A program made the position numbers and the translations under genes. Below, piece after piece: positions 1 to 64,000 of a stretch of 64,000 nt of DNA. How positions within the stretch are numbered: the stretch's first letter is position 1; each line of letters opens with the position of its first letter. The stretch is from the NCBI GenBank assembly GCA_048939995.1, contig JBHLOY010000003.1, positions 288,001 to 352,000 of the forward strand, written 5' to 3'. The notes beneath the pieces are model-generated. The model did no database searches, had not been told where the DNA came from, and saw nothing but the letters and a program-made list of their open reading frames with translations. Source of the stretch: Promethearchaeota archaeon (lineage in GTDB: Archaea; Asgardarchaeota; Lokiarchaeia; Sigyniarchaeales; SOKP01).

Positions 1-1
1 G

Positions 2-709
2 AGTATTAAAGAGGAATTAGGGCAATATGGAGATGCTGCTCGAGAACATGTTGATCATGCAAAAGAGAAACTTATGAAACTCCGCGAAAGAATTGATAAA
101 CATGAAGCAAAATTTAATGAAAGACTCAAAAAGAAAGTGGAAAAAGCAGCAAAAAAAGCTGCTAGAATTAATATTTCTGTTGATCCTGACGTAAGTGATG
201 AGTGGAGAGATTGGGCAGAAGGATTAGGTGCTTCAGTATCAGAATTGGTTCGTAAGTCTATGAAGTTTGTAAAAAATAATATTGGAGATCTCCAAAAGCT
301 GGAAAAACTTGGACCAATTCTTGAAGATGCTTTTGATGGGAGTGGCATAGAAGAACTGGGAGATAAGATTGAAAAAGCCGTAAAGAAATCTGGTATTCAA
401 GATTTGGGAAAAAAAATTGAGAAATTCAAAACGAAAGATCTTGGTGCAAAAATAAAGATCGATATTTCTGATGACACTGATAAGGAACGAGCGAAGAAAA
501 GAATTCAAGGATTAATAAAACTAAAGAATTCAATACCTATTGAAAAATTAGCTCAAGTCTTAAGTATTCCCCAAGAAGAGGCAGAAAACATGATCTATGA
601 ATTAGCTGCAGAGGGCATAGAAGGCACTTTACAGGAAGGAATCTTCCAATTTGAGGGAGATTCGGAGAGAGTAATCGAAGCTCTATTTAAATTGATTGAT
701 AAATTATAA
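2..709 (+). CDS. Ribbon-helix-helix-containing protein with C-terminal winged-helix (PCI-like) domain; 5' end probably outside the window
   Basis: Frame is open from position 2 (SIKEELGQYGDAAREH...) into ORF 74..709. RINISVDPDVSDEWRDWAEGLGASVSELVRKSM fits an RHH pattern; IPIEKLAQVLSIPQEEAENMIYELAAEGIEG fits a wHTH. Confidence 0.6.
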   Translation, partial: SIKEELGQYGDAAREHVDHAKEKLMKLRERIDKHEAKFNERLKKKVEKAAKKAARINISVDPDVSDEWRDWAEGLGASVSELVRKSMKFVKNNIGDLQKLEKLGPILEDAFDGSGIEELGDKIEKAVKKSGIQDLGKKIEKFKTKDLGAKIKIDISDDTDKERAKKRIQGLIKLKNSIPIEKLAQVLSIPQEEAENMIYELAAEGIEGTLQEGIFQFEGDSERVIEALFKLIDKL

Positions 710-722
710 GGGTGTTAAAAGA

Positions 723-2009
723 ATGGAAGTAGTACCTACTAAGGAAAGTTTTAAACATTATATGTTTTTTTGGAGTGGTCAATTATTTTCTCTGCTAGGT
801 TCGATGGTGGTATTTTTTGTATTAACTTTTTGGTTAGCAGATGTATATGGGGACCCTATAATATCTTCTTTTGCTTCATTTCTATATATAATGATGATGA
901 CTATATGTATGCCTTTTGCTGGTGTAATTGCAGATAGAATTAATCGAAAATGGTTGATTATAATTGCTGATTCATCACAAGCTTTCTTTACGTTTATATT
1001 AATATTTCTATTTCAATTAGGATTAGCAAATTTTTGGATGGTTTATATCTTCATTAGTTTACGAAGTGTTTTTCAAGCATTCCATGTACCAACAGTAAAT
1101 GCAATTATTCCTACGATGGTACCAAAAGATAAATTATCAAGAATAAACGGTGTTAACTTTTTATTTACAGGTGTTGTTCAATTTTTTGCACCATTCATCG
1201 CAGCCACATTATTAGTTCTTTTCGCTTCATCAGTATATCTAATTTTCTGGATAGACATTATTACTTTTTTTATAGCATTAGCACCATTGCTATCAATTAC
1301 TATACCATTAGTTAAAGAAAGCAATCATCGCGAGACCGAGAAAAAATCTTTTAGAAAAGAATTTAAATTAGGGCTTAAAACATTAAAATTTATTCCTGGA
1401 TTAATTATAATGATAGTCCTTTCAATGCTTCTGAACTTCTTAATTAGACCTATTGATTCTCTTCTTGCTTTATTTATCATTGATGTTCATGGGGGTGGAG
1501 CAGGAGAATTAGCAATTGTCCAAATGTGTTTTACAGGAGGTATGATTGCCGGAGCTCTATTAACTTCAGTAAAAAAAAATTGGAATAATAAGATAAGAGT
1601 AATTTTTATTAGTCTTGTTTTTGCATTGCTGGGATATATGACTTTTGGAATAGCTCCCCCAGGTTTATTCCTTATAATAGGTATAGGAGGTGCTGTTTTA
1701 GGTTTCAATCTACCGATAATTAATTCGCTCTATCAAACATTCATTCAAACCACAGTTCCAGCTGATAAACTAGGAAGAGTCACTTCAATTGATCATACCG
1801 TATCTTCAGCAATTTCACCAGCTGGGTCACTACTTTCGGGACCAGTGGCCCTTTTTTTGGGCATTCCAGCTTTATTTTTCTATTGTGGATTAATTGGTGT
1901 CATTTGTACTATTGGATTTTGGACTTTTACAGGCATTAAGAAAGTTGATATGGACAGTAAGGATGCACTTGATGATATTAGTGGTAATATAAATAATATT
2001 TCAATTTAA
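723..2009 (+). CDS. MFS efflux transporter (DHA3/MefA-like)
   Basis: About 12 hydrophobic segments, with motifs FWSGQLFSLLGS, AGVIADRINRK and VPADKLGRV. The ATG at 723 is the likelier start because it avoids overlap with the upstream gene. Confidence 0.9.
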   Translation: MEVVPTKESFKHYMFFWSGQLFSLLGSMVVFFVLTFWLADVYGDPIISSFASFLYIMMMTICMPFAGVIADRINRKWLIIIADSSQAFFTFILIFLFQLGLANFWMVYIFISLRSVFQAFHVPTVNAIIPTMVPKDKLSRINGVNFLFTGVVQFFAPFIAATLLVLFASSVYLIFWIDIITFFIALAPLLSITIPLVKESNHRETEKKSFRKEFKLGLKTLKFIPGLIIMIVLSMLLNFLIRPIDSLLALFIIDVHGGGAGELAIVQMCFTGGMIAGALLTSVKKNWNNKIRVIFISLVFALLGYMTFGIAPPGLFLIIGIGGAVLGFNLPIINSLYQTFIQTTVPADKLGRVTSIDHTVSSAISPAGSLLSGPVALFLGIPALFFYCGLIGVICTIGFWTFTGIKKVDMDSKDALDDISGNINNISI

Positions 2010-2036
2010 TATTCTTTTAGAAAGAGTTGATATGAT

Positions 2037-3140
2037 ATGGTTGAACTAGAGAATGTTTACAGAAGGTTGCAACAACATCTTGATCAAATGCCAATTGGAT
2101 TTCCTAAGGCAAAATCTGGTTCAGATTTGCGTCTTTTAAAAATCTTGTTTACACCCGAAGAAGCTAAAATCGCAAGTTTCTTAAAATTTGGTTGGTATCG
2201 AGATATTGAGGCATTAGATCAGATCTATAGTCGTATAAAGTCTACAGGAATCTCCCTACAAGAGTTAGAAAAATCATTGGAAATTATGGCAACAAAGGGA
2301 ATTATATTATCAAAGAGAGAAGGAAAGAAAAAATATTATGGAAATGCACCTTTAATCGTAGGAATGTACGAGTTTCAAGTTGATAAGCTCTCAAAAGAAT
2401 TTCTGGAAGCTTTAGGAGCTTACTTAGGCGAGATTTGGGGTAAAGAAGCAAATCCCACCAACATTGATCAAATGCGATATATACCTGTTGAAGTAAGTAT
2501 TGAACCTGAACATGGTATTGCTCATTATGAAAATGTGAGACAGATTATTGAGAGCTGCACTGGTCCATTCGTAAAAGTTAATTGTGTTTGTCGCCAAACT
2601 AATGACCTCCTTGGCGAACCATGTAAAATGACCAATCACAGAGATAATTGTCTTGGATTTGGGCCTATGGCACAAATGTATATTGATCAAGGATATGGTA
2701 TTGAAATCAGTAAAGAGGAGACTCTCAAAATTTTAGAACGGAATAGAAAAGAAGGTTTAATATTACGTCCAAACAATTCTCAAAATGTGGAATTTATTTG
2801 TAGCTGTTGTTATTGTTGTGATGGAGCGATCTCGAGTCTTCAAGAAATGACAGAACCGGCCAATTATGTTCTATCTAACTACTATTCAGAAATAGACCCC
2901 ATATTATGTACAGGATGTAGTACTTGTATTGAACGCTGTCAAATTAAAGCAATTACTCTTATTGATAATAAATGTTTAATTGATAAAAAAAGATGTATTG
3001 GGTGCGGGAATTGTATTGGAACTTGTCCTTCAGATGCTATAGCTCTCCATAAAAAGAAAGAACAATTCATCCCACCACCAACTATGGATGATTTATATGA
3101 TTTAATTCAAAAAGAAAAAATGAAAATGAAAAATCAATAA
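2037..3140 (+). CDS. 4Fe-4S dicluster (ferredoxin-domain) protein with N-terminal HTH-like region
   Basis: CTGCSTCIERC and CIGCGNCIGTCP ferredoxin motifs, plus CVCR and ICSCCYCC clusters. Confidence 0.85.
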   Translation: MVELENVYRRLQQHLDQMPIGFPKAKSGSDLRLLKILFTPEEAKIASFLKFGWYRDIEALDQIYSRIKSTGISLQELEKSLEIMATKGIILSKREGKKKYYGNAPLIVGMYEFQVDKLSKEFLEALGAYLGEIWGKEANPTNIDQMRYIPVEVSIEPEHGIAHYENVRQIIESCTGPFVKVNCVCRQTNDLLGEPCKMTNHRDNCLGFGPMAQMYIDQGYGIEISKEETLKILERNRKEGLILRPNNSQNVEFICSCCYCCDGAISSLQEMTEPANYVLSNYYSEIDPILCTGCSTCIERCQIKAITLIDNKCLIDKKRCIGCGNCIGTCPSDAIALHKKKEQFIPPPTMDDLYDLIQKEKMKMKNQ

Positions 3141-3143
3141 GTT

Positions 3144-3713
3144 TTAACTAGGAGTAAGGAGTAATTTGTCTTGCTCTATTTCTTCCTTATTTTCGTATAA
3201 TCCAAAATAATCCCAAATTTCTAGAGCAAAATCAACAAAAGCATGACCCTTAGCAGTAATTAGATTTGAGTCCTTTACTATTCTGCTCTCAATATAATTA
3301 TCCCTTGGAAAGGGATCAATTTCTTTCTTCTCTTCATAATATTCTGGTAGTAAAGAAGTAGTATACTTTTTATCATTAAGAATACCACTTTTCGCCAGAA
3401 ATTCCGGAGCAGCACATATAGCAGCAATTAGCTTTTTTTCTCCATTAAGTTTTTGAATTAATGACATTAGTTCTGGTTTAAATTCTCTTATGGATCCCCC
3501 TGGTATTAAAAGACCATAGATGTCTTCTCCATCAGAGATTTCTGAAACAGTCTTATCCGGGATTATCTTTAAGCCTCCTGAACTTATTATAGGAGCCTTG
3601 TCATAAGCAATGTATACTAGATTATAGTCTTCCATTTCATTCAAATACGAGCATGTAAAGACAGTTTCGAAATCTACAAATTTTTCATAAATATAACATA
3701 ATACGTTTTTCAT
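3144..3713 (-). CDS. DJ-1/PfpI family protein
   Basis: LLIPGG, IAAICAAPEFLA nucleophile elbow and LITAKG motifs. Confidence 0.9.
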   Translation of the reverse strand: MKNVLCYIYEKFVDFETVFTCSYLNEMEDYNLVYIAYDKAPIISSGGLKIIPDKTVSEISDGEDIYGLLIPGGSIREFKPELMSLIQKLNGEKKLIAAICAAPEFLAKSGILNDKKYTTSLLPEYYEEKKEIDPFPRDNYIESRIVKDSNLITAKGHAFVDFALEIWDYFGLYENKEEIEQDKLLLTPS

Positions 3714-3748
3714 TTTTATACCTCATATTATAATATAAAGATTTGATT

Positions 3749-4564
3749 TTAGCCCAAACTCTCCCAAAATTTAGGAGGAGGGTGATTAGTGTTTTTATTT
3801 ACTCGAGTGTCATGATAACAACAATCGCAACAATTATCCCCTTGCATTATTGTTTTTGTTCTTGTTAAAGTAAACTCGGGATTATAGTTTTTTACTTGCA
3901 CAAGATCTTGATAACACATCATAGAGAAGCAAAGCTCTTTATCATATCCCTGTTGAAGCAATTCCTCTGCCCATCTGCATTTGTTAATTTTTAAAATCAT
4001 TTTATCCTTGTCAGTTATCATTATAGTTCCTTTATGGGCTTGCCATTCTTTATTAATCTTCTTAAAATAATCAATTAAATCCTCAAGACTATTATAATAA
4101 TTATCTGGATTACGTAGGCTCTTGATATGTCGAGTAATAAAATCCTTTATAAAATTGATGGCTTCTTCTCTTGAAATGACATTCAATAATGAATTTGCTT
4201 GTAAGTAATCAAAATTGGTATACGTCTTGACAAGATCCCCCACATCGACACTTACCTCTTCATCAATAGGAGAATTCTGATATTTGGGATAATTCAGTAA
4301 GTTTAATATTTTATTGATGCTTTTATTGAGTAGTAGAGGATTTTTCTGATATATTTCATTCTCGCTATCTATAGAAATTCCATAATCTAGATTTATCTCA
4401 CATTGTGAAATTACTTCTTCCATATATTTATTCATTAAATCAGGTAATTCTTTTTGAATGTGATGTAAAAACTCTGCAAATCCAGCTAAATTATTATTTA
4501 TTATTTCTTTTATTTTTAGTCTTCTGGTTGCCTTCTCATTATAGATGTACTCATCTTTTTCCAT
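3749..4564 (-). CDS. L-2-amino-thiazoline-4-carboxylic acid hydrolase-family (V4R-like) protein
   Basis: C-terminal CRWAE...CYQD...LTRTKTIMQGDNCCDCCYH pattern. Confidence 0.75.
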   Translation of the reverse strand: MEKDEYIYNEKATRRLKIKEIINNNLAGFAEFLHHIQKELPDLMNKYMEEVISQCEINLDYGISIDSENEIYQKNPLLLNKSINKILNLLNYPKYQNSPIDEEVSVDVGDLVKTYTNFDYLQANSLLNVISREEAINFIKDFITRHIKSLRNPDNYYNSLEDLIDYFKKINKEWQAHKGTIMITDKDKMILKINKCRWAEELLQQGYDKELCFSMMCYQDLVQVKNYNPEFTLTRTKTIMQGDNCCDCCYHDTRVNKNTNHPPPKFWESLG

Positions 4565-4580
4565 ATTCGTGCCCTCTTAA

Positions 4581-5297
4581 TCAGAATTTATAGATTACCT
4601 CAAAGGGTAAATCATTAAAAATATCTTCCGCAAGTTTTTTAAATTCTCCATCTAAGGCTTTATATCCCCTACAAGCATAATTCTTTAGAAGAAATTTAGT
4701 TGGTAGTAACTCCGATACTAATTTTTTCAATCCGAGTAAACTTTTCTGATTATCGTTAATTCCTTCTAAAATTACGCTTACTACGATTAGTTCTCCTTTA
4801 AATGTTTTTCTAAATAACCTCACCCCTTCAATTAAATCTTCTAAATAAATTCCCTCGTGTTGTCTACATATCTCTTGAAATTCATTTGGAATAACACTCA
4901 CGAGTTCAATTAACATTAAATCACACAAAGAACAATCTTCTCTTACTTCCTTGCGAGAAAGGAGGGAACCATTCGTTGAAATTCCAATTTTTATGTTTGG
5001 ATACATTCTTTTTATTAACATTGAAAGCTGTTTAAAAGACGCATAAAGAGTAGGTTCTCCAAATCCCGTCATCCAAACAATATTGGGTTCTCCTTTTAGT
5101 TCAATATATTCTCTAATTTCTCTAAAAATATCTCCAGGAGGATAAAATTCTTTTCTTTCAATGGTTTTATCTGTTGTTGGACCAGTTCCACAATAAATAC
5201 AATTAAAATTACATACTTTGAAAGGGTTAAAATTTATAGATAAAACTTTACCAAATCTACTGTCTTCTTTAAATCCCTTAACAAATTTCCACCCCAT
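4581..5297 (-). CDS. Radical SAM protein, COG0731-like (cassette copy 1, intact CxxxCxxC)
   Basis: CNFNCIYC, GFGEPTL, TNGSLL and GINDN motifs. Confidence 0.9.
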   Translation of the reverse strand: MGWKFVKGFKEDSRFGKVLSINFNPFKVCNFNCIYCGTGPTTDKTIERKEFYPPGDIFREIREYIELKGEPNIVWMTGFGEPTLYASFKQLSMLIKRMYPNIKIGISTNGSLLSRKEVREDCSLCDLMLIELVSVIPNEFQEICRQHEGIYLEDLIEGVRLFRKTFKGELIVVSVILEGINDNQKSLLGLKKLVSELLPTKFLLKNYACRGYKALDGEFKKLAEDIFNDLPFEVIYKF

Positions 5298-5321
5298 AAT
5301 CCCTTCACATATACTTTGCTC

Positions 5322-7862
5322 TTAATCTTCATCTGAATTTAATTCAAATTGCTTTATCTTTAATAAATAATTGTTAGCTTTCTTTAACCAATGCTCCTTT
5401 TTCTCCATTTCACATAAACATGAATGGGTGTAATCCTTCCCTTGTTCTAACATTTGGATGGATAGGTCATATTCTTTAAGATGATAGAAACAAATACCCA
5501 TTTTAATGAAAGTTTGATATACAAAAAACCCATAAGGCTCTAGACCTATAGCTGTTTTAAATAACTCGATTGCCTTCTTATAATGTTTAAATATCATTAA
5601 TATTTCTCCATACGAATCATGGTAATTTCCATTGTTTGGCTCTAAACTTACTAATTTTTCAGCTAAATCAATTGATTCTTTCTCACGATCTAGATAAGCT
5701 AAACCATAAACCATACTATTTACTAAATCATTGTCATCATGATATAATTCCATGAGTTTACTTAAAATTTCGTATGATTCCTCATATCTCTTCGGATCAT
5801 TTTCATAATAACCCATCTTAATCAACATATATGCTTTTTTATGCAATATATGCTTACTCTTGTCAGGAAACATAGGTAAAATTTCAGCTATCAATTCTAA
5901 TGCTTCATCAAATCTTTTGCCTAAGTTATACCCAAGTATCTTATTGTAGTAATAATCAATAATTTTAGGTCTTAACTCAATTGCCTCATCAATTGCTTCA
6001 AATGCTTCTTCAAATTGTCTTAACTCAAATAAAATTATTGCTTTTAACTGATAACATCGTGAGATGTTTAATTCACTTGACTCGAGAGAGATTGCCTCCT
6101 CGATTTCTTTGACAAACTTGTCTAATTTAACCTGATTTTTGTCCCATTCGAAAATAGTATTATATCCCAGTACCATTGCTCTATTCAAATGAGAAATAGG
6201 ATGATCGGAGTGAAAACTTATACTATCCTCTGAAATTTTGAATGCTTTCTTAAAATCCCCTATTGATAAATGTGAAAAGCTAAGAATAAATAAAATTACC
6301 GGTATAAGATCATTTCGGCCTAATTCCTCCAATTTATCAAGTTGTTTATCTAAAATTTCAATTGCTTCTTTCAGGTTACTATATAGACATAGAACAATTG
6401 ACTTTAATATGTACAACTCAACTTTTTTTGCATCAGATTTAAGTGCAGAACCAATTAGTTCCAAAGCTTTGTTCACATCTTTATTATCAATACAAGACAA
6501 CACTTCTTTAAATAATGGTTTAATGTCTTTGATATAATATTCTGCTAATGCTTTCAAAACTTCTGGATATAAATAATACCTTACTTCTTTCTGCCCTTTA
6601 AGAGGATGATCCAAATCTTCTGATTCAATAGTTCTGAGCATTAATGGGATATTTTCATAAATAAATCCCTCTAACTTATCAGAAGCATCTACTAACTGTT
6701 TCTCAGTTTCAACTTTATAGGATAAATATTTGATGTATTCTGGTAAAAATTCTTTTAGAGATCCCTTTAAATTTTTATGAAATAAATCATTGCAAATATC
6801 ATCAATAATATCATCAATTAAGGTATACATTGTATAATAAGGATATCCACTTAATTTATTTAGATAAGTAAATTTCGTTACATAATCGTCAACAATAGCT
6901 CGAAGCACCCGCTCAATTTTTTCATCTGACTGAAAATAAAAATGCTTATCACCATCAAATTTCAAACTCCAAAATTTAATCGGATAGATCTCCTTCTCTA
7001 CAATCTGATGAATATGAAATTTCAAGATGATCTCTTCAATATCATATCGTAAAGCAAATTCATCTGGAGAAATATATCTTGGATATGAATCAGGATGATT
7101 TATCGAGAAAAATAGTAATAACTTCTTGAAATCTTCCTCATCATCTAGTGAATTCTGCACTTTAGCATAATCCATCTTTAATACATTATTTAAAAATCGA
7201 AATTTTACATCCTTATCCTCAATACTATACTTTCTAAAGAATTCTCGCGTCTTTTTGGTGATCTCTTCAATCCTTTTACTCTCTTCCTCTAAAATAGATT
7301 GTCGGTCAAGATCATATAATCGTAACATGCGAGAATACTCTATTTTTCCCGCTTCTGTAATCTTATATCGCTTATTATCTTTCTGGACATAACTATTCTC
7401 CATTAATAGATTTAAATTTTTTGAGAGTGATGATTGGTTTATATAAACAGGTGTATTCTCCCTAAGAAAATCACTCCATTTGCAGTAACTATTATTGTAT
7501 AACATCCATAAGATCCAATGATCATAATTCCTCCTTCTTAAAACCGCTTTGGGAGGATAATTCAATCTCCTCTTTGATTTTTTCCGACGCGATAATTCAT
7601 GATACCTCTCTCTACCGGCATTTGTAATTATATAGATACCTCTCTTGATATTCTCTATATATCCTTTACTTTCTAACCGATTCTTGTAATTTGAAAGGGT
7701 TGATTGACTAATACTTACTGGATCTTCAGTAAAATGAGACCATTCACACTCATTATTATTATATAACATCCAAAGTATAATAAGCTCAAAATTTCTCTTA
7801 CCCATAGGAGAATTAGATAAAATTTCTTCAGGAGGCAAGTTTACTTGCTCACTTTTACTCAT
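5322..7862 (-). CDS. Tandem winged-helix + TPR putative transcriptional regulator (cassette copy 1)
   Basis: Two N-terminal ILWMLYNN..C.WS.F...I.QS.LS wHTH repeats and a C-terminal TPR array. The ATG at 7862 (MSKSEQV) matches the paralog N-termini better than 7937. Confidence 0.8.
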   Translation of the reverse strand: MSKSEQVNLPPEEILSNSPMGKRNFELIILWMLYNNNECEWSHFTEDPVSISQSTLSNYKNRLESKGYIENIKRGIYIITNAGRERYHELSRRKKSKRRLNYPPKAVLRRRNYDHWILWMLYNNSYCKWSDFLRENTPVYINQSSLSKNLNLLMENSYVQKDNKRYKITEAGKIEYSRMLRLYDLDRQSILEEESKRIEEITKKTREFFRKYSIEDKDVKFRFLNNVLKMDYAKVQNSLDDEEDFKKLLLFFSINHPDSYPRYISPDEFALRYDIEEIILKFHIHQIVEKEIYPIKFWSLKFDGDKHFYFQSDEKIERVLRAIVDDYVTKFTYLNKLSGYPYYTMYTLIDDIIDDICNDLFHKNLKGSLKEFLPEYIKYLSYKVETEKQLVDASDKLEGFIYENIPLMLRTIESEDLDHPLKGQKEVRYYLYPEVLKALAEYYIKDIKPLFKEVLSCIDNKDVNKALELIGSALKSDAKKVELYILKSIVLCLYSNLKEAIEILDKQLDKLEELGRNDLIPVILFILSFSHLSIGDFKKAFKISEDSISFHSDHPISHLNRAMVLGYNTIFEWDKNQVKLDKFVKEIEEAISLESSELNISRCYQLKAIILFELRQFEEAFEAIDEAIELRPKIIDYYYNKILGYNLGKRFDEALELIAEILPMFPDKSKHILHKKAYMLIKMGYYENDPKRYEESYEILSKLMELYHDDNDLVNSMVYGLAYLDREKESIDLAEKLVSLEPNNGNYHDSYGEILMIFKHYKKAIELFKTAIGLEPYGFFVYQTFIKMGICFYHLKEYDLSIQMLEQGKDYTHSCLCEMEKKEHWLKKANNYLLKIKQFELNSDED

Positions 7863-7956
7863 AACAATAACTCTTTTACGGTAATCTATTCCATAATATA
7901 TAATTAGTAAAAGTTCAATATAAGGTTTCTCGTTCACAAGTCGATATGAACATTAT

Positions 7957-7974
7957 TTGAAGTTCGAACTTCAA
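7957..7974. promoter_or_regulatory. Perfect 18-bp palindrome, putative operator
   Basis: TTGAAGTTCGAACTTCAA in the divergent intergenic region; its TGAAGT-N4-ACTTCA core recurs at 34753-34768. Confidence 0.6.
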
Positions 7975-8058
7975 CTGAACAACATGAAGATAAACTAAAT
8001 ATGCACTTAGTGATTATAATTTCTTAAGAAAAAAAACTTAAAAAAGGAGTTAAAAAAA

Positions 8059-8319
8059 ATGGTACAAGTATATGAAAAGCATGGAATAGAAGACCTATTA
8101 GAGGTTAAAGCATGTGTAGTAGAGTCGCTCCCTGTAGTAGAGGAATGCACAGAATGCAGAGAAAGTAAAGAGGAGCAGAGCAAATCGCGATCATTTTTCA
8201 ATAGACTTTCAAAAAAGAACGTTAATTCCAAATCAAACGCTAAAATTTTAGAGGAGCAAGTCCATATCGACAAGCTCAAGCGTGGACTTCCTATTTCAGG
8301 GAGATTTTATATGGGCTAA
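8059..8319 (+). CDS. Small protein divergent from wHTH-TPR copy 1
   Basis: AAGGAG RBS upstream; the N-terminus MVQVYEK...LLEV resembles MVQVLEK...LVEV at 34866. Confidence 0.7.
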   Translation: MVQVYEKHGIEDLLEVKACVVESLPVVEECTECRESKEEQSKSRSFFNRLSKKNVNSKSNAKILEEQVHIDKLKRGLPISGRFYMG

Positions 8320-8361
8320 AAAAGCCGAATATTAAAAAAATTAAAAAATGAGGAGAGAAAA

Positions 8362-8433
8362 ATGAATAAAAATGAAGAATTAAGAGTATCTGATATAATA
8401 GTTATTCAGAATCCAGCATATATAATGTATTAA
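8362..8433 (+). CDS. 23-aa peptide MNKNEELRVSDIIVIQNPAYIMY (below the ORF-track size cutoff)
   Basis: GAGGAG RBS upstream; paralog of identical length at 11356-11427. Confidence 0.65.
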   Translation: MNKNEELRVSDIIVIQNPAYIMY

Positions 8434-8503
8434 ATAAATCAATCAATTTTTTTATTTTTAATTAACCATTACGGGTACATTTTTCATTTCCATTATTGAC
8501 ACA

Positions 8504-8562
8504 TAAGGGAGGGGTGTTGGATTGATTTTTTATCACTTTTCCTTTACCTTTTCCCTCCCTTA
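8504..8562. repeat. Hairpin element copy 1 (TAAGGGAGGG-N39-CCCTCCCTTA)
   Basis: 10-bp perfect inverted repeat; homologous copy at 23235-23293. Confidence 0.65.
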
Positions 8563-8592
8563 ACCTTTATCTTTTTAAATTGTATTTTGATT

Positions 8593-9096
8593 TTAAAAGG
8601 CTGAATGGCATTCTTCCACAATAGTACATGTCGGACAGACTTTACGTTTCATATGAATAAGCATTAAAGATAGCGCAGCTATAAATCCAATTAAAAATAT
8701 TAAAGCAAATAAAGAAAAGTTCAGAAAAAACGAAATAATTATTAAAATAATTGGTGAAAAAAACGTTATGAAAAAATTGATGCTCCATTTTTTTGCACAA
8801 GTTACATGCTTCTTTAGATACATTTCTTTCCATTTATCTAAAGGCAAGAGATTCGTGCTAATCATTCCTGTCTCATCATCTGTTGTTGTTTCCTTTACCC
8901 TATAATAACAATATTGACAATGCTTTAATGGCATTGCAAAAAAGTAAAACCCTATATAAAATGTTAAATACACCATAGCAACCCAAAAGTTAAGAAATAT
9001 TATCCCTATAGTACCAAAAGCCAACATAGCAAACCTCAAAACCCATTGAACTACAGGTTTAGTGTAGGGACACTTTAAATTAAATATCATATTCAT
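8593..9096 (-). CDS. Membrane protein with Cys clusters (hypothetical)
   Basis: About 4 TM segments; CQYC and CPTC...C motifs. Confidence 0.7.
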   Translation of the reverse strand: MNMIFNLKCPYTKPVVQWVLRFAMLAFGTIGIIFLNFWVAMVYLTFYIGFYFFAMPLKHCQYCYYRVKETTTDDETGMISTNLLPLDKWKEMYLKKHVTCAKKWSINFFITFFSPIILIIISFFLNFSLFALIFLIGFIAALSLMLIHMKRKVCPTCTIVEECHSAF

Positions 9097-9235
9097 TCAA
9101 CCTAGATTAAATTAACTATTTACAATTTCTCAATGCTTCATTTCTTTTATATTTGGTTTTTTCTAAGCAGTAATATTATTTTGGGGTAAAAACAGATATA
9201 GTAAGCTTTTAACAAGATTTTTCAATAAAAATTTC

Positions 9236-9263
9236 ATTGAACTTAGACGCTGAATTTACCTTC
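9236..9263. repeat. 28-bp intergenic repeat, copy A
   Basis: ATTGAACTTAGACGCTGAATTTACCTTC. Confidence 0.7.
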
Positions 9264-9278
9264 TATAACAAGTTAAGT

Positions 9279-9737
9279 TCATTCTGATAATTTTTTCTTT
9301 TTAATTTTTCTAATATAGATAATCAAATAGCCCGCAGGAATTGAAAGACTAAAGCCCCATAATGGAGATCTAAATATAAATAGAATACTCCCTATTGAAT
9401 AAAGAAAACGAATGATGAATTTTAATGCTCGATTTCTCAATGGTTTTTTTTTTAGAATTTGAATCAAATATTGAAAAATTGAGGGGATCCAGCACAGGAA
9501 GAAAACTAGGATAATTATTGGCAGGCTAATGAAATTTACTATGAAATAATAGAATATGTTCCCAATTATTAATGCAATAGTCGCACCCAGCAAAAAAGCA
9601 AAACATCCTATACAAACAGTATAGTTAAATATATAAAATATATGATCATTAAAATCATCCCGTTCTGGATCATGATGTGCTAACCAAGTGAGTATTATTC
9701 TTTTATCCTTTTGAAATTCTTCTTTTTGGTTTTGCAT
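9279..9737 (-). CDS. Membrane protein, DUF2085-like
   Basis: HHDPER...VCIGC followed by TM helices, resembling the CHQxPER...VCARC motif of DUF2085. Confidence 0.55.
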   Translation of the reverse strand: MQNQKEEFQKDKRIILTWLAHHDPERDDFNDHIFYIFNYTVCIGCFAFLLGATIALIIGNIFYYFIVNFISLPIIILVFFLCWIPSIFQYLIQILKKKPLRNRALKFIIRFLYSIGSILFIFRSPLWGFSLSIPAGYLIIYIRKIKKKKLSE

Positions 9738-9759
9738 CCTTCTACTCCATTATTTAAGA

Positions 9760-10080
9760 TTAACAACTTGCACAGACTGCTCCTTTTGATCCAATAGCAA
9801 GGAGAATTAAACCTATTATAATAAGCGTTATTCCTACAGGCAATGATGAAGGTAGTGAAAAAACTCCCGCAATCGTTAATATAGCTCCAATCAGAAATAT
9901 TATGATTAAAGTTAGAGTAGATGATTTAATTTTAAGTCCTTGTCCTGAGGTGGATCTAAATTTTGAAAGTCTTATTATCTTATTTGAACCGCATTTGGGA
10001 CATTGTGGTAAGTCTTCTTCTTCAGTAGCCAGGCAATATTTACAATTTTGACACACTAAAAATTTCCTTTTCTCCCCCAT
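9760..10080 (-). CDS. Zn-ribbon + two-TM small protein
   Basis: CQNC...CPKCGS then two hydrophobic helices. ATG 10080 (MGEKRK) is the likely start; the ORF extends to 10143. Confidence 0.7.
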   Translation of the reverse strand: MGEKRKFLVCQNCKYCLATEEEDLPQCPKCGSNKIIRLSKFRSTSGQGLKIKSSTLTLIIIFLIGAILTIAGVFSLPSSLPVGITLIIIGLILLAIGSKGAVCASC

Positions 10081-10225
10081 TTTAACTTTATCTCTCTCTA
10101 CTAGAATTTTTTGTTCAGAATCAAATAAAAATAAAGATACCATTTTATAAATTTTATCTAAAAAAAATTCATCTTGAAGAATCGTCTATTTCAACTTCCG
10201 TAAGAATTTCTAGCATTGAATTTTT

Positions 10226-10253
10226 ATTGAAATCAGACCCTGAATTTACCTTC
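10226..10253. repeat. 28-bp intergenic repeat, copy B
   Basis: ATTGAAATCAGACCCTGAATTTACCTTC. Confidence 0.7.
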
Positions 10254-10389
10254 CCAAACCAATTTCGTTGAAAATTGGGATAAAATTTAAAATAGTTTGA
10301 ACGTTTTTAGAATGATTATTGTAAATTGAATAGAAAATTTTTTTATTGATCTTTATTCGATAACAAGTTATAAAAAACGGATTTATAGA

Positions 10390-11205
10390 ATGATGTTCGT
10401 AATCAAAATGCTATTAGGCAAGGTTAAATTTAATGCTTGGAAAAGAAAAAACATTATTGAAGATTACGTCGATATCGGAGATATCAAAATGTATTATGCC
10501 ATGTTCGGTACTGGAGAGCCAGTTTTTTTATTACATGGCGGGATGGTAGATTACACAAGTTGGTTTTTTCAAATCAAAGAATTAGCAAAACATTTTCAGA
10601 TAATCGCTCCAGATACTCGAGCTCATGGAAGGACAACAGATTCAGATAAGCCTTTAAGTTATCATCTCTTTGCTTCAGATATTTCTCAAATGATGGAGAA
10701 ATTGGAAATAAAAAAAGCAAGTTTCGTAGGTTGGAGCGATGGGGGGTGCACTTCCTTGGTTCTTGGTCTACAGCATCCTGAATTAGTAAATAAGTTAGTA
10801 TTAATTGGTACTCCATATAATATATCTAATTTTTATCCTGATATCTTTGAAAGTTTTAATAATCTAAATCCTAATAATTTACCTAAAGATTATAAATTTA
10901 TTAAAAAAGCATATGAGAAAGTAGCATTAGATCCGGATAATTGGCCAATTCTAATCGAAAAAGAATTGAATATGGCTAAGAGAGAACCAAATTTCACGTT
11001 AGACCAATTGAAGAGCATTAAAAGTCCCTCACTTATTATTGATGGAGAAGGTGAACGCCTTTATCCATTAAAAGTTATTCAAGAAATGGCTGATGCTATA
11101 CCTAATGCGCAACTCGAAATTATTCCAGGTGGGACACATTTAGTTCTTATGGAGAAACCTAAACTAATAAACCGACTAATTGTAAGTTTTTTGAAGAATG
11201 ACTAA
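10390..11205 (+). CDS. Alpha/beta hydrolase
   Basis: LLHGG, DTRAHGRT, GWSDGG nucleophile motif and C-terminal His (GTHL). Confidence 0.9.
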   Translation: MMFVIKMLLGKVKFNAWKRKNIIEDYVDIGDIKMYYAMFGTGEPVFLLHGGMVDYTSWFFQIKELAKHFQIIAPDTRAHGRTTDSDKPLSYHLFASDISQMMEKLEIKKASFVGWSDGGCTSLVLGLQHPELVNKLVLIGTPYNISNFYPDIFESFNNLNPNNLPKDYKFIKKAYEKVALDPDNWPILIEKELNMAKREPNFTLDQLKSIKSPSLIIDGEGERLYPLKVIQEMADAIPNAQLEIIPGGTHLVLMEKPKLINRLIVSFLKND

Positions 11206-11233
11206 ATTGAATTCAGACTCTGAATTTTTCTTG
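11206..11233. repeat. 28-bp intergenic repeat, copy C
   Basis: ATTGAATTCAGACTCTGAATTTTTCTTG, with a palindromic AATTCAGA-C-TCTGAATT core. Confidence 0.65.
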
Positions 11234-11257
11234 AACTCCATGTTTAAATTAAATATT

Positions 11258-11279
11258 GGTCTCTACAAACTCTTTATAT
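11258..11279 (+). promoter_or_regulatory. Putative BRE/TATA promoter element upstream of the peptide gene
   Basis: GGTCTCTACAAACTCTTTATAT; near-identical copy at 23166-23187. Confidence 0.45.
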
Positions 11280-11355
11280 CGGGTTTAAATATTAAGAATT
11301 AGGAAAGTAAATTTTTCTCATTTCGATAAAAAATTAAAAAGTGAGGAGAAAGAGT

Positions 11356-11427
11356 ATGAATAAAGAAGGAAGAAAAAAGTCACCCAAGATAGTGGTTATT
11401 TATAATCCCGCATATATAATTTACTAA
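11356..11427 (+). CDS. 23-aa peptide MNKEGRKKSPKIVVIYNPAYIIY (below the ORF-track size cutoff)
   Basis: GTGAGGAG RBS upstream; paralog of 8362-8433. Confidence 0.65.
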   Translation: MNKEGRKKSPKIVVIYNPAYIIY

Positions 11428-11544
11428 TCAAATTTTTTTACTTTTTTTAAATTCATCATGAATTTCACGGGTACTATATTTTTAAAAGTGAAACTATCTA
11501 TATTTTAATATAAACTTAATTTAACTTTAAAGTGGAGGGTAAAA

Positions 11545-12267
11545 ATGGTAAATAATTATTATTTAAAAAATAAAGTAAAATTAACTACTCAATTTGAAAA
11601 GTATTTACATATATCAAAAGAATTATTGCTAAAGAAATTCAATGAACTGGAAATAGAAGAGATTTTTAATAAAATGCGAAATGAATATGAGAGTCTAATC
11701 CCAGAAATACCATATATCGGGGGTAAGAAAAATCCTTCCACACCTATGCTGATAGATTGTGTTGCTATGCTAGTATTTTTTCGCATTCTTGAACAAGCAG
11801 GGGTGACCTACCGTGAAATTGGGGAATTTAGTTATGAATTTTGGGAAAAGGTAAACGGGATAAGAGTCCATAAATTAGAAAAAGCAGGTCAAAATCCTGT
11901 AGATCAATATTTTAACGACACTTATATCAATTTTAATAAAAGTTACGCAAAAACAACACAACTAAAAGAATATCCAGACGATTTTGTTATGGAGTTTGTA
12001 GAAGGCGATGGTAAAACATTTGATTACGGTTATACTTTTACGGAATGTGGAATTCATAAAGTTTTTAAAAAGTTAGGGGCTGAGAAGTACGTTCCCTTCT
12101 TATGCTTGTCCGATTTTGCTCAGGCTAATATATTTGGATATGGATTTACACGAACTCAAACTATTGGGAATGGTGCTCTATTATGCGACCATCGATTTTT
12201 AAAAAAGGGGTCAACTCCACGAGCTTGGCCTCCAGATAATCTGCAAGAATTTAAGATGAAATTATAG
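11545..12267 (+). CDS. L-2-amino-thiazoline-4-carboxylic acid hydrolase-family (V4R-like) protein
   Basis: TECGIHK...LCLSDF...FTRTQTIGNGALLCDHRF pattern. Confidence 0.8.
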   Translation: MVNNYYLKNKVKLTTQFEKYLHISKELLLKKFNELEIEEIFNKMRNEYESLIPEIPYIGGKKNPSTPMLIDCVAMLVFFRILEQAGVTYREIGEFSYEFWEKVNGIRVHKLEKAGQNPVDQYFNDTYINFNKSYAKTTQLKEYPDDFVMEFVEGDGKTFDYGYTFTECGIHKVFKKLGAEKYVPFLCLSDFAQANIFGYGFTRTQTIGNGALLCDHRFLKKGSTPRAWPPDNLQEFKMKL

Positions 12268-12308
12268 CTTTCAGTTAACATTATAAAATAAGAAAAAAAA
12301 TAGTAAAT

Positions 12309-12485
12309 TTACTTAAATAAGTTTTCAAAGAGAGGAGAAGCTCCTACAGGAATAAATTCGTACTCAACTAGTTCTTCTCTTACAAATGGTAAGTCTTTAA
12401 TATAATTTTTAGCTTCATCAACATCTTTGCATTCAAGAACTAGCATAAGACCTGGCTTATCTGTTCTGAAATAAAATTCTCGGAA
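12309..12485 (-). pseudogene. 3' fragment of a muconolactone-isomerase-like (dimeric alpha/beta barrel) protein
   Basis: Minus-strand translation FREFYFRTDKPGLMLVLECKDVDEAKNYIKDLPFVREELVEYEFIPVGASPLFENLFK*; no N-terminus or start codon before the next gene. Confidence 0.5.
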
Positions 12486-12535
12486 AAAAAGCTTGATGGT
12501 AATGATTTCTTCAGCATAGTAGGATTTTTCTTGAA

Positions 12536-13498
12536 TTATACGCTTAACTCTTTAACTTTTAACTCCAGTTCTTCTATTCCTCTAATATCTTTAACAGATT
12601 TAGCTACATTAAATAATATTTGATAATAATTTAACGCAACGTTCTTTCCTTCCTCTCTAACAATAGCCTCACCACGTCTAAAAATTAGAACTTTTAATGC
12701 GTCAATCCGATCAACATTTGCCGCAGCAGAATATGCTTTTAAAAAGTAATCTCTCGCATTATCAAAATCATCTTTAAGAAAGTACAAAAATGCCACAGCA
12801 AAATATGAGAATTGCAAGGAGAATATAAATCCAATTTCTTCTCTTATTTCTGCAGACTTTTTATGGTATTCTAGGCCCTTATCAAGATCTTCTTTATAAA
12901 AAGAATAATAAAAAGCAAGATGTCTATATAAATAGGATTGTTCTAATTTAAAATTGCCCTCTTCTGCTAGCTCTAATCCCTTCTGATAATATTCAAAAGC
13001 ATTTTGTTTATCTCTATTATCAACTCCTTTTCTATTCTCATGATAAAGACCTAAATGAAAATAAGATTTAGATAATCCTAGTTTATCATTTATCTGGGAT
13101 CTGATATTTAGCGCTTTATCATAAAAATTCTTTGCTTCTTCAAAATCTCCTTCCAAAATTCCTTTACGGTATATGCAATTTCCATAAAGATCAAGAGCAT
13201 CAGCTAAAGTAGCCTTCGCATTAGAAGAATCTGCCAATGTTATCGCTTCCTGTAGCAAATTCATTTCATCATCATAATTAAATTCTTTAAGAAATTTTTG
13301 ATCAGTTTTGAGCTTAGCAACTTGTACTAAATATCTTGCTTTATCTTGCTTTTTTAATTCGTTTGAATCTAATATTTGTTTGATCGAATTGAGAAATAAC
13401 ATTGCGCTATCAAACTTGCCTTCAAAACGGTAAACCTCAGAGATTCTACAGACAATATTTATAAACTTGTTAAAAAGTTCTTCAAGCACGTTAATCAA
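12536..13498 (-). CDS. TPR-repeat protein (TPR_12/MalT-type repeats)
   Basis: Repeats such as EAKNFYDKALNIR...LSKSYFHLG and AFEYYQKGLELA. Confidence 0.85.
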   Translation of the reverse strand: MINVLEELFNKFINIVCRISEVYRFEGKFDSAMLFLNSIKQILDSNELKKQDKARYLVQVAKLKTDQKFLKEFNYDDEMNLLQEAITLADSSNAKATLADALDLYGNCIYRKGILEGDFEEAKNFYDKALNIRSQINDKLGLSKSYFHLGLYHENRKGVDNRDKQNAFEYYQKGLELAEEGNFKLEQSYLYRHLAFYYSFYKEDLDKGLEYHKKSAEIREEIGFIFSLQFSYFAVAFLYFLKDDFDNARDYFLKAYSAAANVDRIDALKVLIFRRGEAIVREEGKNVALNYYQILFNVAKSVKDIRGIEELELKVKELSV

Positions 13499-13739
13499 CT
13501 ATTAATACAATATTTCAGGAATTGAACTCGTTAGAAGATTAAAATTCTAAGTAGAATTATTAAATTACTTTATATATAGATTTACAGATTGAACTTCAAA
13601 CAAATTTTGATAAAAAATTTGAACTAACTCAGTTAATAAACTTGATACTGTATTAATCACTCCATTAAGTCTAAAACAACAGTTTTTTAAGAATAAATGA
13701 CTATTTTTTCTAGATCTTAAAGATTAGAGGGGGAATCAT

Positions 13740-14300
13740 TTGGTAGAAGTTAGATATTGGTGGCCTCTATTTCCTTTAATTGGAATTATTTTAATGATTA
13801 CGTCTTTATTTTTGCCATGGATGTTAGTTACAATTGATTATCTTCCTAATTTTTACTTACAGGATGGATTTTTGCTCTTTGGTGGTATTTTAGTTTCTCT
13901 GGAACCTTTTTCTGTATTATACCCAGAAATGCTAATCGTGTTGAACCTTCTTCGGATGCTATTAATAATTTTTGGGGCTGCTTTGATGGGGTATACTTTA
14001 TTATTGTTAATATCCACTATTTGGGTTATTAAAAGTAATAAAGGAATAAAAAAAGCAAAGATTATGTGGTTAGTTATTGGTCTTTTATTGCTTTCAAATC
14101 AAATAATCCAATTGGCTATTTATAATATAAATTTTTTATATATTAGTCGTCATTTCCCAAACCCGTTGACAGTTAGATTTACTGTTGACATAGGAATGAT
14201 CTTTTTAATATTTGGAAGTGTAATTTTGATTTTAGGATATATATTAGCTAAGAGAATAGGTCAAAATCGTCTCAGTGAAAAACCTATTAATGTTGATTAA
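13740..14300 (+). CDS. Hypothetical membrane protein (about 4 TM)
   Basis: Hydrophobic ORF with SLFLPW motif; GAGGGGG RBS before a TTG start. Confidence 0.7.
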   Translation: MVEVRYWWPLFPLIGIILMITSLFLPWMLVTIDYLPNFYLQDGFLLFGGILVSLEPFSVLYPEMLIVLNLLRMLLIIFGAALMGYTLLLLISTIWVIKSNKGIKKAKIMWLVIGLLLLSNQIIQLAIYNINFLYISRHFPNPLTVRFTVDIGMIFLIFGSVILILGYILAKRIGQNRLSEKPINVD

Positions 14301-14340
14301 TAAGAATTAAATGAAAAAAATAAGCTCAAAATGACTGCTT

Positions 14341-15207
14341 TTATGCATAATTTATTTCTCGAATGTTCTCTATAGATCTAACTCCCTTTTTTGATAAAAT
14401 CTTGGTTAATTTACTCCGTAAACTGTTTAACCTTAATTCATGGAACATTAATGCTGGCAATGGTATAATTGAAAGCATAAAAGGTGTCGAAATAATTCCT
14501 GGTATATCAGCAAGTTCTCCCAATTCGGGATGTAAACTTTGTATAGCACCGAACATTAATACTATCATGCCGAATATTGCTCCGATTCCTACATAACCAG
14601 AAAATATACTGTGGAAATAATGATAAACCCCTTCGACATCTGGTAAAAGCCTTTTTTCTTTCTTCCTTTTTTCATTCTTCAATGAACACATAATACTCGA
14701 ATCTCTGAGTAACCAAATTGGTTCAAGTATTAAAATCAAGAATGGGAGGACAAAATAACTAGTAGTTGATGCTTTTAGAAAGGGAGTAGGCGCTTCATAT
14801 ACTGATGGTGAAGGGGCTATAATAATTTCTTCGGGTATGATCTGAGATAGAAATATTCCAATGCTGAATGAAAAGAAACCTAGGAGTAGAACTCGTTTTG
14901 CGATGCTCCAATAATTCAATTTAAGATAAGTCTCTTTTAATATATAATAGTCATATCGGTTCAATTTCATAATTCTATGAATTTTAAAGAAAAATACAGA
15001 AAATATAACAGAAAAACATTGAATCAAAATCATCATAATTAATGGTGAAAAGAAAAAGTTATAGGCAGAATCAATAACTAAACTTACAAATGGTATTAAG
15101 TAGGTAAGATCTTGTGTACCTTCAGCTCCAAGAGCAATAATTTGAAAAAGAAAACTAGGGATAACTACGGCTAGATATAAAATAATCGGATAAACATATT
15201 TGTTCAT
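14341..15207 (-). CDS. Hypothetical multi-pass membrane protein
   Basis: 288 aa with about 6 hydrophobic segments. Confidence 0.7.
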   Translation of the reverse strand: MNKYVYPIILYLAVVIPSFLFQIIALGAEGTQDLTYLIPFVSLVIDSAYNFFFSPLIMMILIQCFSVIFSVFFFKIHRIMKLNRYDYYILKETYLKLNYWSIAKRVLLLGFFSFSIGIFLSQIIPEEIIIAPSPSVYEAPTPFLKASTTSYFVLPFLILILEPIWLLRDSSIMCSLKNEKRKKEKRLLPDVEGVYHYFHSIFSGYVGIGAIFGMIVLMFGAIQSLHPELGELADIPGIISTPFMLSIIPLPALMFHELRLNSLRSKLTKILSKKGVRSIENIREINYA

Positions 15208-15372
15208 TTTTTTTTCTTACCTTATAATTTTTTGAGATTATAGTTATTGAATTTCTTTTAATCTTACCAATGAAATTTATAATTTTAAATTATTTGAAAA
15301 TAAAATTCTTGATTTTATACATAATAGATCTAAGTCGTAGCGATTTAAATAGAGAATTAGGGTCAATTCGAA

Positions 15373-15984
15373 TTAATTAGATTTCTTTTTTAGGATTAGA
15401 TATTTAATAGTATCATAGATACTGTAAATTCCGATTGAAAAGACTGTAAAAGATATGCAAAAAATAGCTATTATAAATATCAAATCTGAAGGGATTCGTA
15501 TAATTGTAATGATTCCAACTCCTATTAGAACCAGGCCAAGTATAAACCCAAATGGAATTATAGAAATACGGACAATTTTATATAAGAAAATTAAGGAGAG
15601 TGAAAAACTGATACTTAAGACCAATGTTCCCAAAGAATGAGGAATGAATGCAGCAAAAATGGTTATCATAAATGTAATTACAAGGATTTTCAATTCTTTA
15701 TCTAATGGTTCTTTATCTTTTTTTTTAGCAAATTTTTTTATACCAAATAACATTGACTTTAATTTCATTGCTCTTTTATAATTCTTTATTGCTTCTTTGT
15801 ATCGCTTGGAATTTACTAAATTATCTCCCTCGATTTTTAAGACATCTAACTCCCAAATACATCTATTGAATTTGTTTAAATCAATTTTTTTAAGCTCATG
15901 TTGATTTTCAATAAGCCAATCTTCCAATAATGAAAATTCCTCCTCAAAATGTTGAATCTTTCTTAAAAACTTTATTTCTTTCAT
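15373..15984 (-). CDS. Membrane protein with N-terminal TPR-like helix pair
   Basis: EGDNLVNSKRYKEAIKNYKRAM followed by about 4 TM helices. Confidence 0.6.
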   Translation of the reverse strand: MKEIKFLRKIQHFEEEFSLLEDWLIENQHELKKIDLNKFNRCIWELDVLKIEGDNLVNSKRYKEAIKNYKRAMKLKSMLFGIKKFAKKKDKEPLDKELKILVITFMITIFAAFIPHSLGTLVLSISFSLSLIFLYKIVRISIIPFGFILGLVLIGVGIITIIRIPSDLIFIIAIFCISFTVFSIGIYSIYDTIKYLILKKKSN

Positions 15985-16105
15985 TTTAGGGTAATTGAAT
16001 TTCTTTTAATATTTATAATTTTAATTTATTTACAAATTTATGAGTAAAAAGCCAATTATTTAAAACATTTATTTCTCTATTTAACTTTAACTTCTAATTG
16101 TAATA

Positions 16106-16354
16106 TTGTTGAATCATTCAATGGATGAGAAAAAGAAGATTACTGAAGAGTTTAAAGATGAAATGGGATTTAAATCGTGTGATTTATCTAATAAACAAAC
16201 AACTAATAAACAAGAACTATTTGGAACTCAGAGACCAACTATAAACATGGATTGTAAAAATTCATTAAATATTACTTATGAGTGCACTGGATTGATTGAT
16301 GTCAACAAAAAGAAAGTATTTAAATCTACTTGTGAAGAAAAAATAAGTAAATAA
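16106..16354 (+). CDS. Hypothetical protein
   Basis: 82-aa ORF filling an intergenic gap; no motif recognised. Confidence 0.3.
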   Translation: MLNHSMDEKKKITEEFKDEMGFKSCDLSNKQTTNKQELFGTQRPTINMDCKNSLNITYECTGLIDVNKKKVFKSTCEEKISK

Positions 16355-16368
16355 GAAGTAAAAATAAA

Positions 16369-17082
16369 CTATTTGTTATCAGATTGCTCTAAATCAGCGG
16401 AGAAAAACGTATTTCCATAATGCGTATATAAAACTGTTGCAGGATTGTGAGGATTTGCCCTATCCTTGGCAATAAATGTTGTGACAGGCGCATCTGAAAG
16501 GCGTGTAAAGGTGACATCATGGCCAACACACAATCCAACAATAAGATTGAGATCTGTTTTAAATTTATTTAAGATTAAAGCTTGTGCAACAGGATTACAT
16601 GATACAAAACCAATTGGGTATCCTGTTTTCGATATCGTAAAGTATTCTTTAGGTATACCTACCTCAAGTTTATTAATTGCTCCTGTCTTACAGCATACTG
16701 AACAAACCTCAAAACCATATTTAAGAAGAATATCGGCAGTTTTTTCTGTTTCTTTTTGTAAAGCAACACAAGAGGCAAGTCCAATTTTTTTAAAACCCAT
16801 TCCTTTTGCATATTCTATAGTATCTTTTAGCCGAGGCCAATGCATATATCCTTTAGCTTCAACAATAGATGCTATATTGGTTGACTTCTTTATAAATTCA
16901 TCCATTCTATACAATTCCATTGCTTGCTTAGTGATTTCAGGGCTTACCTTCATCGGACAATTCTTTAGCTCTTTATTCGGTTTCCCAATAGTGCACTGAT
17001 TTAAACTATCGCACTTAAAGCATGTTGGAGCGTTTAGATCTGTTCTTTTTTTAGTATTTATCTTATTTTTCTCTAATGCCAT
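16369..17082 (-). CDS. DUF1847 family metal-binding protein
   Basis: KKIGLASCVAL, SVCCK, CNPVAQA, GLCVGHD and AKDR...HNP motifs. Confidence 0.85.
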   Translation of the reverse strand: MALEKNKINTKKRTDLNAPTCFKCDSLNQCTIGKPNKELKNCPMKVSPEITKQAMELYRMDEFIKKSTNIASIVEAKGYMHWPRLKDTIEYAKGMGFKKIGLASCVALQKETEKTADILLKYGFEVCSVCCKTGAINKLEVGIPKEYFTISKTGYPIGFVSCNPVAQALILNKFKTDLNLIVGLCVGHDVTFTRLSDAPVTTFIAKDRANPHNPATVLYTHYGNTFFSADLEQSDNK

Positions 17083-17416
17083 ACTACATCAAATTTCAAT
17101 TCTAACTAAGAATAAAGAATGAAAAATATTAAGTTTTGATTGAATATAATAAAAGATAGCAATTATCGAAAAACGAAATTTTTTTTCCAGACATTGAGGA
17201 AATAGGACAAAATGATCATTTTTCTCGATAGATTCTCTCCAATTTTTTGCATCTCGATAATATACTTCATGGTATTTTATCTAAATTCGAAATTGAAAAC
17301 TAAAATAGTGAATGAATTAACTACTTGTGTAATTATTGCACTTTTATTTATATAGTATACAATGATATGTCATTAGCAGAATTGATTAATTTTAGCCTTA
17401 AAAATTTGTGATTTGA

Positions 17417-17815
17417 ATGCTAAAAAGCGACAAACAAATGCCCCAACTTAAAAATTTTACAGCTCCAGATATATTAGAAATTAGATCTTTAAAAGAGATA
17501 GATACTTTATTTACAGATAATCCCAAATTGGATATAGTATTAGATTTCTGGGCTGAATGGTGTGGTCCATGTAAGCAGTTTTTTCCAATATTCGAAAGGC
17601 TACATAAAGAATATTACAAACATTTTGTTTTTGCCAAGGTAAATATTGAGCAAGATAAACGAATTTCTTATAAATATAATATAACCAACCTTCCAACTTG
17701 TATAATCATTAAAAATGGCAATCTAGCCTATATGCATACAAGCATTATTGATTATCTTGAATTAAAAGAAACACTTGAAAGATATAAGAATTTTAAATTA
17801 AATACTAATGATTAA
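17417..17815 (+). CDS. trxA: Thioredoxin
   Basis: DFWAEWCGPCK active-site motif and cis-Pro LPT. Confidence 0.9.
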   Translation: MLKSDKQMPQLKNFTAPDILEIRSLKEIDTLFTDNPKLDIVLDFWAEWCGPCKQFFPIFERLHKEYYKHFVFAKVNIEQDKRISYKYNITNLPTCIIIKNGNLAYMHTSIIDYLELKETLERYKNFKLNTND

Positions 17816-19313
17816 GAATCTCATGATATATCAAGAACTTATAAGAATCTTGGAAATCTATTTTACTGGAATAGATATGTTTTACCGTAATGTTGATAAG
17901 TACTTTCTTGAAAAGATAAAGCGATTTTTAGGAAATAATGTAGATAATATAGATAAAGTTCTTGAAGACATTATTCTGATTTTAATTGATGAGTTTGTAG
18001 AATTAGGATTATATAAAGCTAAAGTTCAAAATAGATTTTTCGATAAATTTTTAACCGTGAGAATTGAAGAAAATAGCATTTCTTCAATTGATACTTTATA
18101 TGAAAAAAAAATTGCTCCATTAGTTTATGAAGTAATCTTAGAACAAGTCATTTTCTATCTTATAGATGATAGAGGAATACCAATAATTTTATGTTTTAAA
18201 AATAAAGGTTTTCTTACTCTTGATTTTGTGATTGAATTAAGGAATTTGAAAAATTTATTAAATGAATCACCTGTAAAACTTGATAAGTTGAAAAAGTATT
18301 TTCAAATCCGAGATAAAATTATTATAAAATTCTGTGAGAACAAAGAAAAAATAGAAAGTTTAGAGGATTTAGATGATTTAGAGACTAAAATACAATTATT
18401 TTATCAGATCTACAAAATTATTGATTTCTTCGATATTAACTACATTTTTGATTTTTCTCACATGAAATGTTTTTTACAAGATCATTTTGAGGATTGTATG
18501 GAAAGTATACCTCTAATTTCTTTAAAAAATCCAGACATTTATTATTGTGCATTATACTTAGCAAATGAATTAAAAGTTAATTTTAATCATAAGAAAATCA
18601 AAGTCTTTTTGCAGGATTTATATAAAGATCTTCTAGATGATTTTGACGTTCCTATTTTGGAAGCAACTAATCAAATATCCTTTTATTTACAATCAACTTC
18701 CCTAGTAAAATTGTGGTTAGAAGATGAACAAATAAAAAATCTTGTGAAATTTGATTCTCATATGTTTGATCCTTATTATTTAAAAAATATGGAAACCTCT
18801 CAACTTGGAAATATTTTAGCTATATTTGCTTTTCTTAATTCTTTGAATAAAGATGAATTAATTATTGAAGCCATTAATGATGAGATTGAAAAGAGAATTA
18901 CTCCAAATAAAGTATTGCAATATCGAAATGGTTTTTATTCATCAGAAGCAAGCTATTATGTCATATTTAGTAATTATATAAATAATAATTATGATAAATT
19001 AAAATCCTTGTTAAATCCCAATATCTTGGACAAAATTGTGTCTAGAATCTATAGAAACCTGGAATTTCTGGAATTTTCAGGAGATATGAATATTGACTTA
19101 TTAAGTGAACTATTTTATTCTATTGAGAGCTTGAGACTATTTAATTGTATAAAAATAAAAGAATTTACAATGCTTCTAACTAAATATATGTTTCCTGAAA
19201 CAATTGAGCGCAAAATATCAAGAACTATAGGTATTAATGGATCAAAAACAAGATCCAAATATTTAACTATAGATAAAATAACTGGAGAATCATATTATAT
19301 GATTACAAGTTAG
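17808..19313 (+). CDS. Hypothetical alpha-helical protein, coupled to thioredoxin
   Basis: 501-aa ORF overlapping the trxA stop codon. Confidence 0.7.
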   Translation: MIKNLMIYQELIRILEIYFTGIDMFYRNVDKYFLEKIKRFLGNNVDNIDKVLEDIILILIDEFVELGLYKAKVQNRFFDKFLTVRIEENSISSIDTLYEKKIAPLVYEVILEQVIFYLIDDRGIPIILCFKNKGFLTLDFVIELRNLKNLLNESPVKLDKLKKYFQIRDKIIIKFCENKEKIESLEDLDDLETKIQLFYQIYKIIDFFDINYIFDFSHMKCFLQDHFEDCMESIPLISLKNPDIYYCALYLANELKVNFNHKKIKVFLQDLYKDLLDDFDVPILEATNQISFYLQSTSLVKLWLEDEQIKNLVKFDSHMFDPYYLKNMETSQLGNILAIFAFLNSLNKDELIIEAINDEIEKRITPNKVLQYRNGFYSSEASYYVIFSNYINNNYDKLKSLLNPNILDKIVSRIYRNLEFLEFSGDMNIDLLSELFYSIESLRLFNCIKIKEFTMLLTKYMFPETIERKISRTIGINGSKTRSKYLTIDKITGESYYMITS

Positions 19314-19336
19314 TATTAATTTATCGAATAAAGTTA

Positions 19337-19498
19337 TTAATGAGTAAAGAGTTTTGAGCCCGATTTAAGACATTTATCAAGATTTTCTTTTATATTTGGG
19401 TTCTCAAGAGCTTTAAAAATCTCATCTACATTTAAACATGATTGTATTGATTCATTTTTAAATCCTATTTTAATTACTTTTTCTTTCTTTTCATTCAT
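19337..19498 (-). CDS. Possible 53-aa small protein (MNEKKEKVIKIGF...KLFTH)
   Basis: ATG-initiated ORF in an otherwise empty gap, with GTGAG upstream; not in the ORF track. Confidence 0.3.
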   Translation of the reverse strand: MNEKKEKVIKIGFKNESIQSCLNVDEIFKALENPNIKENLDKCLKSGSKLFTH

Positions 19499-19695
19499 TT
19501 TTAATGACTCACACTAATTTCATAATTTATTCTATTATTGAGGATAAATTCGAATAACAAATTTAAAAGTTGGTTTAATAAGCCAATGAAAATTGCGATG
19601 ATTTTAGAAAATTTTATAATTAGTACGTAGATTTTTCTTAAATTTTATAATTTAGAACTGAAAATTTTATTTAATTTTATTCTATTTCAAGCTAT

Positions 19696-20733
19696 GTGAA
19701 AGCAGCTTTCATTAGATCTCATGGAGAATTAGAGCAATTATCAGTTGGAGATTTAGAAATCCCAAAAATTAAACCAAATGAAGTTCTAATTGAAACAAAA
19801 TTTAGTGCTTTAAATCACATAGATCTCTTTTTAATTAAGGGTTGGCCTAGCTTAAACCTTAATTTACCTCATATTTTAGGTAGTGATGGAAGCGGAATAA
19901 TAAAAGAAATTGGATCTGCCGTCACGACTACTAAGGTTGGAGATCGGGTTACTATCAATCCCGGATTAAGTTGTGGTAAGTGTTATTATTGTCTTTCAGG
20001 TAAACAAAACTTCTGTAAACAATTTTCAATAATGGGGGAGACACAATGGGGTACATTTTCAGAATATTTTAAATTACCCGAGCACAGTGCCTTAACAATT
20101 CCGAAAAAGTTTTCTTTTGAACTCGCTGCTGCTGCTCCTCTAACTTTTTTAACCGCTTGGAGAGCATTAACAACTCAAGCTAATTTAAAGCGAGAAAATA
20201 TTATATTAATTCATGGTGCGGGAGGTGGAGTATCTACAGCTGCAATTCAAATCGCAAAATATTTAGGTGCAATTGTAATTACCACTACCAGCAGTGCAAA
20301 TAAAGTGAAAAGAGCAGAAAAGATAGGTGCGGATTATGTCTTTAATTATAAAGAAGACCCTAATTTCGGTAAAACTATTTACAATGAGATAACTAATAAA
20401 AAAGGAGTAGATGTAATTCTCGATAGTGTGGGAAAAGATACTTTCCAAAGTAGTTTAAGGTTATTACGTCCAGGTGGAACTTTGGTAACCCCCGGTGCTA
20501 CAACTGGAGCGATACTAGAAATTGATATCAGACAGATATTTTGGAAACAGATAAAAGTAATCGGAACAACCATGAGTAATCAGGCAGAATTCCGAGATGT
20601 AATGAATCTAATTTTTCAAAACAAATTAAATCCAGTTGTAGATAAAATTTTCCCATTGAATGAAGTTAGAGACGCTGAAGCCTATTTAAAAGAGGGAAAA
20701 CAATTCGGGAAAGTCCTTCTAGAAATACAATAA
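19696..20733 (+). CDS. Zn-binding alcohol dehydrogenase / MDR-family oxidoreductase
   Basis: CGKCYYCLSGKQNFC structural Zn site, IHGAGGGV and GKVLL motifs. Confidence 0.9.
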   Translation: MKAAFIRSHGELEQLSVGDLEIPKIKPNEVLIETKFSALNHIDLFLIKGWPSLNLNLPHILGSDGSGIIKEIGSAVTTTKVGDRVTINPGLSCGKCYYCLSGKQNFCKQFSIMGETQWGTFSEYFKLPEHSALTIPKKFSFELAAAAPLTFLTAWRALTTQANLKRENIILIHGAGGGVSTAAIQIAKYLGAIVITTTSSANKVKRAEKIGADYVFNYKEDPNFGKTIYNEITNKKGVDVILDSVGKDTFQSSLRLLRPGGTLVTPGATTGAILEIDIRQIFWKQIKVIGTTMSNQAEFRDVMNLIFQNKLNPVVDKIFPLNEVRDAEAYLKEGKQFGKVLLEIQ

Positions 20734-20767
20734 CTATGTAAAAAGAATTAAAAAAATTGAATTAATT

Positions 20768-21658
20768 ATGGTAAGTACTATGACTAAAATTGCAATTGTA
20801 GCTACAAAAGATCGTGTTTATGGTGTCAATAAATCTATTGAGTTACTTGGAATCAATCCTGTGAAAGGGAAAAATGTCATTTTTAAACCAAATTTTAATA
20901 CTGCTGATCCTCCCCCTGCATCAAGTTCCATGGAAACTATTAAGCAACTTATTATTAAACTAAAAGATATGGGCGCAAAAACAATCACAGTAGCAGAGAG
21001 GAGTGGCCCCGCTGATACAGCTAAGACGTTTGAGAAAAAAGGTTTATATCAATTAGCAAAAGAACTAGATTTTGGGATTATTAACTTATCTGAGCTCCCC
21101 TTTGAAGGTTATATTCTCAAAAGACCTGATGAGAGTCATTGGAGAGATGGATTCCTTTTTGCTAAGATTTATAATGATGCTGAATGTATTGTAGAAACAT
21201 GCTGTTTGAAAACCCATATGTATGGAGGACACTTTACTCTATCTCTAAAAAATGCGGTAGGTTTAGTCCCTAAGAAATGTATGTCTGAGTTGCATGCATC
21301 ACGACATCAAAGGAAAATGATCGCCGAAATTAATACTGTGTACAAACCTGATCTTATTGTTATGGATGGAGTTATTGCTTTTGTAGATCGTGGACCAATG
21401 GACGGTACCAGAAAAGAGGCAAATGTTTTTATTGCAGGTACAGATAAAATTGCTATTGATGCTATTGGAGTTGCTATATTGCGAATTTTAGGCACCACTC
21501 CAGAAGTATCCAAAGGATCAATTTTTGACCAGGACCAAATCAAACGAGCAATAGAATTGGGAATTGGTATAACATCACCTAAGGGTATAGAATTTATAAC
21601 TGACTCTAAAGACGCTGAACAATTAGTAGCAAAGATTAAAGAAAAACTAGCAGAATAA
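20768..21658 (+). CDS. DUF362 domain protein
   Basis: VIFKPNFN, LKTH...FTLSLKNAVG, DLIVMDG and DKIAIDA motifs. Confidence 0.85.
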   Translation: MVSTMTKIAIVATKDRVYGVNKSIELLGINPVKGKNVIFKPNFNTADPPPASSSMETIKQLIIKLKDMGAKTITVAERSGPADTAKTFEKKGLYQLAKELDFGIINLSELPFEGYILKRPDESHWRDGFLFAKIYNDAECIVETCCLKTHMYGGHFTLSLKNAVGLVPKKCMSELHASRHQRKMIAEINTVYKPDLIVMDGVIAFVDRGPMDGTRKEANVFIAGTDKIAIDAIGVAILRILGTTPEVSKGSIFDQDQIKRAIELGIGITSPKGIEFITDSKDAEQLVAKIKEKLAE

Positions 21659-21783
21659 TATATCTAAATAATCTATAAGTCCTTTTTTCTTATTTTGTTT
21701 CTTTATTTGAGTTTTACAAAGATTTTTATACCTGATTTTCTATAAGTTCTCACAAGGGCTGTATAATAGAATGAACCTTATTT

Positions 21784-21990
21784 ATGAGGGTAGGAGAAAT
21801 GAAAAAATTATTTGGTATAATTTTCATAACCATAATTTGTATAGCCGACATATCTTGGATTTTTTATGATTTATTTATACGAAAGAGTGATCCTTGGTAT
21901 GCAATATTATTCATTGTTGTATTTGGAGTTATGTTGATTGGATATCATTATTTAGGATCTCCCTTTAGAGAGAATAGACCTTTATACTAA
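21784..21990 (+). CDS. Small two-TM membrane protein
   Basis: Two hydrophobic helices; AGGAG before the internal ATG. Confidence 0.5.
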   Translation: MRVGEMKKLFGIIFITIICIADISWIFYDLFIRKSDPWYAILFIVVFGVMLIGYHYLGSPFRENRPLY

Positions 21991-22030
21991 AATACTTATA
22001 GAAAGCCAGCATTAATGGGAGAAACAAACT

Positions 22031-22693
22031 TTGAGCAGTTACTATTCTAAAACACTTAATGCTGAAAAACTTGAATTATGTTACGAAATTGCTCCTCAAA
22101 GAGTTCAGCAATATCTTCAAGAAGAGATAAATTACGTTTTAGAAAGAGTCTCTGCAACAGATATTGTATTAGATCTAGGATGTGGCTATGGGCGTATTAT
22201 TCCTCAGCTTAAACAAAAAGCCAGGAGTGTAGTCGGAATAGATATAAGCCTAAACAACTTAATTTATGGTTTACCAAATGTATATAATTGTAATGTGTCA
22301 AACATGAATGCTATAAATCTTGGGTTTCGAGATCATGTATTTGATTTAGTGATCTGCATTCAAAATGGGATATCCGCATTTCAAGTGAATAAACGAAGGT
22401 TAATCCAAGAGACAATACGTATAACTAAACCTGGTGGAAAAATATTCTATTCGACTTATTCTGATAAATTTTGGAAGTATCGATTTAATTGGTTTGAACT
22501 CCAGTCAGAAGTAGGACTATTGGGTGAGATAGACTATCAAAAATCTAAGGACGGTAAGATAATTTGCAAAGATGGATTTAAAGCAACAACCATAACACCA
22601 AAGCAATTTCTTTCAATCGTAAAAGGACTCAACATAGATGTAAAGATCTCAGAAATAGATGAATCAAGTTTATTTTATGAGATTTCAGCCTAA
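22031..22693 (+). CDS. Class I SAM-dependent methyltransferase
   Basis: VLDLGCGYG, FDLVIC and KPGG motifs. Confidence 0.9.
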   Translation: MSSYYSKTLNAEKLELCYEIAPQRVQQYLQEEINYVLERVSATDIVLDLGCGYGRIIPQLKQKARSVVGIDISLNNLIYGLPNVYNCNVSNMNAINLGFRDHVFDLVICIQNGISAFQVNKRRLIQETIRITKPGGKIFYSTYSDKFWKYRFNWFELQSEVGLLGEIDYQKSKDGKIICKDGFKATTITPKQFLSIVKGLNIDVKISEIDESSLFYEISA

Positions 22694-22709
22694 TCTTTAC
22701 TAAGATTTT

Positions 22710-23104
22710 TCAGATCCAACCAATCTCTTTATATTTTGTAATACCAAATTTTAGGATATGTTTAATTTCTGTGAGAATTTGAGGCTTAAACCTACTTATA
22801 TTAAAACATGATTTACCTTTAAGCAGTGGTCTTAAATCAGAACTAATATCTTTAAATATGTCCGGATGAGAGTAGATTGGTGAAAAATAAAAACTCACAT
22901 AATTTTTTTGTTGAATAACACCCGCTAAATAAGTTGCTTGAGGTTTTTTTCCAAATAAGCTAACTTCCTTTTTTTCATATAAGTGGTATCCAGTTTTTTT
23001 GTTTTAGCTTGTGAACCAACATATTCATCCCTAGCTGAAAAGTTAGCTGAGTATTTTTCCAGGATGTTTTTAATCTGGATAAATATGACTCCAAGATTTT
23101 CCAT
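22710..23104 (-). pseudogene. Frameshifted DUF1801-like gene
   Basis: ATG 23104 (MENLGVIF...SQAKTKK) joins the downstream frame (TGYHLY...QKNYVSFYFSPIY...KGKSCFN) only if one A is added in the A7 run at 22994-23000. Confidence 0.6.
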
Positions 23105-23165
23105 ATTTTAAAGCGAAAATGGATTACTTTATAACTTTATCATTTTGAAAATCAAAGCAAAAATC

Positions 23166-23187
23166 GGTCTCTATAAAATCTTTATAT
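23166..23187 (+). promoter_or_regulatory. Second copy of the putative BRE/TATA element
   Basis: GGTCTCTATAAAATCTTTATAT, similar to 11258-11279. Confidence 0.45.
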
Positions 23188-23234
23188 TGAAGATAATTCT
23201 AAAAAATTAAGAAAAGTTTTTCATTTCCATATTT

Positions 23235-23293
23235 TAAGAGAGGGTATTGGATTGGTCTTTTATTAACTTCTTCTTTAATTTTTCCCTCCCTTA
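23235..23293. repeat. Hairpin element copy 2 (TAAGAGAGGG-N39-CCCTCCCTTA)
   Basis: Same stem, same 39-nt loop length and shared TTGGATTG loop sequence as 8504-8562. Confidence 0.65.
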
Positions 23294-23308
23294 ATTTAAT
23301 TCTTTAAC

Positions 23309-23659
23309 TCAAGTGTACATCCCATCTGGTGGAGGTTTGTAATACATATTTCTATAACTTCTACCGAATAAAAGTCTTAAAATTTCTTGTATCCGTAAAA
23401 AGTCATAATTTCCAAAAATATCGCTCATATCAATGTTTCGAGGGTCAAAACCTGCTTGATCATAGATTTGCCGCTTTATAGGGTCACTCAAGATATCGTA
23501 TGCCTCTTTTAATTCTATGAATTTATCCTTAGCTTTCGGATCTTTATTAAGATCTGGATGATATTTTTTTGCTAATTTTCGATATGCTATTTTAATTTCA
23601 CTTTCAGTAGCCTCTTTTTCAACACCAAGAATTTTATAATAATCTGCTTTTTTGTTCAT
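23309..23659 (-). CDS. Short J-domain (DnaJ-like) protein
   Basis: DYYKILGV...[11 protein letters not shown]...EAYDILSD; lacks the Zn-finger and C-terminal domains of full DnaJ. Confidence 0.9.
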
Positions 23660-23798
23660 GAAAGTAATCCTAAAAAATATTTTATTTTTTGATAATCAAG
23701 GAAATTAGGAAATAAATAATTGATCATAAAATTATATAGAAAATTAACAACTTGGATTTTAAATTAAAAGATAAATCTAGTTAAGGATTATAAATTAG

Positions 23799-24128
23799 TC
23801 AAAATAATAAATCAAGAGATATATCCTCAGGAGAAACAACAAATAGTAACTTTTTATTACTTAACCAATATCCTATTAGATAACCTTCTGAGCTTTTAAT
23901 CGTCAGTTGCTTAAAATTACCATTGTTCGTTTCGGAAACTATTCTTCTAGCAGCAGATAAAATCGCAAGTGCTATTCCCGCAATTTTTACATGTTCAATT
24001 TCTTGAGAAAGAGTTGAATTAAGAGGCATCCCCTCATTTGAAACAATTAATGCCTCTTTTATTTCAGGAAATTTTAAATATAATTTTTTCAAAATTTTTC
24101 GATGGGAACGAGCTTGAAACAACCTCAT
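23799..24128 (-). CDS. Roadblock/LC7 (MglB-like) domain protein
   Basis: IKEALIVSNEGMPL...IAGIALAILSAARRI...QLTIKSSEG pattern. Confidence 0.8.
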   Translation of the reverse strand: MRLFQARSHRKILKKLYLKFPEIKEALIVSNEGMPLNSTLSQEIEHVKIAGIALAILSAARRIVSETNNGNFKQLTIKSSEGYLIGYWLSNKKLLFVVSPEDISLDLLF

Positions 24129-24257
24129 TTCTAGCAGATACGGTTTTTATCTTTACTTTTTGTTTCTTCTTACATCTTAAATACGCTAACTATTATTATA
24201 AAACTTACTGATGCTTAATTATTTGATTAACAATTTAATTTTAGTTGAAAAGTTAAT

Positions 24258-24914
24258 TTAAAATCTAAATGACACCTTGAATGGAAGATCGTGAAAAATC
24301 TCTTTAAGTTTGGTCTTAAATTCATCAGAGACTGACTCTAAATCTTTACCTGTAAAAACATTTACTGAAAAATGATCTGGGGTAATCTCTAGTAAATATT
24401 TCTTCAAGTCTCGAACTGTATCTAAATCATCATTTACTCCCTTGAAAAACATAGTATAAATTCTAAAATTCCCTTTAAATTCTTTTCTAAAAATTCTAAT
24501 TCCCTTTAAAATTTCTTGAACGTTAAAGAAATCAAAACAAATGCAAGATTTATGAAAATTCGAAGGAGTAACAGAATTTAAGTTAATTACTATTAAATCA
24601 CATATCAAAAGTGCCTTTCGCACTTTTTCATAATTAAAAAGAGAACAATTAATATAAACTCCCATTTTCTGATTCGGAAAACTCTCCTTAATCTTATTAA
24701 GTAAGCGATTGAATCCAAAAAATAGGTTGATATCATTAATGCCTTTTAACCAGATGTAATCGGGACTTTCCTTTTTAAGAAAATAATCCTTTAACTCACT
24801 AAATATCTCTTCAGTGGGATAATACGGAATCTGATTATCAACATAATCAAAATCTACCGGTAAAACCTTCCCAAATTTAGAACTTGTTTGGAGTTCTTTT
24901 AAATGCAGATACAA
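24258..24914 (-). CDS. Degenerate radical SAM homolog lacking CxxxCxxC (cassette copy 2)
   Basis: Aligns along its length with 4581..5297 (FGKVL, PDYIW, FRKEFKG, GVND, DLPFKV), but the Cys triad segment is deleted. Confidence 0.8.
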   Translation of the reverse strand: MYLHLKELQTSSKFGKVLPVDFDYVDNQIPYYPTEEIFSELKDYFLKKESPDYIWLKGINDINLFFGFNRLLNKIKESFPNQKMGVYINCSLFNYEKVRKALLICDLIVINLNSVTPSNFHKSCICFDFFNVQEILKGIRIFRKEFKGNFRIYTMFFKGVNDDLDTVRDLKKYLLEITPDHFSVNVFTGKDLESVSDEFKTKLKEIFHDLPFKVSFRF

Positions 24915-24950
24915 TTCATCACCAGTGCTAAAAATAATTCTTTAGAAGTT

Positions 24951-27917
24951 TCAATCTTCAGATTTTTTATCGTACAAATCTTTATGAAATGAACTCATTA
25001 TTTCTGCCATCTTTTCCATTTTTTTAATCGATTTTTGTGCTTCCTCAATATTTCCAAGCTTTTCATGGCATATACTCATTTTACGATAAGTATCAGATAT
25101 ATACCATGCTGTAGGATTAATTCTTTCAGCCTCTCGTAGTTTTTCTAGTGCTTCTTCATACTTTCCTGATTCAATTAAAAGTTCTGCATACGTATCATAG
25201 GAATTCCCATCTTCAGGATCGCAACTTATTAATGTCTCTGCTGCTTCAAATGCTTCATTCATCCTATTTAATCTTAATAACATATATGCCCTATTATTCA
25301 AAAGTTCTTTATTATCTGGAAATTGTTTTAAAATTTCGTCTATATGATTTAATCCCTTATTGTAATCTTGAAGTTTATAATATATTAATGATTCTAATTT
25401 ACCTATACAATATCTTTGTTCTGGAAATTTATTGGTAATAGATTGACTTATTCCTATAGCTTCTTTATCTTTACCAAGTGACATCATGAGTAAGACTTTA
25501 GTTTTATAAAAATCAAAATCCATTGGATTTAACTTTATAGCTTCTTCAATAGCATTCAAAGCTTCTTCATTTAATCCCAGATCTCGCAATATAAAAGCCT
25601 CAGATTGTAGATAAAGTGCTTTCTTAAAATTAATCTTTTCAATATTTAAAGCATTATTGATACTCTCTTTAAAGTCATCAATAGTCAGATCATTTAATTC
25701 ACCACTATATATCAATGAATAACCAAAAACAAGGGCTTTTGAAAGGTAAGATATAGAATAATCTTGATACTTAATTTGGCTGATATTGGCAAAATCTAAC
25801 GCTTCCTTGAATCTATTACGAGCAATATATGAATACACTAAAATTAATATCGTAGAAGTATCTATTAGAGGATTTAATCCCCAAGGGTCAATAACAAAAT
25901 TTAATTCCTCTTTAATTATCTTTTCTGCCTCTCTATACTTCTTTGTAATACATAATATCAAAGCTTTTAGGATTAAAAGCTCTTTATCCAATGGTTTTAA
26001 TTTAATTGCATTATTTATCACTTCAAGAGGTTCTTTAGGTGATCTTGTACAAACACCTTCTGTGCAAACTATGGCTAAAAATTTTGTTCTTAATAGAAGA
26101 ATATTGTTTGGGAACTCAGAAATGGCTTTATTAATTACTTTGAGACCTTCAAGTTCTTGATCTTTTTTTATTAAAATTTGAGCTTTTTGGGCTATTAATG
26201 AAATATTAAACGCATTCTGAATCCCTTCTTCAACTACTTTTAATGACTTGTCTAAGAAATCCATTAAAAAGTAAGTCATTGACTGTAATAAATAGCCAAT
26301 ATAATTTTGTGGAAATTCTTGGATTATATGGTTTGTTATTTCAATTGATTCTTCGAATCTATGACCTACTGTTTTAATAATATCATTAACTACCAAACTT
26401 TCTATCTTGTCTAAATTCTGACTTTTATCATTAAATAGATTAAAAGCTTCATTAATCTTCCCATTTTTAAGCATTTGTATAATTTGACTAACAAATTCAC
26501 GATTTGATGCTTTAAAACCCTCTATGGTTTCAATATACTCAATATAATTCAATTTGCTTAAATAGAATAGATCCATTGATTCGAAAATTTGATAATACAA
26601 TGTATAATTCAATTCAGGCTCTTTCTCTAGAGTATTAGAAGCCTTAGAAGAAAAGGTCTCAAACTCTGCCGAAATTGTCTGCCAGATAAGACTTTCTAAT
26701 TTAGTCTCATCAGTTATTAACTTCTTTTCAGTTTCAATCTTGTATGCTAAATATTTTATATAGTTCGGTAAAAATTTCCTTAGAGTATCCTTTAAATTAT
26801 CATGAAATAAGTGATTACAAATTTCACTTAAGATATTTTCAATTATATTTGAAATGGTTAATGCTGGTGCCTTTTTGTTTGTATTCTCATATAAATTATT
26901 CAAATAGGTATATCGAGTTATATAATCATCTACAATTGCTCTTAAAACTCTCTCAATTTTTTCGTTCACTTGGAAATAATACACTTTATTAGGTGAAACC
27001 TCTAATTTGAAGAACTTTATTTCATAAAATTCTTCTTCCACTATTTTATCTATGAAGAAATTCAACGTCGTTTTCTTTAAATTAAAATCACTAGAAAATC
27101 TTTCAGGTGAAATATAATCTGGATATTGATTTGGATGATTTATTGATAAAAATAATAAGATTTTGTTAAAATCTTCTTCCTCTTCCAATAGGGTCTCTAC
27201 TCGAGAATAGTTTAATTTCAATACATTATTGAGAAATCTAAACTTAATTCTATCATCCTCTATTCCATATTCTTCAAAAAATTGGGTGCTAAATTTGGTA
27301 AATTCTTGAATATGCTTACTCTCTTCTTCTAATATTGATTGACGGTCTAATTCATATTCTCTTAGAACGTTAAAATATTCTGACTTACCCAATGGAGTTA
27401 TTTTATACTCTCTATTTTCATTAATAACAAAACCATTATCCATTAAGTAATTTAGAGCTCTCGATAATGAAGATTGATTTATTTTATAGAGGATTTCTTC
27501 AAATCTAATATCTTCTAAAAAGTCGGACCATTTACAAGCTTCATTATTATAAAGCATCCATAAAATCCAATGATTATATTCCCTTCTCTTTAATATAACT
27601 TGGGGAGGGTAATTTAGCCCTTTAGGGCCCTCTCTTCCATATTGTGTTAATTCCTTATATCTTTCTATACCTTCCTGAGTAATCTTATAATAATTACGTT
27701 CAGGCTTAATTATAAATCCTTTACCAATAAGCTTATCTAAATTCTGCGATAACGTTGAAGCAGGAATCTCGAGATTATCATCTGAATCATCAGTAAAATT
27801 AGACCATTCACAATGATCCTTTCCGTAAAGATTATCACTATTATATAATTTCCAAAGAATAATATATTCTGCAGAATTATTTGCGATTTTTGCAATCTGA
27901 ATTTTGGTTTTACTCAT
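24951..27917 (-). CDS. Tandem winged-helix + TPR putative regulator (cassette copy 2)
   Basis: WILWMLYNN..CKWSDF, INQSSLS, KFRFLNNVLK, SINHP.QYP and C-terminal TPRs. Confidence 0.85.
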   Translation of the reverse strand: MSKTKIQIAKIANNSAEYIILWKLYNSDNLYGKDHCEWSNFTDDSDDNLEIPASTLSQNLDKLIGKGFIIKPERNYYKITQEGIERYKELTQYGREGPKGLNYPPQVILKRREYNHWILWMLYNNEACKWSDFLEDIRFEEILYKINQSSLSRALNYLMDNGFVINENREYKITPLGKSEYFNVLREYELDRQSILEEESKHIQEFTKFSTQFFEEYGIEDDRIKFRFLNNVLKLNYSRVETLLEEEEDFNKILLFLSINHPNQYPDYISPERFSSDFNLKKTTLNFFIDKIVEEEFYEIKFFKLEVSPNKVYYFQVNEKIERVLRAIVDDYITRYTYLNNLYENTNKKAPALTISNIIENILSEICNHLFHDNLKDTLRKFLPNYIKYLAYKIETEKKLITDETKLESLIWQTISAEFETFSSKASNTLEKEPELNYTLYYQIFESMDLFYLSKLNYIEYIETIEGFKASNREFVSQIIQMLKNGKINEAFNLFNDKSQNLDKIESLVVNDIIKTVGHRFEESIEITNHIIQEFPQNYIGYLLQSMTYFLMDFLDKSLKVVEEGIQNAFNISLIAQKAQILIKKDQELEGLKVINKAISEFPNNILLLRTKFLAIVCTEGVCTRSPKEPLEVINNAIKLKPLDKELLILKALILCITKKYREAEKIIKEELNFVIDPWGLNPLIDTSTILILVYSYIARNRFKEALDFANISQIKYQDYSISYLSKALVFGYSLIYSGELNDLTIDDFKESINNALNIEKINFKKALYLQSEAFILRDLGLNEEALNAIEEAIKLNPMDFDFYKTKVLLMMSLGKDKEAIGISQSITNKFPEQRYCIGKLESLIYYKLQDYNKGLNHIDEILKQFPDNKELLNNRAYMLLRLNRMNEAFEAAETLISCDPEDGNSYDTYAELLIESGKYEEALEKLREAERINPTAWYISDTYRKMSICHEKLGNIEEAQKSIKKMEKMAEIMSSFHKDLYDKKSED

Positions 27918-28159
27918 AATTTGATTATTTTGCCTATGTTTCTCACTTAATTAATTTAAATATGAACTTCTATTTATATTTTATAGTCCGTTACTTCGTT
28001 CCAAACTATCCCGAACAAATGTACTCCGATCAGAAGTACGCATAAATAAACTAAATATAGAAGTATTTCTTAACTTTTAATAAGTGAAAAGAAGGATTTC
28101 TAAAAAAAAATAGTCTCCCAAAGAAAAGAACAATTCAAATTAGTGAGTGGAAAGAAAAA

Positions 28160-28528
28160 ATGAGCCAAAATGTCGCGATATCAAGATATACAGATTCATT
28201 AGCAGCTGTTGAAACCATTCTTGAAGATTATTGGAAACCTAAAATTATCCCTCTTGAAAGTTTGGAACAGAAGCCTAAAACTAAAGAAAATCTGCATGAT
28301 ACGATTGCGGCTCAAAAAAGTCTTACGTACACTATTACGTTAAATGTGACTATTTTAGTGAGTTCAATTGGAGGGCTCTTACTGTTGATAACAATTAGCC
28401 CGTTATTAATACCCTTTAATATAATAATAATAATGGCATTTGCATTGGTCCAAGCTTTAGTTATAATAAAAAGCGAGACTGAATGTATTATGAAAAAAAT
28501 TAAGAAGAGGATGAGTAGGACAAAATGA
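28160..28528 (+). CDS. Small two-TM protein divergent from wHTH-TPR copy 2
   Basis: 122-aa ORF with a hydrophobic hairpin. Confidence 0.6.
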   Translation: MSQNVAISRYTDSLAAVETILEDYWKPKIIPLESLEQKPKTKENLHDTIAAQKSLTYTITLNVTILVSSIGGLLLLITISPLLIPFNIIIIMAFALVQALVIIKSETECIMKKIKKRMSRTK

Positions 28529-28653
28529 ATGAAAATAGTAAGGATGTCTTATATAAGGTCACTTATGGCGTTATAACTCTTGCTACTATTGTTATAGCCG
28601 TCTATAGTTTAATATTTTTTATTGATTCATTAATGATTGCTTTTTCAAGTTAA
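28525..28653 (+). CDS. 42-aa single-TM peptide MNENSKDVLYKVTYGVITLATIVIAVYSLIFFIDSLMIAFSS (not in ORF track)
   Basis: ATGA overlap with the upstream stop codon; AGGA upstream. Confidence 0.5.
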   Translation: MNENSKDVLYKVTYGVITLATIVIAVYSLIFFIDSLMIAFSS

Positions 28654-28702
28654 ATTCTTTTCCAGATCCGTATTTTAACAGGCCACCTGAGTGAGGGAAA
28701 CC

Positions 28703-30949
28703 TCACTCTAGCCCTGTTTCTAAAAATTTCTTTTGGTTCTTTACTTTTTTAAATATAAGGATTGATACAATAAATAAAATACAATATAGAAACATCATGT
28801 TATATCCGGGCACTGTTTCATTGTCTTCATTGTCTTCTCCGTAATTGCAGAATTGATTATCTTTAAAAATATTTCCTATACAATCCAATTCTTTTACACA
28901 CTCAGTATTCCCAAAAATAATGTTTTCATAGATATAATTGTAATTACTATGATCAAGGAATATACTGCAGCTATTATTGTTTACAATGTTTCCTGATATA
29001 CTGTTGTAATTACTAAAATAAAGCTGTATTCCATACTGATTCTTGTTTACTATGTTTCCTAAAAAAGTATTAGAATGACTATAATGTAAGTAAATCCCAG
29101 GACCAGCATTATTGTTTGCAATTATTCCGGAAATTGTATTATTATTACAGTAGTATAATGACAGCCCTAATGAACAAAAAGAAAGAATTTGGGATAATAT
29201 CGTCGAGTTATTACAATTAACAAGAATAATTTGTCCTGCATTTACAAAATCATTTAATCCTAAATTAATTTCATTCTTGTAATAATATAGTGGTCTTCCA
29301 TTTACTAAATTTGTAGTATCTATATTATTGGAACTTAATTCATTTCTGGATCCATACAATCTTCCTAATCCGCACTCATTCATAATATTTCTTCTAAAAG
29401 TATTATTAAGGTTATAATATATAAACATCCCATATTGGCTATTGTTTATGATATTGTCAATAATTATACTATTCGTAGCAGAACCTAATTCTATTCCAAA
29501 ATTCTTATTATTAATTAGTTTATTTTGGGAAAAGAGGTTATCATCACCATACGATAAATATATCCCCTCAGTACTATTATTTATAGCGTTTTCCACTATA
29601 TCATTATGGTTGCAATTATATCCAAATGATATTCCACAATAATCTGCATATATAATATTTTTTAAAATCTTATTACGATCACTGCTCCATAAATCTATAC
29701 CAACGCCACAACCATCTAATTCATTATCTGAAATGAAGTTACCATGACAGTATCTCAATTCTATCCCATAAATGTTATTATTGTTTAAAATACTCCCTGA
29801 AATATTGTTTTGGTTGCTATAATAAAGCTTTATTCCGTACTGGTTATTGTTTAATGTGTTTCCTAAAAAAGTATTAGAATGACTATAATGTAAGTAAATC
29901 CCAGAACCCCTATTATTTTTTGCGATGATTCCCGAAATTGTATTATTCGTACAGTAGTATAATGATAGCCCCAAAGAACAAAAAGAAAGATTTTGGGATG
30001 ATACCATTGAGTTATTACAATTAACTAAAATAATCTGTCCTGCATTTAAAAAATCGTTTGATTCTAAATTAATTTCATTCTTGTAATAATATAATGGCTT
30101 TCCATTTACTAAATTTGTAGAATCTATATTATTGGAACTTAATTCCTCACTCGTTCCAGGTCCAAAGAAGTGTCCAAACCCGCATTCACTCATGATATTT
30201 TTTCTAAAAGTATTATTAAGGCTATGAGATAAGCTCATCCCCGAAAGACAACTATTAAGAATATTATCTAATATTACGTTATTCTCCGCAGAAACTAATC
30301 TTATACCTTCCTCCTTATAATTTACTCTATTTCCAGATACATTATTATTAGATCCAAAAATATGTATCCCTGCAATACCAATATTAACAACATTACCTAT
30401 AATTTTGTTCTTATTGCTATTAGCTAAATGTATGCCATAATCATTATTATTTACGTTGTTCTCTTTAATAGTATTATTATTACTATTCTCTAAGTTTATT
30501 CCTTTTCGGTTATATGAACAGTTATTTCTAATTACCATTCCATTATTAACTCCGAACAAGTTTATTCCCGCATCCTTGGTGTACCATTCACTGCCAGAAT
30601 TATAAATCGTGCAATTTTCAATTTTAAAATATACGTTAGAATTTTCAATAATGATACAGCTTCCTAATCCTCCACCATCTATTATTAAGTCTTCAATATA
30701 GTAAGGATCAGTAAATGTGCCTGAACCAGTGCAGTTGCCAGCATTTCTAAAAGCAACCCAGCCAGAATTATCGATAATGCGGATTCTTACAGAACTTCTG
30801 GAACTAATTAGATTTTCTAATCTTATTTCAGAGTTACCTGTATATTCATCCCTATTATCAAGGTGATAATTTAAATTGAAATTTACCAGAGAAAATAATA
30901 GAAATGTAACTCCTAAGGTTATGAAAATAACTTTTATTCTAGATTTCAT
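28703..30949 (-). CDS. Cell-surface parallel beta-helix (NosD/CASH) protein with C-terminal PGY-TM anchor
   Basis: Signal peptide, GSGTFTDPYYIE, many GI.L..S.NN.I..N repeats, duplicated TNLVNG(K/R)PLYYYKNEINL...AGQIILVNC block, and VPGYN + TM + basic tail. Confidence 0.85.
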   Translation of the reverse strand: MKSRIKVIFITLGVTFLLFSLVNFNLNYHLDNRDEYTGNSEIRLENLISSRSSVRIRIIDNSGWVAFRNAGNCTGSGTFTDPYYIEDLIIDGGGLGSCIIIENSNVYFKIENCTIYNSGSEWYTKDAGINLFGVNNGMVIRNNCSYNRKGINLENSNNNTIKENNVNNNDYGIHLANSNKNKIIGNVVNIGIAGIHIFGSNNNVSGNRVNYKEEGIRLVSAENNVILDNILNSCLSGMSLSHSLNNTFRKNIMSECGFGHFFGPGTSEELSSNNIDSTNLVNGKPLYYYKNEINLESNDFLNAGQIILVNCNNSMVSSQNLSFCSLGLSLYYCTNNTISGIIAKNNRGSGIYLHYSHSNTFLGNTLNNNQYGIKLYYSNQNNISGSILNNNNIYGIELRYCHGNFISDNELDGCGVGIDLWSSDRNKILKNIIYADYCGISFGYNCNHNDIVENAINNSTEGIYLSYGDDNLFSQNKLINNKNFGIELGSATNSIIIDNIINNSQYGMFIYYNLNNTFRRNIMNECGLGRLYGSRNELSSNNIDTTNLVNGRPLYYYKNEINLGLNDFVNAGQIILVNCNNSTILSQILSFCSLGLSLYYCNNNTISGIIANNNAGPGIYLHYSHSNTFLGNIVNKNQYGIQLYFSNYNSISGNIVNNNSCSIFLDHSNYNYIYENIIFGNTECVKELDCIGNIFKDNQFCNYGEDNEDNETVPGYNMMFLYCILFIVSILIFKKVKNQKKFLETGLE

Positions 30950-31026
30950 ATTTCGCTAGCAATTGGTATTTACCAATAATAAATATTCTAAGTGGCAATT
31001 TAAATCTTATCTTTCTATTAGAAATC

Positions 31027-31686
31027 TTAGAATGTGAATGAAACTTTAAAAGGAAGGTTTTTAAGAATATCTTTAGCTTTATTCTTAAATTCATCAGAAA
31101 TAGATTCAAACCCATTCCCTGTAAAAGTATTCACTGAAAAATGGTCAGGTTTAATATCCAACAAAAATGTTTTTAGGTCTAGCATATCGTTAAGATTATC
31201 GTTGACACCGTCTATGAGTATCGCATACACCCTAAAACGACCTTCAAACTCTTTTCGGAAAGTTTTAATCCCATCTAGGATAGCTTGAACATTTACTTCC
31301 TCATCACATACACAAGATTTAAAAAAAGTTAATGGATTTACTGTATTCAAATTAGTGACGATTAGATCACATTGGGAGAGTTCTTTACGAACTATTTTAT
31401 ATCGAAATAATGAACAATTAACATACACTCCCAATTTCTGGTTAGGAAATTCTCTTTTTACTCTTTTAAGCAATTCTTGAAATCCATAAAATAGTTCCAT
31501 ATTTTTGACTCCTTTTAACCAGATATAATCTGGTTTTCCCTTCTTTTTGAAATAATCTTTAATTTCAGAGAATATAGCCTCTACAGGATAAAATTGAATT
31601 GACTCCTCGTTAGATTTAAGATTAATTGGTAAAATTTTTCCAAATTTCGAATTAATTTGCATCTCTTTTAAATGTATATACCCCAA
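31027..31686 (-). CDS. Degenerate radical SAM homolog lacking CxxxCxxC (cassette copy 3)
   Basis: Close paralog of 24258..24914 (HLKE.Q..SKFGK, PDYIWLKG, NCSLF, KSC.C, PDHFSVN.FTG). Confidence 0.8.
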   Translation of the reverse strand: MGYIHLKEMQINSKFGKILPINLKSNEESIQFYPVEAIFSEIKDYFKKKGKPDYIWLKGVKNMELFYGFQELLKRVKREFPNQKLGVYVNCSLFRYKIVRKELSQCDLIVTNLNTVNPLTFFKSCVCDEEVNVQAILDGIKTFRKEFEGRFRVYAILIDGVNDNLNDMLDLKTFLLDIKPDHFSVNTFTGNGFESISDEFKNKAKDILKNLPFKVSFTF

Positions 31687-31704
31687 TTACTCACCTAAAT
31701 GCTT

Positions 31705-34659
31705 TTAATTATACATATCTTTTATTAATGGTAATGTCTTTCCTTTTACCTCATTCATTTTTTTAAAGCATTTTTTAGCTTCCTCTGTATTACCAAGATT
31801 TTTATAACATTCTCCCATTTTGCGGTAGGTTTCAAAAATATACCATCCTGAGGGATTGATTTCAATCGCTTTTTCAAATTTCTCTATCGCACTTTCATAT
31901 CTTTTCAGTTCCATCAAAATTTCTCCATAAGTATCATAAGAATTTCCTTCTTCGGGATCAATTTCTATTAATTTCTCTATTGTTTCAAGTGCTTCTTCTA
32001 ATCTGTTCAATTTAACTAATATTAATGCTTTATTATTTTGCAGTGGCTTGTTATTCGGATCCTCAGCAAGAACTTCATCAATAGCATTTAAACCCGAATT
32101 ATAATCTTTTATCTTAAAATATATGAATGATTTAAGCAGGTTCATTTTAAGCAAATGTTTTGGGAAATTTTCAATTATCAGATCAATGAGCCTAATTGCT
32201 TCATTGTCTCTATTCATTGCAATCATGAAAATAACTTTTGATTTATAATAGTCTATATCCCTATCATTCAGTTTAATTGCCTCATCTATTGCATCTATCG
32301 CATCTTGATGTTTTCCAATCTGATTTAATATTATGGCTTTTAATTGGTAGTACATAGCTCTATTAAATTTGAGAGGATCAATTAAAGCTTTATCTATTTC
32401 AGTATTGAAATCATCTAAAGTAACTCCTTCTAGATTGCCATTGTAAATAAGAGAATAACCAAACACAAGAGCATTTATTACAAAAGAAATTGGATTATTT
32501 GGATAAGTAGCTAAGCATTGATTTGCCACTTTTAATGCATCACCAAACCTGCCACGCCCTATATATGAGTGAGCTAAAAGTAATAAGGCAGAAGTATCAA
32601 TAAGCGGATTCGGTTCAAAAGGATTTATTGCAAAATTCAATTCATCTTTAATAATATTTTCTGCATCTTTAAATTTTGAATTAAGACTAAATAGTGCTGC
32701 TTTTAAGATTATCAAATCCTTATTCATTGGTTTTAACTTAATAGCTGTCTCAATCAAATTCACGGGTTTTTCAAAGTTTTTTTGGCAGAATTCTACTTGT
32801 TTAACCATTGCTGAAAACTTGGTGCGCAATAATAAGACATTATTAGGGTTCTTGGAAATTGCTTTTTCAATGATCTTTTGGCCTTCCTCTTCTTCATCTT
32901 TTCTAATGAGAATCTGAGTCTTTTGGGCGATTAAAACAAAATTATATGCATTTTTTATTCCTTGTTCAATTATATCTAATGATTTCTCTAAATCATTCAT
33001 CAAGAAATAAGTAATTGATTGAAATAAGTAACCTAAATAATCTTTAGGTCTTTTTTCGATTAATTTATCAGTAATTTCAATTGACTCTTGAAATCTAAAT
33101 TGTGAGGTATAAATTAAATCTTGAAATATCAATTTTTCAATTTCGTTTAATTTATCTTGTCTATTATTAAATAGAGATAGTACATCACTAAAATCACCTT
33201 TTCTTAAAATTTGTACAAATTCATCTAATAATTCTAAGTTGGATGGAGAAATCTCATCATAACTTTCAATATATTCTATAAAGTCTAACTTATATAAGTA
33301 AAATATATTTAGCGTCTCAAAGAACTCATTATTAAGCACATAACTTACTTCACCTTCCTTTTCTTGGCTCTCAGAAGGTCTAATTGAAAATGCCTCAAAT
33401 TCAGTTGAGATTGCCTGCCAAATTAAACTTTCTAATTTAGATTCATCGGTTACCAATTTTTTCTCGGTTCCAATCTTATATGCTAAATCCTTTATATATT
33501 GTGGTAAAAATCTCAAGAAAGCATCTTTTAAATCCTCATGGAATAAAATTACGCAGCCTTCACTTACTATTTTATTAATTATAGAACTAATATCGATAGA
33601 GGAAGGTTTATCACTTACAAATTCGCTTAATTTGTTCAAATATGTGAATTTCGTTATTTTTTCATCTACTGATGCCCTTAACATTCTTTCAAGTTTTTCA
33701 TTTTCCTGAAAGTAAAGTTCTTTACTGGGAAATACATCTAATTTGAAGAATTTTGTATCATAGAGATCTTGATCTACTATTTTTTGTATGAAAAATTTTA
33801 AGGTGTTTATATCAATATCATATTCGGAAGAAAATTGTTCAATTGATATGTATTTTGGATATTGATCCGGGTGATTCATAGATAAAAACAAGAGAATTTT
33901 GTAAAACTCTTCTTTATCTTCAACCATTGTTTTGACTTTTGCATAATCTAATTTTATTATGTTATTCAAGAACCTGAATTTTACATCATCATCTTTAATT
34001 TGATAAGCCTTAAAGAAATCAATAGTTTCTCTTGTAATTTGCTCAATTCTTTTACTTTCTTCCTCTAAAAGTGATTGGCGATCTAAATCATATGACTTTA
34101 GTATCTTTAGATATTCAGTTTCTCCTAAAGAAGTAATTACGTAATCTTTATTGTTGTTCTTTTGAATATAACCACTTTCTATCAATGAATTTAGACTGTT
34201 AGATAGAGAGGATTGATTGATAGATAGCGGCTCATCCTTGAAATCAGACCATCTACATGAATTATTATTATATAGCATCCATAGAATGCAATGTTCATAG
34301 TTTCTCTTATTTATAATCAACCTTGGTGGATAATTTAGTTTACTTTCTACTTCATCCTTTTTCCTGGATAATTCAAAGAGCCGTTCTTTTCCCTTAGAAG
34401 TAATTTTATAAACATTACAAATTCTTTCATTTTTTTTCTTAGAGACTTTCATAATATAACCTCCATCCATTAAGCGATTTAACCAATTAGAAAGAGTGGA
34501 TTGACTTATATTGACTGGATCATTTGTAAAGTGAGACCATTCCAACTCCTCATTATAATTTAGCATCCAAAGAATAATTTGATCGAATCTTTTTTTACTA
34601 AATGGAGGGGGAGAGATTATTTCATCAGGTGGATAAGATATAATATCTGTTATACCCAT
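31705..34659 (-). CDS. Tandem winged-helix + TPR putative regulator (cassette copy 3)
   Basis: Two ILWML.NN..WS.F...I.QS.LS wHTH repeats, conserved middle domain and C-terminal TPRs. Confidence 0.85.
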   Translation of the reverse strand: MGITDIISYPPDEIISPPPFSKKRFDQIILWMLNYNEELEWSHFTNDPVNISQSTLSNWLNRLMDGGYIMKVSKKKNERICNVYKITSKGKERLFELSRKKDEVESKLNYPPRLIINKRNYEHCILWMLYNNNSCRWSDFKDEPLSINQSSLSNSLNSLIESGYIQKNNNKDYVITSLGETEYLKILKSYDLDRQSLLEEESKRIEQITRETIDFFKAYQIKDDDVKFRFLNNIIKLDYAKVKTMVEDKEEFYKILLFLSMNHPDQYPKYISIEQFSSEYDIDINTLKFFIQKIVDQDLYDTKFFKLDVFPSKELYFQENEKLERMLRASVDEKITKFTYLNKLSEFVSDKPSSIDISSIINKIVSEGCVILFHEDLKDAFLRFLPQYIKDLAYKIGTEKKLVTDESKLESLIWQAISTEFEAFSIRPSESQEKEGEVSYVLNNEFFETLNIFYLYKLDFIEYIESYDEISPSNLELLDEFVQILRKGDFSDVLSLFNNRQDKLNEIEKLIFQDLIYTSQFRFQESIEITDKLIEKRPKDYLGYLFQSITYFLMNDLEKSLDIIEQGIKNAYNFVLIAQKTQILIRKDEEEEGQKIIEKAISKNPNNVLLLRTKFSAMVKQVEFCQKNFEKPVNLIETAIKLKPMNKDLIILKAALFSLNSKFKDAENIIKDELNFAINPFEPNPLIDTSALLLLAHSYIGRGRFGDALKVANQCLATYPNNPISFVINALVFGYSLIYNGNLEGVTLDDFNTEIDKALIDPLKFNRAMYYQLKAIILNQIGKHQDAIDAIDEAIKLNDRDIDYYKSKVIFMIAMNRDNEAIRLIDLIIENFPKHLLKMNLLKSFIYFKIKDYNSGLNAIDEVLAEDPNNKPLQNNKALILVKLNRLEEALETIEKLIEIDPEEGNSYDTYGEILMELKRYESAIEKFEKAIEINPSGWYIFETYRKMGECYKNLGNTEEAKKCFKKMNEVKGKTLPLIKDMYN

Positions 34660-34752
34660 TTTTTTTAACCTATTTTTTTTTGCTCCTTAGTTATTATATT
34701 AGTATTAGTTCAATATAAAGTTTTCAGTTCAGATAATCAATTGGAGTTCGAA

Positions 34753-34768
34753 TGAAGTACTGACTTCA
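34753..34768. promoter_or_regulatory. Palindrome TGAAGT-ACTG-ACTTCA, putative operator
   Basis: Same arms and spacing as the core of 7957-7974, in the equivalent divergent intergenic region. Confidence 0.6.
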
Positions 34769-34865
34769 GCATGAAGTATAAAGCACGAACCTATAAATAA
34801 AGTCTCACCCTAATTAAAATTAAGAAAAAAAAACAAAACAAGAAAAAAAAAAGAGTGAAAGAAAA

Positions 34866-35081
34866 ATGGTTCAAGTATTAGAAAAGCCCCAGGAAATAGT
34901 TTTAGTTGAAGTTCCTGAGGTTAAAAAGGAAGTAAAAGCCAGTAAGATTCAAGAAATAAAAGCAAAACTTAGTCGAGTAAAAGACTATGCTAAAAAGCAT
35001 GAATATTACTTGAATATAAAAGACGTTAAAACCGAAATGGCTACAAATTCCTATGGCATGAGACTATTTAGGAATTATTAA
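34866..35081 (+). CDS. Small protein divergent from wHTH-TPR copy 3
   Basis: MVQVLEK N-terminus shared with 8059..8319; followed by a T-rich terminator-like tract. Confidence 0.7.
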   Translation: MVQVLEKPQEIVLVEVPEVKKEVKASKIQEIKAKLSRVKDYAKKHEYYLNIKDVKTEMATNSYGMRLFRNY

Positions 35082-35342
35082 TTTCTTTTTAATTTTTTTT
35101 GAAATAAATTTTTGCTTGTTTCCAAGCAAATCTTTTCTATATCTAAATTTTTTAAAATACTTAAGTATGGGATATTATTTCCTCACTTTGCCTTCACTCT
35201 GGATTTATAAATTTAGTTAGTTATTAAAAAAAGATTAATTACACAGAAATCAAAAACAATTAAATATAGCTTATAGCATAATTATTATTATCCAAGACAA
35301 ATATTTATAAAAATTTTAAAAAAAAATTAGATGTGATTTTAT

Positions 35343-35825
35343 ATGCCAATAATGGAAGGTTGGGAGGTCTCTCGCGATAGAGTGGAGAAATTTCAAAAAA
35401 TGTTGGAGACAGATCCTTTGGGGGACCCAATAATTACTTCAAAATGCAGACTTGGAAAAGATAATGGGTTGATTATCGTTAGCAATAACGGATTTGCCTG
35501 GAGAATACAATCAGGGTACGGTACAGCTGTGTGGGAACATGGTAAAAGTAAATGGGTGCGATGGCACGATGTAGATCATATGATGGAAAAGAAGCCTGGT
35601 CTTGTATTTTTATGGGTAAAAGTACGCGATAAGAATGGTGGCTTAAAAATTGATAAAAAAGGCAACCCTAAATTAGCGAAGTGGTTTTTTGTATTAAATA
35701 GAAATAAGGATGAGGATAAACCTCATTTTTACGAGAGGAGAGCTGCTTTCTTTAACATTATATCCCAAATATTTGAACAGAATAGAGGAGATACAGACCC
35801 TCCAACAAGTGATTCAAGAATTTAA
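35343..35825 (+). CDS. Hypothetical protein (possible PH-like beta fold)
   Basis: 160-aa ORF; GLIIVSNNGFAW...KWVRWHDV beta-rich pattern with a C-terminal helix. Confidence 0.55.
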   Translation: MPIMEGWEVSRDRVEKFQKMLETDPLGDPIITSKCRLGKDNGLIIVSNNGFAWRIQSGYGTAVWEHGKSKWVRWHDVDHMMEKKPGLVFLWVKVRDKNGGLKIDKKGNPKLAKWFFVLNRNKDEDKPHFYERRAAFFNIISQIFEQNRGDTDPPTSDSRI

Positions 35826-35867
35826 ACCATCAAAATTAATCTCTAATTTTTTTTATTTTTCCAGAAA

Positions 35868-37328
35868 TTAATTCTTATTTTTCTTTGTTTGTACAAACTT
35901 TTGAGTAAATGGATCATATTCCTTCGATTCATTTCTGCTTATTCTTTTTTCAATGAATTTTCTAAAGACTTTAAATAGAAAATTTTCAATTCCCACTCCA
36001 AAAAATTCTTTTTTCCATCTAAAGGTTCCTGGGGTTCTGATAAGTTTAAAAATTGGGAAATCTTCTTGTTCAAAAACTTTCTTACCAACTATCGCACTTG
36101 TAATTGAAATCATTTCAAGTAAATTTTTGTGGTTTAAATAGGGTTGAGCATTTTCTCTTCGAATTTTCGCCCAATCGAGTAGATTAGAGGGTGGGATAAA
36201 TCCCAACTTAATCGCTAGATCATAGATTGGAGTATTAGGGTAAGGAAAGAGTAACTTAACTGAAAATTCGCAATTAGGGTTGATCTGTTTAGTCCTTTTA
36301 ATCAACGATAAAGTCCCTCTAATATCCTTTTTAGTTTCACCAGGGATACCAATCATCCAACTATAATCTGCTTTAATGTTTAAATTTCTTGTAATTTGTG
36401 CACTCTTAATTATATCCTTAATTGAAATCTTCTTGTTTAAGATATTTAATATTCTTTGAGACCCTGATTCTGCTCCAAAATACATTTGCCTACAGCCATG
36501 CTCTTTTGCCTCCTTAGCTAATGCATAATTTAGCCGATCAACACGTAATTCTGCTTTCCACGTTATTTCGTGTTCTTTGAAATAATTAAAGAGAGATTTC
36601 ACTCGCTTTAGATCAGCAAAAAAATTATCATCGTAGAAAATTATATTCCTTACCCCAAAATCTAAAACCTTATCGAATTCTTCCATACATTTATCAGATC
36701 CCCATCCCCTCCATACATTATTTAAAAGAGTATTATAACAAAAAGCACATCGGAATGGACAACCTCTACTAGTGATACATATATATGTTCCATTTTTTAC
36801 ATAATGCGTCGGATTTATCAGATTCCAAGGAATACTTAAAGAATTTAACTCAGTACTAGTTAAAAGTTTGGAGTCAGGATTATGATAAATCTTATCATTT
36901 TTTTTAAAAGAAAGCCCATTAATCTGGCTTAAATTTTTCCCGGTTATGAGTTCATAAAAAGATACTTCACCCTCTCCTCGGATAACAAAATCGATAAATT
37001 TGCTTTGAAGGGTTTGGGAAGCAAGGATGGTGGGGTGTATCCCTCCCCAGACTACTTTAATGTCGTTAAATTCTTCCTTGATGATTTTAGAAATATTTAA
37101 GGCATATCGAATCTGTGGGCCTGTCATTACAGAAACACCAACATATTCGGGATTATTATCAGATATATCATCAATTACTTGAGAGATCGAGTCAAATCGT
37201 AAATCATAAATTTTTACATCTATATTTGCTTTTTTTAAATAATCTGCAATAAATAAAATTGAATAGGGTGGAGTAGGAAGCTGAGTTCCTGTAAATTCAA
37301 GTTGTGGATAAATTAATATTGAATTCAT
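35868..37328 (-). CDS. B12-binding domain radical SAM protein
   Basis: VWGGIHPT and RGEGE B12-binding domain, TSRGCPFRCAFC, DDNF and GAESGS motifs. Confidence 0.92.
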   Translation of the reverse strand: MNSILIYPQLEFTGTQLPTPPYSILFIADYLKKANIDVKIYDLRFDSISQVIDDISDNNPEYVGVSVMTGPQIRYALNISKIIKEEFNDIKVVWGGIHPTILASQTLQSKFIDFVIRGEGEVSFYELITGKNLSQINGLSFKKNDKIYHNPDSKLLTSTELNSLSIPWNLINPTHYVKNGTYICITSRGCPFRCAFCYNTLLNNVWRGWGSDKCMEEFDKVLDFGVRNIIFYDDNFFADLKRVKSLFNYFKEHEITWKAELRVDRLNYALAKEAKEHGCRQMYFGAESGSQRILNILNKKISIKDIIKSAQITRNLNIKADYSWMIGIPGETKKDIRGTLSLIKRTKQINPNCEFSVKLLFPYPNTPIYDLAIKLGFIPPSNLLDWAKIRRENAQPYLNHKNLLEMISITSAIVGKKVFEQEDFPIFKLIRTPGTFRWKKEFFGVGIENFLFKVFRKFIEKRISRNESKEYDPFTQKFVQTKKNKN

Positions 37329-37406
37329 TTTAGGAAAAAATATAGAATATAAATTGAAAATACTTATTATTTATTAAAGTTATAAGGAGATTCAAAATCT
37401 AGGAAA

Positions 37407-39371
37407 TTAGGTTATATTCAATTTTCCTATCCAAAATTCAACTTTCTTCTTAGTTTCCTCTATTTCGCCTTTACTAAGTAATTTAGGTACAATTTTGAGG
37501 GAGGATATTGTAATAGTCATCTGTCCTAAGACTGAAGAATATCCTTTTTCTTCCACAATCTTATTCCGGATTAATTCAATATCAGAAGAAATTTCACTAC
37601 CTATTTTTTTATCTAAGTTATTTATAACTTCTGTAAATAATTCTAATATTGATTTTCCTCCTAAATCTGCAGGAGTTGACCTAGGAACTTCAATTAGAGG
37701 TTGAGGCTTCATTTTAGGTGCTTCAACTTCAGGTTTTTGTTTAAGAGGTTCAAATTTTTCGACTTCTTTTGGTTTATATGATGGTTTCATCGCAGGTTCT
37801 AGTTTTAATTTAGTTTCAGGTTTTGGTGTGGTTCTTGGGATTGGAGGTTTAACTTCTGTTTGTGCTGTTTTTTGATAATCTTCTCCTAAAGCGTACTTAA
37901 TTTCTTCATCACTTACTTTCTTAGCCTGCATCCAAACTTCCTCAAGAACGCCAGCGAATAATTTGACATGTTCCTCAAGGATAGAACCCATTCCAGCAAT
38001 TTCAAAATCGCCCAACTCAATTTTAGATACAACACAAACAACGACCTCCTCAAAATCGCGATTAATTGCCCACAAGTTTTCTCTTGGATAATGACGAATG
38101 CTAATATTTGGGTAATTTATAATTTGTGCAAGTTTACCTTTATGATCGGGATTATTCCAATCAAAATTAGTTGAAATTCTCACATTTATATGTTTCTTTA
38201 CATTTGAAATAGCTACAATATCTATATCATCTAAACTTGGCGCAATTATATGAACTCTCATCTTTAAACGGGTTAAGGTTTCATTAATCTGGGCCTTCAT
38301 TCCTTCAATACTTCTCACAAACCAAACATCTCTATATGATAACATCGAAGCTCTTTTTGATCTTTCAAAAAATTCAGTCATTGTGTCTTCTGATAAATCG
38401 AGTTGTTTGATAATACTAAGCATTATATCTTCTTCAAGAGTTTTGTATATTTCTTTTTGGAACATTTGTTTTAATTCTTCAATACCCTTATCAACATCTT
38501 CATAAACGGAAGAAATTCGTTTATCTAAATCTTCTAAAGTTTCTCTCAACCCTCCTTCAATATCAGTAAATGTATCTCCTAAATCAGTGGACATTTCCCC
38601 TGCTGCGTCCGAAATTGTTGCAAGTTGATTAGTTACTTGATCAAGAGTATTTTCAATTGTCTTTACAAATTTTTGTTTAAAATAATCTGTTAAATCTATG
38701 AATTGTTCTGAAATGATACGTGATACTATTTTCTCTGCCATACTCTTTAAAGCACCAATTCGAAACTGTTTTTCAAAAGCATCCGAAATCTCTGCTTTCA
38801 TTTTTTCTAATCGTGATTCGACAATTCCGAATTCTTTAATGATTTCATCAGGGACAATTTCTCGTAAATTTATTATAAAGCTTCTGATTTCTTGAAATTT
38901 TTTTACACTTTCTAACTCTTTTTCTATTCTACTAAACTGAGTTTTTAATTGAGCTGGTAAATTATTTTTCATCATATGAATATAATTACGATATTCATTT
39001 AGCTTTCCAAGTTTAGCTGATTGCTCTTCAATTTTACGGAATTTTAATTCTAAAGTTTGAGGAGTAGATTCCCGAATTTTTTTTACTACGTTTTTAAATT
39101 GTCCGATTTGGTTTAATAAAGCAGTGTAAGGTGGTAAGGCTACATAAAATGGTGTTTTTCCAGGAACCTCCCTTACTAAACCTTTTATGAGCAAATTTTT
39201 AGCTATTTGAGCAGCTCTTTCTTCTGAAGTATTAATCAGAAGAGCAATCTCTCCAACTAAAACTGGGCCTCTCCCAGTGAGATGAAAATATGTATCAACT
39301 TCATCCTGACTTAATCCAATTAATTCTAAAACTTGCTTAGTAGATTTAAATTCATCTTGTTCTGAAGACAT
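37407..39371 (-). CDS. TrmB-type HTH protein with long coiled-coil insert and PLD-like C-terminal domain
   Basis: LIGLSQDEVDTY...GLVREVPGKTPFYVALPP (TrmB HTH), heptad-rich middle, an alpha/beta domain ending EEVWMQAKK, then a Pro/Lys-rich linker. Confidence 0.65.
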   Translation of the reverse strand: MSSEQDEFKSTKQVLELIGLSQDEVDTYFHLTGRGPVLVGEIALLINTSEERAAQIAKNLLIKGLVREVPGKTPFYVALPPYTALLNQIGQFKNVVKKIRESTPQTLELKFRKIEEQSAKLGKLNEYRNYIHMMKNNLPAQLKTQFSRIEKELESVKKFQEIRSFIINLREIVPDEIIKEFGIVESRLEKMKAEISDAFEKQFRIGALKSMAEKIVSRIISEQFIDLTDYFKQKFVKTIENTLDQVTNQLATISDAAGEMSTDLGDTFTDIEGGLRETLEDLDKRISSVYEDVDKGIEELKQMFQKEIYKTLEEDIMLSIIKQLDLSEDTMTEFFERSKRASMLSYRDVWFVRSIEGMKAQINETLTRLKMRVHIIAPSLDDIDIVAISNVKKHINVRISTNFDWNNPDHKGKLAQIINYPNISIRHYPRENLWAINRDFEEVVVCVVSKIELGDFEIAGMGSILEEHVKLFAGVLEEVWMQAKKVSDEEIKYALGEDYQKTAQTEVKPPIPRTTPKPETKLKLEPAMKPSYKPKEVEKFEPLKQKPEVEAPKMKPQPLIEVPRSTPADLGGKSILELFTEVINNLDKKIGSEISSDIELIRNKIVEEKGYSSVLGQMTITISSLKIVPKLLSKGEIEETKKKVEFWIGKLNIT

Positions 39372-39394
39372 GTCCTAAAATTGCACCTTACCTT

Positions 39395-40522
39395 TTATTT
39401 TTTATATACTTGTTCAAGTAATTCTAAGTGTTTAATGGCGGTGTTCTTTTTCAACTTTTTGTTGGCAATATCCCTCCTTATATTTTCAATCATATATTCA
39501 GGATAGAAAGTTAAAGCTACAACATCGGTTAATAGGAAGATCCATTCTAAGCCTTTACTATCCTTTATCATCGTAATTATATTGTCATTTTGTAATGAAT
39601 TTAAAAAGTCTCTTATTTCATCGAATGTCTCTCCAGGACCTTTAGGGATCTTATTAATAGGATACGTTTTTTCTCTAAATAATGTTATAAAATCATATTT
39701 ATCAGGATTTATCATATTGTGAGAAATTTTTAAATTATCTTCGAAGGTGGGTTGGTAAGAACTAAAGAACTTTCTTGCTTGTTCTAAATATATTTGAGCC
39801 AAGTATGGTGTAGGCAAATTCTTTTTTGCATCTTTAATAACTTTCTCAGCTGGTTGCCTCATAATGGTGAAATCTGATAAAAGAAATAAAGTAATATCCT
39901 GGGTTCCTTCAATCCAGTCTTGTTTAATTAAATCGGTTTTAACAAATGGATCTAAAGTAATTTCAAGATTATATATCGATCGCTCTAAAGTTTCTTCGAG
40001 TAATTCTCGAAGTTCTTTTCGAGAATATGCTCTTTCTTGCAAACTTTCTAAAATCTTTCTTCCTTTCACACTAGTATAAATTTGAGCCATTCTTTGTTCC
40101 TTACTAAGATTTTTAAGTCTTTCTAAAAGAAATAATGAATTTTTTATATAATCTCTTAATTCTTCATTAATTTCATAACTTTTAGCAGGATTTTCAACAA
40201 TAGCATTCAGAAATTGCATTATATTATTATTTAGTTCAGAGATTACAGTTTCACCAAATAATTCGGGATCCTCGTCTAGTTCAAGCATAAGATTAATCAT
40301 AAATGGTACTTTCGATTCCATACCTGTAAAATAGCTTGATACATTCGAGCGAACCTTTTCCAATCTTACTAAAACGCTACCTGCCTGAGCAGCACCAGTA
40401 ATATGAGCATAAAAAATTCTCATCATATCATCTAGATTTACTAATAAATCTTCTGGATAACAAAATTCTATTACTAATCCACGATCTTCAGTCCATCTAG
40501 TTATTATAAATCCTTTAGGCAT
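39395..40522 (-). CDS. Putative longin-like N-terminal domain protein with winged-helix region
   Basis: GFIITRWTEDRGLVIEFCYP...NVSSYFTG N-terminus of the longin/uDENN type; KILESLQERAYSRKELRELL HTH-like segment. Confidence 0.5.
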   Translation of the reverse strand: MPKGFIITRWTEDRGLVIEFCYPEDLLVNLDDMMRIFYAHITGAAQAGSVLVRLEKVRSNVSSYFTGMESKVPFMINLMLELDEDPELFGETVISELNNNIMQFLNAIVENPAKSYEINEELRDYIKNSLFLLERLKNLSKEQRMAQIYTSVKGRKILESLQERAYSRKELRELLEETLERSIYNLEITLDPFVKTDLIKQDWIEGTQDITLFLLSDFTIMRQPAEKVIKDAKKNLPTPYLAQIYLEQARKFFSSYQPTFEDNLKISHNMINPDKYDFITLFREKTYPINKIPKGPGETFDEIRDFLNSLQNDNIITMIKDSKGLEWIFLLTDVVALTFYPEYMIENIRRDIANKKLKKNTAIKHLELLEQVYKK

Positions 40523-40539
40523 CTTATTTCACTTCTATT

Positions 40540-42162
40540 TTATTTTTCGACTACTTCTTTTAATTTATATTCTTCTAAACCTAAATTTTGCTTTTTATTT
40601 TGCAATTGAGTTTTTACTATATCCTCTCTTTTGTTAAAGGAGATTTTCTTTAATTTTTTTCCTTTTCTTATTTTCTTCCTCAATTTTCTTAATTTTCTAA
40701 CCAAAGGAGGATACTTAAAATGAGTTTGATAAATAATAATAATCATGATGGTTCCAATAATAGCAATAGTTAGTGTATAAATTAGCCACGTTAAATCTAC
40801 TCCAGGTTGATCTGGTATTAATATAGTATAAGAGATAACTAATGATACATCATCAATAGAGACAGTGATATTTTCATTTAGTGCAAAATTATCAGCGATA
40901 AAAATTTGTATTGATACATTTACATCATCAGATATTAAAGATGATACATCAAAACCACCTAATTTTGCTTCTTGATAATTAGTTGTAGCAGAAGCTAATT
41001 TAATAGTTTCCGTGTGCTTATTATCATTGATTAAAATTCTAATTTCTGAATTTGGAGATAGGGAGCTATTCCAGGCTTTATCAATTTTATAATTAAAGTT
41101 TAATAGAGCCTGATCTACAATAACACTATAATTGCTTATATCACTTATTCTTTTACAATCTTGGCTTATAGATATGGACGTAGCTATATCGATTCTTTTT
41201 TGATATGTAAAAGTAAGATTACATGATTTTATTAACAAATAATAGAACGTATCACGGTCATATTCACCGTAGTTATCCTCAACATCTATATCAATTCCGA
41301 GAAAAATTGAAAAATTCTGGTGATCCGTTTCTAAAATTTTATTTAAATAAAAAACTAGGACTGTTTTAGGAACGGGAGTCATTAAAGTATCATTAATATA
41401 ATGTCTGACTCCATCAGTGGGTTGGTTTTGCCATGCAGGCAGATCCCCATAACCTAAACTTCTAGGTTCATAACTTGCAATTTGATATCTATCTTTTGCT
41501 TCTAAATCTGATATTTGGACATAAAATTTGACGTGGTCATACTCCGCTGCAGTCGGATTTGTACCTGTTAAAGTATCATTTGGAGTTTCTACATTTGAGT
41601 TAGCACATGCGTTAAATGTTGTTACTAAGTTAGCCGATGTGATAATATAATCCTTCATATCAACCGGCATTTTAATATCTCTCCTCCATAGTACACTAGG
41701 GCGATTTCTGGTCTGATTTCCAAGCACTCCAAATATATTCAATGTTGGTGATTCCCAGTACTCATGAGACGCATTACATCCAAATTCATTGATATTATAA
41801 AGATCTGGAAGAATCGATTCACCAGGTTTTTTGGTGGGGATCCAATCTGTTGCTTTTGGAACACCCGAAATGTTATTAAATATTTGTTCCTTCCCAATAA
41901 CCTTTATATTACTTTGTTCGCTAAAAATAGCCCCTTCAATATCACTTTGATCTCCATCAGTTGTGATATACCAATTATCTTGGGAAGTAAAATTAGGATT
42001 ATTAATCCATTGTTTTGAATCTTTGATCTCAGCCGAAGTACGTAAACTTTTTCTAATTGAATCTGAATAATTCATTAAATATTTAATATGAAATTGATAA
42101 TAGAGTGGAACTAAAAAGATAGATGAAATCAAGAGGAAAATAATCAATTTTTTACTCTTCAT
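40540..42162 (-). CDS. Membrane-anchored surface protein (paralog A)
   Basis: Signal peptide, beta-rich ectodomain, C-terminal TM + FKYPP + basic tail. Confidence 0.75.
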   Translation of the reverse strand: MKSKKLIIFLLISSIFLVPLYYQFHIKYLMNYSDSIRKSLRTSAEIKDSKQWINNPNFTSQDNWYITTDGDQSDIEGAIFSEQSNIKVIGKEQIFNNISGVPKATDWIPTKKPGESILPDLYNINEFGCNASHEYWESPTLNIFGVLGNQTRNRPSVLWRRDIKMPVDMKDYIITSANLVTTFNACANSNVETPNDTLTGTNPTAAEYDHVKFYVQISDLEAKDRYQIASYEPRSLGYGDLPAWQNQPTDGVRHYINDTLMTPVPKTVLVFYLNKILETDHQNFSIFLGIDIDVEDNYGEYDRDTFYYLLIKSCNLTFTYQKRIDIATSISISQDCKRISDISNYSVIVDQALLNFNYKIDKAWNSSLSPNSEIRILINDNKHTETIKLASATTNYQEAKLGGFDVSSLISDDVNVSIQIFIADNFALNENITVSIDDVSLVISYTILIPDQPGVDLTWLIYTLTIAIIGTIMIIIIYQTHFKYPPLVRKLRKLRKKIRKGKKLKKISFNKREDIVKTQLQNKKQNLGLEEYKLKEVVEK

Positions 42163-43849
42163 AATTCACGTCTCCTTCTTTTAATTCTTTTAAATCTAAA
42201 TCTCTATCTTTATAATTTTTAGTTTGCGATTGATTTGATTCAGAAGGCTCAATTTCAAGCATTTTCTTTTTTTCTTGGATATCATTATTAATGATTTCGT
42301 CTCTCTCCCGAAGTAAAACCTTTTTTGTTCTTTTTGATTTATCTATTTTACGTCGCATTTTTTTTATCTTTCTCACAATGGGAGGGTATTTAAAATAACC
42401 TTGATATAATCCGAAAACAATTACAATACCGCCAATAGCTCCAATTAATGTATAAATAAGCCAAGTTAGCTCAATAGGAGGCTCATTTGGTGTGATAATA
42501 AGGTAAGATATCACTAAGGATACATCATCAATAGAAATTGTTATATTTTCATCCGAAACAAAATTATCAGCTATAAAAACTTGAATAGATAAATCTACAT
42601 CATCAGTTATTAAAGAGGTCACATCAAAACCACCTAATTTGGCTTCTTGATAATTAGTTGTAGCAGAAGTTAATTTAATAGTTTCTGAGTGCTTATTGTT
42701 ATTAATTAAAATTCTTATTTCTGAATTTGGAGATAATGAGGTATTCCATGCTTTATCAACTTTATATTTAAAATTTAAGTTTGCATCTTGGACTAACACA
42801 GGATATTCACTCAGATCACTAACCTTATCACAAATTTGATTCCAGGATATCGCTGAGGATCTGTCAATTTTTTTTTCAAAATCAAACGTTAGATTACAAG
42901 ATTTAATATATAAATAATACCAAGTGTCAATTTCCGCTGATGCATAATTATCTTCTGCATAAATATCTATGCCTAATGTTATTCGAAAATTTCGGTAGTT
43001 ATGACTTAAAACTCTACTTAAGTAAAACTTTAACTCATCGTCTTCAACAACTTTCATATAAGTATCATTTAAAACGCTAATAGTCACACTTCTACCGGTT
43101 CTACCATGATAACCTCGTCCTAATTCAACTGTTTGATTATAAGCTAATTCATAAGTTTCTAATTTATTAAGATCTGAAACATATACATAATAACGGGCAT
43201 GGTCATATTCTGCAGCATAGCCTGTTGGTGGTATGGCATCCCAGCCCTCAATTTGTTCAAAAGGAGTCTCTAGGTTAAGATTTGCACTTCCATTAAATAA
43301 TGCAGTTAATTCTGCGTGGGTAATAATATAATCATTCATATCAAATGGCATAGAGACTATTCTATTCCAATGTATTATTGGATTATTTCGAGATTGATTT
43401 CCGGGAACTCCATAAAGATTAAGTCCAGAAGATTCCCAATACTCATGGGCAGCGTAACAACCATAACTATTAATGCCATAAACATCAGGTAGAATAGAGA
43501 TTTCTGACTCTCTTCCCGGGAACCAATCTGTAGCATTTGGTGTTCCTGAAATATTGGAAAAGGTTAACTTTTCCCCTCTAATTATGAAATTTGCTTGATT
43601 TTCATTTAGATTTCCATCAACATCACTCTTATCTCCTTCTGAGGCAATAAACCAATTTTGTTGTGTAGAAAAATTAGCATTGGCGATCCATTCTTGAGTG
43701 CCAGGAATTTCACCCGATAATTTCAAGTTAACTGAATCACTAATATGGACAAATCCGTCTAAATAACTATTATAAATTGGAGTTAAAAATATTAAACTTA
43801 CGCTAGCAATTAATAGAATAAGTTTTAGATTATTTTTTAGAGATTTCAA
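42152..43849 (-). CDS. Membrane-anchored surface protein (paralog B)
   Basis: Tandem paralog of 40540..42162, sharing LSPNSEIRILIN and ATTNYQEAKLGGFDV. Confidence 0.75.
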   Translation of the reverse strand: MKSLKNNLKLILLIASVSLIFLTPIYNSYLDGFVHISDSVNLKLSGEIPGTQEWIANANFSTQQNWFIASEGDKSDVDGNLNENQANFIIRGEKLTFSNISGTPNATDWFPGRESEISILPDVYGINSYGCYAAHEYWESSGLNLYGVPGNQSRNNPIIHWNRIVSMPFDMNDYIITHAELTALFNGSANLNLETPFEQIEGWDAIPPTGYAAEYDHARYYVYVSDLNKLETYELAYNQTVELGRGYHGRTGRSVTISVLNDTYMKVVEDDELKFYLSRVLSHNYRNFRITLGIDIYAEDNYASAEIDTWYYLYIKSCNLTFDFEKKIDRSSAISWNQICDKVSDLSEYPVLVQDANLNFKYKVDKAWNTSLSPNSEIRILINNNKHSETIKLTSATTNYQEAKLGGFDVTSLITDDVDLSIQVFIADNFVSDENITISIDDVSLVISYLIITPNEPPIELTWLIYTLIGAIGGIVIVFGLYQGYFKYPPIVRKIKKMRRKIDKSKRTKKVLLRERDEIINNDIQEKKKMLEIEPSESNQSQTKNYKDRDLDLKELKEGDVNYEE

Positions 43850-44055
43850 TTCTTTTACCTTAAAATTTTGTTTCCATGTTAAATCGAAAATTCCAATTAT
43901 AAATTACAATATAATATATGGATTAATCATATTGCAATAATTCATAAAAATATTTTTTAATCTACAAATATTTTAATAGAACTTGTATTTAAATTTCTGG
44001 AGCTAATTTTCATAAGTTTAAATATTTATTGAAAAAAAATTTTACATATATTTTT

Positions 44056-44859
44056 CTAAAAAATACTTTTGGTGAAACCTCCATCAACTTGAATTACAGT
44101 ACCTGTAATATAACTTGCACGCTCAGAAGCTAAAAATGTCACAAGATTTGCTAACTCTTGTGGTTTTCCAAATCTACCTAACGGAATTTGATCAGTCCAA
44201 GCCTTTATAGCCTGTGTTCTTGGTATTTCAGCATCTATTATTTTTTTTTGTATTAGTTCTTCCATTCTATCTGTTAATGTTGGACCTGGACATACAACGT
44301 TTACCAATATGTTATCTTTTGCATATTCATTAGCAAGAGTTTTGGCATAACCTACTAACCCAAGTCGAGTGGTATTAGATAAGACTAGATTTTCTAAAGG
44401 TTGTTTAACTGATACTGAAGTAATAGCTATAATTCTCGCTTCTTTTTGTTTTTGCATAACCGGTAAAACTAAGTTTGTTGTCCTTATGAAAGATAACAAA
44501 TTTAAATCAATCGAATCTTTCCAGTCATCTTGTGTTATTTTACTTATTGGTCCAGAAGGAGGACCACCAGCATTGTGAATTAGAATATCTATTCTTCCAT
44601 ATTTAGTTAGGGTTTTTTCCACCAGATTTTTTATTTGGTCTTCATATCTAATATCAGCAATGCTATAGTAAACGTTGTTTTCAAAATTTTGCTTTTTATT
44701 TCTCATAAGTCTCTCCTTTGCCATGCTTAAATTATCCTCTGAACGGCTACAAATCATAATATTTGCTCCTTCTTGAAATAAGCCTTCTGCACAAGCAAAA
44801 CCTAAGCCTTTACTTGCTGCCAAAACAAGTGCAACCTTATTCTCTAAACCTAAATCCAT
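44056..44859 (-). CDS. SDR family oxidoreductase
   Basis: LAASKGLG, NAGGPP, SNTTR, NVVCPG and VDGG motifs. Confidence 0.92.
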   Translation of the reverse strand: MDLGLENKVALVLAASKGLGFACAEGLFQEGANIMICSRSEDNLSMAKERLMRNKKQNFENNVYYSIADIRYEDQIKNLVEKTLTKYGRIDILIHNAGGPPSGPISKITQDDWKDSIDLNLLSFIRTTNLVLPVMQKQKEARIIAITSVSVKQPLENLVLSNTTRLGLVGYAKTLANEYAKDNILVNVVCPGPTLTDRMEELIQKKIIDAEIPRTQAIKAWTDQIPLGRFGKPQELANLVTFLASERASYITGTVIQVDGGFTKSIF

Positions 44860-45067
44860 CCTAACTCAACCTTTCTATTGTATATTAAGATTATATTTAT
44901 TCCCAATTTTCTGAGGACAAAAAGGATGATAAAAATATATTAAATAGATAATTTTTTATACCACTCTTTTCATAATATTTTTAAATCAATAAACTGTATG
45001 AAAATATTTATTAAAATAAAATTTAATATTATTATATAAATTATCAAAATTCCTAAAGGTGTGAATA

Positions 45068-45523
45068 ATAAGCTTAGACACTAAAAGTTTTGATAACATC
45101 TTAAGCAAAATTATTAAATCAGAAAGCGGAATTAAAAAAGTCATATTGGTCGATAGAACAGGTTTAACTATCGCAAGCGTATCTAAATTTAGTTATTTTC
45201 CCGCAGATGTTGATGGAATAGGCGCAATTGCGAGTGCTGTTTTTTGCGCTTCGGAAGAACAGGGTAAAAATCTTGAATTAGGAGACTTAGAGATAGTTAC
45301 AAGCGAATTTTCAGGGGGAAAAATATTTGCATCAAGTTGTGGTCCAAAGGGTGTGCTAACTCTCATTTCAGATCCAGATATCAACATTGGGTTAATTAGA
45401 TTAATTCTAAAAAGATCTGGAGATGAATTAAAGGAGATTCTCGATGAGTTCTTGTCTGATATTCCAGATACGCTTGATTCAGGTTTAGATCTAAGCGATT
45501 TAGATGAATTAACTCCAGATTAA
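45068..45523 (+). CDS. Roadblock/LC7 domain protein with acidic tail; probable non-canonical ATA start
   Basis: Frame is open from 45065 (IISLDTKSFDNILSKIIKSESGIKKVILVDRTG), supplying the roadblock first helix; AGGTGTGA SD at 45057-45064. Confidence 0.75.
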   Translation: MSLDTKSFDNILSKIIKSESGIKKVILVDRTGLTIASVSKFSYFPADVDGIGAIASAVFCASEEQGKNLELGDLEIVTSEFSGGKIFASSCGPKGVLTLISDPDINIGLIRLILKRSGDELKEILDEFLSDIPDTLDSGLDLSDLDELTPD

Positions 45524-45692
45524 ACCTAACCAAAAATAACTTAAGAAGTTATTAAAATGTGAAAAACCTTGTTTTTACTCTATTTTCTATTTGTATTCGA
45601 AATTTTGCAAGTTTAAATTAAATTTAAGATTGAATAATTTATAAAAAAAACATCTTCATTAAATAAAGAAAGATCACAAGTGGGTTATTATA

Positions 45693-47471
45693 TTGGTTAA
45701 ACGGCTTAGATTTTATTGTATTATAATATTAGTGTTGTTTACTACGAATTTTTTATATCTAAGTATGAATGTAAAATCTTCTGAAAGCATGAGAGAGGTT
45801 CGATCAGGTTGGGATGTATTAACAATATATGAGATTCCCCATCCCCCTGGACCAAAATGCATAGGTGAAAATAATGACCTTTACTATGTTGATAATCTTA
45901 ATCATATGATAATGAAAATGGATGAATCTATGTCACAAAGTGAATATCTTAATATCTCAATGTCTTTAAATGATATTACTTTTCAGCCTAACCATAATCG
46001 ACTTTTAGGAATGAATGATTTCGGATTTTACACTATAAGTTCTAGCGAAATTAAATTTTTGAATAATTATTCCTATACTTTTCCCTTGACAACAATGACG
46101 GTCGATCCTGTAGATGATTCATTCTATTGTGGTTCAATAAAGAATGGAACTGATATTCTAAAGTTTAATTCCGAAGGCAATTACCTCAACACTATCCTTT
46201 CAAATGTCCAAGGTTGTAGCCAGATTGTTTTAAACAATAATCATAGCACTCTTTATTATACTGAGACGTATCTTGGTTCATTTTCTATGATGAATTTAAC
46301 TTCTTTAGATACAACAATTTTAAAAACTGAAATTGGACTTCCTGGAACCGAAGAAGTGATTGGGATTGGTGTAGATGATAATGATGAATTATATTACATG
46401 ACTGCTGATGGTAATAATAGAGGATTTTATAAATATGAAAATAATACTTTTACATTTCTAATGGCTTCAAAAGGAGGAATGAGTACCTTAACATGGTCAA
46501 AAAAGTTACAAATGTTCATCGCAGCAGGGAGTTTTGGAGGGTGTCTAATCGGGTATAATACTAACGATTCGGAAGCTCAATATCTTACGCCTGTTGTAAA
46601 TTCTAATACTATAATAGAAACATACGATGAAAAAATATTTTACTGTATAGAAAATACTATTTACAAAATAAATGAATCTGGTCCGACATATTTTAGTAGA
46701 AACCCCTATAATACGAGTATTTCAAAATTAATAGTGGATACAAACAATAATATTTTTGCATTGCTAGCAAATGATTCGGTGACGATTGTTAAAGTTAATC
46801 ATGATGGCTCTTTCGAAGATTGGTTTAATAAAAATATTAATGAGTGGGCTAAAACAATTCTTTTTGATGTTAAAAATTATGAAATTGTCCTCCTTACGGA
46901 AAATCTACTTAAAAATGAAACCAATCTTTACCGAATACCCATAAATAATCCAAATGATTACTATAAAGTAGTTACGTTTAAAAATTCTACTCGAATCGTT
47001 GGAGTAGCAGATGTATATGGAAATATTTATATATATGAGGCATCTAATAACACACTCTTTAAAATACCAGATGGATCAATTGAAAAAGAAACAATTACTA
47101 CTGATTTTGCTGACTTTTCTGATATTTATGGAGAACATGCGATAATCGAACCACCATTAGGGTATAGTACGATTGAAAATGGTATTTTCATTGGGAGAAA
47201 TGATGACTTACAAATGTGGCTATTAGATGAGAATTTACGAATTACTTTTGCAATTAATAATCGTGGTATTGATAATGCAGCTATATACCAAAATTTTAAA
47301 CAAGAGATTATATGCACTCAATCAACTTTGGTGCTAAAATTTATTTATCATAAGGCACAAAATACAAACATTTCTTCAGGAAGTTATATTATTGCATTAT
47401 TTATTGGTATGATCAGTGTTTTTTATTTCCAGATAAAAAAAATGAATAAAGCTCGGAACAAAAAGGATTAA
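45693..47471 (+). CDS. Secreted beta-propeller (NHL/SMP-30-like) protein with C-terminal TM anchor
   Basis: Signal peptide, repeated GIGVDDNDELYY / DVYGNIYIY blades, C-terminal TM + basic tail. Confidence 0.7.
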   Translation: MVKRLRFYCIIILVLFTTNFLYLSMNVKSSESMREVRSGWDVLTIYEIPHPPGPKCIGENNDLYYVDNLNHMIMKMDESMSQSEYLNISMSLNDITFQPNHNRLLGMNDFGFYTISSSEIKFLNNYSYTFPLTTMTVDPVDDSFYCGSIKNGTDILKFNSEGNYLNTILSNVQGCSQIVLNNNHSTLYYTETYLGSFSMMNLTSLDTTILKTEIGLPGTEEVIGIGVDDNDELYYMTADGNNRGFYKYENNTFTFLMASKGGMSTLTWSKKLQMFIAAGSFGGCLIGYNTNDSEAQYLTPVVNSNTIIETYDEKIFYCIENTIYKINESGPTYFSRNPYNTSISKLIVDTNNNIFALLANDSVTIVKVNHDGSFEDWFNKNINEWAKTILFDVKNYEIVLLTENLLKNETNLYRIPINNPNDYYKVVTFKNSTRIVGVADVYGNIYIYEASNNTLFKIPDGSIEKETITTDFADFSDIYGEHAIIEPPLGYSTIENGIFIGRNDDLQMWLLDENLRITFAINNRGIDNAAIYQNFKQEIICTQSTLVLKFIYHKAQNTNISSGSYIIALFIGMISVFYFQIKKMNKARNKKD

Positions 47472-47473
47472 AT

Positions 47474-48685
47474 TCAAAGTAGGTTATTTTCTTTTACGAT
47501 TTTTTGATAATGATCTCGTTCTCTTCTTAAAACTTTAATTTCTTTCTTAAAATCGAACGTTTCACCTTTAATTTTATCTGTTTCTTTTTTCTCAGAGGTT
47601 AATTCATCTTTTAGATTTTTTAACTCAAGCTTTAAATTAGTGATTGAATCGATGTGTATTGTATTTTCGTACTTAGTTTTATCATTCTCTTCTTGTAACT
47701 CTTTTATTTCATTCATAAATTTTTCAATTTCTGTATTTAAATTTAAATTAATGCTTTTCAAATTTTCTATTTCTTGCATTAACTTATAAGTTCCTTTCTC
47801 AGCCTGTTTTGCGGAATCTAACTGTTGGTTTAATTCTTGTATTTTTTTATCCTTAACTTCAATTTCATTATCTTTCAGATCGCTTTTTTCGTTAAGTTCC
47901 TTAATATCTTCCAATAATTTTACATTTTTTTCATTTAAATCAGCCATTTGTTGACTCCACTTCTCTAACTTAATATACTGTTCACTAACTTCTGTTTTTA
48001 AGGATTCAGCTTCCGCAGTAATGGAATTTTTCTCTTCCATTAATTCTGTATATTTGTTAGTTAATTCCCGGATCTTTTTCGCCTTTTCTTCTGAGAGCTC
48101 CTCGAGTTCTTGATTTTTTTCTTTAATTTCCTCGAATTGTTTTAACAATTCCTCATTATCAACGTCTATTGATGAGGCTTCTGTGGATTCATCATTTTGC
48201 ATTTCTTTTTCTATTTTCTTTTCTTCTCTCTCTTTAACTAGTGTGTTATTTGTTTCTCCTTCTACTATTTCCTCCCAGTATGGGCTTAACTCGCCATTTT
48301 TTAACATTTCATAATATTTTCCAAAAATATCATCGAAATTTAGCGCATCTCTTTTTGGGAGTAGTTCGTGGGCTATTCTTCTTATCATACCTTCAAACTC
48401 TTCAGAAATCTTGTCATCGTCAGATAAGAAGATTGTGATCGCATAATTAGGTTTTCCAACATAATGACGGAACGAAAAACCTGTATAAAAACTTGCTACA
48501 TTTAATTTATTTTCAATAATTAATTCGTGATAATTTGGTTCCATTTTATGTTGCATATGCTGTTTTTCTAAATATATAAGAGTGTCCGGTGAAAGTCCAA
48601 GAAATTCATCTAAGTTCGAAGGAAATTGAGTGTCAATAAAAGCTTTATAATCATTATCAAATGCGAGAATCATGATTCCTTTCAA
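47474..48685 (-). CDS. Longin-like N-terminal domain + long coiled-coil protein
   Basis: GIMILAFDNDYKAFIDTQFP...NVASFYTG N-terminus (similar to 39395..40522) and a roughly 250-aa E/K-rich heptad region. Confidence 0.6.
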   Translation of the reverse strand: MKGIMILAFDNDYKAFIDTQFPSNLDEFLGLSPDTLIYLEKQHMQHKMEPNYHELIIENKLNVASFYTGFSFRHYVGKPNYAITIFLSDDDKISEEFEGMIRRIAHELLPKRDALNFDDIFGKYYEMLKNGELSPYWEEIVEGETNNTLVKEREEKKIEKEMQNDESTEASSIDVDNEELLKQFEEIKEKNQELEELSEEKAKKIRELTNKYTELMEEKNSITAEAESLKTEVSEQYIKLEKWSQQMADLNEKNVKLLEDIKELNEKSDLKDNEIEVKDKKIQELNQQLDSAKQAEKGTYKLMQEIENLKSINLNLNTEIEKFMNEIKELQEENDKTKYENTIHIDSITNLKLELKNLKDELTSEKKETDKIKGETFDFKKEIKVLRRERDHYQKIVKENNLL

Positions 48686-48894
48686 TTTTTAAACCTCCAA
48701 GGAATTTTTAATGACATCAAATAAATGCTTATTCTCTATTAATTTTACATATTATTCATAGTCTATTTATTTTATCTTTAGATATTTTTAAATCTAACTC
48801 ATTGAATACAAATTTTCAAGGTCTAAATGATTCTTAATATGTTAATTTTTAACTTTTTACAGAGGAATTAATTAAAATGCATAAAAAATAGAAA

Positions 48895-50430
48895 CTAGTT
48901 GAAAATTTGCGAGATACAATTCAATACTTGAGCCTCATCAGTTGCTAAGAAATTATGCTTAAAAGCAGATGCAAAGAATAGACGATCTTTTGGATTAAAA
49001 AACTTATATCCAAACTTATTCCATTCCATGCCTTTATTTAAAGGAGCGATGAGAGATAATTCATCCTTCACTAAATTTGTTAATATTAGAGGAAAATCTT
49101 CTTTTTTACTGAGATTAACAATATTCAATAATATATCATCGTTAAATTTATCCCATGACTCCTTGAATTGTATACAAAATGATTTGATGTCAATTTTATT
49201 ATTTAATATCAACTTTGCTAAAGCTCTAAGTGTCATTTCATAGACATTACGATCTGATGCGCCAGAGATAATAGTACTAGGTAGAGGCTTCCCATCTTTT
49301 TTAACTAGTGGAATATTATACTCCGGTAATATCTTTAATTGATTTAGTCCAAGTATATTTTTCACATCTCTAATTGTTCCTCCAGTATCAAAAAATTGTT
49401 TATTTATAATGTATTTTATTAGCTTCTGAGCATGAACATCACCAAAATATGGATAATCAGATGCATATAAGAGATATTCAGACCAATCTCTGTTATCAAC
49501 AATACATTTATTATTGGATTTAAACCAATGTCGAAAATCTTCGAAAAAGTTACCAGCGCCTTCTCCATGCAACATTGACAAATCTCCATACGTATTGGGT
49601 TGTACAATGGCATTATAGACTTCATGATCTCCAATATTTCCCTGTGCGAAATGAGCAATAATTACCTTAAAATGAGGTAATAGTTCCGGATATTGTTGCG
49701 TTATTACTCCTCTAGTTGATTTTACTAACTCAGCGATATCTAATATTGATCCTCTTCCTCTAGTATCAAAAATTACAGGCATCGAATGACTAGCTGCTTC
49801 AATAAGAACATTAACTGCTTTACCAGACTTTATATCATCAATCCATCGTTCTGACCGAGGATGTAGTTTTAAACCTCTTAATCCCAACACTTCACGAGCA
49901 TAACTGACTTCCTTTACTGCCTTCTCCCCCTCCATTGGGTCTACTCTTCCATAACCGATTAATTTCATTGAAAACGGGAATCGTGTTGTGAATCGTGACA
50001 CATTAACATTGCTTGCCCGGTATAAAGCTTCCGGGTGTTTGTCTCTAAATACATCCTGAAAGGGAAAGACGACACCTTGATCGATAAAGGCATAGAATTT
50101 TGACTTTTCCTTTAAATCTGAATGTCTTTTTCCTAGCTCTTCTAAAACAGTATAAAATTTATCAGTAAATGGATAATGTGTAAATGACCAAGAAATCCGC
50201 GTTGATTTCCCCTCCATTGCTGTTCTAAAGGATTTTTCCCCAGTTTTTTCCCAATCCGTAGTGATACGGCCCTGAACATTGCCCCAAAAATCAAAAGTGC
50301 CAGTTCCAGGGGCTAGAGGATTCATCATAGTTGCGCCATCTACATCTTCTCCTAAATGAGAGTGGGCATCGATTACAAAGATCTGCTCTACTCGTTTCTT
50401 GCCATCTTGTTCAATCGTTGCAGTTAGCAT
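48895..50430 (-). CDS. Amidohydrolase-superfamily metallohydrolase
   Basis: IDAHSHLG, GLKLHP, IIAHF and YASDYPY motifs. Confidence 0.85.
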   Translation of the reverse strand: MLTATIEQDGKKRVEQIFVIDAHSHLGEDVDGATMMNPLAPGTGTFDFWGNVQGRITTDWEKTGEKSFRTAMEGKSTRISWSFTHYPFTDKFYTVLEELGKRHSDLKEKSKFYAFIDQGVVFPFQDVFRDKHPEALYRASNVNVSRFTTRFPFSMKLIGYGRVDPMEGEKAVKEVSYAREVLGLRGLKLHPRSERWIDDIKSGKAVNVLIEAASHSMPVIFDTRGRGSILDIAELVKSTRGVITQQYPELLPHFKVIIAHFAQGNIGDHEVYNAIVQPNTYGDLSMLHGEGAGNFFEDFRHWFKSNNKCIVDNRDWSEYLLYASDYPYFGDVHAQKLIKYIINKQFFDTGGTIRDVKNILGLNQLKILPEYNIPLVKKDGKPLPSTIISGASDRNVYEMTLRALAKLILNNKIDIKSFCIQFKESWDKFNDDILLNIVNLSKKEDFPLILTNLVKDELSLIAPLNKGMEWNKFGYKFFNPKDRLFFASAFKHNFLATDEAQVLNCISQIFN

Positions 50431-50433
50431 TTT

Positions 50434-52110
50434 TTAAACCCTCATTTCTTTAGGAAGTGTCAAAACTCCTGTTAAGGGATTATTTAAAGGATCTTGACAA
50501 TATTGGATTGTAAAATAAATCAAATCATACAAAATACTTGGATTTTCTCCATTTCTTAATTTATAATTATATAAGGATAATTGGTATTCCGCTTCCGTAA
50601 TTGGAGGCTCCGCATAGCTTATACTCCCGAATACGGATTGTAATAAAGGCTTTAGAAACGGTGAGTAAAGGAAACCAAGTTCTTTTAATTCATCTTTAAG
50701 ATAGAAAAACATACGTTGAACTGCCTGCATCATATATCTCACAGGTTGATTTTTTGGTCCCAAATATTGTTCAGCAAACTCAGGATCGTATTGCGCTAGA
50801 TTTTCCCGCGTTAGATTAGGAGCTATTCTAAAAATAGAGATTAAACCACGCTCAATTGCGCCTTGACGATTTAAACATATAGTTTCGCTTCCTACATCTG
50901 GTACCCATATTCTTTTTTGCAGTAGTTTTCTTGCTTTATAACATAATGTTTGAATTATAAGAGCAACTCCAATTCTGCGACAAATAGAAATTTGGGCATC
51001 ACTAATACGGCACTCTATTGTATTCCAATCTGTTAATGGGAATAGATCTTGGAATCTACCATCCTCTAGGCTAGCCTTTTGGACAGTTTGAAGAAAGTAA
51101 TTAATAGCTTGCTCGCTAACATCAGTTAGGTAAGGGATGTAATGCTTTGGATCGTTATTACTGAGCATAGTAGTGTTATATTTCAATCGAAGGCTTCGGG
51201 TGCAATTCGGAGCTGTAATCCTATTATTAACTATCTTCACTACATCAGTAGGCTTATTATTTATAATTGGAGAATTGCAGGTGAGCGCAATAATATGTGG
51301 AATGAAATTGCGCACCATGTCATATGCTTGTACTTTTTCAAGGTCAGAACTAAATGATCCAAGGTGATTGTGGTCACTTTGGGATAATCCTCTCATGTAT
51401 TCTTGTGCTGCTGGATTTATCGCTGAAGCAATTATATGTAAATCTGTGGGTAGTGTAGTTTTCGCTAATAGAAATAATGTACTCGCCCAGAATGCCAGCT
51501 CTTCAGCATATTCACATGGAGGTGTAACGAGCTCTAAGATATATGTAACTGCAGTAACGTTTCCATCTCTGGCAAATGTATCGATGTCTACAGATGCGTT
51601 ATTTCCTAGAGAATACCGGATTTGCATAGCAAAGCCTTTCTCCAAATCCTCCCTTCCCCAAGGTCTAGCTAATACCTTGGAGCGGATGTAATCAGGTACA
51701 GGGTAGAAATCATCTCTCCCTTCATAAAGGATTTGATCCATCATTTTTATGGCATCTTTTACGATTTCTCTCATTCTAAAAACCATTTCATCTCCTGGTG
51801 GATAATTACCTTGATCATCTGCTATGATTAGTTCCATTTCAATACCATGAGTAAATGGTAATGGTGTCCAATGCTCTGTATCCCATAAAATTTCTCCCCA
51901 TGATCTTTCAGGAATAAAAACTTCTCGATAATCAGATCCGAGAAATAACTGATCATTTGATCTATCAATAGGATTTCCTATAGATACTTCTGAAGGGACT
52001 TTTTTAGCTTTTACTTTTCCAGACCCTATAAAGGAACCAGATGAATCTGTTTTTCCTTTACTCTTTCCTTTCTTTTTTTTCTTTTCCTTTTTCTTTTTAT
52101 CTTTAGCCAT
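50434..52110 (-). CDS. Glutamate-cysteine ligase family 2 (GCS2)-like carboxylate-amine ligase with Lys-rich N-terminal tail
   Basis: THGIEMEL, LELVTPPC, HNHLG, ALTCNSP and TIECRISD motifs. Confidence 0.75.
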   Translation of the reverse strand: MAKDKKKKEKKKKKGKSKGKTDSSGSFIGSGKVKAKKVPSEVSIGNPIDRSNDQLFLGSDYREVFIPERSWGEILWDTEHWTPLPFTHGIEMELIIADDQGNYPPGDEMVFRMREIVKDAIKMMDQILYEGRDDFYPVPDYIRSKVLARPWGREDLEKGFAMQIRYSLGNNASVDIDTFARDGNVTAVTYILELVTPPCEYAEELAFWASTLFLLAKTTLPTDLHIIASAINPAAQEYMRGLSQSDHNHLGSFSSDLEKVQAYDMVRNFIPHIIALTCNSPIINNKPTDVVKIVNNRITAPNCTRSLRLKYNTTMLSNNDPKHYIPYLTDVSEQAINYFLQTVQKASLEDGRFQDLFPLTDWNTIECRISDAQISICRRIGVALIIQTLCYKARKLLQKRIWVPDVGSETICLNRQGAIERGLISIFRIAPNLTRENLAQYDPEFAEQYLGPKNQPVRYMMQAVQRMFFYLKDELKELGFLYSPFLKPLLQSVFGSISYAEPPITEAEYQLSLYNYKLRNGENPSILYDLIYFTIQYCQDPLNNPLTGVLTLPKEMRV

Positions 52111-52124
52111 AGAATTCCCTTTTT

Positions 52125-54023
52125 TTAAGAAAATGCTTCAATAAACCCCTTAAATAAATTATAATCATTCAAAAATTCATATGATAATATTAGGTTAACA
52201 ATTTTGAAATAATGGGACATAAATATGCTATTTAAATTGGTGACGGTTTGTCCACCGGAGAATAATGAATTATCAATTAACACCTGTACATTATTGTCCA
52301 GATTTTTCTGAACTTTATCTTTTAAACTGCTTAAATCTTCTGATTCAGATGCGAGAATAATTGTTGGTTTTCCTAAATATGGAATAAAATCTAAATTGAA
52401 TAAAAGTATTTGGTCAGAAACTTTATTCGGTGGTAAAAATAGGCGAAGTGTAGTTTGCATGACTGATAATTCCTCTTCATTATGATGTTTTGTAGATGGG
52501 AAGATATAATACGCAAAGGATTTGTTTGCATTAAATTTTAAATCAGAATAGATTCTATCAATAATTGGGAAGATACTAAAATCATAACTAAATAGGGATA
52601 GAATTGCAAGTTTACAGTTATAATCCTGGGATAAAAGATTACTGCTAATATTACCTCCCATTAAAGCAAACTCTTGAACTTCACTAATAATTTTAGAAGA
52701 AAATATATTTAATAAATAAAGCTGAGAAAAAATAGGGGTTGGTTCTACTTTTTCTCTATATTCTTCAACAAGTATGTATATAACATCAAAAGTATCTTTT
52801 AAAACTCTTTCTCTAACATTTTCCACTTTTATCTTATTAATGATTTCTTCAGCTGCTTTTGGGCTGTTCAACTCCGCCAAAATATAAATAGCATTCTTTA
52901 AATATCCAAATGCTGGATTTTGGAAATCTTGCTCAGCTAAATTTATTTTAGCTGAATTAATAATAATTTGATTAATTTGATTAATAATTTTTAGAACATC
53001 TTCCTTATTTTTACCTTTATTAAGTTCTTTTGCCACGCCAAATAAGACTTTAACTTTTAATAAATCATCTTCAATTAGGTAAGTAAGTTTGAGTGCCAAT
53101 TGAAAATCTTTTTTAATCACATTTCCCATTACTTTAGCAATTGAATCTTCCTTTTTTGAAGGTTCCTCAATTATACTCAATATTTTTATTATCTCATCAT
53201 GGTTAATGTCAACAAAATCTAAAACTAATTTATTTATGATATCAATTTTACTGATTGGATTATCAATGCTTTTAATCATGTGTAAGCATGCGTTTAGATC
53301 AACTGTCCCATAAGCCCTAATTAGATCATAATAAAATTGAATTCTTTCTGTCTCATTATATAATTTTAATGCTGTTTCTAAAGCTTTATAAAATTCATTT
53401 GCTGACAAATACTGCTTAGCTAGCATTTTAAGTTGGGATTCTATATTTTCCGCAGATAATCCTGGCTTAGAGGGGATAAGAGTGGAAATAGCTCTTTCTG
53501 ATTGGGATTGGGTTTGCAGATATACCTCATATTCACTTCTCATGGACTTTATTTCATTTTCTAGACTTTTTATATTATTCTTCTTTTGAGAATTAACAAA
53601 GAAATTTTTTGCTTTGAAATTGTCACCTGAATCAAGAGTTAAAGCTTGCACTCCCTCTAATATCTTCTTAATATTGCTTGAGGGAACTGTATCTCTTAAC
53701 TTATGCACTTTTACGGCATACTTTACAATTTTCATCAAAAAAGCATTAATAATCAGCTTACCATATCCATCACCAGTAGGTTTTAATTTTAAATCAACTG
53801 ATTTAGACTCTCCTGGTTTAAATTCTAGTTCTGCATCGAATTCTTTAGGCTCAAAAATTACTTCTAAATTTTCTCCTTCAAAGCTAAATTTGAAAGTTTC
53901 ATTCTTCTTCGATTGGCTCAGAATTTGGATTGAAACTATATTATCAGCATTAGGGATTAAAAGATTTTGAGGAAACTTAGTAATTGTAAGATTAATCATT
54001 TGAGTATGGTCTGAGGTGGACAT
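52125..54023 (-). CDS. Hypothetical protein: Ig-like N-terminus, alpha-solenoid middle, alpha/beta C-terminus
   Basis: LEFKPGESKSVDLKLKP Ig-like strand pattern followed by helical repeats. Confidence 0.6.
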   Translation of the reverse strand: MSTSDHTQMINLTITKFPQNLLIPNADNIVSIQILSQSKKNETFKFSFEGENLEVIFEPKEFDAELEFKPGESKSVDLKLKPTGDGYGKLIINAFLMKIVKYAVKVHKLRDTVPSSNIKKILEGVQALTLDSGDNFKAKNFFVNSQKKNNIKSLENEIKSMRSEYEVYLQTQSQSERAISTLIPSKPGLSAENIESQLKMLAKQYLSANEFYKALETALKLYNETERIQFYYDLIRAYGTVDLNACLHMIKSIDNPISKIDIINKLVLDFVDINHDEIIKILSIIEEPSKKEDSIAKVMGNVIKKDFQLALKLTYLIEDDLLKVKVLFGVAKELNKGKNKEDVLKIINQINQIIINSAKINLAEQDFQNPAFGYLKNAIYILAELNSPKAAEEIINKIKVENVRERVLKDTFDVIYILVEEYREKVEPTPIFSQLYLLNIFSSKIISEVQEFALMGGNISSNLLSQDYNCKLAILSLFSYDFSIFPIIDRIYSDLKFNANKSFAYYIFPSTKHHNEEELSVMQTTLRLFLPPNKVSDQILLFNLDFIPYLGKPTIILASESEDLSSLKDKVQKNLDNNVQVLIDNSLFSGGQTVTNLNSIFMSHYFKIVNLILSYEFLNDYNLFKGFIEAFS

Positions 54024-54207
54024 AGTATAATCTTTGGGTTTATTTTTTTATTTCGTTTAAATTAACCATATTTGATAATTATTTTGTTTAAATTCAAATC
54101 TTTAAAAAAATCTACTTTAATTCTTTATAAAAAAAACATAGAGTACCCATTAAAAAATTTAATTTAATGCCAAAATAGTTTTGAATATGATTTGATAGTA
54201 AAAGAAA

Positions 54208-54933
54208 TTATGCTCCTTTTCGTCTACGTCTATCAATATATTCTTTTAAATCTTCAATTACCATTTCCCTAGTATAACATGGCCAATAGTCATCTCTAAA
54301 TTTGAATTCAGAATAAGAAGCATCCCAAAGAAGAAATCCAGATAGTCTTGCACCATCCTCCATTCCTGTTCTTATTATATAATCTAGTTCTGGAAATCCT
54401 TTAGTATATAAGTAATTCTTAACTAAGGTAAGGTTTATATTTTCAGGTTCAACACCGTCTTTTACAATCTTTCTAATAGCATCGACTATTTCTTCTTGTC
54501 CATCGTACATAATACATACATTTAAGTAAGCCTTATCAAAATCTTGAGTAAAATCAGTTAGTTCCTTCAATTTTAGTTTAACATCCTGAGGAAGTAAATG
54601 TAATCTTCCAATTATATTAATTTTAATTTTTTCATCCCTAATAATTGATTCATTTTTCACAGAATCTACTGCTGCTACAATTATTCTATAGATATTTTTC
54701 AATTCTTCTGGACTTCTTCTTTTAGCATTTTCAAGTGAAAGCGCATAAACAGTTACATATCTAATACCAGCCTCATAAAAATCAAATAATCGATCTTTTA
54801 GATTTTTATATCCCTCTAAGTGACCTAAATTAGGATCTAAATTACAACTTCTAGCCCAACGCCTATTTCCATCCAAAATTAAGCCAATATGTTTAGGTAA
54901 ACTTTCCCTTGGGATATCTTTAAACTCTTCCAA
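54208..54933 (-). CDS. uppS: cis-prenyltransferase (polyprenyl diphosphate synthase)
   Basis: PKHIGLILDGNRRWA, YALSLEN, DYIIRTG, RLSGFLLW and RRRRKG motifs. Confidence 0.95.
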   Translation of the reverse strand: MEEFKDIPRESLPKHIGLILDGNRRWARSCNLDPNLGHLEGYKNLKDRLFDFYEAGIRYVTVYALSLENAKRRSPEELKNIYRIIVAAVDSVKNESIIRDEKIKINIIGRLHLLPQDVKLKLKELTDFTQDFDKAYLNVCIMYDGQEEIVDAIRKIVKDGVEPENINLTLVKNYLYTKGFPELDYIIRTGMEDGARLSGFLLWDASYSEFKFRDDYWPCYTREMVIEDLKEYIDRRRRKGA

Positions 54934-55188
54934 ATTTGTTACCTAATTTAGTATCTACTACTAATAATAGTATTATTATTTGTAATATAAGATATAATAA
55001 GATTTCATAAATTTAAAAATAATTGAAGAAACTATAACTTTTTTTGAAGATGACTCTATTTTAACTCCCATTACTTACTTATTTAAAGGGTTAGCAAATT
55101 TTTTTTAAATTTTTTTTTGCAAAAAGTTTTTAATGAGAATTTTTATACAAAATTGGGATAAGAATATTTTTTTAAACAAAATTGAACA

Positions 55189-55464
55189 ATGGAAAATTTA
55201 TTAAAATTACTTAATAAGAAAGGCTTGTATAATACATTTAGAGTCCTTTCTCTATTTGATAATTATAGAGCAGATAAATACGAATTTTACCAAAAACTCA
55301 ATGAATTTAGTTATTATAATTCATTTCATCGAATAAAACATGTTTTAATAGAAAAAAATCTATTAGTTGTAACTAATCATGGTGAGAGACCTTACTATGA
55401 ACTTACCTCCAAAGGAAAACGAATGTTTATTCTATTAAAGGAGTTGAATAAATTGTTACAATAA
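55189..55464 (+). CDS. Small winged-helix protein
   Basis: LIEKNLL...YYELTSKGKR wing motif. Confidence 0.7.
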   Translation: MENLLKLLNKKGLYNTFRVLSLFDNYRADKYEFYQKLNEFSYYNSFHRIKHVLIEKNLLVVTNHGERPYYELTSKGKRMFILLKELNKLLQ

Positions 55465-55887
55465 CTTCTCTTTTTATCAGTTTCAAAATCTTACTGACAA
55501 AAATCTACTAAACACTATTGGGGTATTTAAAAAATTAAATAACAATTAAGTTTCCTAGAAAAATAACGGAAGTTTGGACTTCAAAAAGTTATATCAAATC
55601 TACTGAAAAGTTGCTTGAGTCGAATATGAAGATGACTTTACATTATTAGTTCTACTTTTTTTTAAAAGAATTATTAAAAAGATTAATAATATTTTAATAT
55701 CAAGATTAATGAGAAAAGAATTTTTTCATTTTTGGAAAAAAAAGATAAAACTTTTTATATTTTGTTATAATTTACAATAAATATTCCAAGTGCATATAAG
55801 CATAGTAAATTTAATTCCAAAACTGAAATTCAAGAAATTCATATAAAAAAAATAGTTTTGGAGTAATTAATTTTGTGAAAGTGCCTT

Positions 55888-58800
55888 ATGTTTGCATTAT
55901 TTGAATCGTTTGTAATATTTATTGGATTTTTCAGTTTAACTTTAATTAAGCGTAAGAAATTCAGAAAAATACTAAGCAATTCGTTTTTAGTTTTATTTGG
56001 TTTTATTCTTTTTATTCATTGTCCTTTCTATATCGAGATCAATAATGATAGGAATACAATTGAACCTCCAATTGAAGGTATTCATTCTTATCCTAAAGAA
56101 TCAGGTTATTGGTTAGTAGATCATATAGAAATTGATCAAAATGATGTTCTAAAAAATTGGGAAGTAATTAATCAAACATACCCATGGTGCAGTGGGAGTG
56201 GAACTATTACTAATCCATATATCATTGAGAATGTATCTATTAATGCTTTTAACTATGAGATAGGTATCTCCATTAGAAATTCTAAAGGGGTTTATTTTGA
56301 AATTAAAAATTGTAACATTTATAATGCAAGTATAGGTATTCAATTGTATACCACTGATAATGGGGCCATTATTAATAACAGTATTTCATACAATAGAAAT
56401 ACGGGAATTTTAATCCATAATTGCAAGAAAAATAAGATAATAGGAAATATCATTCAAAATAATTCTCAGAACGGAGTATTATTAAACGGACCTAATAGTA
56501 AAAATAACGCACTTTATAGAAATCAATTCATTGAAAATGAAAGGCATGCTTTAGACAATAGTGGCTCTAACTTTAATTTATGGTATAACTCTTCGATTGG
56601 GAATTATTGGGATAATTACACAGGTAAAGATGCGAATGATGACAATATTGGAGATATATCGTATGATTATATCTCCGGTGGTGCTAATAGTATAGATCTT
56701 TATCCAATTTGGTGGGATGCCCCATCTCTTAAAATTGATTTTCCTTTAAATTATTCTGTTCATAGCAAATTTGCTGCTAAATTTCAACTTATTATACAAG
56801 AGGGAAAAGGTGATACTTTTTGGTATGAGATAGCAGGTCAAAATTCTTCATTTATGCCATTAACAGGATTAATAGAAGAGGAAATTGTTGATGTTTTTAC
56901 CCAGGATTTGTGGGATTTATTAACTAATGGGACTCAAAAAATCAAGTTTTATGTAAATGATTCAAAAGGATATATTGCAAGTACTGATATTATTATTAAC
57001 TTAATTATACCAGATATTAGTAATTGGTGGAATGTGTCATATGCCTATAGAGCTCCAATTAAACTAGATAATAGGCATACACGATATCTTCCTAAAGGGT
57101 ATTCTGTAAATGTCTCAATAAATACTTTAAATCTAATTTCTATGGGAAAACTTCAAAGTGATGGAAGAGATCTTCGTATTGTATGGTACAACTATAGTAG
57201 TGATACTTGGATTGAACTTGATCGTGTGAATGAAACCAACTTTAATACAAATAGCACCAACATCTGGTTCAAAACTCAAAGATCAATAAATCCTAATACT
57301 TATGATGGAAATTACTATCTATATTACGGGTATAAGGATTGCAACAATCCTCCGATAAATAAAAGCAAAGTTTATCATTTATTTGATGGCTTTACCCAAT
57401 CTGATGGACTCGCAGAAGGTTGGACTGTTATTAATGGAACTTGGCTAGTAGACAATAACAAATATATCGAAACTCTGTTAGAAATAGATGGCAGAAGTTT
57501 ACTAAATTCATTTACAATAGAAAATGCATCAATAGAAGTACGTTTAAACAGTAGTGGTGGAAACTTCGGAGCAGGAATAATGTTTCGGCACCAAAATAAC
57601 CAAAATTTTTATACAGCAGGGATAGGATTTTGGGAATACGAGGTTGCTATAGGCAAATGGAGTGATGATATTCCCTATGTACTTGATAACACATCAACCT
57701 TAGAATCTGTATTAAATGATAACCAATGGTATAATCTGAAAATAGAAATGCTAGGTCCTCAATACCTAGTTTATTTAAATGGAATATTGAAAAACAATAT
57801 AACTGATTCAGATCACTTAATTGCTGGTCAAATTGGATTAATGACATGGACTAATAGTGCTATATCCTGCTTTGATGATTTAAAGGTTAAATTACTAATT
57901 CCTAATGAACCTCTTCTGGTTCTTGGAAGTGAGGAAACATTTAAACCTAGATTTAGTAACTTAATAGAAAGTAGTGATCCCTTAGAACTAGGTGATATAG
58001 AAATAATTTTTGTGAATATTACAGATATTTCAGGCATTAAACAGGCCTTAATTGAATTTGAAGGAATCAACCATTCAATGACATATCTAGCGGGAGATAG
58101 ATGGGTATATGACCAGTGGAAACCACAAAATACTGGTAATTATGAATATATGATATTTAGTGAAAATTTAAATGGTAATTGGAATTCTATTGAAGGTTCT
58201 ATTCAAGTTATTGATACTACCCTTCCAACTTTTCTCAATCTAATTGAAAGTGCAGATCCATTAGAGTTGGGTGACACTGAAGTCATTACGATTAATGCTT
58301 CGGATATATCTGGAATTAATCAACTCCTAATAGAATTTGAAGGGTCAAATCATACAATGCAAAATATCGGCGAAAATAGATGGCAATATGATTCTTGGAT
58401 TCCATTAAATGTAGGTGTTTATCCCTATATGATCTACATTGAGGATAATAATCATAATTGGAATTCAACCGCTGGTGCAATTACGGTTGAAGATACAATT
58501 TCTCCTGTATATTGGGGTTTAGTTGAGAGTGCAGACCCATTAGAGTTGGGTCAAACTGAAGTAATATCTATTAATGTTTCAGATATTGCAGGGATTAATC
58601 AAGTGTTAATTGAATTTGAAGAAGTTAATCATACAATGGAATTTATTGGTGGAGATATATGGCACTATGATTCATGGGTTCCATTGAGTATAGGTGTTTA
58701 TCCTTACATTATATATATCCAAGATGGTAATAATAACTGGAATTCAACTATTGGGGCAATTACGGTTCAAGATACAACCTCTCCTCTATATTGGGGTTTA

Positions 58801-61800
58801 ATTGAGAGTGCGGATCCATTAGAGTTAGGTAATACTGAAATGATTATGATTAATGCTTCAGATGCAGCTGGAATCAATCAGGTGCTAATTGAATTTGAGG
58901 GGTCTAACCATTCGATGACCTATTTTGGCGGTTTTACATGGCAATATAATTCATGGATTCCTTTTAGTATAGGTATTTATCCCTATATCATAAATATTCA
59001 AGATGGTAATGATAACTGGAATTCAACTAGTGGTACAATTACAGTTCAGGATTTAAATTCTCCTATATATTGGGGTTTAGTTGAAAGTGCAGACCCATTA
59101 GAATTAGGTGATACTGAAGTAATATCAATTAATGTTTCAGATATTTCGGGGATTAATCAAGTGTTAATTGAATTTGAAGAAGCAAATCATACAATGGAAA
59201 ACATCGGTGGAAATACCTGGCAATATAATTCATGGGTTCCTTTGGGTATTGGTGTTTATCCTTACATTATATATATCCAAGATGGTAATAATAACTGGAA
59301 TTCAACCAGTGGCATAATCACGGTTGAAGATACAATCTCTCCTGTATATTGGGATTTAATTGAAAGCGCAGATCCATTAGAGTTGGGAGAAACTGAAGTT
59401 ATATCAATAAACGTTTCAGATATTTCAGGAATTAATCAAGTTTTAATTGAATTTGAGGGATCGAACCATTCAATGACCTATTTTGGCGGTTTTATATGGC
59501 GATATAATTCATGGGGACCCTCAAACGTGGGTGTTTATTCTTACATAATCTACATTGAGGATACTTACAATAATTGGAATTTAACCAGTGGCACAATTAC
59601 GGTTGAAGATACAATCTCTCCTGTATATTGGGGTTTAATTGAGAGTGCAGACCCATTAGAGTTGGGTCAAACTGAAGTAATATCTATTAGTGTTTCAGAT
59701 ATTGCAGGGATTAATCAAGTGTTAATTGAATTTGAAGAAGTTAATCATACAATGGAATTTATTGGTGGAGATATATGGCACTATGATTCATGGGTTCCAT
59801 TGAGTATAGGTATTTATCCGTATAAAATCTACATTGAGGATGCTAATCAAAATTGGAATTCAACCAGTGGAATCATTACAGTTGAAGATACAACCTCCCC
59901 TGTATATTGGGGTTTAGTTGAGAGTGCAGATCCATTAGAATTGGGTAATACTGAAGTAATTATGATTAATGCTTCAGATGCAGCTGGAATTATTCAGGTA
60001 CTAATTGAATTTGAGGGGGACAATCATACAATGCAAAGCATCGGCGGAAATACTTGGCGATACAATTCATGGATTCCATTGAGTATAGGTATTTATCCTT
60101 ATATTATATATATTGAAGATAGCAATAATCTCTGGAATTCAACCAGTGGGACCATTACTGTTCAAGATGCAATCTCTCCAGTATATTGGGGTCTAGTTGA
60201 AAGTGCAGATCCATTAGAGTTAGGTAATACTGAGGTAATTTCTATCAATGTTTCAGATATTGCAGGGATTAATCAAGTATTAATTGAATTTGAGGAATCA
60301 AACCATTCAATGACTTATTTTGGCGGGTTTACATGGCAATATAATCTATGGGTTCCTTTGAGTATAGGAGTTTATCCTTATAAAATATTTATCCAAGATG
60401 GTAATAATAACTGGAATTCAACCAGTGGAACTATTACTGTTCAAGATACTACCCCTCCTGTATATTGGGCTTTGAATGAAAGTGCAGACCCATTAGAGTT
60501 GGGTCAAACTGAAGCAATATCAATTAATGTTTCAGATATTTCAGGGATTAATCAAGTGCTAATTGAATTTGAGGGGTTCAATCATACAATGCTAAATATT
60601 GAGGGAAATACTTGGCGATACAATTCGTGGATTCCATTGAGTGTAGGCATTTATCCTTACATTATATATATTGAAGATAGCAATAATCGCTGGAATTCAA
60701 CCAGTGGAACCATTACTGTTCAAGATACTACCCCTCCTGTATATTGGGCCTTGAATGAGAGTGCGGATCCATTAGAGTTGAGCCAAACTGAAGTAATATC
60801 TATTAATGTTTCAGATATTTCAGGGATTAATCAAGTGCTAATTGAATTTGAGGGGGTCAATCATACGATGGAAAATATTGAAGGAAATACTTGGCGATAC
60901 AATTCATGGGTTCCTTTGAGCATAGGTGTTTATCCTTACATTATATATATTGAAGATAGCAATAATCATTGGAATTCAACCAGTGGAACCATTGCTGTTC
61001 AAGATACTACCCCTCCTGTATATTGGGCCTTGAATGAGAGTGCAGATCCATTAGAGTTGGGCCAAACTGAAGTAATATCTATTAATGTGTCAGATGCTGC
61101 GGGAATCAATCAAGTACTGATTGAGTTTGAGGGATCCAACCATTCAATGACTTATTTTGACGGTTTTACATGGCAATATAATTCATGGGTTCCTTTGAGC
61201 ATAGGTGTTTATCCTTATATTATATATATTGAAGATGGCAATAATCACTGGAATTTAACCAGTGGAACCATTACTGTTCAAGATACTACCCCTCCTGTAT
61301 ATTGGGATTTAATTGAGAGTGCGGATCCATTAGAGTTAGGTGATACTGAAGTCATTATGATTAGTGTTTCTGATAGCTCTGGAATCAATCAAATTTTGAT
61401 TGAATTTGAGGGATCAAACCATTCAATGATTAAAATTGATATTAATACTTGGCAATATAATTCATGGGTTCCTTTGAGCATAGGTGTTTTTCCATATATA
61501 ATTTACATGAGGGATAACCATAATAATTGGAATTTAACTATTGGCGCAATTACAGTTCAAGATACAACCCCTCCTGCATTTTGGGCTTTAATTGAGAGTG
61601 CGGACCCATTGGAATTTGGAGATACTGAAGTAATATCAATTAATGTTTCAGATATCGCGGGGATTAATCAAGTGTTAATTGAATTTGAGGGGTCAAACCA
61701 TTCAATGATAAAAATTGATATTAATACTTGGCAATACAATTCATGGACTCCATTAAATACAGGAACATATACCTATACTATTCATATGGAAGATAATAAT

Positions 61801-64000
61801 AATAATTGGGGATTTATAAGCAGAACAATTAAAGTTGAAGATACGATCTCTCCTGTATATTGGGGTTTACTAGAAAGCGCAGATCCATTAGAGTTAGGTC
61901 AAACTGAAGTAATATCTATTAATGTTTCAGATATTTCAGGGATTAATCAAGTACTAATTGAATTTGAGAGTTCTAACCATACAATGATAAATGTTGAAGA
62001 TGATATCTGGCAATATAATTCATGGGTCCCATTAAGTACGGGAACATATAACTATACCATTTACATAGAAGATAACAATAATAACTGGAACTCTATTAGT
62101 GGAACTATAACAGTTACTGATACAATTTCACCTATCTATTGGGGTTTACTAGAAAGCGCAGATCCATTAGAATTGGGGAATATTGAAGTTATTACAATTA
62201 GTATTTCAGATCTCTCTGGAATAAAGCAAGTTCTAATTGAATTTGAAGGAACAAATCATTCAATGTTTAATATGGGAGGTTACGTTTGGCAATATGATTT
62301 ATGGATTCCTTCTGATATCGGTGTTTATGGATATAAAATATTTATGGAAGATAATAATAACAATTGGGAATCAATTAGTGGAACAATTAAGGTTGAAGAT
62401 ACAACACCTCCTGAATTTTGGGATTTAATTGAGAGCGCAGATCCATTAGAGTTGGGTCAAACTGAAGTAATATCAATTAATGTCTCAGATATTTCAGGGA
62501 TTAATCAAGTGTTAATTGAATTTGAAGGATCTAACCATTCAATGACCTATTTTGGCAGCTATACATGGCGATATAATTTATGGGTACCCTCAAACGTTGG
62601 TATTTATTCTTATATAATCTACATCGAGGATACTAATCATAATTGGAATTCTACAAGTGGGATCATTGCAGTTACTGATACAATTTCACCTGTCTATTGG
62701 AGTTTACTTGAAAGCGCAGACCCATTAGAATTGGGAGAAACTGAAGTAATATCAATTAATGTTTCAGATATTTCGGGGATTAATCAGGTACTAATCGAGT
62801 TTGAGGGATCTAACCATTCAATGACTTATTTTGGCAGTGATACATGGAATTATGACAGTTGGGTTCCTTTATTTACAGGAATATATACATATATCATATA
62901 TATCCAAGATGACAATAATAACTGGAATTCAACCAGTGGCACGATTACAGTTCAAGATACGACCTCTCCTGTATTTTGGGGTTTAATTGAGAATGCGGAT
63001 CCATTAGAATTAGGTGGTACTCAAATAATAACAATTAGTGTTTCAGATATTTCTGGAATCAATCAAGTACAGATTGAATTCGACGGGATAAACCATACAA
63101 TGACTCATATTGGTGGTGATACATGGAATTATGGCAATTGGGTTCCTTTAATTATAGGAATATATACATATACCATTTATATTGAAGATAATAATAATAA
63201 TTGGAATTCTACCTTTGATTTGAGTTATTCCGTTATAGATACTGTTGGACCAAGTTTATCAGGATTATTAGAAAGTGCGGATCCTTTAGAACTAGGCATG
63301 TCTGAAACGATTAGAATAAACATAAGCGATTTATCTCCAATTAATACCGTATGGATTCAGATTGAGGATTCTAATCACACTATGAATTATATCAGTGGAA
63401 ATATCTACGAATATGCTGGATGGCTTCCAACCACCATTGGAATAAAGACTTATTTGATTTATGCGAATGATAGCAGTGGAAACGTAAATTTCCTTTTAGA
63501 CACTATTACGGTTATAGATACTACAGGTCCAAATTTATTAGGGTTATTAGAAAGTGCGGATCCCTTAGAGTTGGGAATGTCTGAAACGATTAGAATAAAC
63601 ATAACTGATTTATCTCCAATTAACACTGTGTGGATCGAGACTGAGGAGGCCAATCACACTATGAGTTATATCAGTGGAAATATCTATGAATATGCTGGAT
63701 GGATTCCGATTGTGAGTGGAATAAAAATATATACTATATATGCGAACGATACTAATGGAAATATAAATTTTCTTTCAGATTTTATTACGGTTATAGATAC
63801 CATAGGACCACTTCTATCAGGATTATTTGAAAGTGTGGATCCCTTAGAGTTGGGAATGTCAGAAACGATTAAAATAAATGTAACTGATTTATCTCCAATT
63901 AATACTGTGTGGATCGAGATTGAGGATGTTAATTATACTATGAGCTATACCAGCGGAATTACCTATGAATATGTGGGGTGGTTTCCTGATATCATTGGAA
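55888..64000 (+). CDS. Giant cell-surface protein (at least 2,704 aa, runs off the window): NosD beta-helix, DUF2341-like and lectin-like domains, then at least 22 tandem 93-aa Ig-like repeats
   Basis: Frame-1 reading from ATG 55888; no stop found in the segments I translated, and all repeat units keep the same frame. Motifs WCSGSGT.TNPYIIEN, GNYWDNY, WWNVSYAYR...DGRDLRIV...YYLYYG and ESADPLELG repeats. Absent from the ORF track because it has no stop in the window. Confidence 0.9.
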   Translation, partial: MFALFESFVIFIGFFSLTLIKRKKFRKILSNSFLVLFGFILFIHCPFYIEINNDRNTIEPPIEGIHSYPKESGYWLVDHIEIDQNDVLKNWEVINQTYPWCSGSGTITNPYIIENVSINAFNYEIGISIRNSKGVYFEIKNCNIYNASIGIQLYTTDNGAIINNSISYNRNTGILIHNCKKNKIIGNIIQNNSQNGVLLNGPNSKNNALYRNQFIENERHALDNSGSNFNLWYNSSIGNYWDNYTGKDANDDNIGDISYDYISGGANSIDLYPIWWDAPSLKIDFPLNYSVHSKFAAKFQLIIQEGKGDTFWYEIAGQNSSFMPLTGLIEEEIVDVFTQDLWDLLTNGTQKIKFYVNDSKGYIASTDIIINLIIPDISNWWNVSYAYRAPIKLDNRHTRYLPKGYSVNVSINTLNLISMGKLQSDGRDLRIVWYNYSSDTWIELDRVNETNFNTNSTNIWFKTQRSINPNTYDGNYYLYYGYKDCNNPPINKSKVYHLFDGFTQSDGLAEGWTVINGTWLVDNNKYIETLLEIDGRSLLNSFTIENASIEVRLNSSGGNFGAGIMFRHQNNQNFYTAGIGFWEYEVAIGKWSDDIPYVLDNTSTLESVLNDNQWYNLKIEMLGPQYLVYLNGILKNNITDSDHLIAGQIGLMTWTNSAISCFDDLKVKLLIPNEPLLVLGSEETFKPRFSNLIESSDPLELGDIEIIFVNITDISGIKQALIEFEGINHSMTYLAGDRWVYDQWKPQNTGNYEYMIFSENLNGNWNSIEGSIQVIDTTLPTFLNLIESADPLELGDTEVITINASDISGINQLLIEFEGSNHTMQNIGENRWQYDSWIPLNVGVYPYMIYIEDNNHNWNSTAGAITVEDTISPVYWGLVESADPLELGQTEVISINVSDIAGINQVLIEFEEVNHTMEFIGGDIWHYDSWVPLSIGVYPYIIYIQDGNNNWNSTIGAITVQDTTSPLYWGLIESADPLELGNTEMIMINASDAAGINQVLIEFEGSNHSMTYFGGFTWQYNSWIPFSIGIYPYIINIQDGNDNWNSTSGTITVQDLNSPIYWGLVESADPLELGDTEVISINVSDISGINQVLIEFEEANHTMENIGGNTWQYNSWVPLGIGVYPYIIYIQDGNNNWNSTSGIITVEDTISPVYWDLIESADPLELGETEVISINVSDISGINQVLIEFEGSNHSMTYFGGFIWRYNSWGPSNVGVYSYIIYIEDTYNNWNLTSGTITVEDTISPVYWGLIESADPLELGQTEVISISVSDIAGINQVLIEFEEVNHTMEFIGGDIWHYDSWVPLSIGIYPYKIYIEDANQNWNSTSGIITVEDTTSPVYWGLVESADPLELGNTEVIMINASDAAGIIQVLIEFEGDNHTMQSIGGNTWRYNSWIPLSIGIYPYIIYIEDSNNLWNSTSGTITVQDAISPVYWGLVESADPLELGNTEVISINVSDIAGINQVLIEFEESNHSMTYFGGFTWQYNLWVPLSIGVYPYKIFIQDGNNNWNSTSGTITVQDTTPPVYWALNESADPLELGQTEAISINVSDISGINQVLIEFEGFNHTMLNIEGNTWRYNSWIPLSVGIYPYIIYIEDSNNRWNSTSGTITVQDTTPPVYWALNESADPLELSQTEVISINVSDISGINQVLIEFEGVNHTMENIEGNTWRYNSWVPLSIGVYPYIIYIEDSNNHWNSTSGTIAVQDTTPPVYWALNESADPLELGQTEVISINVSDAAGINQVLIEFEGSNHSMTYFDGFTWQYNSWVPLSIGVYPYIIYIEDGNNHWNLTSGTITVQDTTPPVYWDLIESADPLELGDTEVIMISVSDSSGINQILIEFEGSNHSMIKIDINTWQYNSWVPLSIGVFPYIIYMRDNHNNWNLTIGAITVQDTTPPAFWALIESADPLEFGDTEVISINVSDIAGINQVLIEFEGSNHSMIKIDINTWQYNSWTPLNTGTYTYTIHMEDNNNNWGFISRTIKVEDTISPVYWGLLESADPLELGQTEVISINVSDISGINQVLIEFESSNHTMINVEDDIWQYNSWVPLSTGTYNYTIYIEDNNNNWNSISGTITVTDTISPIYWGLLESADPLELGNIEVITISISDLSGIKQVLIEFEGTNHSMFNMGGYVWQYDLWIPSDIGVYGYKIFMEDNNNNWESISGTIKVEDTTPPEFWDLIESADPLELGQTEVISINVSDISGINQVLIEFEGSNHSMTYFGSYTWRYNLWVPSNVGIYSYIIYIEDTNHNWNSTSGIIAVTDTISPVYWSLLESADPLELGETEVISINVSDISGINQVLIEFEGSNHSMTYFGSDTWNYDSWVPLFTGIYTYIIYIQDDNNNWNSTSGTITVQDTTSPVFWGLIENADPLELGGTQIITISVSDISGINQVQIEFDGINHTMTHIGGDTWNYGNWVPLIIGIYTYTIYIEDNNNNWNSTFDLSYSVIDTVGPSLSGLLESADPLELGMSETIRINISDLSPINTVWIQIEDSNHTMNYISGNIYEYAGWLPTTIGIKTYLIYANDSSGNVNFLLDTITVIDTTGPNLLGLLESADPLELGMSETIRINITDLSPINTVWIETEEANHTMSYISGNIYEYAGWIPIVSGIKIYTIYANDTNGNINFLSDFITVIDTIGPLLSGLFESVDPLELGMSETIKINVTDLSPINTVWIEIEDVNYTMSYTSGITYEYVGWFPDIIG
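57967..64000 (+). repeat. Intragenic 279-bp tandem repeat array (at least 22 units)
   Basis: ESADPLELG-type units start at 57967, 58246, 58525 ... 62989 (19 units, 279-bp period), then 63271, 63550 and 63829. Confidence 0.92.

Follow-up and report, generated by a model that had tools for sequence, protein, structure and literature searches.

The 64,000-nucleotide stretch of Promethearchaeota DNA analysed here (the window) carries one gene layout at three sites, 4581-8433, 24258-28653 and 31027-35081. In each of these cassettes a large regulator gene is followed on the same strand by a radical SAM (rSAM) homologue and faces a divergent transcript of very small genes (micro-genes). As the initial annotation had described, every open reading frame lies where it was first placed, the rSAM gene follows the regulator within 18-36 nt (the gaps are 24, 36 and 18 nt) and the divergent small ORFs of 86 + 23, 122 + 42 and 71 aa are all present. 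The genes are as follows.

4581..5297, minus strand: R1, radical SAM core, 238 aa; intact CxxxCxxC; PF04055 at E 1.7e-16
5322..7862, minus strand: regulator T1, 846 aa from ATG, mid-length class; Pfam HTH_45/HTH_34 and TPR
8059..8319, plus strand: S1a, class A micro-protein, 86 aa; GGAG ribosome-binding-type site at 8046; family alignment
8362..8433, plus strand: S1b, class B peptide, 23 aa; GAGGAG at 8350; family alignment
24258..24914, minus strand: R2, radical SAM pseudoenzyme, 218 aa; cluster loop deleted
24951..27917, minus strand: regulator T2, 988 aa, long class
28160..28528, plus strand: S2a, small membrane protein (class D), 122 aa; 19-aa hydropathy 2.6
28525..28653, plus strand: S2b, single-pass membrane peptide, 42 aa; hydropathy 2.5
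31027..31686, minus strand: R3, radical SAM pseudoenzyme, 219 aa; cluster loop deleted
31705..34659, minus strand: regulator T3, 984 aa, long class
34866..35081, plus strand: S3, class A micro-protein, 71 aa; family alignment, 85% identical in genome G019

The start of T1 was set at the ATG rather than at a GTG that would extend the gene to 7937, since the GTG version overlaps its own TATA box and orthologues begin at the ATG. The cassettes had been called triplicated, but a recent triplication is ruled out by the 45-52% identity among the three regulators (T1/T3 45%, T2/T3 52%) and by their positions in separate clades of the tree; they are old paralogues. The genome has eight regulators of this family in all, and the other five lack an rSAM gene. 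Family members span 630-1000 aa, fall into long, mid and short length classes, and occur almost exclusively in a single family of Promethearchaeota (Loki), where 107/134 genomes have them. The linkage is conserved across genera, and the system is not pan-Asgard. Among the 122 loci with enough flank, the regulator is accompanied by an rSAM gene in 39 and by a class A or B micro-gene in 79, and this linkage far exceeds chance. Distant homologues of the regulator face NYN RNase, PD-(D/E)XK nuclease or ubiquitin genes, which suggests that the older logic was that of a sensor with an effector operon. We found no description of the regulator/micro-gene system in a literature search.

The AF2 model of T1 (pLDDT 85-90) places winged helices (wHTHs) at about 25-91, 113-180 and 266-311, followed by a helical middle domain and a TPR array at about 430-845; each of the regulators is predicted to have three winged helices, where two N-terminal ones were originally proposed. 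By structure comparison the first two units match MarR/PadR folds with Z 9-10 and are like MarR/PadR/Sso10a-type proteins (BldR 3f3x, PadR 5x11). The best Foldseek match of the N-terminal half is RPC62 (E 4.5e-4), with a TM-score of only 0.16, so the match reflects tandem winged helices and not orthology; WhiP is a feature-level lead for the tandem wHTH (0.88). None of these proteins has the regulator's architecture of three wHTHs and TPRs. The TPR array, a ligand-binding-type domain seen in both Pfam matches and the model, forms a superhelix of at least 10 helical pairs. The top 50 Foldseek and top 60 HMM matches were generic TPR proteins, with no RRNPP protein among the structure or sequence matches listed.

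Between the back-to-back promoters of all three cassettes lies a palindromic operator, GAACTTC-N4-GAAGTTC, which precedes the TATA box of the divergent gene by 21-22 nt. The promoter features and one further site in the window are as follows.

7917..7923, minus strand: TATA-like box of the T1 promoter, read from the sequence
7946..7985, no strand: two tandem operator units, cassette 1 (7946-7967 and 7964-7985; PWM 18.6 and 17.8 bits)
13568..13611, minus strand: probable trans site, operator and TATA before the 320-aa TPR gene 12536-13498; 44-mer PWM 24 bits
28023..28037, no strand: variant operator, cassette 2 (ACTCC-N5-GAAGT, 5-nt spacer; regular-expression match)
34712..34719, minus strand: TATA-like box of the T3 promoter; operator units also lie upstream of it on this strand
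34741..34777, no strand: operator units, cassette 3 (34741-34762, PWM 19.1 bits; ACTTC-N5-GAAGT at 34763-34777, regular expression)

The centre of the proximal unit in cassette 1 lies 21 nt before the TATA at 7996, that of the variant operator in cassette 2 (where the 4-nt-spacer PWM scores 0) 22 nt before the TATA at 28052, and that of ACTTC-N5-GAAGT in cassette 3 22 nt before the TATA at 34792; the 44-mer PWM match in cassette 3 points at T3. At a threshold of 15 bits or more, the operator occurs in 79/114 regulator upstream regions, against 0.05 in shuffles and 15/2307 upstream regions genome-wide. The distance from operator centre to TATA is 21 nt in 44/69 sites and 39-40 nt in 19/69. The regulator combines a DNA-binding domain with a conserved site immediately 5' of BRE/TATA, and such a site fits the earlier suggestion that the wHTHs bind the divergent promoter. 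The tandem MarR/PadR-type wHTHs would very probably bind the GAACTTC-N4(5)-GAAGTTC units, which repeat at about 18 bp. Binding at the fixed distance of 21-22 nt upstream of the TATA would probably activate transcription of the divergent genes; the regulator's own promoter is faced by some of the sites as well. The sites of the activator GvpE in halophilic archaea similarly lie between divergent promoters at a fixed short distance from BRE/TATA (PMC2241852), although GvpE and its motif are unrelated to ours and activation here is suggested by spacing only.

Operators at the same TATA spacing also occur out of sample: before MFS_3 orthologues outside the training set (10/15), before a wHTH protein of 299-327 aa that would be a second regulator, and before orphan micro-gene arrays. 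Further trans sites in the genome stand in front of genes for an aldo-keto reductase, for MFS pumps, for a flavodoxin-ferredoxin protein and for a hydrolase whose gene diverges from that of a glyoxalase; a close orthologue of the aldo-keto reductase site was sought for a conservation check and none was found. Micro-genes are by a wide margin the commonest operator targets, with at least 90 of 193 sites in the fetched loci, which were chosen near regulators. Neighbouring genes for Rab-like GTPases were rejected as regulon members (operator in 1/64). Comparative sequence evidence points to a predicted target set of arrays of 1-6 micro-genes and, besides these, an exporter (MFS_3), a further regulator of the wHTH type and other genes. 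The regulator is most likely a one-component activator of a micro-protein regulon.

The micro-genes belong to several families, with products of 70-100 aa, products of 21-29 aa, zinc ribbons (C2C2) and small membrane proteins, and the 86-, 23-, 122- and 71-aa ORFs are preceded by purine-rich ribosome-binding-type sites. S1a has orthologues of 77-81% identity. S1b, with a basic N-terminus, an I-I-V-I-Q-N strand and a C-terminal Tyr, has 18/22 residues identical in G019, where S2a and S2b also have counterparts (a 37% identical homologue in an array and a 74% identical peptide, respectively). Identity at the three codon positions is 0.87/0.89/0.81 for class B and 0.84/0.86/0.79 for class A (both with no identity filter), and dN/dS is about 0.35-0.44 in a filtered set; judged by these alignments, the micro-genes are real conserved coding families. 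Class A occurs in 90/161 genomes, within genera that have the regulator, and received no family assignment from Pfam or ESM Atlas. A shared N-terminal strand had by eye suggested homology of classes A and B, which was rejected by profile comparison (probability 0.5%). Both classes frequently end in F, Y or W (38/55 in class A and 33/54 in class B, compared with 12% genome-wide). T2 faces only membrane proteins, S2a and S2b being unrelated to the small proteins of cassettes 1 and 3, and the 85% identical copy of S3 stands before a G019 regulator nearer T2 than T3, which argues against strict cognate pairing.

What the TPRs might recognize is suggested by N715, N746, D749 and E753, which the TPR register assigns to positions 5, 2, 5 and 9. 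Residues at these positions make peptide contacts in TPR proteins (PMC1261162). D749 is invariant and E753 is conserved at 96%, and the conserved residues occupy the predicted ligand face of the last TPRs. Long and mid regulators, most of which face micro-gene arrays, almost all have the Asn pair (N715/N746), and no full-length short paralogue does; the pair follows clade and so is not independent evidence. Against a peptide ligand, short paralogues whose facing genes encode secreted proteins, not micro-proteins, also keep D749 and E753, and the Asn pair is missing from 11 short paralogues that do have micro-genes. Complex prediction with full-length T1 and S1a as alignments scored 0.00, a 'no answer' that is evidence neither way. 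We consider it reasonably likely that the concave groove of the last TPRs, where these four residues are placed, binds an extended peptide. That this peptide would be a cytoplasmic class B or A product, with its basic stretch and aromatic C-terminus, is a real but somewhat doubtful possibility, and the same holds for the broader idea that the groove reads the cell's own micro-proteins inside the cell.

The rSAM homologue presumably belongs, from its N-terminal motif, to the COG0731-type short radical SAM proteins. The genome also has a free member of 315 aa, at C6, with which R1 shares 34.5% identity; the linked homologues are shorter, stand beside the regulator and mostly lack the CxxxCxxC loop. 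This loop is kept only in R1 and 7-8 relatives; alignment shows a clean deletion of about 20 residues in R2 and R3, and it is deleted in 36 other loci. The initial annotation had compared the cassettes with Rgg/SHP loci that control rSAM RiPP operons. The linkage and the micro-genes that it described stand, whereas this analogy is not supported: the rSAM lacks SPASM, is usually dead or absent and is co-transcribed with the regulator rather than the peptides, and the class A and B peptides have no export stretch. A RiPP-type pathway, in which the micro-proteins would be modified by the linked rSAM or, at certain loci, by a B12-dependent radical SAM enzyme of 745 aa, is highly improbable. R1 does retain CxxxCxxC, and several loci, G000 C1 among them, have a B12 radical SAM gene of 736-747 aa after the class A genes. 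Yet arrays persist where the rSAM is dead (38 loci) or missing, as in most others; the proteins end at 218-243 aa, with the core alone in Pfam and no SPASM/twitch or RRE domain, and score far below all cut-offs of the NCBIfam maturase models; the gene, downstream of the regulator, is transcribed away from the micro-genes; and class B is mostly Cys-free (48/54). No solved-structure relative of R1 was found at E<=0.01, and the free 241-aa rSAM relatives thought to lie beside NifU in fact neighbour a MaoC dehydratase. The rSAM homologue is best read as an accessory gene whose expression accompanies that of the regulator, and not as a peptide maturase. It could also be a regulatory subunit, the live form reporting Fe-S/SAM status and the dead form acting as a constitutive or ligand-only partner, which is compatible with the other readings and to our minds unlikely. 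The distance from the regulator, mostly 3-60 nt, speaks for it, as do a single cluster-loop loss retained across two genera (SH-aLRT 94), purifying selection on the dead clade (dN/dS 0.21) and the restriction of dead forms to the long-TPR class (34/51 with data). However, 17 regulators of the long class have no such gene, nor do most of those in the mid and short classes, and for at least one locus (L032) the tree of the regulators and that of the rSAM homologues form a mosaic.

The best explanation of the whole, at somewhat short of an even chance, is a family-specific one-component activator with a micro-protein regulon and a probable intracellular feedback loop. Against it count the membrane proteins that T2 faces, the position of the S3 copy in G019 and the effector-type genes that face distant homologues. 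Nearly as likely as a regulator that reads its own micro-proteins is pure effector output, with the same activator and regulon: the micro-proteins would serve only in stress, dormancy or detoxification, and the TPRs would sense another protein, a damage product or their own linker. This reading, plausible but on the doubtful side, accounts well for the unrelated kinds of product found together in the arrays (C2C2 zinc ribbons, membrane proteins, basic peptides), for the enzyme and pump genes behind the trans sites together with the DJ-1/PfpI gene that follows mid-class regulators, for the nucleases and ubiquitin facing distant homologues, and for peptides that move between regulator clades. 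It accounts less well for the Asn pair kept in array-facing classes, for the predominance of micro-genes among operator targets in loci picked near regulators, and for the aromatic C-termini, which are under strong selection, and the short strand motif of class B, both of which suggest a shared receptor. RRNPP-like cell-to-cell signalling, by leaderless export of class B peptides or class A tails (for example through the co-regulated MFS_3) and re-import by an oligopeptide ABC transporter, is quite unlikely. In 12/34 mid-class loci the gene directly after the arrays is an MFS_3 gene, which carries its own operator; genes for oligopeptidase F and peptide ABC transport adjoin some paralogues; and leaderless RRNPP peptides exist (PMC12700828). 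Against this, the three window cassettes all lack an adjoining MFS gene, regulator loci show no conserved association with genes for importers or peptidases, and none of 55 class A or 54 class B products reaches a 12-residue hydropathy mean of 2.0 (the best are <=1.7, compared with about 3 by hand calculation for SHP1358, sequence from PMC7564271). A more inclusive proposal, that of an independently evolved Asgard peptide-sensing circuit in which activators with three wHTHs and TPRs read self-encoded peptides (inside the cell or after leaderless MFS export) and an rSAM pseudoenzyme modulates the receptor, is one that we regard as conceivable but rather doubtful.

The locus supplies a defined family of regulators, with its predicted operator and regulon, and several families of micro-proteins without a Pfam match, and all of these are testable in vitro with no need to culture the host. 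In the literature searched, neither regulons of transcription factors nor signalling by peptides were described for Asgard archaea. Even if the micro-proteins are not ligands, a large hidden micro-proteome would lie under one regulator, together with a conserved radical SAM pseudoenzyme.

Streptide-type streptococcal RiPP operons, which are controlled by Rgg/SHP, reportedly also bring a TPR regulator, small genes and a radical SAM gene together; the Asgard rSAM differs as a short core without SPASM that lies in the regulator's transcript and is mostly dead or missing. RRNPP regulators have at most one small HTH, of the XRE type, directly before their TPR core; the Asgard regulator has in its place three winged helices of the MarR/PadR type and a middle domain of 200 residues. 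The two share a cytosolic one-component plan, with N-terminal DNA-binding domains and C-terminal TPRs, as is clearest for Rgg/SHP and ComR/ComS (PMC12700828; PMC7564271), and in both a very small gene adjoins the regulator and several paralogous pairs occur per genome. RRNPP receptors have 5-9 TPRs (PMC12700828), compared with at least 10 helical pairs here, and the Asgard loci further differ in the size of the regulator (630-1000 aa), in arrays of up to six unrelated micro-genes under archaeal TATA promoters, and in basic, non-hydrophobic peptides with no conserved exporter, protease or importer. Because of the different DNA-binding fold and of peptides without a hydrophobic export stretch, we do not regard the regulator as an RRNPP member; if the micro-proteins are its ligands, the system would be an archaeal counterpart to RRNPP signalling built from different parts.

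Three head-to-head units are present in the window, at the coordinates reported in the initial annotation. In each of them a regulator (T1, T2 or T3) stands opposite small plus-strand ORFs, as had been described, and is followed after 24, 36 and 18 nt, respectively, by a radical SAM (rSAM) homologue (R1, R2 or R3), in agreement with the claimed spacing of 18-36 nt. The regulators and the genes beside the cassettes are as follows:

T1, minus strand: 846 aa, winged-helix and TPR matches
T2, minus strand: 988 aa, winged-helix and TPR matches
T3, minus strand: 984 aa, winged-helix and TPR matches
3144-3713: DJ-1/PfpI gene, after R1
3749-4564, minus strand: ATC-hydrolase-family gene, after R1
23309-23659, minus strand: short J-domain gene, after R2
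23799-24128, minus strand: Roadblock/LC7 gene, after R2 (order with the J-domain gene repeated at locus L002)
28703-30949, minus strand: NosD/beta-helix protein, 748 aa, between cassettes 2 and 3
35343-35825, plus strand: 160-aa protein after S3, no Pfam match; also after the array at L002
35868-37328, minus strand: B12-binding radical SAM gene adjoining cassette 3
37407-39371, minus strand: 654-aa protein adjoining cassette 3, N-terminal TrmB-type HTH

A recent triplication of these cassettes is rejected, as the regulators are old paralogues in separate clades (identity 45% for T1/T3 and 52% for T2/T3); five additional paralogues in the genome are all without an rSAM gene. AlphaFold2 models (mean pLDDT 85 and 90) predict three winged-helix units, rather than the two originally proposed, then a middle domain made of helices and, as the last part, a superhelix of TPRs, and by structure comparison of the model units 1 and 2 resemble MarR/PadR-type proteins (Z 9-10). 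For the middle domain (model m96db8fe0e45e, residues 184-404), the Atlas contains a similar cluster of stand-alone 213-aa proteins from Promethearchaeota (TM 0.71 by target). A profile built on the N-terminal 413 positions found the regulator family, which comes in short, mid and long classes of about 640, 840 and 990 aa, in 107 of the 134 genomes belonging to the window's family, in 2/26 other genomes of the class and in one further genome of a phylum-wide sample. Distant homologues (L202, L203, L204, L206, L207) lie opposite NYN/Zc3h12a RNase, PD-(D/E)XK nuclease or ubiquitin genes, one such nuclease having weak HerA-like matches, and these are possibly defence loci.

Arrays of one to six micro-genes emerged when the divergent strand was read at approximately 140 regulator loci. 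Class A products (69-102 aa, including S1a and S3) are rich in lysine over one stretch and share a conserved motif at the C-terminus; class B (21-29 aa, including S1b) open with a basic segment, contain an I-I-I-x-N strand and finish on an aromatic residue. Zinc ribbons of the C2C2 type make up class C, and small membrane proteins, S2a and S2b among them, class D. The micro-gene figures given here and below describe and do not test, since relatives are not independent. Class A or B genes occur at 42/53 loci of the long class, 27/36 of the mid class and 10/33 that are short or partial, with the long class over-sampled because loci were chosen by score to T3; profile search found class A in 90/161 genomes, of genera also having the regulator; and a regulator lay within the fetched region for 26 of 40 further class A matches, nine of the 40 coming from one orphan locus. 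Across 15 close pairs aligned as nucleotides without an identity filter, the third codon position was the least conserved in both class A (0.84/0.86/0.79) and class B (0.87/0.89/0.81), and filtered pairs gave dN/dS of 0.36 (A), 0.44 (B) and 0.40 (C). A ribosome-binding-type site accompanied 57/59 class B matches vs 65/442 other short ORFs, a partly circular comparison. Judged from sequence, the small genes are real genes and group into families. A 27-aa gene at L040:13686-13766, with a class A start fused to a class B body, suggests a deletion inside an array. Orphan arrays (L181:5595-5819, L190, L176, L177) start with a separate 60-80 aa family with a conserved tail (W-K-x-S...Y-Y...K-F-x-F...L) and a homologue in the window's genome (G000 C38:7479-7667). 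The micro-genes divided here between T2 and T3 sit together in one cassette of the genome G019. A B12-dependent radical SAM gene of 736-747 aa comes after class A genes at several short- or mid-class loci (L218:3677-7546 on G000 C1, L164, L165, L170, L171, L182, L185), possibly a peptide-modifying sub-system.

Motif discovery in 114 upstream regions returned a palindrome, GAACTTC-N4-GAAGTTC followed by AAACTATATAT, as a predicted operator. It scores at least 15 bits in 79 of these regions, compared with 0.05 for shuffles and 15/2307 for genome-wide upstream regions. Its centre lies 21 nt upstream of TATA in 44/69 cases and 39-40 nt in 19/69; in the window, each of the three cassettes has a unit 21-22 nt upstream of TATA, with a 5-nt spacer in T2 and T3. 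Beyond the training set, sites were predicted for 10/15 orthologues of the MFS_3 transporter (with the offset unchanged in most), about 14 genes for a second wHTH-like protein and the first genes of orphan arrays; 11 lie at the regulator's own promoter. The genome's best sites, 45-100 nt upstream of start codons, include regulator loci, the window's TPR gene (12536-13498) and genes for an aldo-keto reductase, an MFS pump and a flavodoxin-ferredoxin protein. The regulator would bind the palindrome and there activate transcription, and we consider it likely that it is the activator of a micro-protein regulon.

The second wHTH-like protein (299-327 aa, weak Penicillinase_R match; L058:1474-2448, L036:6384-7322 and about 12 similar loci) may be a second-tier regulator. 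The operator is missing from its G000 homologue (C37:105542). Downstream of 37 mid-class regulators, the ATC-hydrolase family occurs in 12 cases and DJ-1/PfpI in eight, some with their own operator. L216:8821-12419 (G000 C17) has a 431-aa paralogue that lacks TPRs and, after it, an 89-aa gene led by the operator; this gene, ubiquitin-like by eye, converges on E2, E1 and JAB genes, and several nearby promoters carry the operator. One Rab-like GTPase subfamily accompanies short and mid regulators (G000 C37:26992, C38:8021, C38:13720, C1:3677; L163:5026-5592), and four of the five closest of the genome's 53 Rab-like GTPases lie near one; its promoters have their own motif instead of the operator.

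The suggestion that the rSAM homologues are partly live and partly dead was correct: CxxxCxxC is kept in R1, and alignment shows that in R2 and R3 the cluster loop has been cleanly deleted, with a loss of some 20 residues. Live forms accompany one mid-size regulator clade and dead forms the long class (34/51 with data); the gene is absent beside 17 regulators of the long class and beside most of the others. All 38 dead forms fall in a single clade (SH-aLRT 94), and their dN/dS (0.21 vs 0.15 for the regulator) indicates purifying selection and thus pseudoenzymes, not pseudogenes. As for a peptide-modifying role, a search of the rSAM homologues found no SPASM-type extension, as peptide maturases have, and they are transcribed away from the peptide genes; a maturase role is unlikely, and a RiPP pathway is very improbable. 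The rSAM homologues are candidate partners of the regulator.

A peptide could be recognized within the TPR array. Setting the TPR register by P742 and P776, each taken as position 32, puts N715, N746, D749 and E753 at positions 5, 2, 5 and 9, which touch peptide ligands (PMC1261162). D749 is invariant and E753 is 96% conserved. The Asn pair is carried by 57/59 long regulators, 34/41 mid ones and no full-length short one. Array products are basic, with a C-terminal aromatic residue in 38/55 class A and 33/54 class B vs 12%, and together these features would fit a peptide ligand. This fit is confounded by clade, because short paralogues without arrays keep D749/E753 and the Asn pair is missing from 11 short ones that do have micro-genes. 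Nor is pairing strictly cognate, since an 85%-identical S3 copy in G019 faces a regulator nearer T2 (69/61%) than T3 (57/51%). Overall, we tentatively favor an activator of the micro-protein regulon subject to intracellular feedback from its own products; that the micro-proteins are purely an effector output is a plausible, if slightly less probable, reading of the same loci.

Our literature search found no paper describing this regulator/micro-gene system. Its predicted operator has the geometry of sites for the activator GvpE, which lie between divergent promoters and keep a constant place immediately ahead of BRE/TATA (PMC2241852). The likeness to RRNPP peptide receptors proposed initially stands for locus layout only. 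Among the features that define that family are the architecture of its DNA-binding part and a propeptide of hydrophobic character (PMC12700828, PMC7564271); we tested for both, the propeptide in classes A and B, and found neither. Micro-proteins acting as exported pheromones are improbable.

Follow-up and report, generated by a model that had tools for sequence, protein, structure and literature searches.

Conserved short peptide genes opposite a predicted winged-helix–TPR regulator in one family of Lokiarchaeia

In streptococci, the Rgg/SHP systems (groups I and II) of the RRNPP(A) superfamily are marked by a short peptide gene lying divergent from the gene of its regulator (PMC13361665, PMC12700828). 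Receptors of this superfamily possess a core of five TPRs, to which a single N-terminal HTH and four extra TPRs may optionally be added (PMC12700828). The leaderless communication peptides (LCPs) of RopB measure only 8–10 aa, are devoid of a secretion leader and are also encoded divergently from a TPR-type regulator (PMC10518010, PMC13361665). In the literature, we found neither a peptide signal nor a peptide-gated transcription factor for Asgard archaea, and no description of the regulator–peptide module presented here.

The window analysed is a stretch of 64,000 nucleotides from a Promethearchaeota (Loki) genome (contig JBHLOY010000003.1, positions 288,001 to 352,000). An earlier note on this DNA had pointed to two ORFs of 23 codons with GAGGAG ribosome-binding sites, T-tracts and a common ACGGGTAC motif, and all of these elements were indeed found in place. 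The features of the locus are as follows (window positions):

696–2009, forward strand: MefA/EntS-like MFS transporter, a recurring neighbour of the module
4581–5297, reverse strand: radical SAM protein of 238 aa, directly behind the regulator, accessory and not universal
5322–7862, reverse strand: predicted regulator of 846 aa, with two winged helices (residues 25–180), a middle region (187–410) and a TPR superhelix (433–845)
7957–7983, no strand assigned: operator-like element, a perfect 18-bp palindrome (7957–7974) plus half-sites matching the family consensus GAACTTC-N4-GAAGTT
7992–8002, forward strand: BRE/TATA-like promoter box AAACTAAATAT, conserved and located 57 nt upstream of the start of the type C gene
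8059–8319, forward strand: type C small protein of 86 aa, first gene of the divergent unit and a divergent member of a 68-member family
8350–8355, forward strand: Shine–Dalgarno (SD) GAGGAG of copy 1
8362–8433, forward strand: peptide gene copy 1, 23 codons, 23 aa, type E-I
8447–8459, forward strand: T-tract after copy 1, probably an archaeal terminator
8471–8563, forward strand: conserved non-coding element after copy 1, with a ACGGGTAC head (8471–8478), a TTTTCATTTCC block and a 10-bp stem (8504–8563)
11343–11348, forward strand: Shine–Dalgarno GAGGAG of copy 2
11356–11427, forward strand: peptide gene copy 2, 23 codons, 23 aa, net charge +4, an intact local duplicate
11433–11448, forward strand: T-tract after copy 2
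11467–11474, forward strand: ACGGGTAC after copy 2, a truncated remnant of the element following copy 1
11545–12267, forward strand: ATC_hydrolase-family gene behind copy 2

The two copies are 52% identical; in the N-half 18 of 33 nucleotides agree, compared with 32 of 39 in the C-half. The synonymous Pro and Tyr codon changes reported between them are real (Pro18 and Tyr23), alongside amino-acid changes in 11 codons, and no other short ORF of the whole 3.75-Mb genome carries the C-terminal NPAY motif. Further homologs and purifying selection, which the earlier note had proposed as checks, were both detected: close homologs (E ≤ 3e-8) exist in 17 of the 135 genomes of the source genome's family, and pooled dN/dS is 0.30 (n = 12) and 0.31 (n = 9). 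Of the five alternative reading frames, four are closed in every one of the 12 close homologs. Copies 1 and 2 are thus not chance ORFs; judged from these comparisons, both are real peptide genes, conserved and subject to purifying selection.

A conserved DNA or RNA element does follow copy 1, and the ORFs could in principle be untranslated by-products of such a non-coding element. A second copy of it lies at 23217–23307, whereas its ACGGGTAC motif of 8 nt occurs 14 times in the genome; the stem exhibits one compensatory change only (covariation being negligible), and no Rfam match was obtained within 7800–12400. This reading is nevertheless very improbable, as dN/dS is close to 0.3 and the other frames are closed, third codon positions vary most, all four Pro codons are in use, start, stop and SD are retained, and the hairpin is missing from most members of the peptide family.

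The two copies are part of a conserved family of micro-proteins that is new and restricted to one Loki family. Its members are basic peptides of 20–29 aa, frequently ending in N-x-x-[YF]-x-x-(aromatic or R): Asn at −7 combined with Tyr/Phe at −4 is found in 28 of 48 peptides versus 0.8% of random short ORFs. The 12 close homologs all have Tyr at −4, partly owing to the way this set was selected. The N-half is the less conserved one (dN/dS 0.50). Net charge has a median of +4 and mostly lies between +3 and +7, with copy 1 at −1, and the longest hydrophobic run per peptide is of two to five residues (median GRAVY −0.53). An SD-like word precedes 44 of the 48 members. Exact-motif matches in other Asgard families were antisense, out-of-frame or within long genes, and were rejected; a likeness to the eukaryotic NPxY and YxxPhi sorting signals was dropped, since the wider family does not conserve the Pro.

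Copy 1 starts 42 nt past the end of the 86-aa gene, in agreement with its earlier description as lying directly behind the divergent gene, and is the second gene of its unit; in other loci the peptide gene comes first. With syntenic orthologs in four genomes (G258, G262, G237 and G240), copy 1 sits at the ancestral position of the peptide gene. Copy 2 is located at the far end of a 3-kb insertion, its upstream region gave no match to the operator-promoter, and it looks like an older, diverged local duplicate that lost its operator. In G262, a gene of the same ATC_hydrolase family as that behind copy 2 follows the single peptide gene. A promoter matrix scan retrieved a third paralog in the source genome (C37:24344), directly opposite another regulator paralog.

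The predicted regulator is a lineage-specific protein of two winged helices and TPRs, with eight paralogs in the source genome. Within one Loki family, 103 of 134 genomes carry its module, frequently more than once; no relatives of the regulator were found in viral contigs. Of 90 regulator loci, 45 have a motif-defined peptide on the divergent strand and none has one on the other strand, according to a pattern trained on these same loci. Once frozen, this pattern recovers only 2 of 17 held-out loci, and the 45/90 ratio is therefore inflated by training. A motif-free rule, drawn up after this result was seen and hence not fully blind, detects a divergent-strand micro-ORF at 12 of the 17 held-out loci versus none on the other strand (background: 3/1411). 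Half of the regulator loci yielded no motif-defined peptide, and in some clades of the regulator larger genes or genes for secreted proteins take its place. One type of palindromic operator and promoter precedes divergent units and stand-alone peptide genes alike, the AAACTAAATAT box lying 52–57 nt ahead of stand-alone peptide genes in another genus. The peptide genes are tied to the wHTH-TPR regulator by this synteny and shared operator. Peptide subtypes also track regulator clades, which is a weak point, as joint inheritance alone predicts the same; the count of changes along the tree is left out, the automatic peptide label having produced false calls.

Operator control would mark the peptide genes as targets, and two readings without a signal fit this equally well. 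In the first, the peptides would be outputs, i.e. leaderless cationic effectors (antimicrobial or surface-acting) controlled by the regulator and exported by the co-located MFS transporter. Their charge, their high variability and the occurrence of several peptide types in tandem arrays are in line with this proposal, as is the detection of an MFS gene, sometimes with its own operator-promoter, at 16 of 45 peptide loci versus 6 of 45 loci without peptide (loci of 10.8 kb in median, some cut by contig ends). However, an MFS gene was not seen at the other 29 peptide loci, the peptides are short and hydrophilic, copy 1 is even negatively charged, and no recurring immunity-like gene was noticed at the loci, so that we consider effectors rather unlikely.

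In the second reading, the peptides would act in cis as leader or arrest peptides: a ribosome paused at the conserved last codons would shield the T-tract and allow read-through into a pump, GTPase or detoxification gene. Indeed, the conserved residues stand at a constant distance from the stop, a T-tract follows every member (9–17 T within the 20 nt past the stop, 48/48), and the next gene lies on the same strand for 42 of 56 members, as for copy 2, none of these genes being directly preceded by the module's promoter box. Yet the only gene downstream is convergent for the remaining 14, copy 1 among them (two further members are left out of this count), the downstream genes are mutually unrelated, and several peptide genes may follow each other in tandem, each with its own promoter. 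Such a role thus appears unlikely.

The resemblance to streptococcal SHP pheromones put forward in the earlier note holds for the layout but not for the type of peptide or receptor. As in Rgg/SHP, an unannotated gene of about 22–23 codons points away from the gene of a regulator that has its DNA-binding part at the N-terminus and its TPRs at the C-terminus, the short gene lies behind an operator, several paralogous pairs coexist per genome, and the N-half of the peptide is variable while its C-half is conserved. Unlike Rgg/SHP, the module is archaeal, its peptides are basic, hydrophilic and without a hydrophobic leader (at most five hydrophobic residues in a row), and they are accompanied by the larger type C protein and other micro-proteins. 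The regulator combines two winged helices, a middle part of about 230 residues and some 22 helices of generic TPR type, versus an HTH plus five or nine TPRs. The peptides are therefore not SHPs, nor does the regulator have the build of an RRNPP receptor. Module peptides share with the LCPs of RopB the lack of a leader and the divergence from a TPR-type regulator, but they are of 20–29 aa and their N-terminus is basic. No dedicated PptAB or Eep gene was seen at module loci; the source genome contains M50 peptidase genes and 13 matches to family-5 solute-binding proteins, both of which are common in control genomes.

The C-terminal half of the regulator is predicted to form a TPR superhelix. The closest structural matches of the modelled region (Z 20.7–24.0, 10–17% identity) are TPR domains binding partner tails or extended peptides (Pins/LGN, APC/C TPR subunits, Tom70), but at such identities the repeat fold alone is common, and homology or a common function is unsupported. 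Solved peptide complexes are among the matches (Pins:Insc, Z 21.2; LGN, Z 20.7; PlcR-PapR, Z 15.8). RapI (Z 17.5, rmsd 8.2, 334 residues aligned, rank 19) and PlcR rank below generic superhelices such as OGT (Z 24.0), and no RRNPP receptor appears among the best 50 Foldseek matches listed for the regulator. Conservation is lower in the TPR region (0.50–0.58) than at the DNA-binding end (0.64–0.74), and many conserved lysines of the former occupy positions that we take to be common in TPR repeats. A complex prediction joining residues 425–846 to copy 1, lengthened by seven in-frame upstream codons to reach a size of 30 residues, scored 0.02; it gives no call and counts neither way.

The explanation that we tentatively prefer, while holding it somewhat short of probable, is that of regulator-induced peptides acting back on the TPR domain of their regulator. 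The winged helices would occupy the operator, which immediately precedes a weak TATA box, and activate the divergent unit; the peptide, chiefly through its last seven residues, would then engage its own regulator at the TPR superhelix and adjust regulon output (MFS pump, small GTPase and other small proteins), thereby closing a feedback loop. As the peptides have no export leader, this loop would most simply be intracellular, although a route out via the MFS transporter and back via an oligopeptide permease is conceivable. A bolder and rather unlikely version is an Asgard peptide-signal circuit of independent origin, in which peptides exit and re-enter cells, each wHTH-TPR paralog reads its own leaderless peptide and the subtypes represent specificity groups. 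This would be the first case of cells signalling to each other by peptides among the archaeal relatives of eukaryotes, and its ligand–receptor pairs, already named, could be synthesised and tested. In any case, the module offers concrete and cheap test pairs (a predicted regulator, a candidate operator and peptides of 20–29 aa missed by gene callers), and adjoins small GTPases and efflux pumps to which no control circuit has so far been assigned. Should the peptides turn out to be effectors or leaders, they would still represent a conserved micro-protein family that is new and whose regulon is mapped.

The peptides might also be intracellular partners of another module protein, a Rab-like small GTPase or the MFS transporter, with the TPR domain binding something else. 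A small GTPase gene is found at 14 of 45 peptide loci, where it is frequently the gene that comes next, but GTPases are commoner at loci without peptide (30/45) and no homolog was found near the regulator of the window, which makes this reading quite unlikely.

The suggestion that the peptides are radical SAM substrates proved weak as well. They would be RiPP precursors, and the adjoining enzyme would cross-link their aromatic C-terminal core; indeed, regulator, micro-ORFs, radical SAM gene and transporter also occur together in Rgg/SHP-controlled RaS-RiPP operons (PMC13361665). In the clade with the peptide subtype of copy 1, a radical SAM gene comes directly after the regulator; homologs are present at 12 of 45 peptide loci versus 3 of 45 without peptide, and the invariant Tyr at −4 of the close homologs also fits this reading. 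Unlike in these operons, the gene follows the regulator and not the precursor, is short and often degenerate, and was not seen at 33 of the 45 peptide loci, any CxxxCxxC protein being present at only six. The 238-aa enzyme matches Pfam Radical_SAM only, with all NCBIfam scores, those of maturase families included, far below cut-off, and, unlike radical SAM RiPP maturases, is devoid of a SPASM/twitch or precursor-recognition domain. Moreover, its paralog at 24258–24914 has no cysteine triad, and the N-half of the peptides, the would-be leader, is the less conserved one. We regard RiPP precursors as improbable.

The type C protein gave no match in Pfam or NCBIfam and no usable feature match in Atlas; its model is helical and of low confidence (pLDDT 62, pTM 0.27), too poor for a structure search. 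Its family typically ends in [YF]-x-x-[YF], with Tyr/Phe last in 54 of 68 members and at −4 in 48 of 68. A profile comparison between the peptide and type C families returned no significant match (probability 1.3%), so that the ending they have in common may be convergent. Agreement of the last residue between type C protein and peptide (four basic–basic pairs, from two sister pairs, versus eight discordant ones) is too weak to be used. One peptide subtype has Arg as its last residue, preceded by a hydrophobic one, and this resemblance to the IR-tail of APC/C is noted as a lead only.

The two 23-codon open reading frames (ORFs) that the earlier note had read as paralogous peptide genes are present where it placed them, and each is accompanied by its RBS, T-tract and 8-nt motif, as described. 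The synonymous changes between the copies, at Pro18 and Tyr23, are real; besides these, 11 codons differ in amino acid, and nucleotide identity is 32/39 in the C-half and 18/33 in the N-half. Copy 1 does lie behind the divergent gene, as the second gene of a unit pointing away from a predicted regulator. The features concerned are:

4581-5297, minus strand: radical SAM enzyme, 238 aa
5322-7862, minus strand: predicted regulator, 846 aa, opposite to the copy 1 unit (structure model)
7957-8002: half-sites and box AAACTAAATAT, window instance
8059-8319, plus strand: small protein gene of type C, 86 aa
8362-8433, plus strand: peptide gene, copy 1
11356-11427, plus strand: peptide gene, copy 2

No short ORF with the NPAY C-terminal motif was found in the whole genome beyond these two copies. 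Across 400 genomes of the phylum, the exact DNA pattern retrieved true orthologs in two congeners only, the remaining matches being chance. Two rounds of profile search recovered further homologs, as had been predicted, in 17 of 135 genomes of this Loki-type Asgard family (E <= 3e-8); close homologs fall into two subfamilies: members of the first, to which the window peptides belong, have 23 aa and a terminal Tyr/Phe, and those of the second have 24 aa and finish with a hydrophobic residue and Arg. The expected purifying selection is likewise detected, with pooled pairwise dN/dS values of 0.30 (n = 12) and 0.31 (n = 9), from pairs that are not independent. The value for the core (0.125) is biased, as the core served to choose members; dN/dS is 0.50 for the N-half, which played no part in that choice, and 0.29 for the last three codons. 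Codon third positions are the most variable among homologs, with all four codons used at Pro18, and four of the five other reading frames are closed in nearly all of them. Judged by these sequences, the peptide ORFs are real, conserved genes, whose function we infer.

The regulator model is confident (mean pLDDT 86): two winged helices are followed by a middle region and then by a TPR superhelix. The names borne by homologs of the regulator assign the genome to Promethearchaeota (Loki group). Eight paralogs are found in this genome, and the regulator occurs in 103 of 134 family genomes and in one sister-family genome; a search with this query found none in the other 264 genomes sampled. At 79 regulator loci from public genomes, a recurring order emerged: the regulator and, on the opposite strand, a type C gene (70-97 aa) and a basic peptide of 20-29 aa, sometimes with further micro-ORFs and often with an MFS transporter or small GTPase. 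The peptide gene comes first in the divergent unit at several loci. Motif-defined peptides lie on the divergent strand at 45/90 loci and on the other strand at 0/90, with a pattern trained on these same 90 loci; on 17 held-out loci it recovered only 2. A rule that ignores the motif and asks for ATG, 20-31 aa, a basic start, an SD and a T-tract recovered a peptide at 12 of the 17, versus 0/17 on the opposite strand and a genome background of 3/1411. These held-out counts indicate that the regulator is linked to micro-peptides in general; peptide sequence differs by clade. No paper describing this module was found in the literature searched, where it is apparently undescribed.

Box AAACTAAATAT lies 52-57 nt upstream of the first start codon and is preceded by half-sites with the consensus GAACTTC-N4-GAAGTT; stand-alone peptide genes distant from any regulator show the identical arrangement. 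When a matrix made from these putative operator/promoter sites was scanned over the genome, the window site ranked first, that of a third peptide gene second and that of an MFS gene third. The third peptide gene, previously unnoticed, encodes 25 aa (contig C37:24344, minus strand, outside the window), has operator, promoter and T-tract, and lies directly opposite a regulator paralog (C37:24528). The putative operator sits immediately before a weak, TATA-like box, a placement that, by analogy with archaeal activators, suggests activation.

Our favoured mechanism, held tentatively, is that the peptide would feed back on the TPR domain of the regulator, because the regulator is the constant partner, its fold commonly binds partner tails and peptide subtypes match regulator clades. 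However, this match is also expected from joint inheritance. Operator control is equally compatible with feedback, with peptides acting as effectors, which we consider unlikely, and with peptides acting as leaders, which ranks below the effector role. T-tracts and a same-strand next gene in 42/56 members fit leaders, but 14/56, copy 1 included, have no such gene. Lower again stands the idea that the GTPase or MFS protein often found in the module is the peptide's partner. Archaeal RiPP clusters, radical SAM types included, are known through genome mining (PMC12144867). The earlier suggestion that these peptides are radical SAM substrates is the least probable of these readings, as the enzyme is found at only 12/45 peptide loci and is a short protein, often degenerate, that does not resemble known maturases.

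The likeness to streptococcal SHP pheromones proposed in the earlier note holds for the layout, which the module shares with Rgg/SHP groups I and II (PMC13361665), but neither for the receptor, as the regulator fails the RRNPP architecture defined in PMC12700828, nor for the hydrophobic leader, absent from these peptides. LCPs are leaderless too, but have 8-10 aa versus 20-29 aa here. Structure comparison of the model ranks RRNPP structures below generic superhelices as matches to the TPR region. By analogy, the module may work like an RRNPP circuit without itself being one.

The peptides mostly have a charge of +3 to +7; their median GRAVY is -0.53, and their short Ile/Val strand has no more than 5 hydrophobic residues. 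In 28 of 48, Asn at -7 is combined with Tyr/Phe at -4, versus 0.8% of random short ORFs. Type C proteins usually have Tyr/Phe at -4 and -1, an ending lost in the window's own, and the two families did not align in profile comparison. This C-terminus-fixed pattern in two co-regulated families would point to a common reader of C-terminal tails, or to action near the stop codon. Arrays at loci L043, L044, L119, L122, L217, L247 and L260 hold other micro-protein types, among them 22-31-aa peptides with a terminal G-x-K-D-L motif, a cationic peptide of 22 aa that has a single Cys, proteins of 58-85 aa in which an NPRY motif lies internally, and a small zinc-ribbon protein with four Cys.

Copy 2 appears to be a partial duplicate, separated from copy 1 by approximately 3 kb of inserted genes, because congeners G258 and G262 have one peptide match each and the gene order in G262 is peptide, hairpin element, ATC_hydrolase gene, the last of which lies behind copy 2 in the window. 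As the two copies have 52% identity, against 83% between orthologs, the duplication would be old, or copy 2 would come from another lineage. Copy 2 retains SD, frame and T-tract; the matrix scan of the genome gave no operator match upstream of it. Genomes G260, G263 and G265 likewise have two peptides.

The genes inserted between the copies are separated by a 28-bp repeat whose core is palindromic (9236-9263, 10226-10253, 11206-11233); its six copies in the genome (reversed control 0) all lie at gene boundaries, and two other genomes (L182, L189) have a longer 48-bp form. It may be a scar left by a mobile element, or a site of recombination. The hairpin element, whose stem pairs SD-like with anti-SD-like sequence, occurs twice in direct orientation (8471-8563, 23217-23307), bracketing a variable region of 14.7 kb in the window versus approximately 1.8 kb in G258. 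In the other large genus (L041-L045, L051, L059, L186, L207), the conserved, putatively structured element behind the type C gene is a different one, composed of an inverted repeat and a G-rich/C-rich hairpin. Stand-alone peptide genes (L071, L078, L081, L085, L132) repeatedly adjoin a 349-aa gene that by eye is GyrI-like (small-molecule-binding proteins).

Two more regulator paralogs in the window (24951-27917 and 31705-34659) face different small genes (28160-28528 and 34866-35081, respectively) across a variant palindrome, and behind the former lies a radical-SAM-like gene (24258-24914) that lacks the cysteine triad. Outside the window, on contig C17 (217157-236478), a 431-aa paralog, too short for the TPR region, lies amid secreted proteins and next to three proteins of oligopeptide-binding type, which have operator-like sites; a further such site precedes a cluster resembling, by eye, ubiquitin-like, E2-like and E1-like genes. 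At C1:3626, also outside the window, and in L055 and L182, a paralog accompanies a small GTPase, a type C gene, an 84-aa ORF and a gene for a probable B12-dependent radical SAM protein; the window contains a B12 radical SAM gene too (35868-37328). Several ORFs of 375-654 aa, most without Pfam match, occupy 37407-48685, and another ORF, 2704 codons or longer (55888-64000), runs past the window end.

What the first reader, a model, noticed from the sequence alone, without database searches (positions are those of the whole stretch)
24258..31686. Radical SAM pseudoenzymes that lost CxxxCxxC but share a different cysteine set
Copies 2 and 3 delete the segment carrying CNFNCIYC and replace the GEP SAM-binding motif (WMTGFGEP becomes WLKGINDI / WLKGVKNM). 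Yet both are intact ORFs, conserved with each other, and share four Cys (NCSLF, CDL, KSC[IV]C). They pair with the longer 984-988 aa regulators, while the intact enzyme pairs with the shorter one. Inference: the barrel has been repurposed as a non-catalytic sensor or co-regulator, perhaps with a new metal or redox site.
Basis: partly seen in the sequence, partly recalled or inferred. Interest (0 to 1): 0.72.

Follow-up and report, generated by a model that had tools for sequence, protein, structure and literature searches.

The report
Cluster-less radical SAM partner proteins
Two small genes in this Asgard archaeon descend from a radical SAM enzyme that has lost its iron-sulfur and SAM-binding parts; selection has kept them, always next to one long DNA-binding TPR protein, so they most likely act as non-catalytic partner or sensor subunits, though no function has been measured.

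Summary
Copies 2 (24258-24914) and 3 (31027-31686) lack the CxxxCxxC loop through a 19-residue deletion and lack the GGE motif. Copy 1 (4581-5297) has both.

- **Fold:** an AlphaFold model (pLDDT 92) is a full radical SAM barrel (Z 16 to RlmN, 15.6 to PFL-AE).
- **Family:** the cluster-less form is one clade (100/100), found only in one Promethearchaeota (Loki-type) family. That is about 29 of 68 genomes sampled there.
- **Selection:** dN/dS is 0.07-0.25, the same as for the intact sisters. These are not decaying copies.
- **Pairing:** every cluster-less gene sits 14-100 nt downstream of a roughly 980-1010 aa wHTH-TPR protein. Intact sisters follow a roughly 845 aa form. The long form carries about 140 extra residues of TPR, and the two gene trees mirror each other.
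- **Cysteines:** the "four Cys" set is not conserved as such, and two of the four are ancestral. However, all 49 members keep at least two Cys in the former active-site region.
- **Not tested:** sensor or co-regulator function, metal binding and Cys geometry.

This scan earlier noted an analogous cluster-less radical SAM paired with a TetR regulator on other DNA.

The parts
24258..24914 (-). Cluster-less radical SAM-fold protein, copy 2 (218 aa, TTG start)
   Evidence: It has a 19-residue deletion of the CxxxCxxC loop and GINDI in place of GFGEP. The AF2 model has pLDDT 92.3 and matches RlmN at Z 16.2 and PFL-AE at Z 15.6. The stop-to-stop frame is 227 codons.
31027..31686 (-). Cluster-less radical SAM-fold protein, copy 3 (219 aa, TTG start)
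   Evidence: It is 60% identical to copy 2 and has the same deletion. It falls in the same 100/100 clade.
24918..24923 (-). GGTGAT Shine-Dalgarno-like site, 3 nt before the TTG start of copy 2, within the 36-nt gap after the regulator stop
   Evidence: Read directly from the sequence. No terminator-like site lies between the regulator and copy 2.
31691..31696 (-). AGGTGA Shine-Dalgarno-like site, 4 nt before the TTG start of copy 3, within the 18-nt gap after the regulator stop
   Evidence: Read directly from the sequence.
24951..27917 (-). Long wHTH-wHTH-wH-TPR protein (988 aa), partner of copy 2
   Evidence: Pfam finds HTH_45 and MarR-type wHTH plus many TPR families. The AF2 model has pLDDT 82, with three winged-helix units, helical linkers and a roughly 14-repeat TPR superhelix. 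The TPR part resembles APC/C, OGT and TTC7 scaffolds. About 140 extra residues (roughly 505-660) are present relative to the short form.
31705..34659 (-). Long wHTH-TPR protein (984 aa), partner of copy 3
4581..5297 (-). Intact radical SAM paralogue, copy 1 (238 aa), with CNFNCIYC, GFGEP and R-x-H
   Evidence: Pfam PF04055 scores 61.3 bits. It belongs to the sister clade of the cluster-less clade.
5322..7862 (-). Short wHTH-TPR protein, partner of copy 1 (846 aa from the start used by orthologues; the ORF call runs to 7937)
34866..35081 (+). Divergent 71 aa 'MVQ' small protein of module 3 (conserved N-terminus and AK.HEE.I.I.K motif, variable aromatic/Arg tail)
   Evidence: The same family lies 155-230 nt upstream of the regulator in 14 of 16 rSAM-linked modules examined, though the L042 copy is only a 27-aa ORF sharing just the N-terminus and L047 had only 240 nt of upstream sequence to search. 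It is absent from the seven regulators without a co-directional rSAM gene.
8059..8319 (+). Divergent 86 aa 'MVQ' small protein of the intact module 1
34753..34768 (.). Palindrome TGAAGT-N4-ACTTCA between regulator 3 and its MVQ gene
   Evidence: The window holds 3 matches at up to 1 mismatch, against 0.23 expected. Two exact matches lie in the two divergent intergenic regions.
7958..7973 (.). The same palindrome between regulator 1 and its MVQ gene
   Evidence: It is also present in the orthologous intergenic region of L046.
23799..24128 (-). Roadblock/LC7 protein (109 aa) downstream of copy 2
   Evidence: Pfam Robl_LC7 E-value 4e-12. A homologue follows the cluster-less gene in 4 loci.
28703..30949 (-). 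NosD/beta-helix protein (748 aa), 78 nt downstream of copy 3
   Evidence: Pfam NosD E-value 1e-57. A homologue lies downstream of the cluster-less gene in L043.

Best explanation
Copies 2 and 3 belong to a small family restricted to one archaeal lineage. The family arose when a two-gene module, a wHTH-TPR protein followed by a small radical SAM enzyme, was duplicated once.

In one daughter module the enzyme lost the whole [4Fe-4S] loop, the GGE SAM-binding motif and an invariant R-x-H. Its partner gained about five extra TPR helix pairs. The resulting protein can no longer perform radical SAM chemistry (shown at sequence level).

It is kept as an intact barrel under purifying selection and is co-transcribed with the long wHTH-TPR protein (shown).

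I infer that it works as a non-catalytic binding or sensing subunit of that protein. The former SAM pocket keeps invariant Asn/Asp residues and now always carries at least two Cys. I propose that this pocket binds a ligand, a redox signal or the tail of the co-inherited 'MVQ' small protein. The extra TPRs would be the docking surface, and the output would be DNA binding at the divergent promoter.
For: - **Loss of catalytic parts:** the deletion is present in 49 of 49 members. In the intact sisters the N-P before the cluster loop, the GGE glycine and glutamate, R125 and H127 have zero entropy. In this clade those positions reach 2.1-2.75 bits.
- **Fold kept:** pLDDT 92.3; Foldseek E 5e-8 to PFL-AE; VIA Z 16.2, 15.6 and 15.4 over residues 1-218.
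- **Selection:** dN/dS is 0.07-0.25 in 56 pairs, against 0.08-0.18 in the intact sisters.
- **Single origin:** the clade has 100/100 support and is sister to the regulator-linked intact clade.
- **Strict synteny:** 30 of 30 loci lie downstream of the long form. Gaps are 18-36 nt with GGTGA sites and no terminator.
- **Co-divergence:** the regulator tree mirrors the rSAM tree, with the long clade at 100 and the short clade at 100.
- **Extra TPR block:** it occurs only in the long forms.
- **Pocket still constrained:** N89, N111, N113 and N161 are invariant. The I-N-L-N strand is tighter than in the intact sisters. The top-of-barrel face is more conserved than the rest (p = 0.016).
- **Cys rule:** at least two Cys in 49 of 49 members, with compensation. 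C90 is present in 22 of 22 members whose loop has one Cys. The loop has two or more Cys in 14 of 14 members that lack C90.
- **No conserved enzyme partner:** nothing enzymatic is conserved downstream. Intact modules carry an ATC_hydrolase-like gene, DJ-1 and sometimes a second rSAM.
- **MVQ gene:** it is co-inherited with both module types and is absent from regulators without an rSAM gene.
Against: - No interaction, ligand or DNA-binding data exist.
- No fused regulator-rSAM form was found, though that search was weak.
- Five of the eight regulator paralogues in this genome work without any rSAM partner. The barrel is therefore not needed for the regulator's basic function and could simply be the first gene it controls.
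- Module 2 in this window lacks the MVQ gene.
- The conserved polar pocket and the Cys pair would fit a new enzymatic activity equally well.
- The Cys compensation pattern is partly phylogenetic, because one genus supplies most of the 'C90 plus one loop Cys' cases.
- The 3D proximity of the Cys residues could not be measured.
Confidence: 0.5

Rival explanations
1. Metal or redox sensor. The newly fixed Cys residues (position 90 after the TNG-type Asn, and the CxC, CC, CxxC or single Cys after helix 4) bind Zn, an Fe-S cluster or form a reversible disulfide in the old active site. The protein would then report metal or redox state to the wHTH-TPR partner. This is a specific form of the main explanation and is the first reader's own suggestion.
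For: - At least two Cys lie in this region in 49 of 49 members. Intact relatives have none in 28 of 44 and one in 12 of 44.
- Deep branches show CxCxC, CX5CX3C and CxxC variants.
- C126 replaces the residue next to the lost invariant Arg, and C90 replaces the Gly of N-G-S. Both positions are expected at the top of the barrel.
- Thioredoxin genes recur near some modules.
Against: - No Cys position is invariant (C126 94%, C90 79%; C90 71% in the larger set), and Cys positions and spacing vary between subclades.
- Two Cys alone do not make a typical metal site.
- The distances between the Cys residues were not measurable here.
Confidence: 0.2
2. A new non-radical enzyme. The barrel keeps a polar pocket (invariant Asn/Asp) and uses a Cys nucleophile or Cys pair for different chemistry on a small molecule or on the MVQ protein tail.
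For: - Constraint on pocket residues is strong: N111 and N113 are invariant, more so than in the intact sisters.
- dN/dS is as low as for real enzymes.
- TIM-like barrels often change chemistry (general knowledge).
Against: - No conserved enzyme partners or transporter lie in the operon.
- The Cys positions drift.
- There are no hits to any enzyme family in Pfam, NCBIfam or PADLOC.
Confidence: 0.15
3. Co-transcribed cargo unrelated to regulation. The barrel is a structural or chaperone-like protein that is merely the first gene under the regulator's control.
For: - Most regulator paralogues lack any rSAM partner.
- No fusions were found.
- The genes downstream are variable.
Against: - Adjacency is 30 of 30, the trees mirror each other, and the TPR gain coincides with the cluster loss.
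- The gaps are very short and carry SD-like sites.
Confidence: 0.1
4. Decaying pseudogenes, or an assembly or annotation artefact.
For: One relative (G222:C231) has an in-frame TGA and covers only residues 58-218.
Against: - There are 49 intact full-length members across roughly 29 genomes.
- dN/dS is 0.07-0.25.
- The clade is deep, with paths of more than 1 change per site.
- The model is a confident fold.
Confidence: 0.01

Closest known systems
Minimal radical SAM enzymes of the PFL-AE, viperin, MoaA and NifB type (PF04055 core only)
   Same: - The same (beta/alpha)6 partial barrel and a similar size. Z is 15.6 to PFL-AE, 15.4 to NifB and 14.6 to viperin.
- The strand-end motifs are retained: x-N-x-S-L after beta3, I-N-L-N on beta4 and G-I-N-D after beta5.
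   Different: - There is no CxxxCxxC, no GGE and no R-x-H.
- The Pfam score is below threshold.
- The parent subfamily itself is uncharacterised. No NCBIfam model reaches its cut-off, and sources label it UPF0026 or 'wyosine synthetase, COG-type'.
DhaQ-DhaS of Lactococcus lactis, a catalytically dead DhaK paralogue that binds ligand and co-activates a TetR-type regulator
   Same: A dead paralogue of an enzyme is encoded next to a transcription factor and is thought to act as its ligand-sensing subunit.
   Different: - The fold, the regulator class (wHTH-TPR rather than TetR) and the domain of life all differ.
- No biochemistry exists for the proteins here.
Cluster-less radical SAM paralogue paired with a TetR regulator
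   Same: A radical SAM homologue without the cluster motif is under selection and always travels with one regulator.
   Different: - That protein is 341 aa, in a different lineage, and its partner is a different regulator family.
- Homology to this clade was not tested here.
RRNPP-type peptide receptors (Rgg, PlcR, AimR) and the radical SAM RiPP operons they control in streptococci
   Same: - A DNA-binding domain is joined to a TPR array.
- A small divergent gene has a conserved front part and a variable C-terminal tail.
- A radical SAM gene sits in the module.
- MFS exporters recur nearby.
   Different: - The DNA-binding domains are winged helix rather than XRE-type HTH.
- The TPR array is a roughly 14-repeat superhelix like APC/C or OGT scaffolds.
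- The rSAM has no SPASM, twitch or RRE domain.
- The small protein has no signal sequence.
- In the papers found, RRNPP systems are described only for Gram-positive bacteria and their phages.

Membership tests
Radical SAM superfamily (functional enzyme, PF04055/SFLD sense) | Partial or full (beta/alpha) TIM-barrel core | tested here: met
   AF2 pLDDT 92.3. VIA Z 16.2 to RlmN and 15.6 to PFL-AE over residues 1-218. Foldseek E 5.5e-8.
Radical SAM superfamily (functional enzyme, PF04055/SFLD sense) | Three-Cys motif (CxxxCxxC or a variant) after beta1 that binds the [4Fe-4S] cluster | tested here: not met
   A 19-residue deletion removes it in copies 2 and 3 and in all 49 clade members. The reading frames are too short to hide it.
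Radical SAM superfamily (functional enzyme, PF04055/SFLD sense) | GGE motif that binds the SAM amino group | tested here: not met
   G-x-G-E-P is invariant in the intact sisters. Here it is GINDI or GVKNM, and in deep branches SPNEL, TTPTS or NLRSN.
Radical SAM superfamily (functional enzyme, PF04055/SFLD sense) | Pfam PF04055 score above the gathering threshold | tested here: not met
   19.2 bits against a 29.5 cut-off. Copy 1 scores 61.3.
Radical SAM superfamily (functional enzyme, PF04055/SFLD sense) | Reductive cleavage of SAM | not testable with these tools
   This needs anaerobic biochemistry.
Radical SAM superfamily (by descent) | Sequence and tree placement inside a clade of bona fide radical SAM proteins | tested here: met
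   33-35% identity to copy 1. The clade is sister to the intact clade at 99/92, with bacterial and Asgard intact outgroups. A profile search returns radical SAM proteins only.
Pseudoenzyme (operational definition) | Homologue of an enzyme that lacks the catalytic or cofactor residues | tested here: met
Pseudoenzyme (operational definition) | Maintained by purifying selection | tested here: met
   NG86 dN/dS 0.07-0.25 in 56 pairs.
Pseudoenzyme (operational definition) | Shown to lack catalytic activity | not testable with these tools
   This needs assays. A new non-radical activity is not excluded.
Viperin/pVip antiviral radical SAM | Family HMM score (NCBIfam NF038283 cut-off 180 bits; PADLOC pVip models carry no stated cut-off) | tested here: not met
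   Copies 2 and 3 have no hit. Copy 1 scores 34-36 bits, far below the NCBIfam cut-off of 180.
Radical SAM RiPP maturase (SPASM/twitch or RRE-bearing) | C-terminal SPASM or twitch domain, or an RRE | tested here: not met
   The proteins are 218-238 aa and core only. There are no SPASM or RRE hits in Pfam or NCBIfam.
RRNPP-like peptide receptor module | HTH plus TPR receptor with an adjacent small pro-peptide gene | tested here: inconclusive
   wHTH plus TPR is shown. An adjacent conserved small gene with a variable tail is shown. Secretion, processing and binding are untested, and the TPR array is much longer than in RRNPP proteins.

The most novel reading that the evidence does not exclude
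The three-gene unit (a divergent 'MVQ' small protein with a conserved front and a variable aromatic/Arg tail, a wHTH-TPR protein, and a small radical SAM) is an archaeal counterpart of bacterial peptide-signalling and RiPP circuits.

In this reading the intact enzyme modifies the tail. After duplication, one lineage turned the maturase into a cluster-less, thiol-bearing receptor subunit. That subunit docks on the added TPRs and senses the peptide or a redox state rather than modifying it.

This would be both the first described radical SAM pseudoenzyme with a defined partner and a peptide-receptor system in Asgard archaea.
Probability: 0.2. Interest if true: 0.8.

Novelty: new variant of a known kind. 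Interest (0 to 1): 0.62.

Why it matters
Radical SAM is one of the largest enzyme superfamilies, and membership is normally defined by the three-Cys cluster motif. Five literature searches found no described case of a conserved, selected radical SAM barrel without the cluster.

This clade is a clean natural experiment:
- It has a single origin.
- An intact sister module sits in the same genome.
- The partner protein changed at the same node.
- At least two new Cys are always present in the old active site.

It offers a way to ask what a radical SAM barrel can do without its cofactor. It also gives a concrete handle on an uncharacterised family of wHTH-TPR proteins and small proteins in the archaea closest to eukaryotes.

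The limits are real. The clade is confined to one family of uncultured Promethearchaeota, and no function has been measured.

Tried and rejected
Context was obtained through the genome search and the fetch from genomes instead.
- **Cys clustering in 3D** could not be tested. Structure prediction returns no coordinates and /data holds none.
- **Fused regulator-rSAM proteins:** none were found among longer proteins. This is weak evidence.
- **Known families for the parent enzyme:** no NCBIfam model reaches its cut-off. There are only weak viperin, MoaA and TYW1-like scores, and a sequence search of the PDB gave E of 0.1 or worse.
- **Defence system:** PADLOC gives nothing for the cluster-less copies.
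- **Literature:** nothing relevant was found for radical SAM pseudoenzymes, UPF0026/COG0731, or Asgard with radical SAM and TPR.
- **P0040** looked like a second Cys loss but is an N-truncated fragment of an intact enzyme. It keeps GSGEPTL and R-H-H.
- **Other 'no motif' hits:** apart from nine hits (six full-length, P0008 and P0082-P0086, and three incomplete, P0091, P0100 and P0139), the 'no motif' hits in the 150 best profile matches are N-truncated fragments that still carry the G-x-G-E-P motif where it is in range.
- **Dependence on an intact sister in trans** is rejected. Many genomes carry the cluster-less module without the roughly 240 aa intact form.
- **Long-regulator-specific conserved Cys** that could complete a shared metal site: none were found. 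The invariant Cys residues are common to all paralogues.
- **The palindrome TGAAGT-N4-ACTTCA** is not conserved beyond the closest orthologue.

Full report
**What is in the sequence**

The window carries three paralogous two-gene modules on the minus strand. Each is a large wHTH-TPR protein followed, 18-36 nt later, by a small radical SAM-type gene.
- Module 1 is 5322-7862/7937 plus 4581-5297. Its small protein has CNFNCIYC and GFGEP and scores 61.3 bits on Pfam Radical_SAM.
- Modules 2 (24951-27917 plus 24258-24914) and 3 (31705-34659 plus 31027-31686) have small proteins of 218 and 219 aa. They align to copy 1 at 33-35% identity.
- Copies 2 and 3 have one 19-residue gap that removes the cluster loop. 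They carry GINDI or GVKNM in place of GFGEP.
- They score only 19.2 bits on Pfam, below the 29.5 threshold.
- Their stop-to-stop frames are 227 and 219 codons, so nothing is hidden upstream.
- Both start at TTG, 3-4 nt after a GGTGA-type site. No terminator-like site separates them from the regulator.

One slip: the 748 aa gene between modules 2 and 3 is a NosD/beta-helix protein, not a regulator.

**The fold**

An AlphaFold2 model of copy 2, built on a 30-sequence alignment, has pLDDT 92.3 and pTM 0.89. It shows the strand-helix order of a (beta/alpha)6 barrel. Foldseek puts PFL-AE, NifB, lipoyl synthase, viperin and RlmN on top, with E down to 5.5e-8. VIA-align gives Z 16.2 to RlmN, 15.6 to PFL-AE and 15.4 to NifB over residues 1-218. 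The protein is a complete radical SAM barrel without its cofactor loop.

**How widespread and how old**

- A search of 5.8 billion proteins found 27 clusters at 43-94% identity. All came from Promethearchaeota or Thorarchaeota-labelled MAGs, and all lack the motif.
- A profile search of 1.84 billion representatives found only about six full-length cluster-less 50%-identity clusters. The other 'motif-less' hits are N-truncated fragments that still carry G-x-G-E-P.
- In 300 genomes of the phylum, full-length matches occur only in the window's own family. That is two genera and about 29 of 68 genomes sampled.
- All named records are uncultured MAGs.
- A 66-sequence maximum-likelihood tree gives the cluster-less proteins as one clade (100/100, 34 rows). 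It is sister (99/92) to the intact regulator-linked clade. Intact roughly 310 aa bacterial and Asgard relatives lie outside.
- The single apparent exception, P0040, is an N-truncated intact enzyme.
- One deep member (P0085) still reads NPFKSC before the gap. It keeps the first Cys of the old motif, which marks the edge of the deletion.

**Selection**

Nei-Gojobori dN/dS for 56 within-clade pairs with unsaturated dS is 0.07-0.25. Seven intact-clade pairs give 0.08-0.18. One relative, in G222, has an in-frame TGA and may be a real pseudogene.

**What changed in the protein**

Column statistics show a clear shift in constraint. Positions with zero entropy in the intact sisters become free in this clade, at 2.1-2.75 bits:
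- the N-P before the cluster loop;
- the glycine and glutamate of the GGE motif;
- the S-L after the TNG-type Asn;
- R and H of an R-x-H after helix 4.

Deep branches have lost even the first Gly of GGE. Canonical SAM binding is therefore gone, not only the cluster.

Some positions are tighter than in the sisters. The beta4 strand I-N-L-N becomes invariant, and N89, G138, N161 and P179 stay invariant. Residues at the C-terminal ends of the strands, the old active-site face, are more conserved than the rest (Mann-Whitney p = 0.016). The pocket is still under constraint.

**The cysteines**

- The CDL Cys is ancestral, present in 80% of intact sisters.
- The first Cys of KSC[IV]C is also ancestral, present in 47% of sisters and in only 35% of this clade.
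- Two Cys are clade-specific gains. C90 replaces the Gly of N-G-S (79% here, and Gly in 100% of sisters). C126 is at 94% here, where sisters have His and outgroups Pro.

A broader rule does hold. Count Cys at position 90 plus segment 114-129. All 49 full-length members have at least two: 33 have two, 14 have three and 2 have four. Among 44 intact relatives, 28 have none, 12 have one and 4 have two.

The pattern is compensatory. If the loop has one Cys, C90 is present (22 of 22). If C90 is absent, the loop has two or more Cys (14 of 14), arranged as CxC, CC, CxxC, CxCxC or CX5CX3C. These counts are not phylogenetically independent.

By alignment to NifB and viperin-like structures, both sites map to motifs that line the SAM site. 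That they lie close in space is my inference. No coordinates were available to measure it.

**The partner**

All 30 cluster-less loci recovered lie directly downstream of a roughly 980-1010 aa homologue of regulators 2 and 3. Close intact sisters lie downstream of a roughly 845 aa homologue of regulator 1. The long form equals the short form plus about 140 residues (regulator 2 residues about 505-660), inserted at the start of the TPR array.

An AlphaFold model of the 988 aa protein (pLDDT 82) shows two N-terminal winged helices, a coiled-coil helix, a third winged-helix-like unit, helical linkers and a roughly 14-repeat TPR superhelix. The closest solved folds for the TPR part are protein-binding scaffolds: APC/C subunits, OGT and TTC7.

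In a regulator tree the rSAM-linked forms are one clade (99). It splits into a short clade with intact partners (100) and a long clade with cluster-less partners (100). The internal branching mirrors the rSAM tree. So the module duplicated once, and the cluster loss and the TPR gain map to the same branch.

This genome has eight paralogues of the regulator. Five have no rSAM partner.

**Wider module**

A divergent 70-86 aa gene lies 155-230 nt upstream of the regulator in 14 of 16 rSAM-linked modules examined, of both types. One of these, L042, is only a 27-aa ORF sharing the N-terminus. L047 had only 240 nt of upstream sequence to search. Module 2 of this window lacks it. Its features are:
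- an M-[VA]-Q N-terminus;
- a conserved AK.HEE.I.I.K motif;
- a variable aromatic/Arg-rich tail.

It is missing from all seven regulators that have no co-directional rSAM gene.

An exact TGAAGT-N4-ACTTCA palindrome sits in the divergent intergenic regions of modules 1 and 3.

Genes downstream differ by module type:
- Intact rSAM genes are followed by an ATC_hydrolase-like gene, a DJ-1/PfpI gene and, in some genomes, a second rSAM.
- Cluster-less genes are followed by variable genes: Roadblock/LC7 in 4 loci, a NosD-like protein in 2, and otherwise nothing conserved.

The intact module therefore looks biosynthetic, and the cluster-less one does not.

**Interpretation**

Shown:
- loss of cluster-binding and SAM-binding elements;
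- a retained fold;
- purifying selection;
- a single origin;
- obligate adjacency to, and co-divergence with, a partner that changed at the same node.

Inferred:
- The protein is a non-catalytic partner or sensor subunit of the long wHTH-TPR protein.
- The old pocket, now bearing thiols, is the sensing site.
- The added TPRs are the docking surface.

I put this at about 0.5. The rivals are:
- a metal or redox-sensor version (0.2);
- a new non-radical enzyme (0.15);
- unrelated co-transcribed cargo (0.1);
- decay (0.01 or less).

**Comparison with known systems**

By descent this is a member of the radical SAM superfamily. It fails every functional membership criterion except the fold.

I found no paper describing a conserved cluster-less radical SAM barrel. 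The parent subfamily is itself uncharacterised. Its bacterial relatives are often fused to an ArsR-type wHTH.

The nearest functional analogy is a dead enzyme paralogue serving as co-regulator, such as DhaQ-DhaS (from my own knowledge).

The module layout also recalls RRNPP and radical SAM RiPP circuits. It differs from them in DNA-binding fold, TPR length and the absence of SPASM or RRE domains.

**Verdict**

This is a real, selected, lineage-restricted radical SAM pseudoenzyme, or at least a cluster-less derivative, co-evolving with a TPR-extended DNA-binding partner. It is a new variant of a known kind. Its function is unmeasured.

Noticed in passing
window 8059-8319 (+) and 34866-35081 (+); L034, L036-L043, L045, L046, L050: A family of 70-86 aa small proteins has an M-[VA]-Q N-terminus, a conserved AK.HEE.I.I.K motif and a variable aromatic/Arg-rich C-terminal tail. 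It is always divergent from the rSAM-linked regulators and absent from regulators without an rSAM gene. The layout resembles a leader plus core.
   Followed up: partly
window 7958-7973 and 34753-34768: An exact palindrome TGAAGT-N4-ACTTCA lies in the two divergent intergenic regions (0.23 expected by chance at up to 1 mismatch). Outside this genome it is conserved only in the closest orthologue (L046).
   Followed up: partly
window 3749-4564 (-) and 3144-3713 (-): Downstream of the intact rSAM are an ATC_hydrolase-family protein (271 aa, Cys-rich C-terminus with CCDCC) and a DJ-1/PfpI protein. In G057 the same operon continues with a second intact rSAM. G099 and G141 have two tandem intact rSAM genes.
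   Followed up: partly
window 23799-24128 (-) and 23309-23659 (-): A Roadblock/LC7 protein and a 116 aa J-domain-like protein follow cluster-less copy 2. A Roadblock homologue follows the cluster-less gene in 4 loci.
   Followed up: partly
window 28703-30949 (-): A 748 aa NosD/right-handed beta-helix protein with an N-terminal and a C-terminal hydrophobic segment and an internal duplication lies 78 nt downstream of copy 3. A homologue lies downstream of the cluster-less gene in G049 (L043).
   Followed up: no
window 2-709 (+) and 696-2009 (+); many loci: An MFS_3-type transporter (about 430 aa, 14 copies across the loci examined) and a roughly 315 aa coiled-coil/RHH-like protein recur next to both intact and cluster-less modules.
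   Followed up: no
window 5322-5420 (C-terminus of the short regulator): Short regulators (with intact partners) end with a conserved C-x-C (6 of 6). Long regulators lack it (0 of 11).
   Followed up: no
window 8362-8433 (+); L046, L050, and variants in L040-L043: A 23 aa micropeptide gene (ending ...NPAYI.Y) lies beyond the MVQ gene. Related roughly 20-27 aa ORFs with an (I/V)(I/V)I.N core occur upstream of other modules.
   Followed up: no
G000:C6:59620-60129 (L004:1198-2145) and bacterial relatives P0063, P0067: The parent rSAM subfamily has a near-universal roughly 315 aa Asgard paralogue. In bacteria it is often fused to a C-terminal ArsR-type wHTH (HTH_5 in 25% of one Atlas cluster). The link between this rSAM family and winged-helix domains may therefore be old.
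   Followed up: partly
G222:C231:3851-4333 (L033): One cluster-less homologue has an in-frame TGA and matches only residues 58-218. It may be a pseudogene or an assembly error.
   Followed up: no
window 55888-63999 (+): An open reading frame of more than 2704 aa runs off the window end.
   Followed up: no
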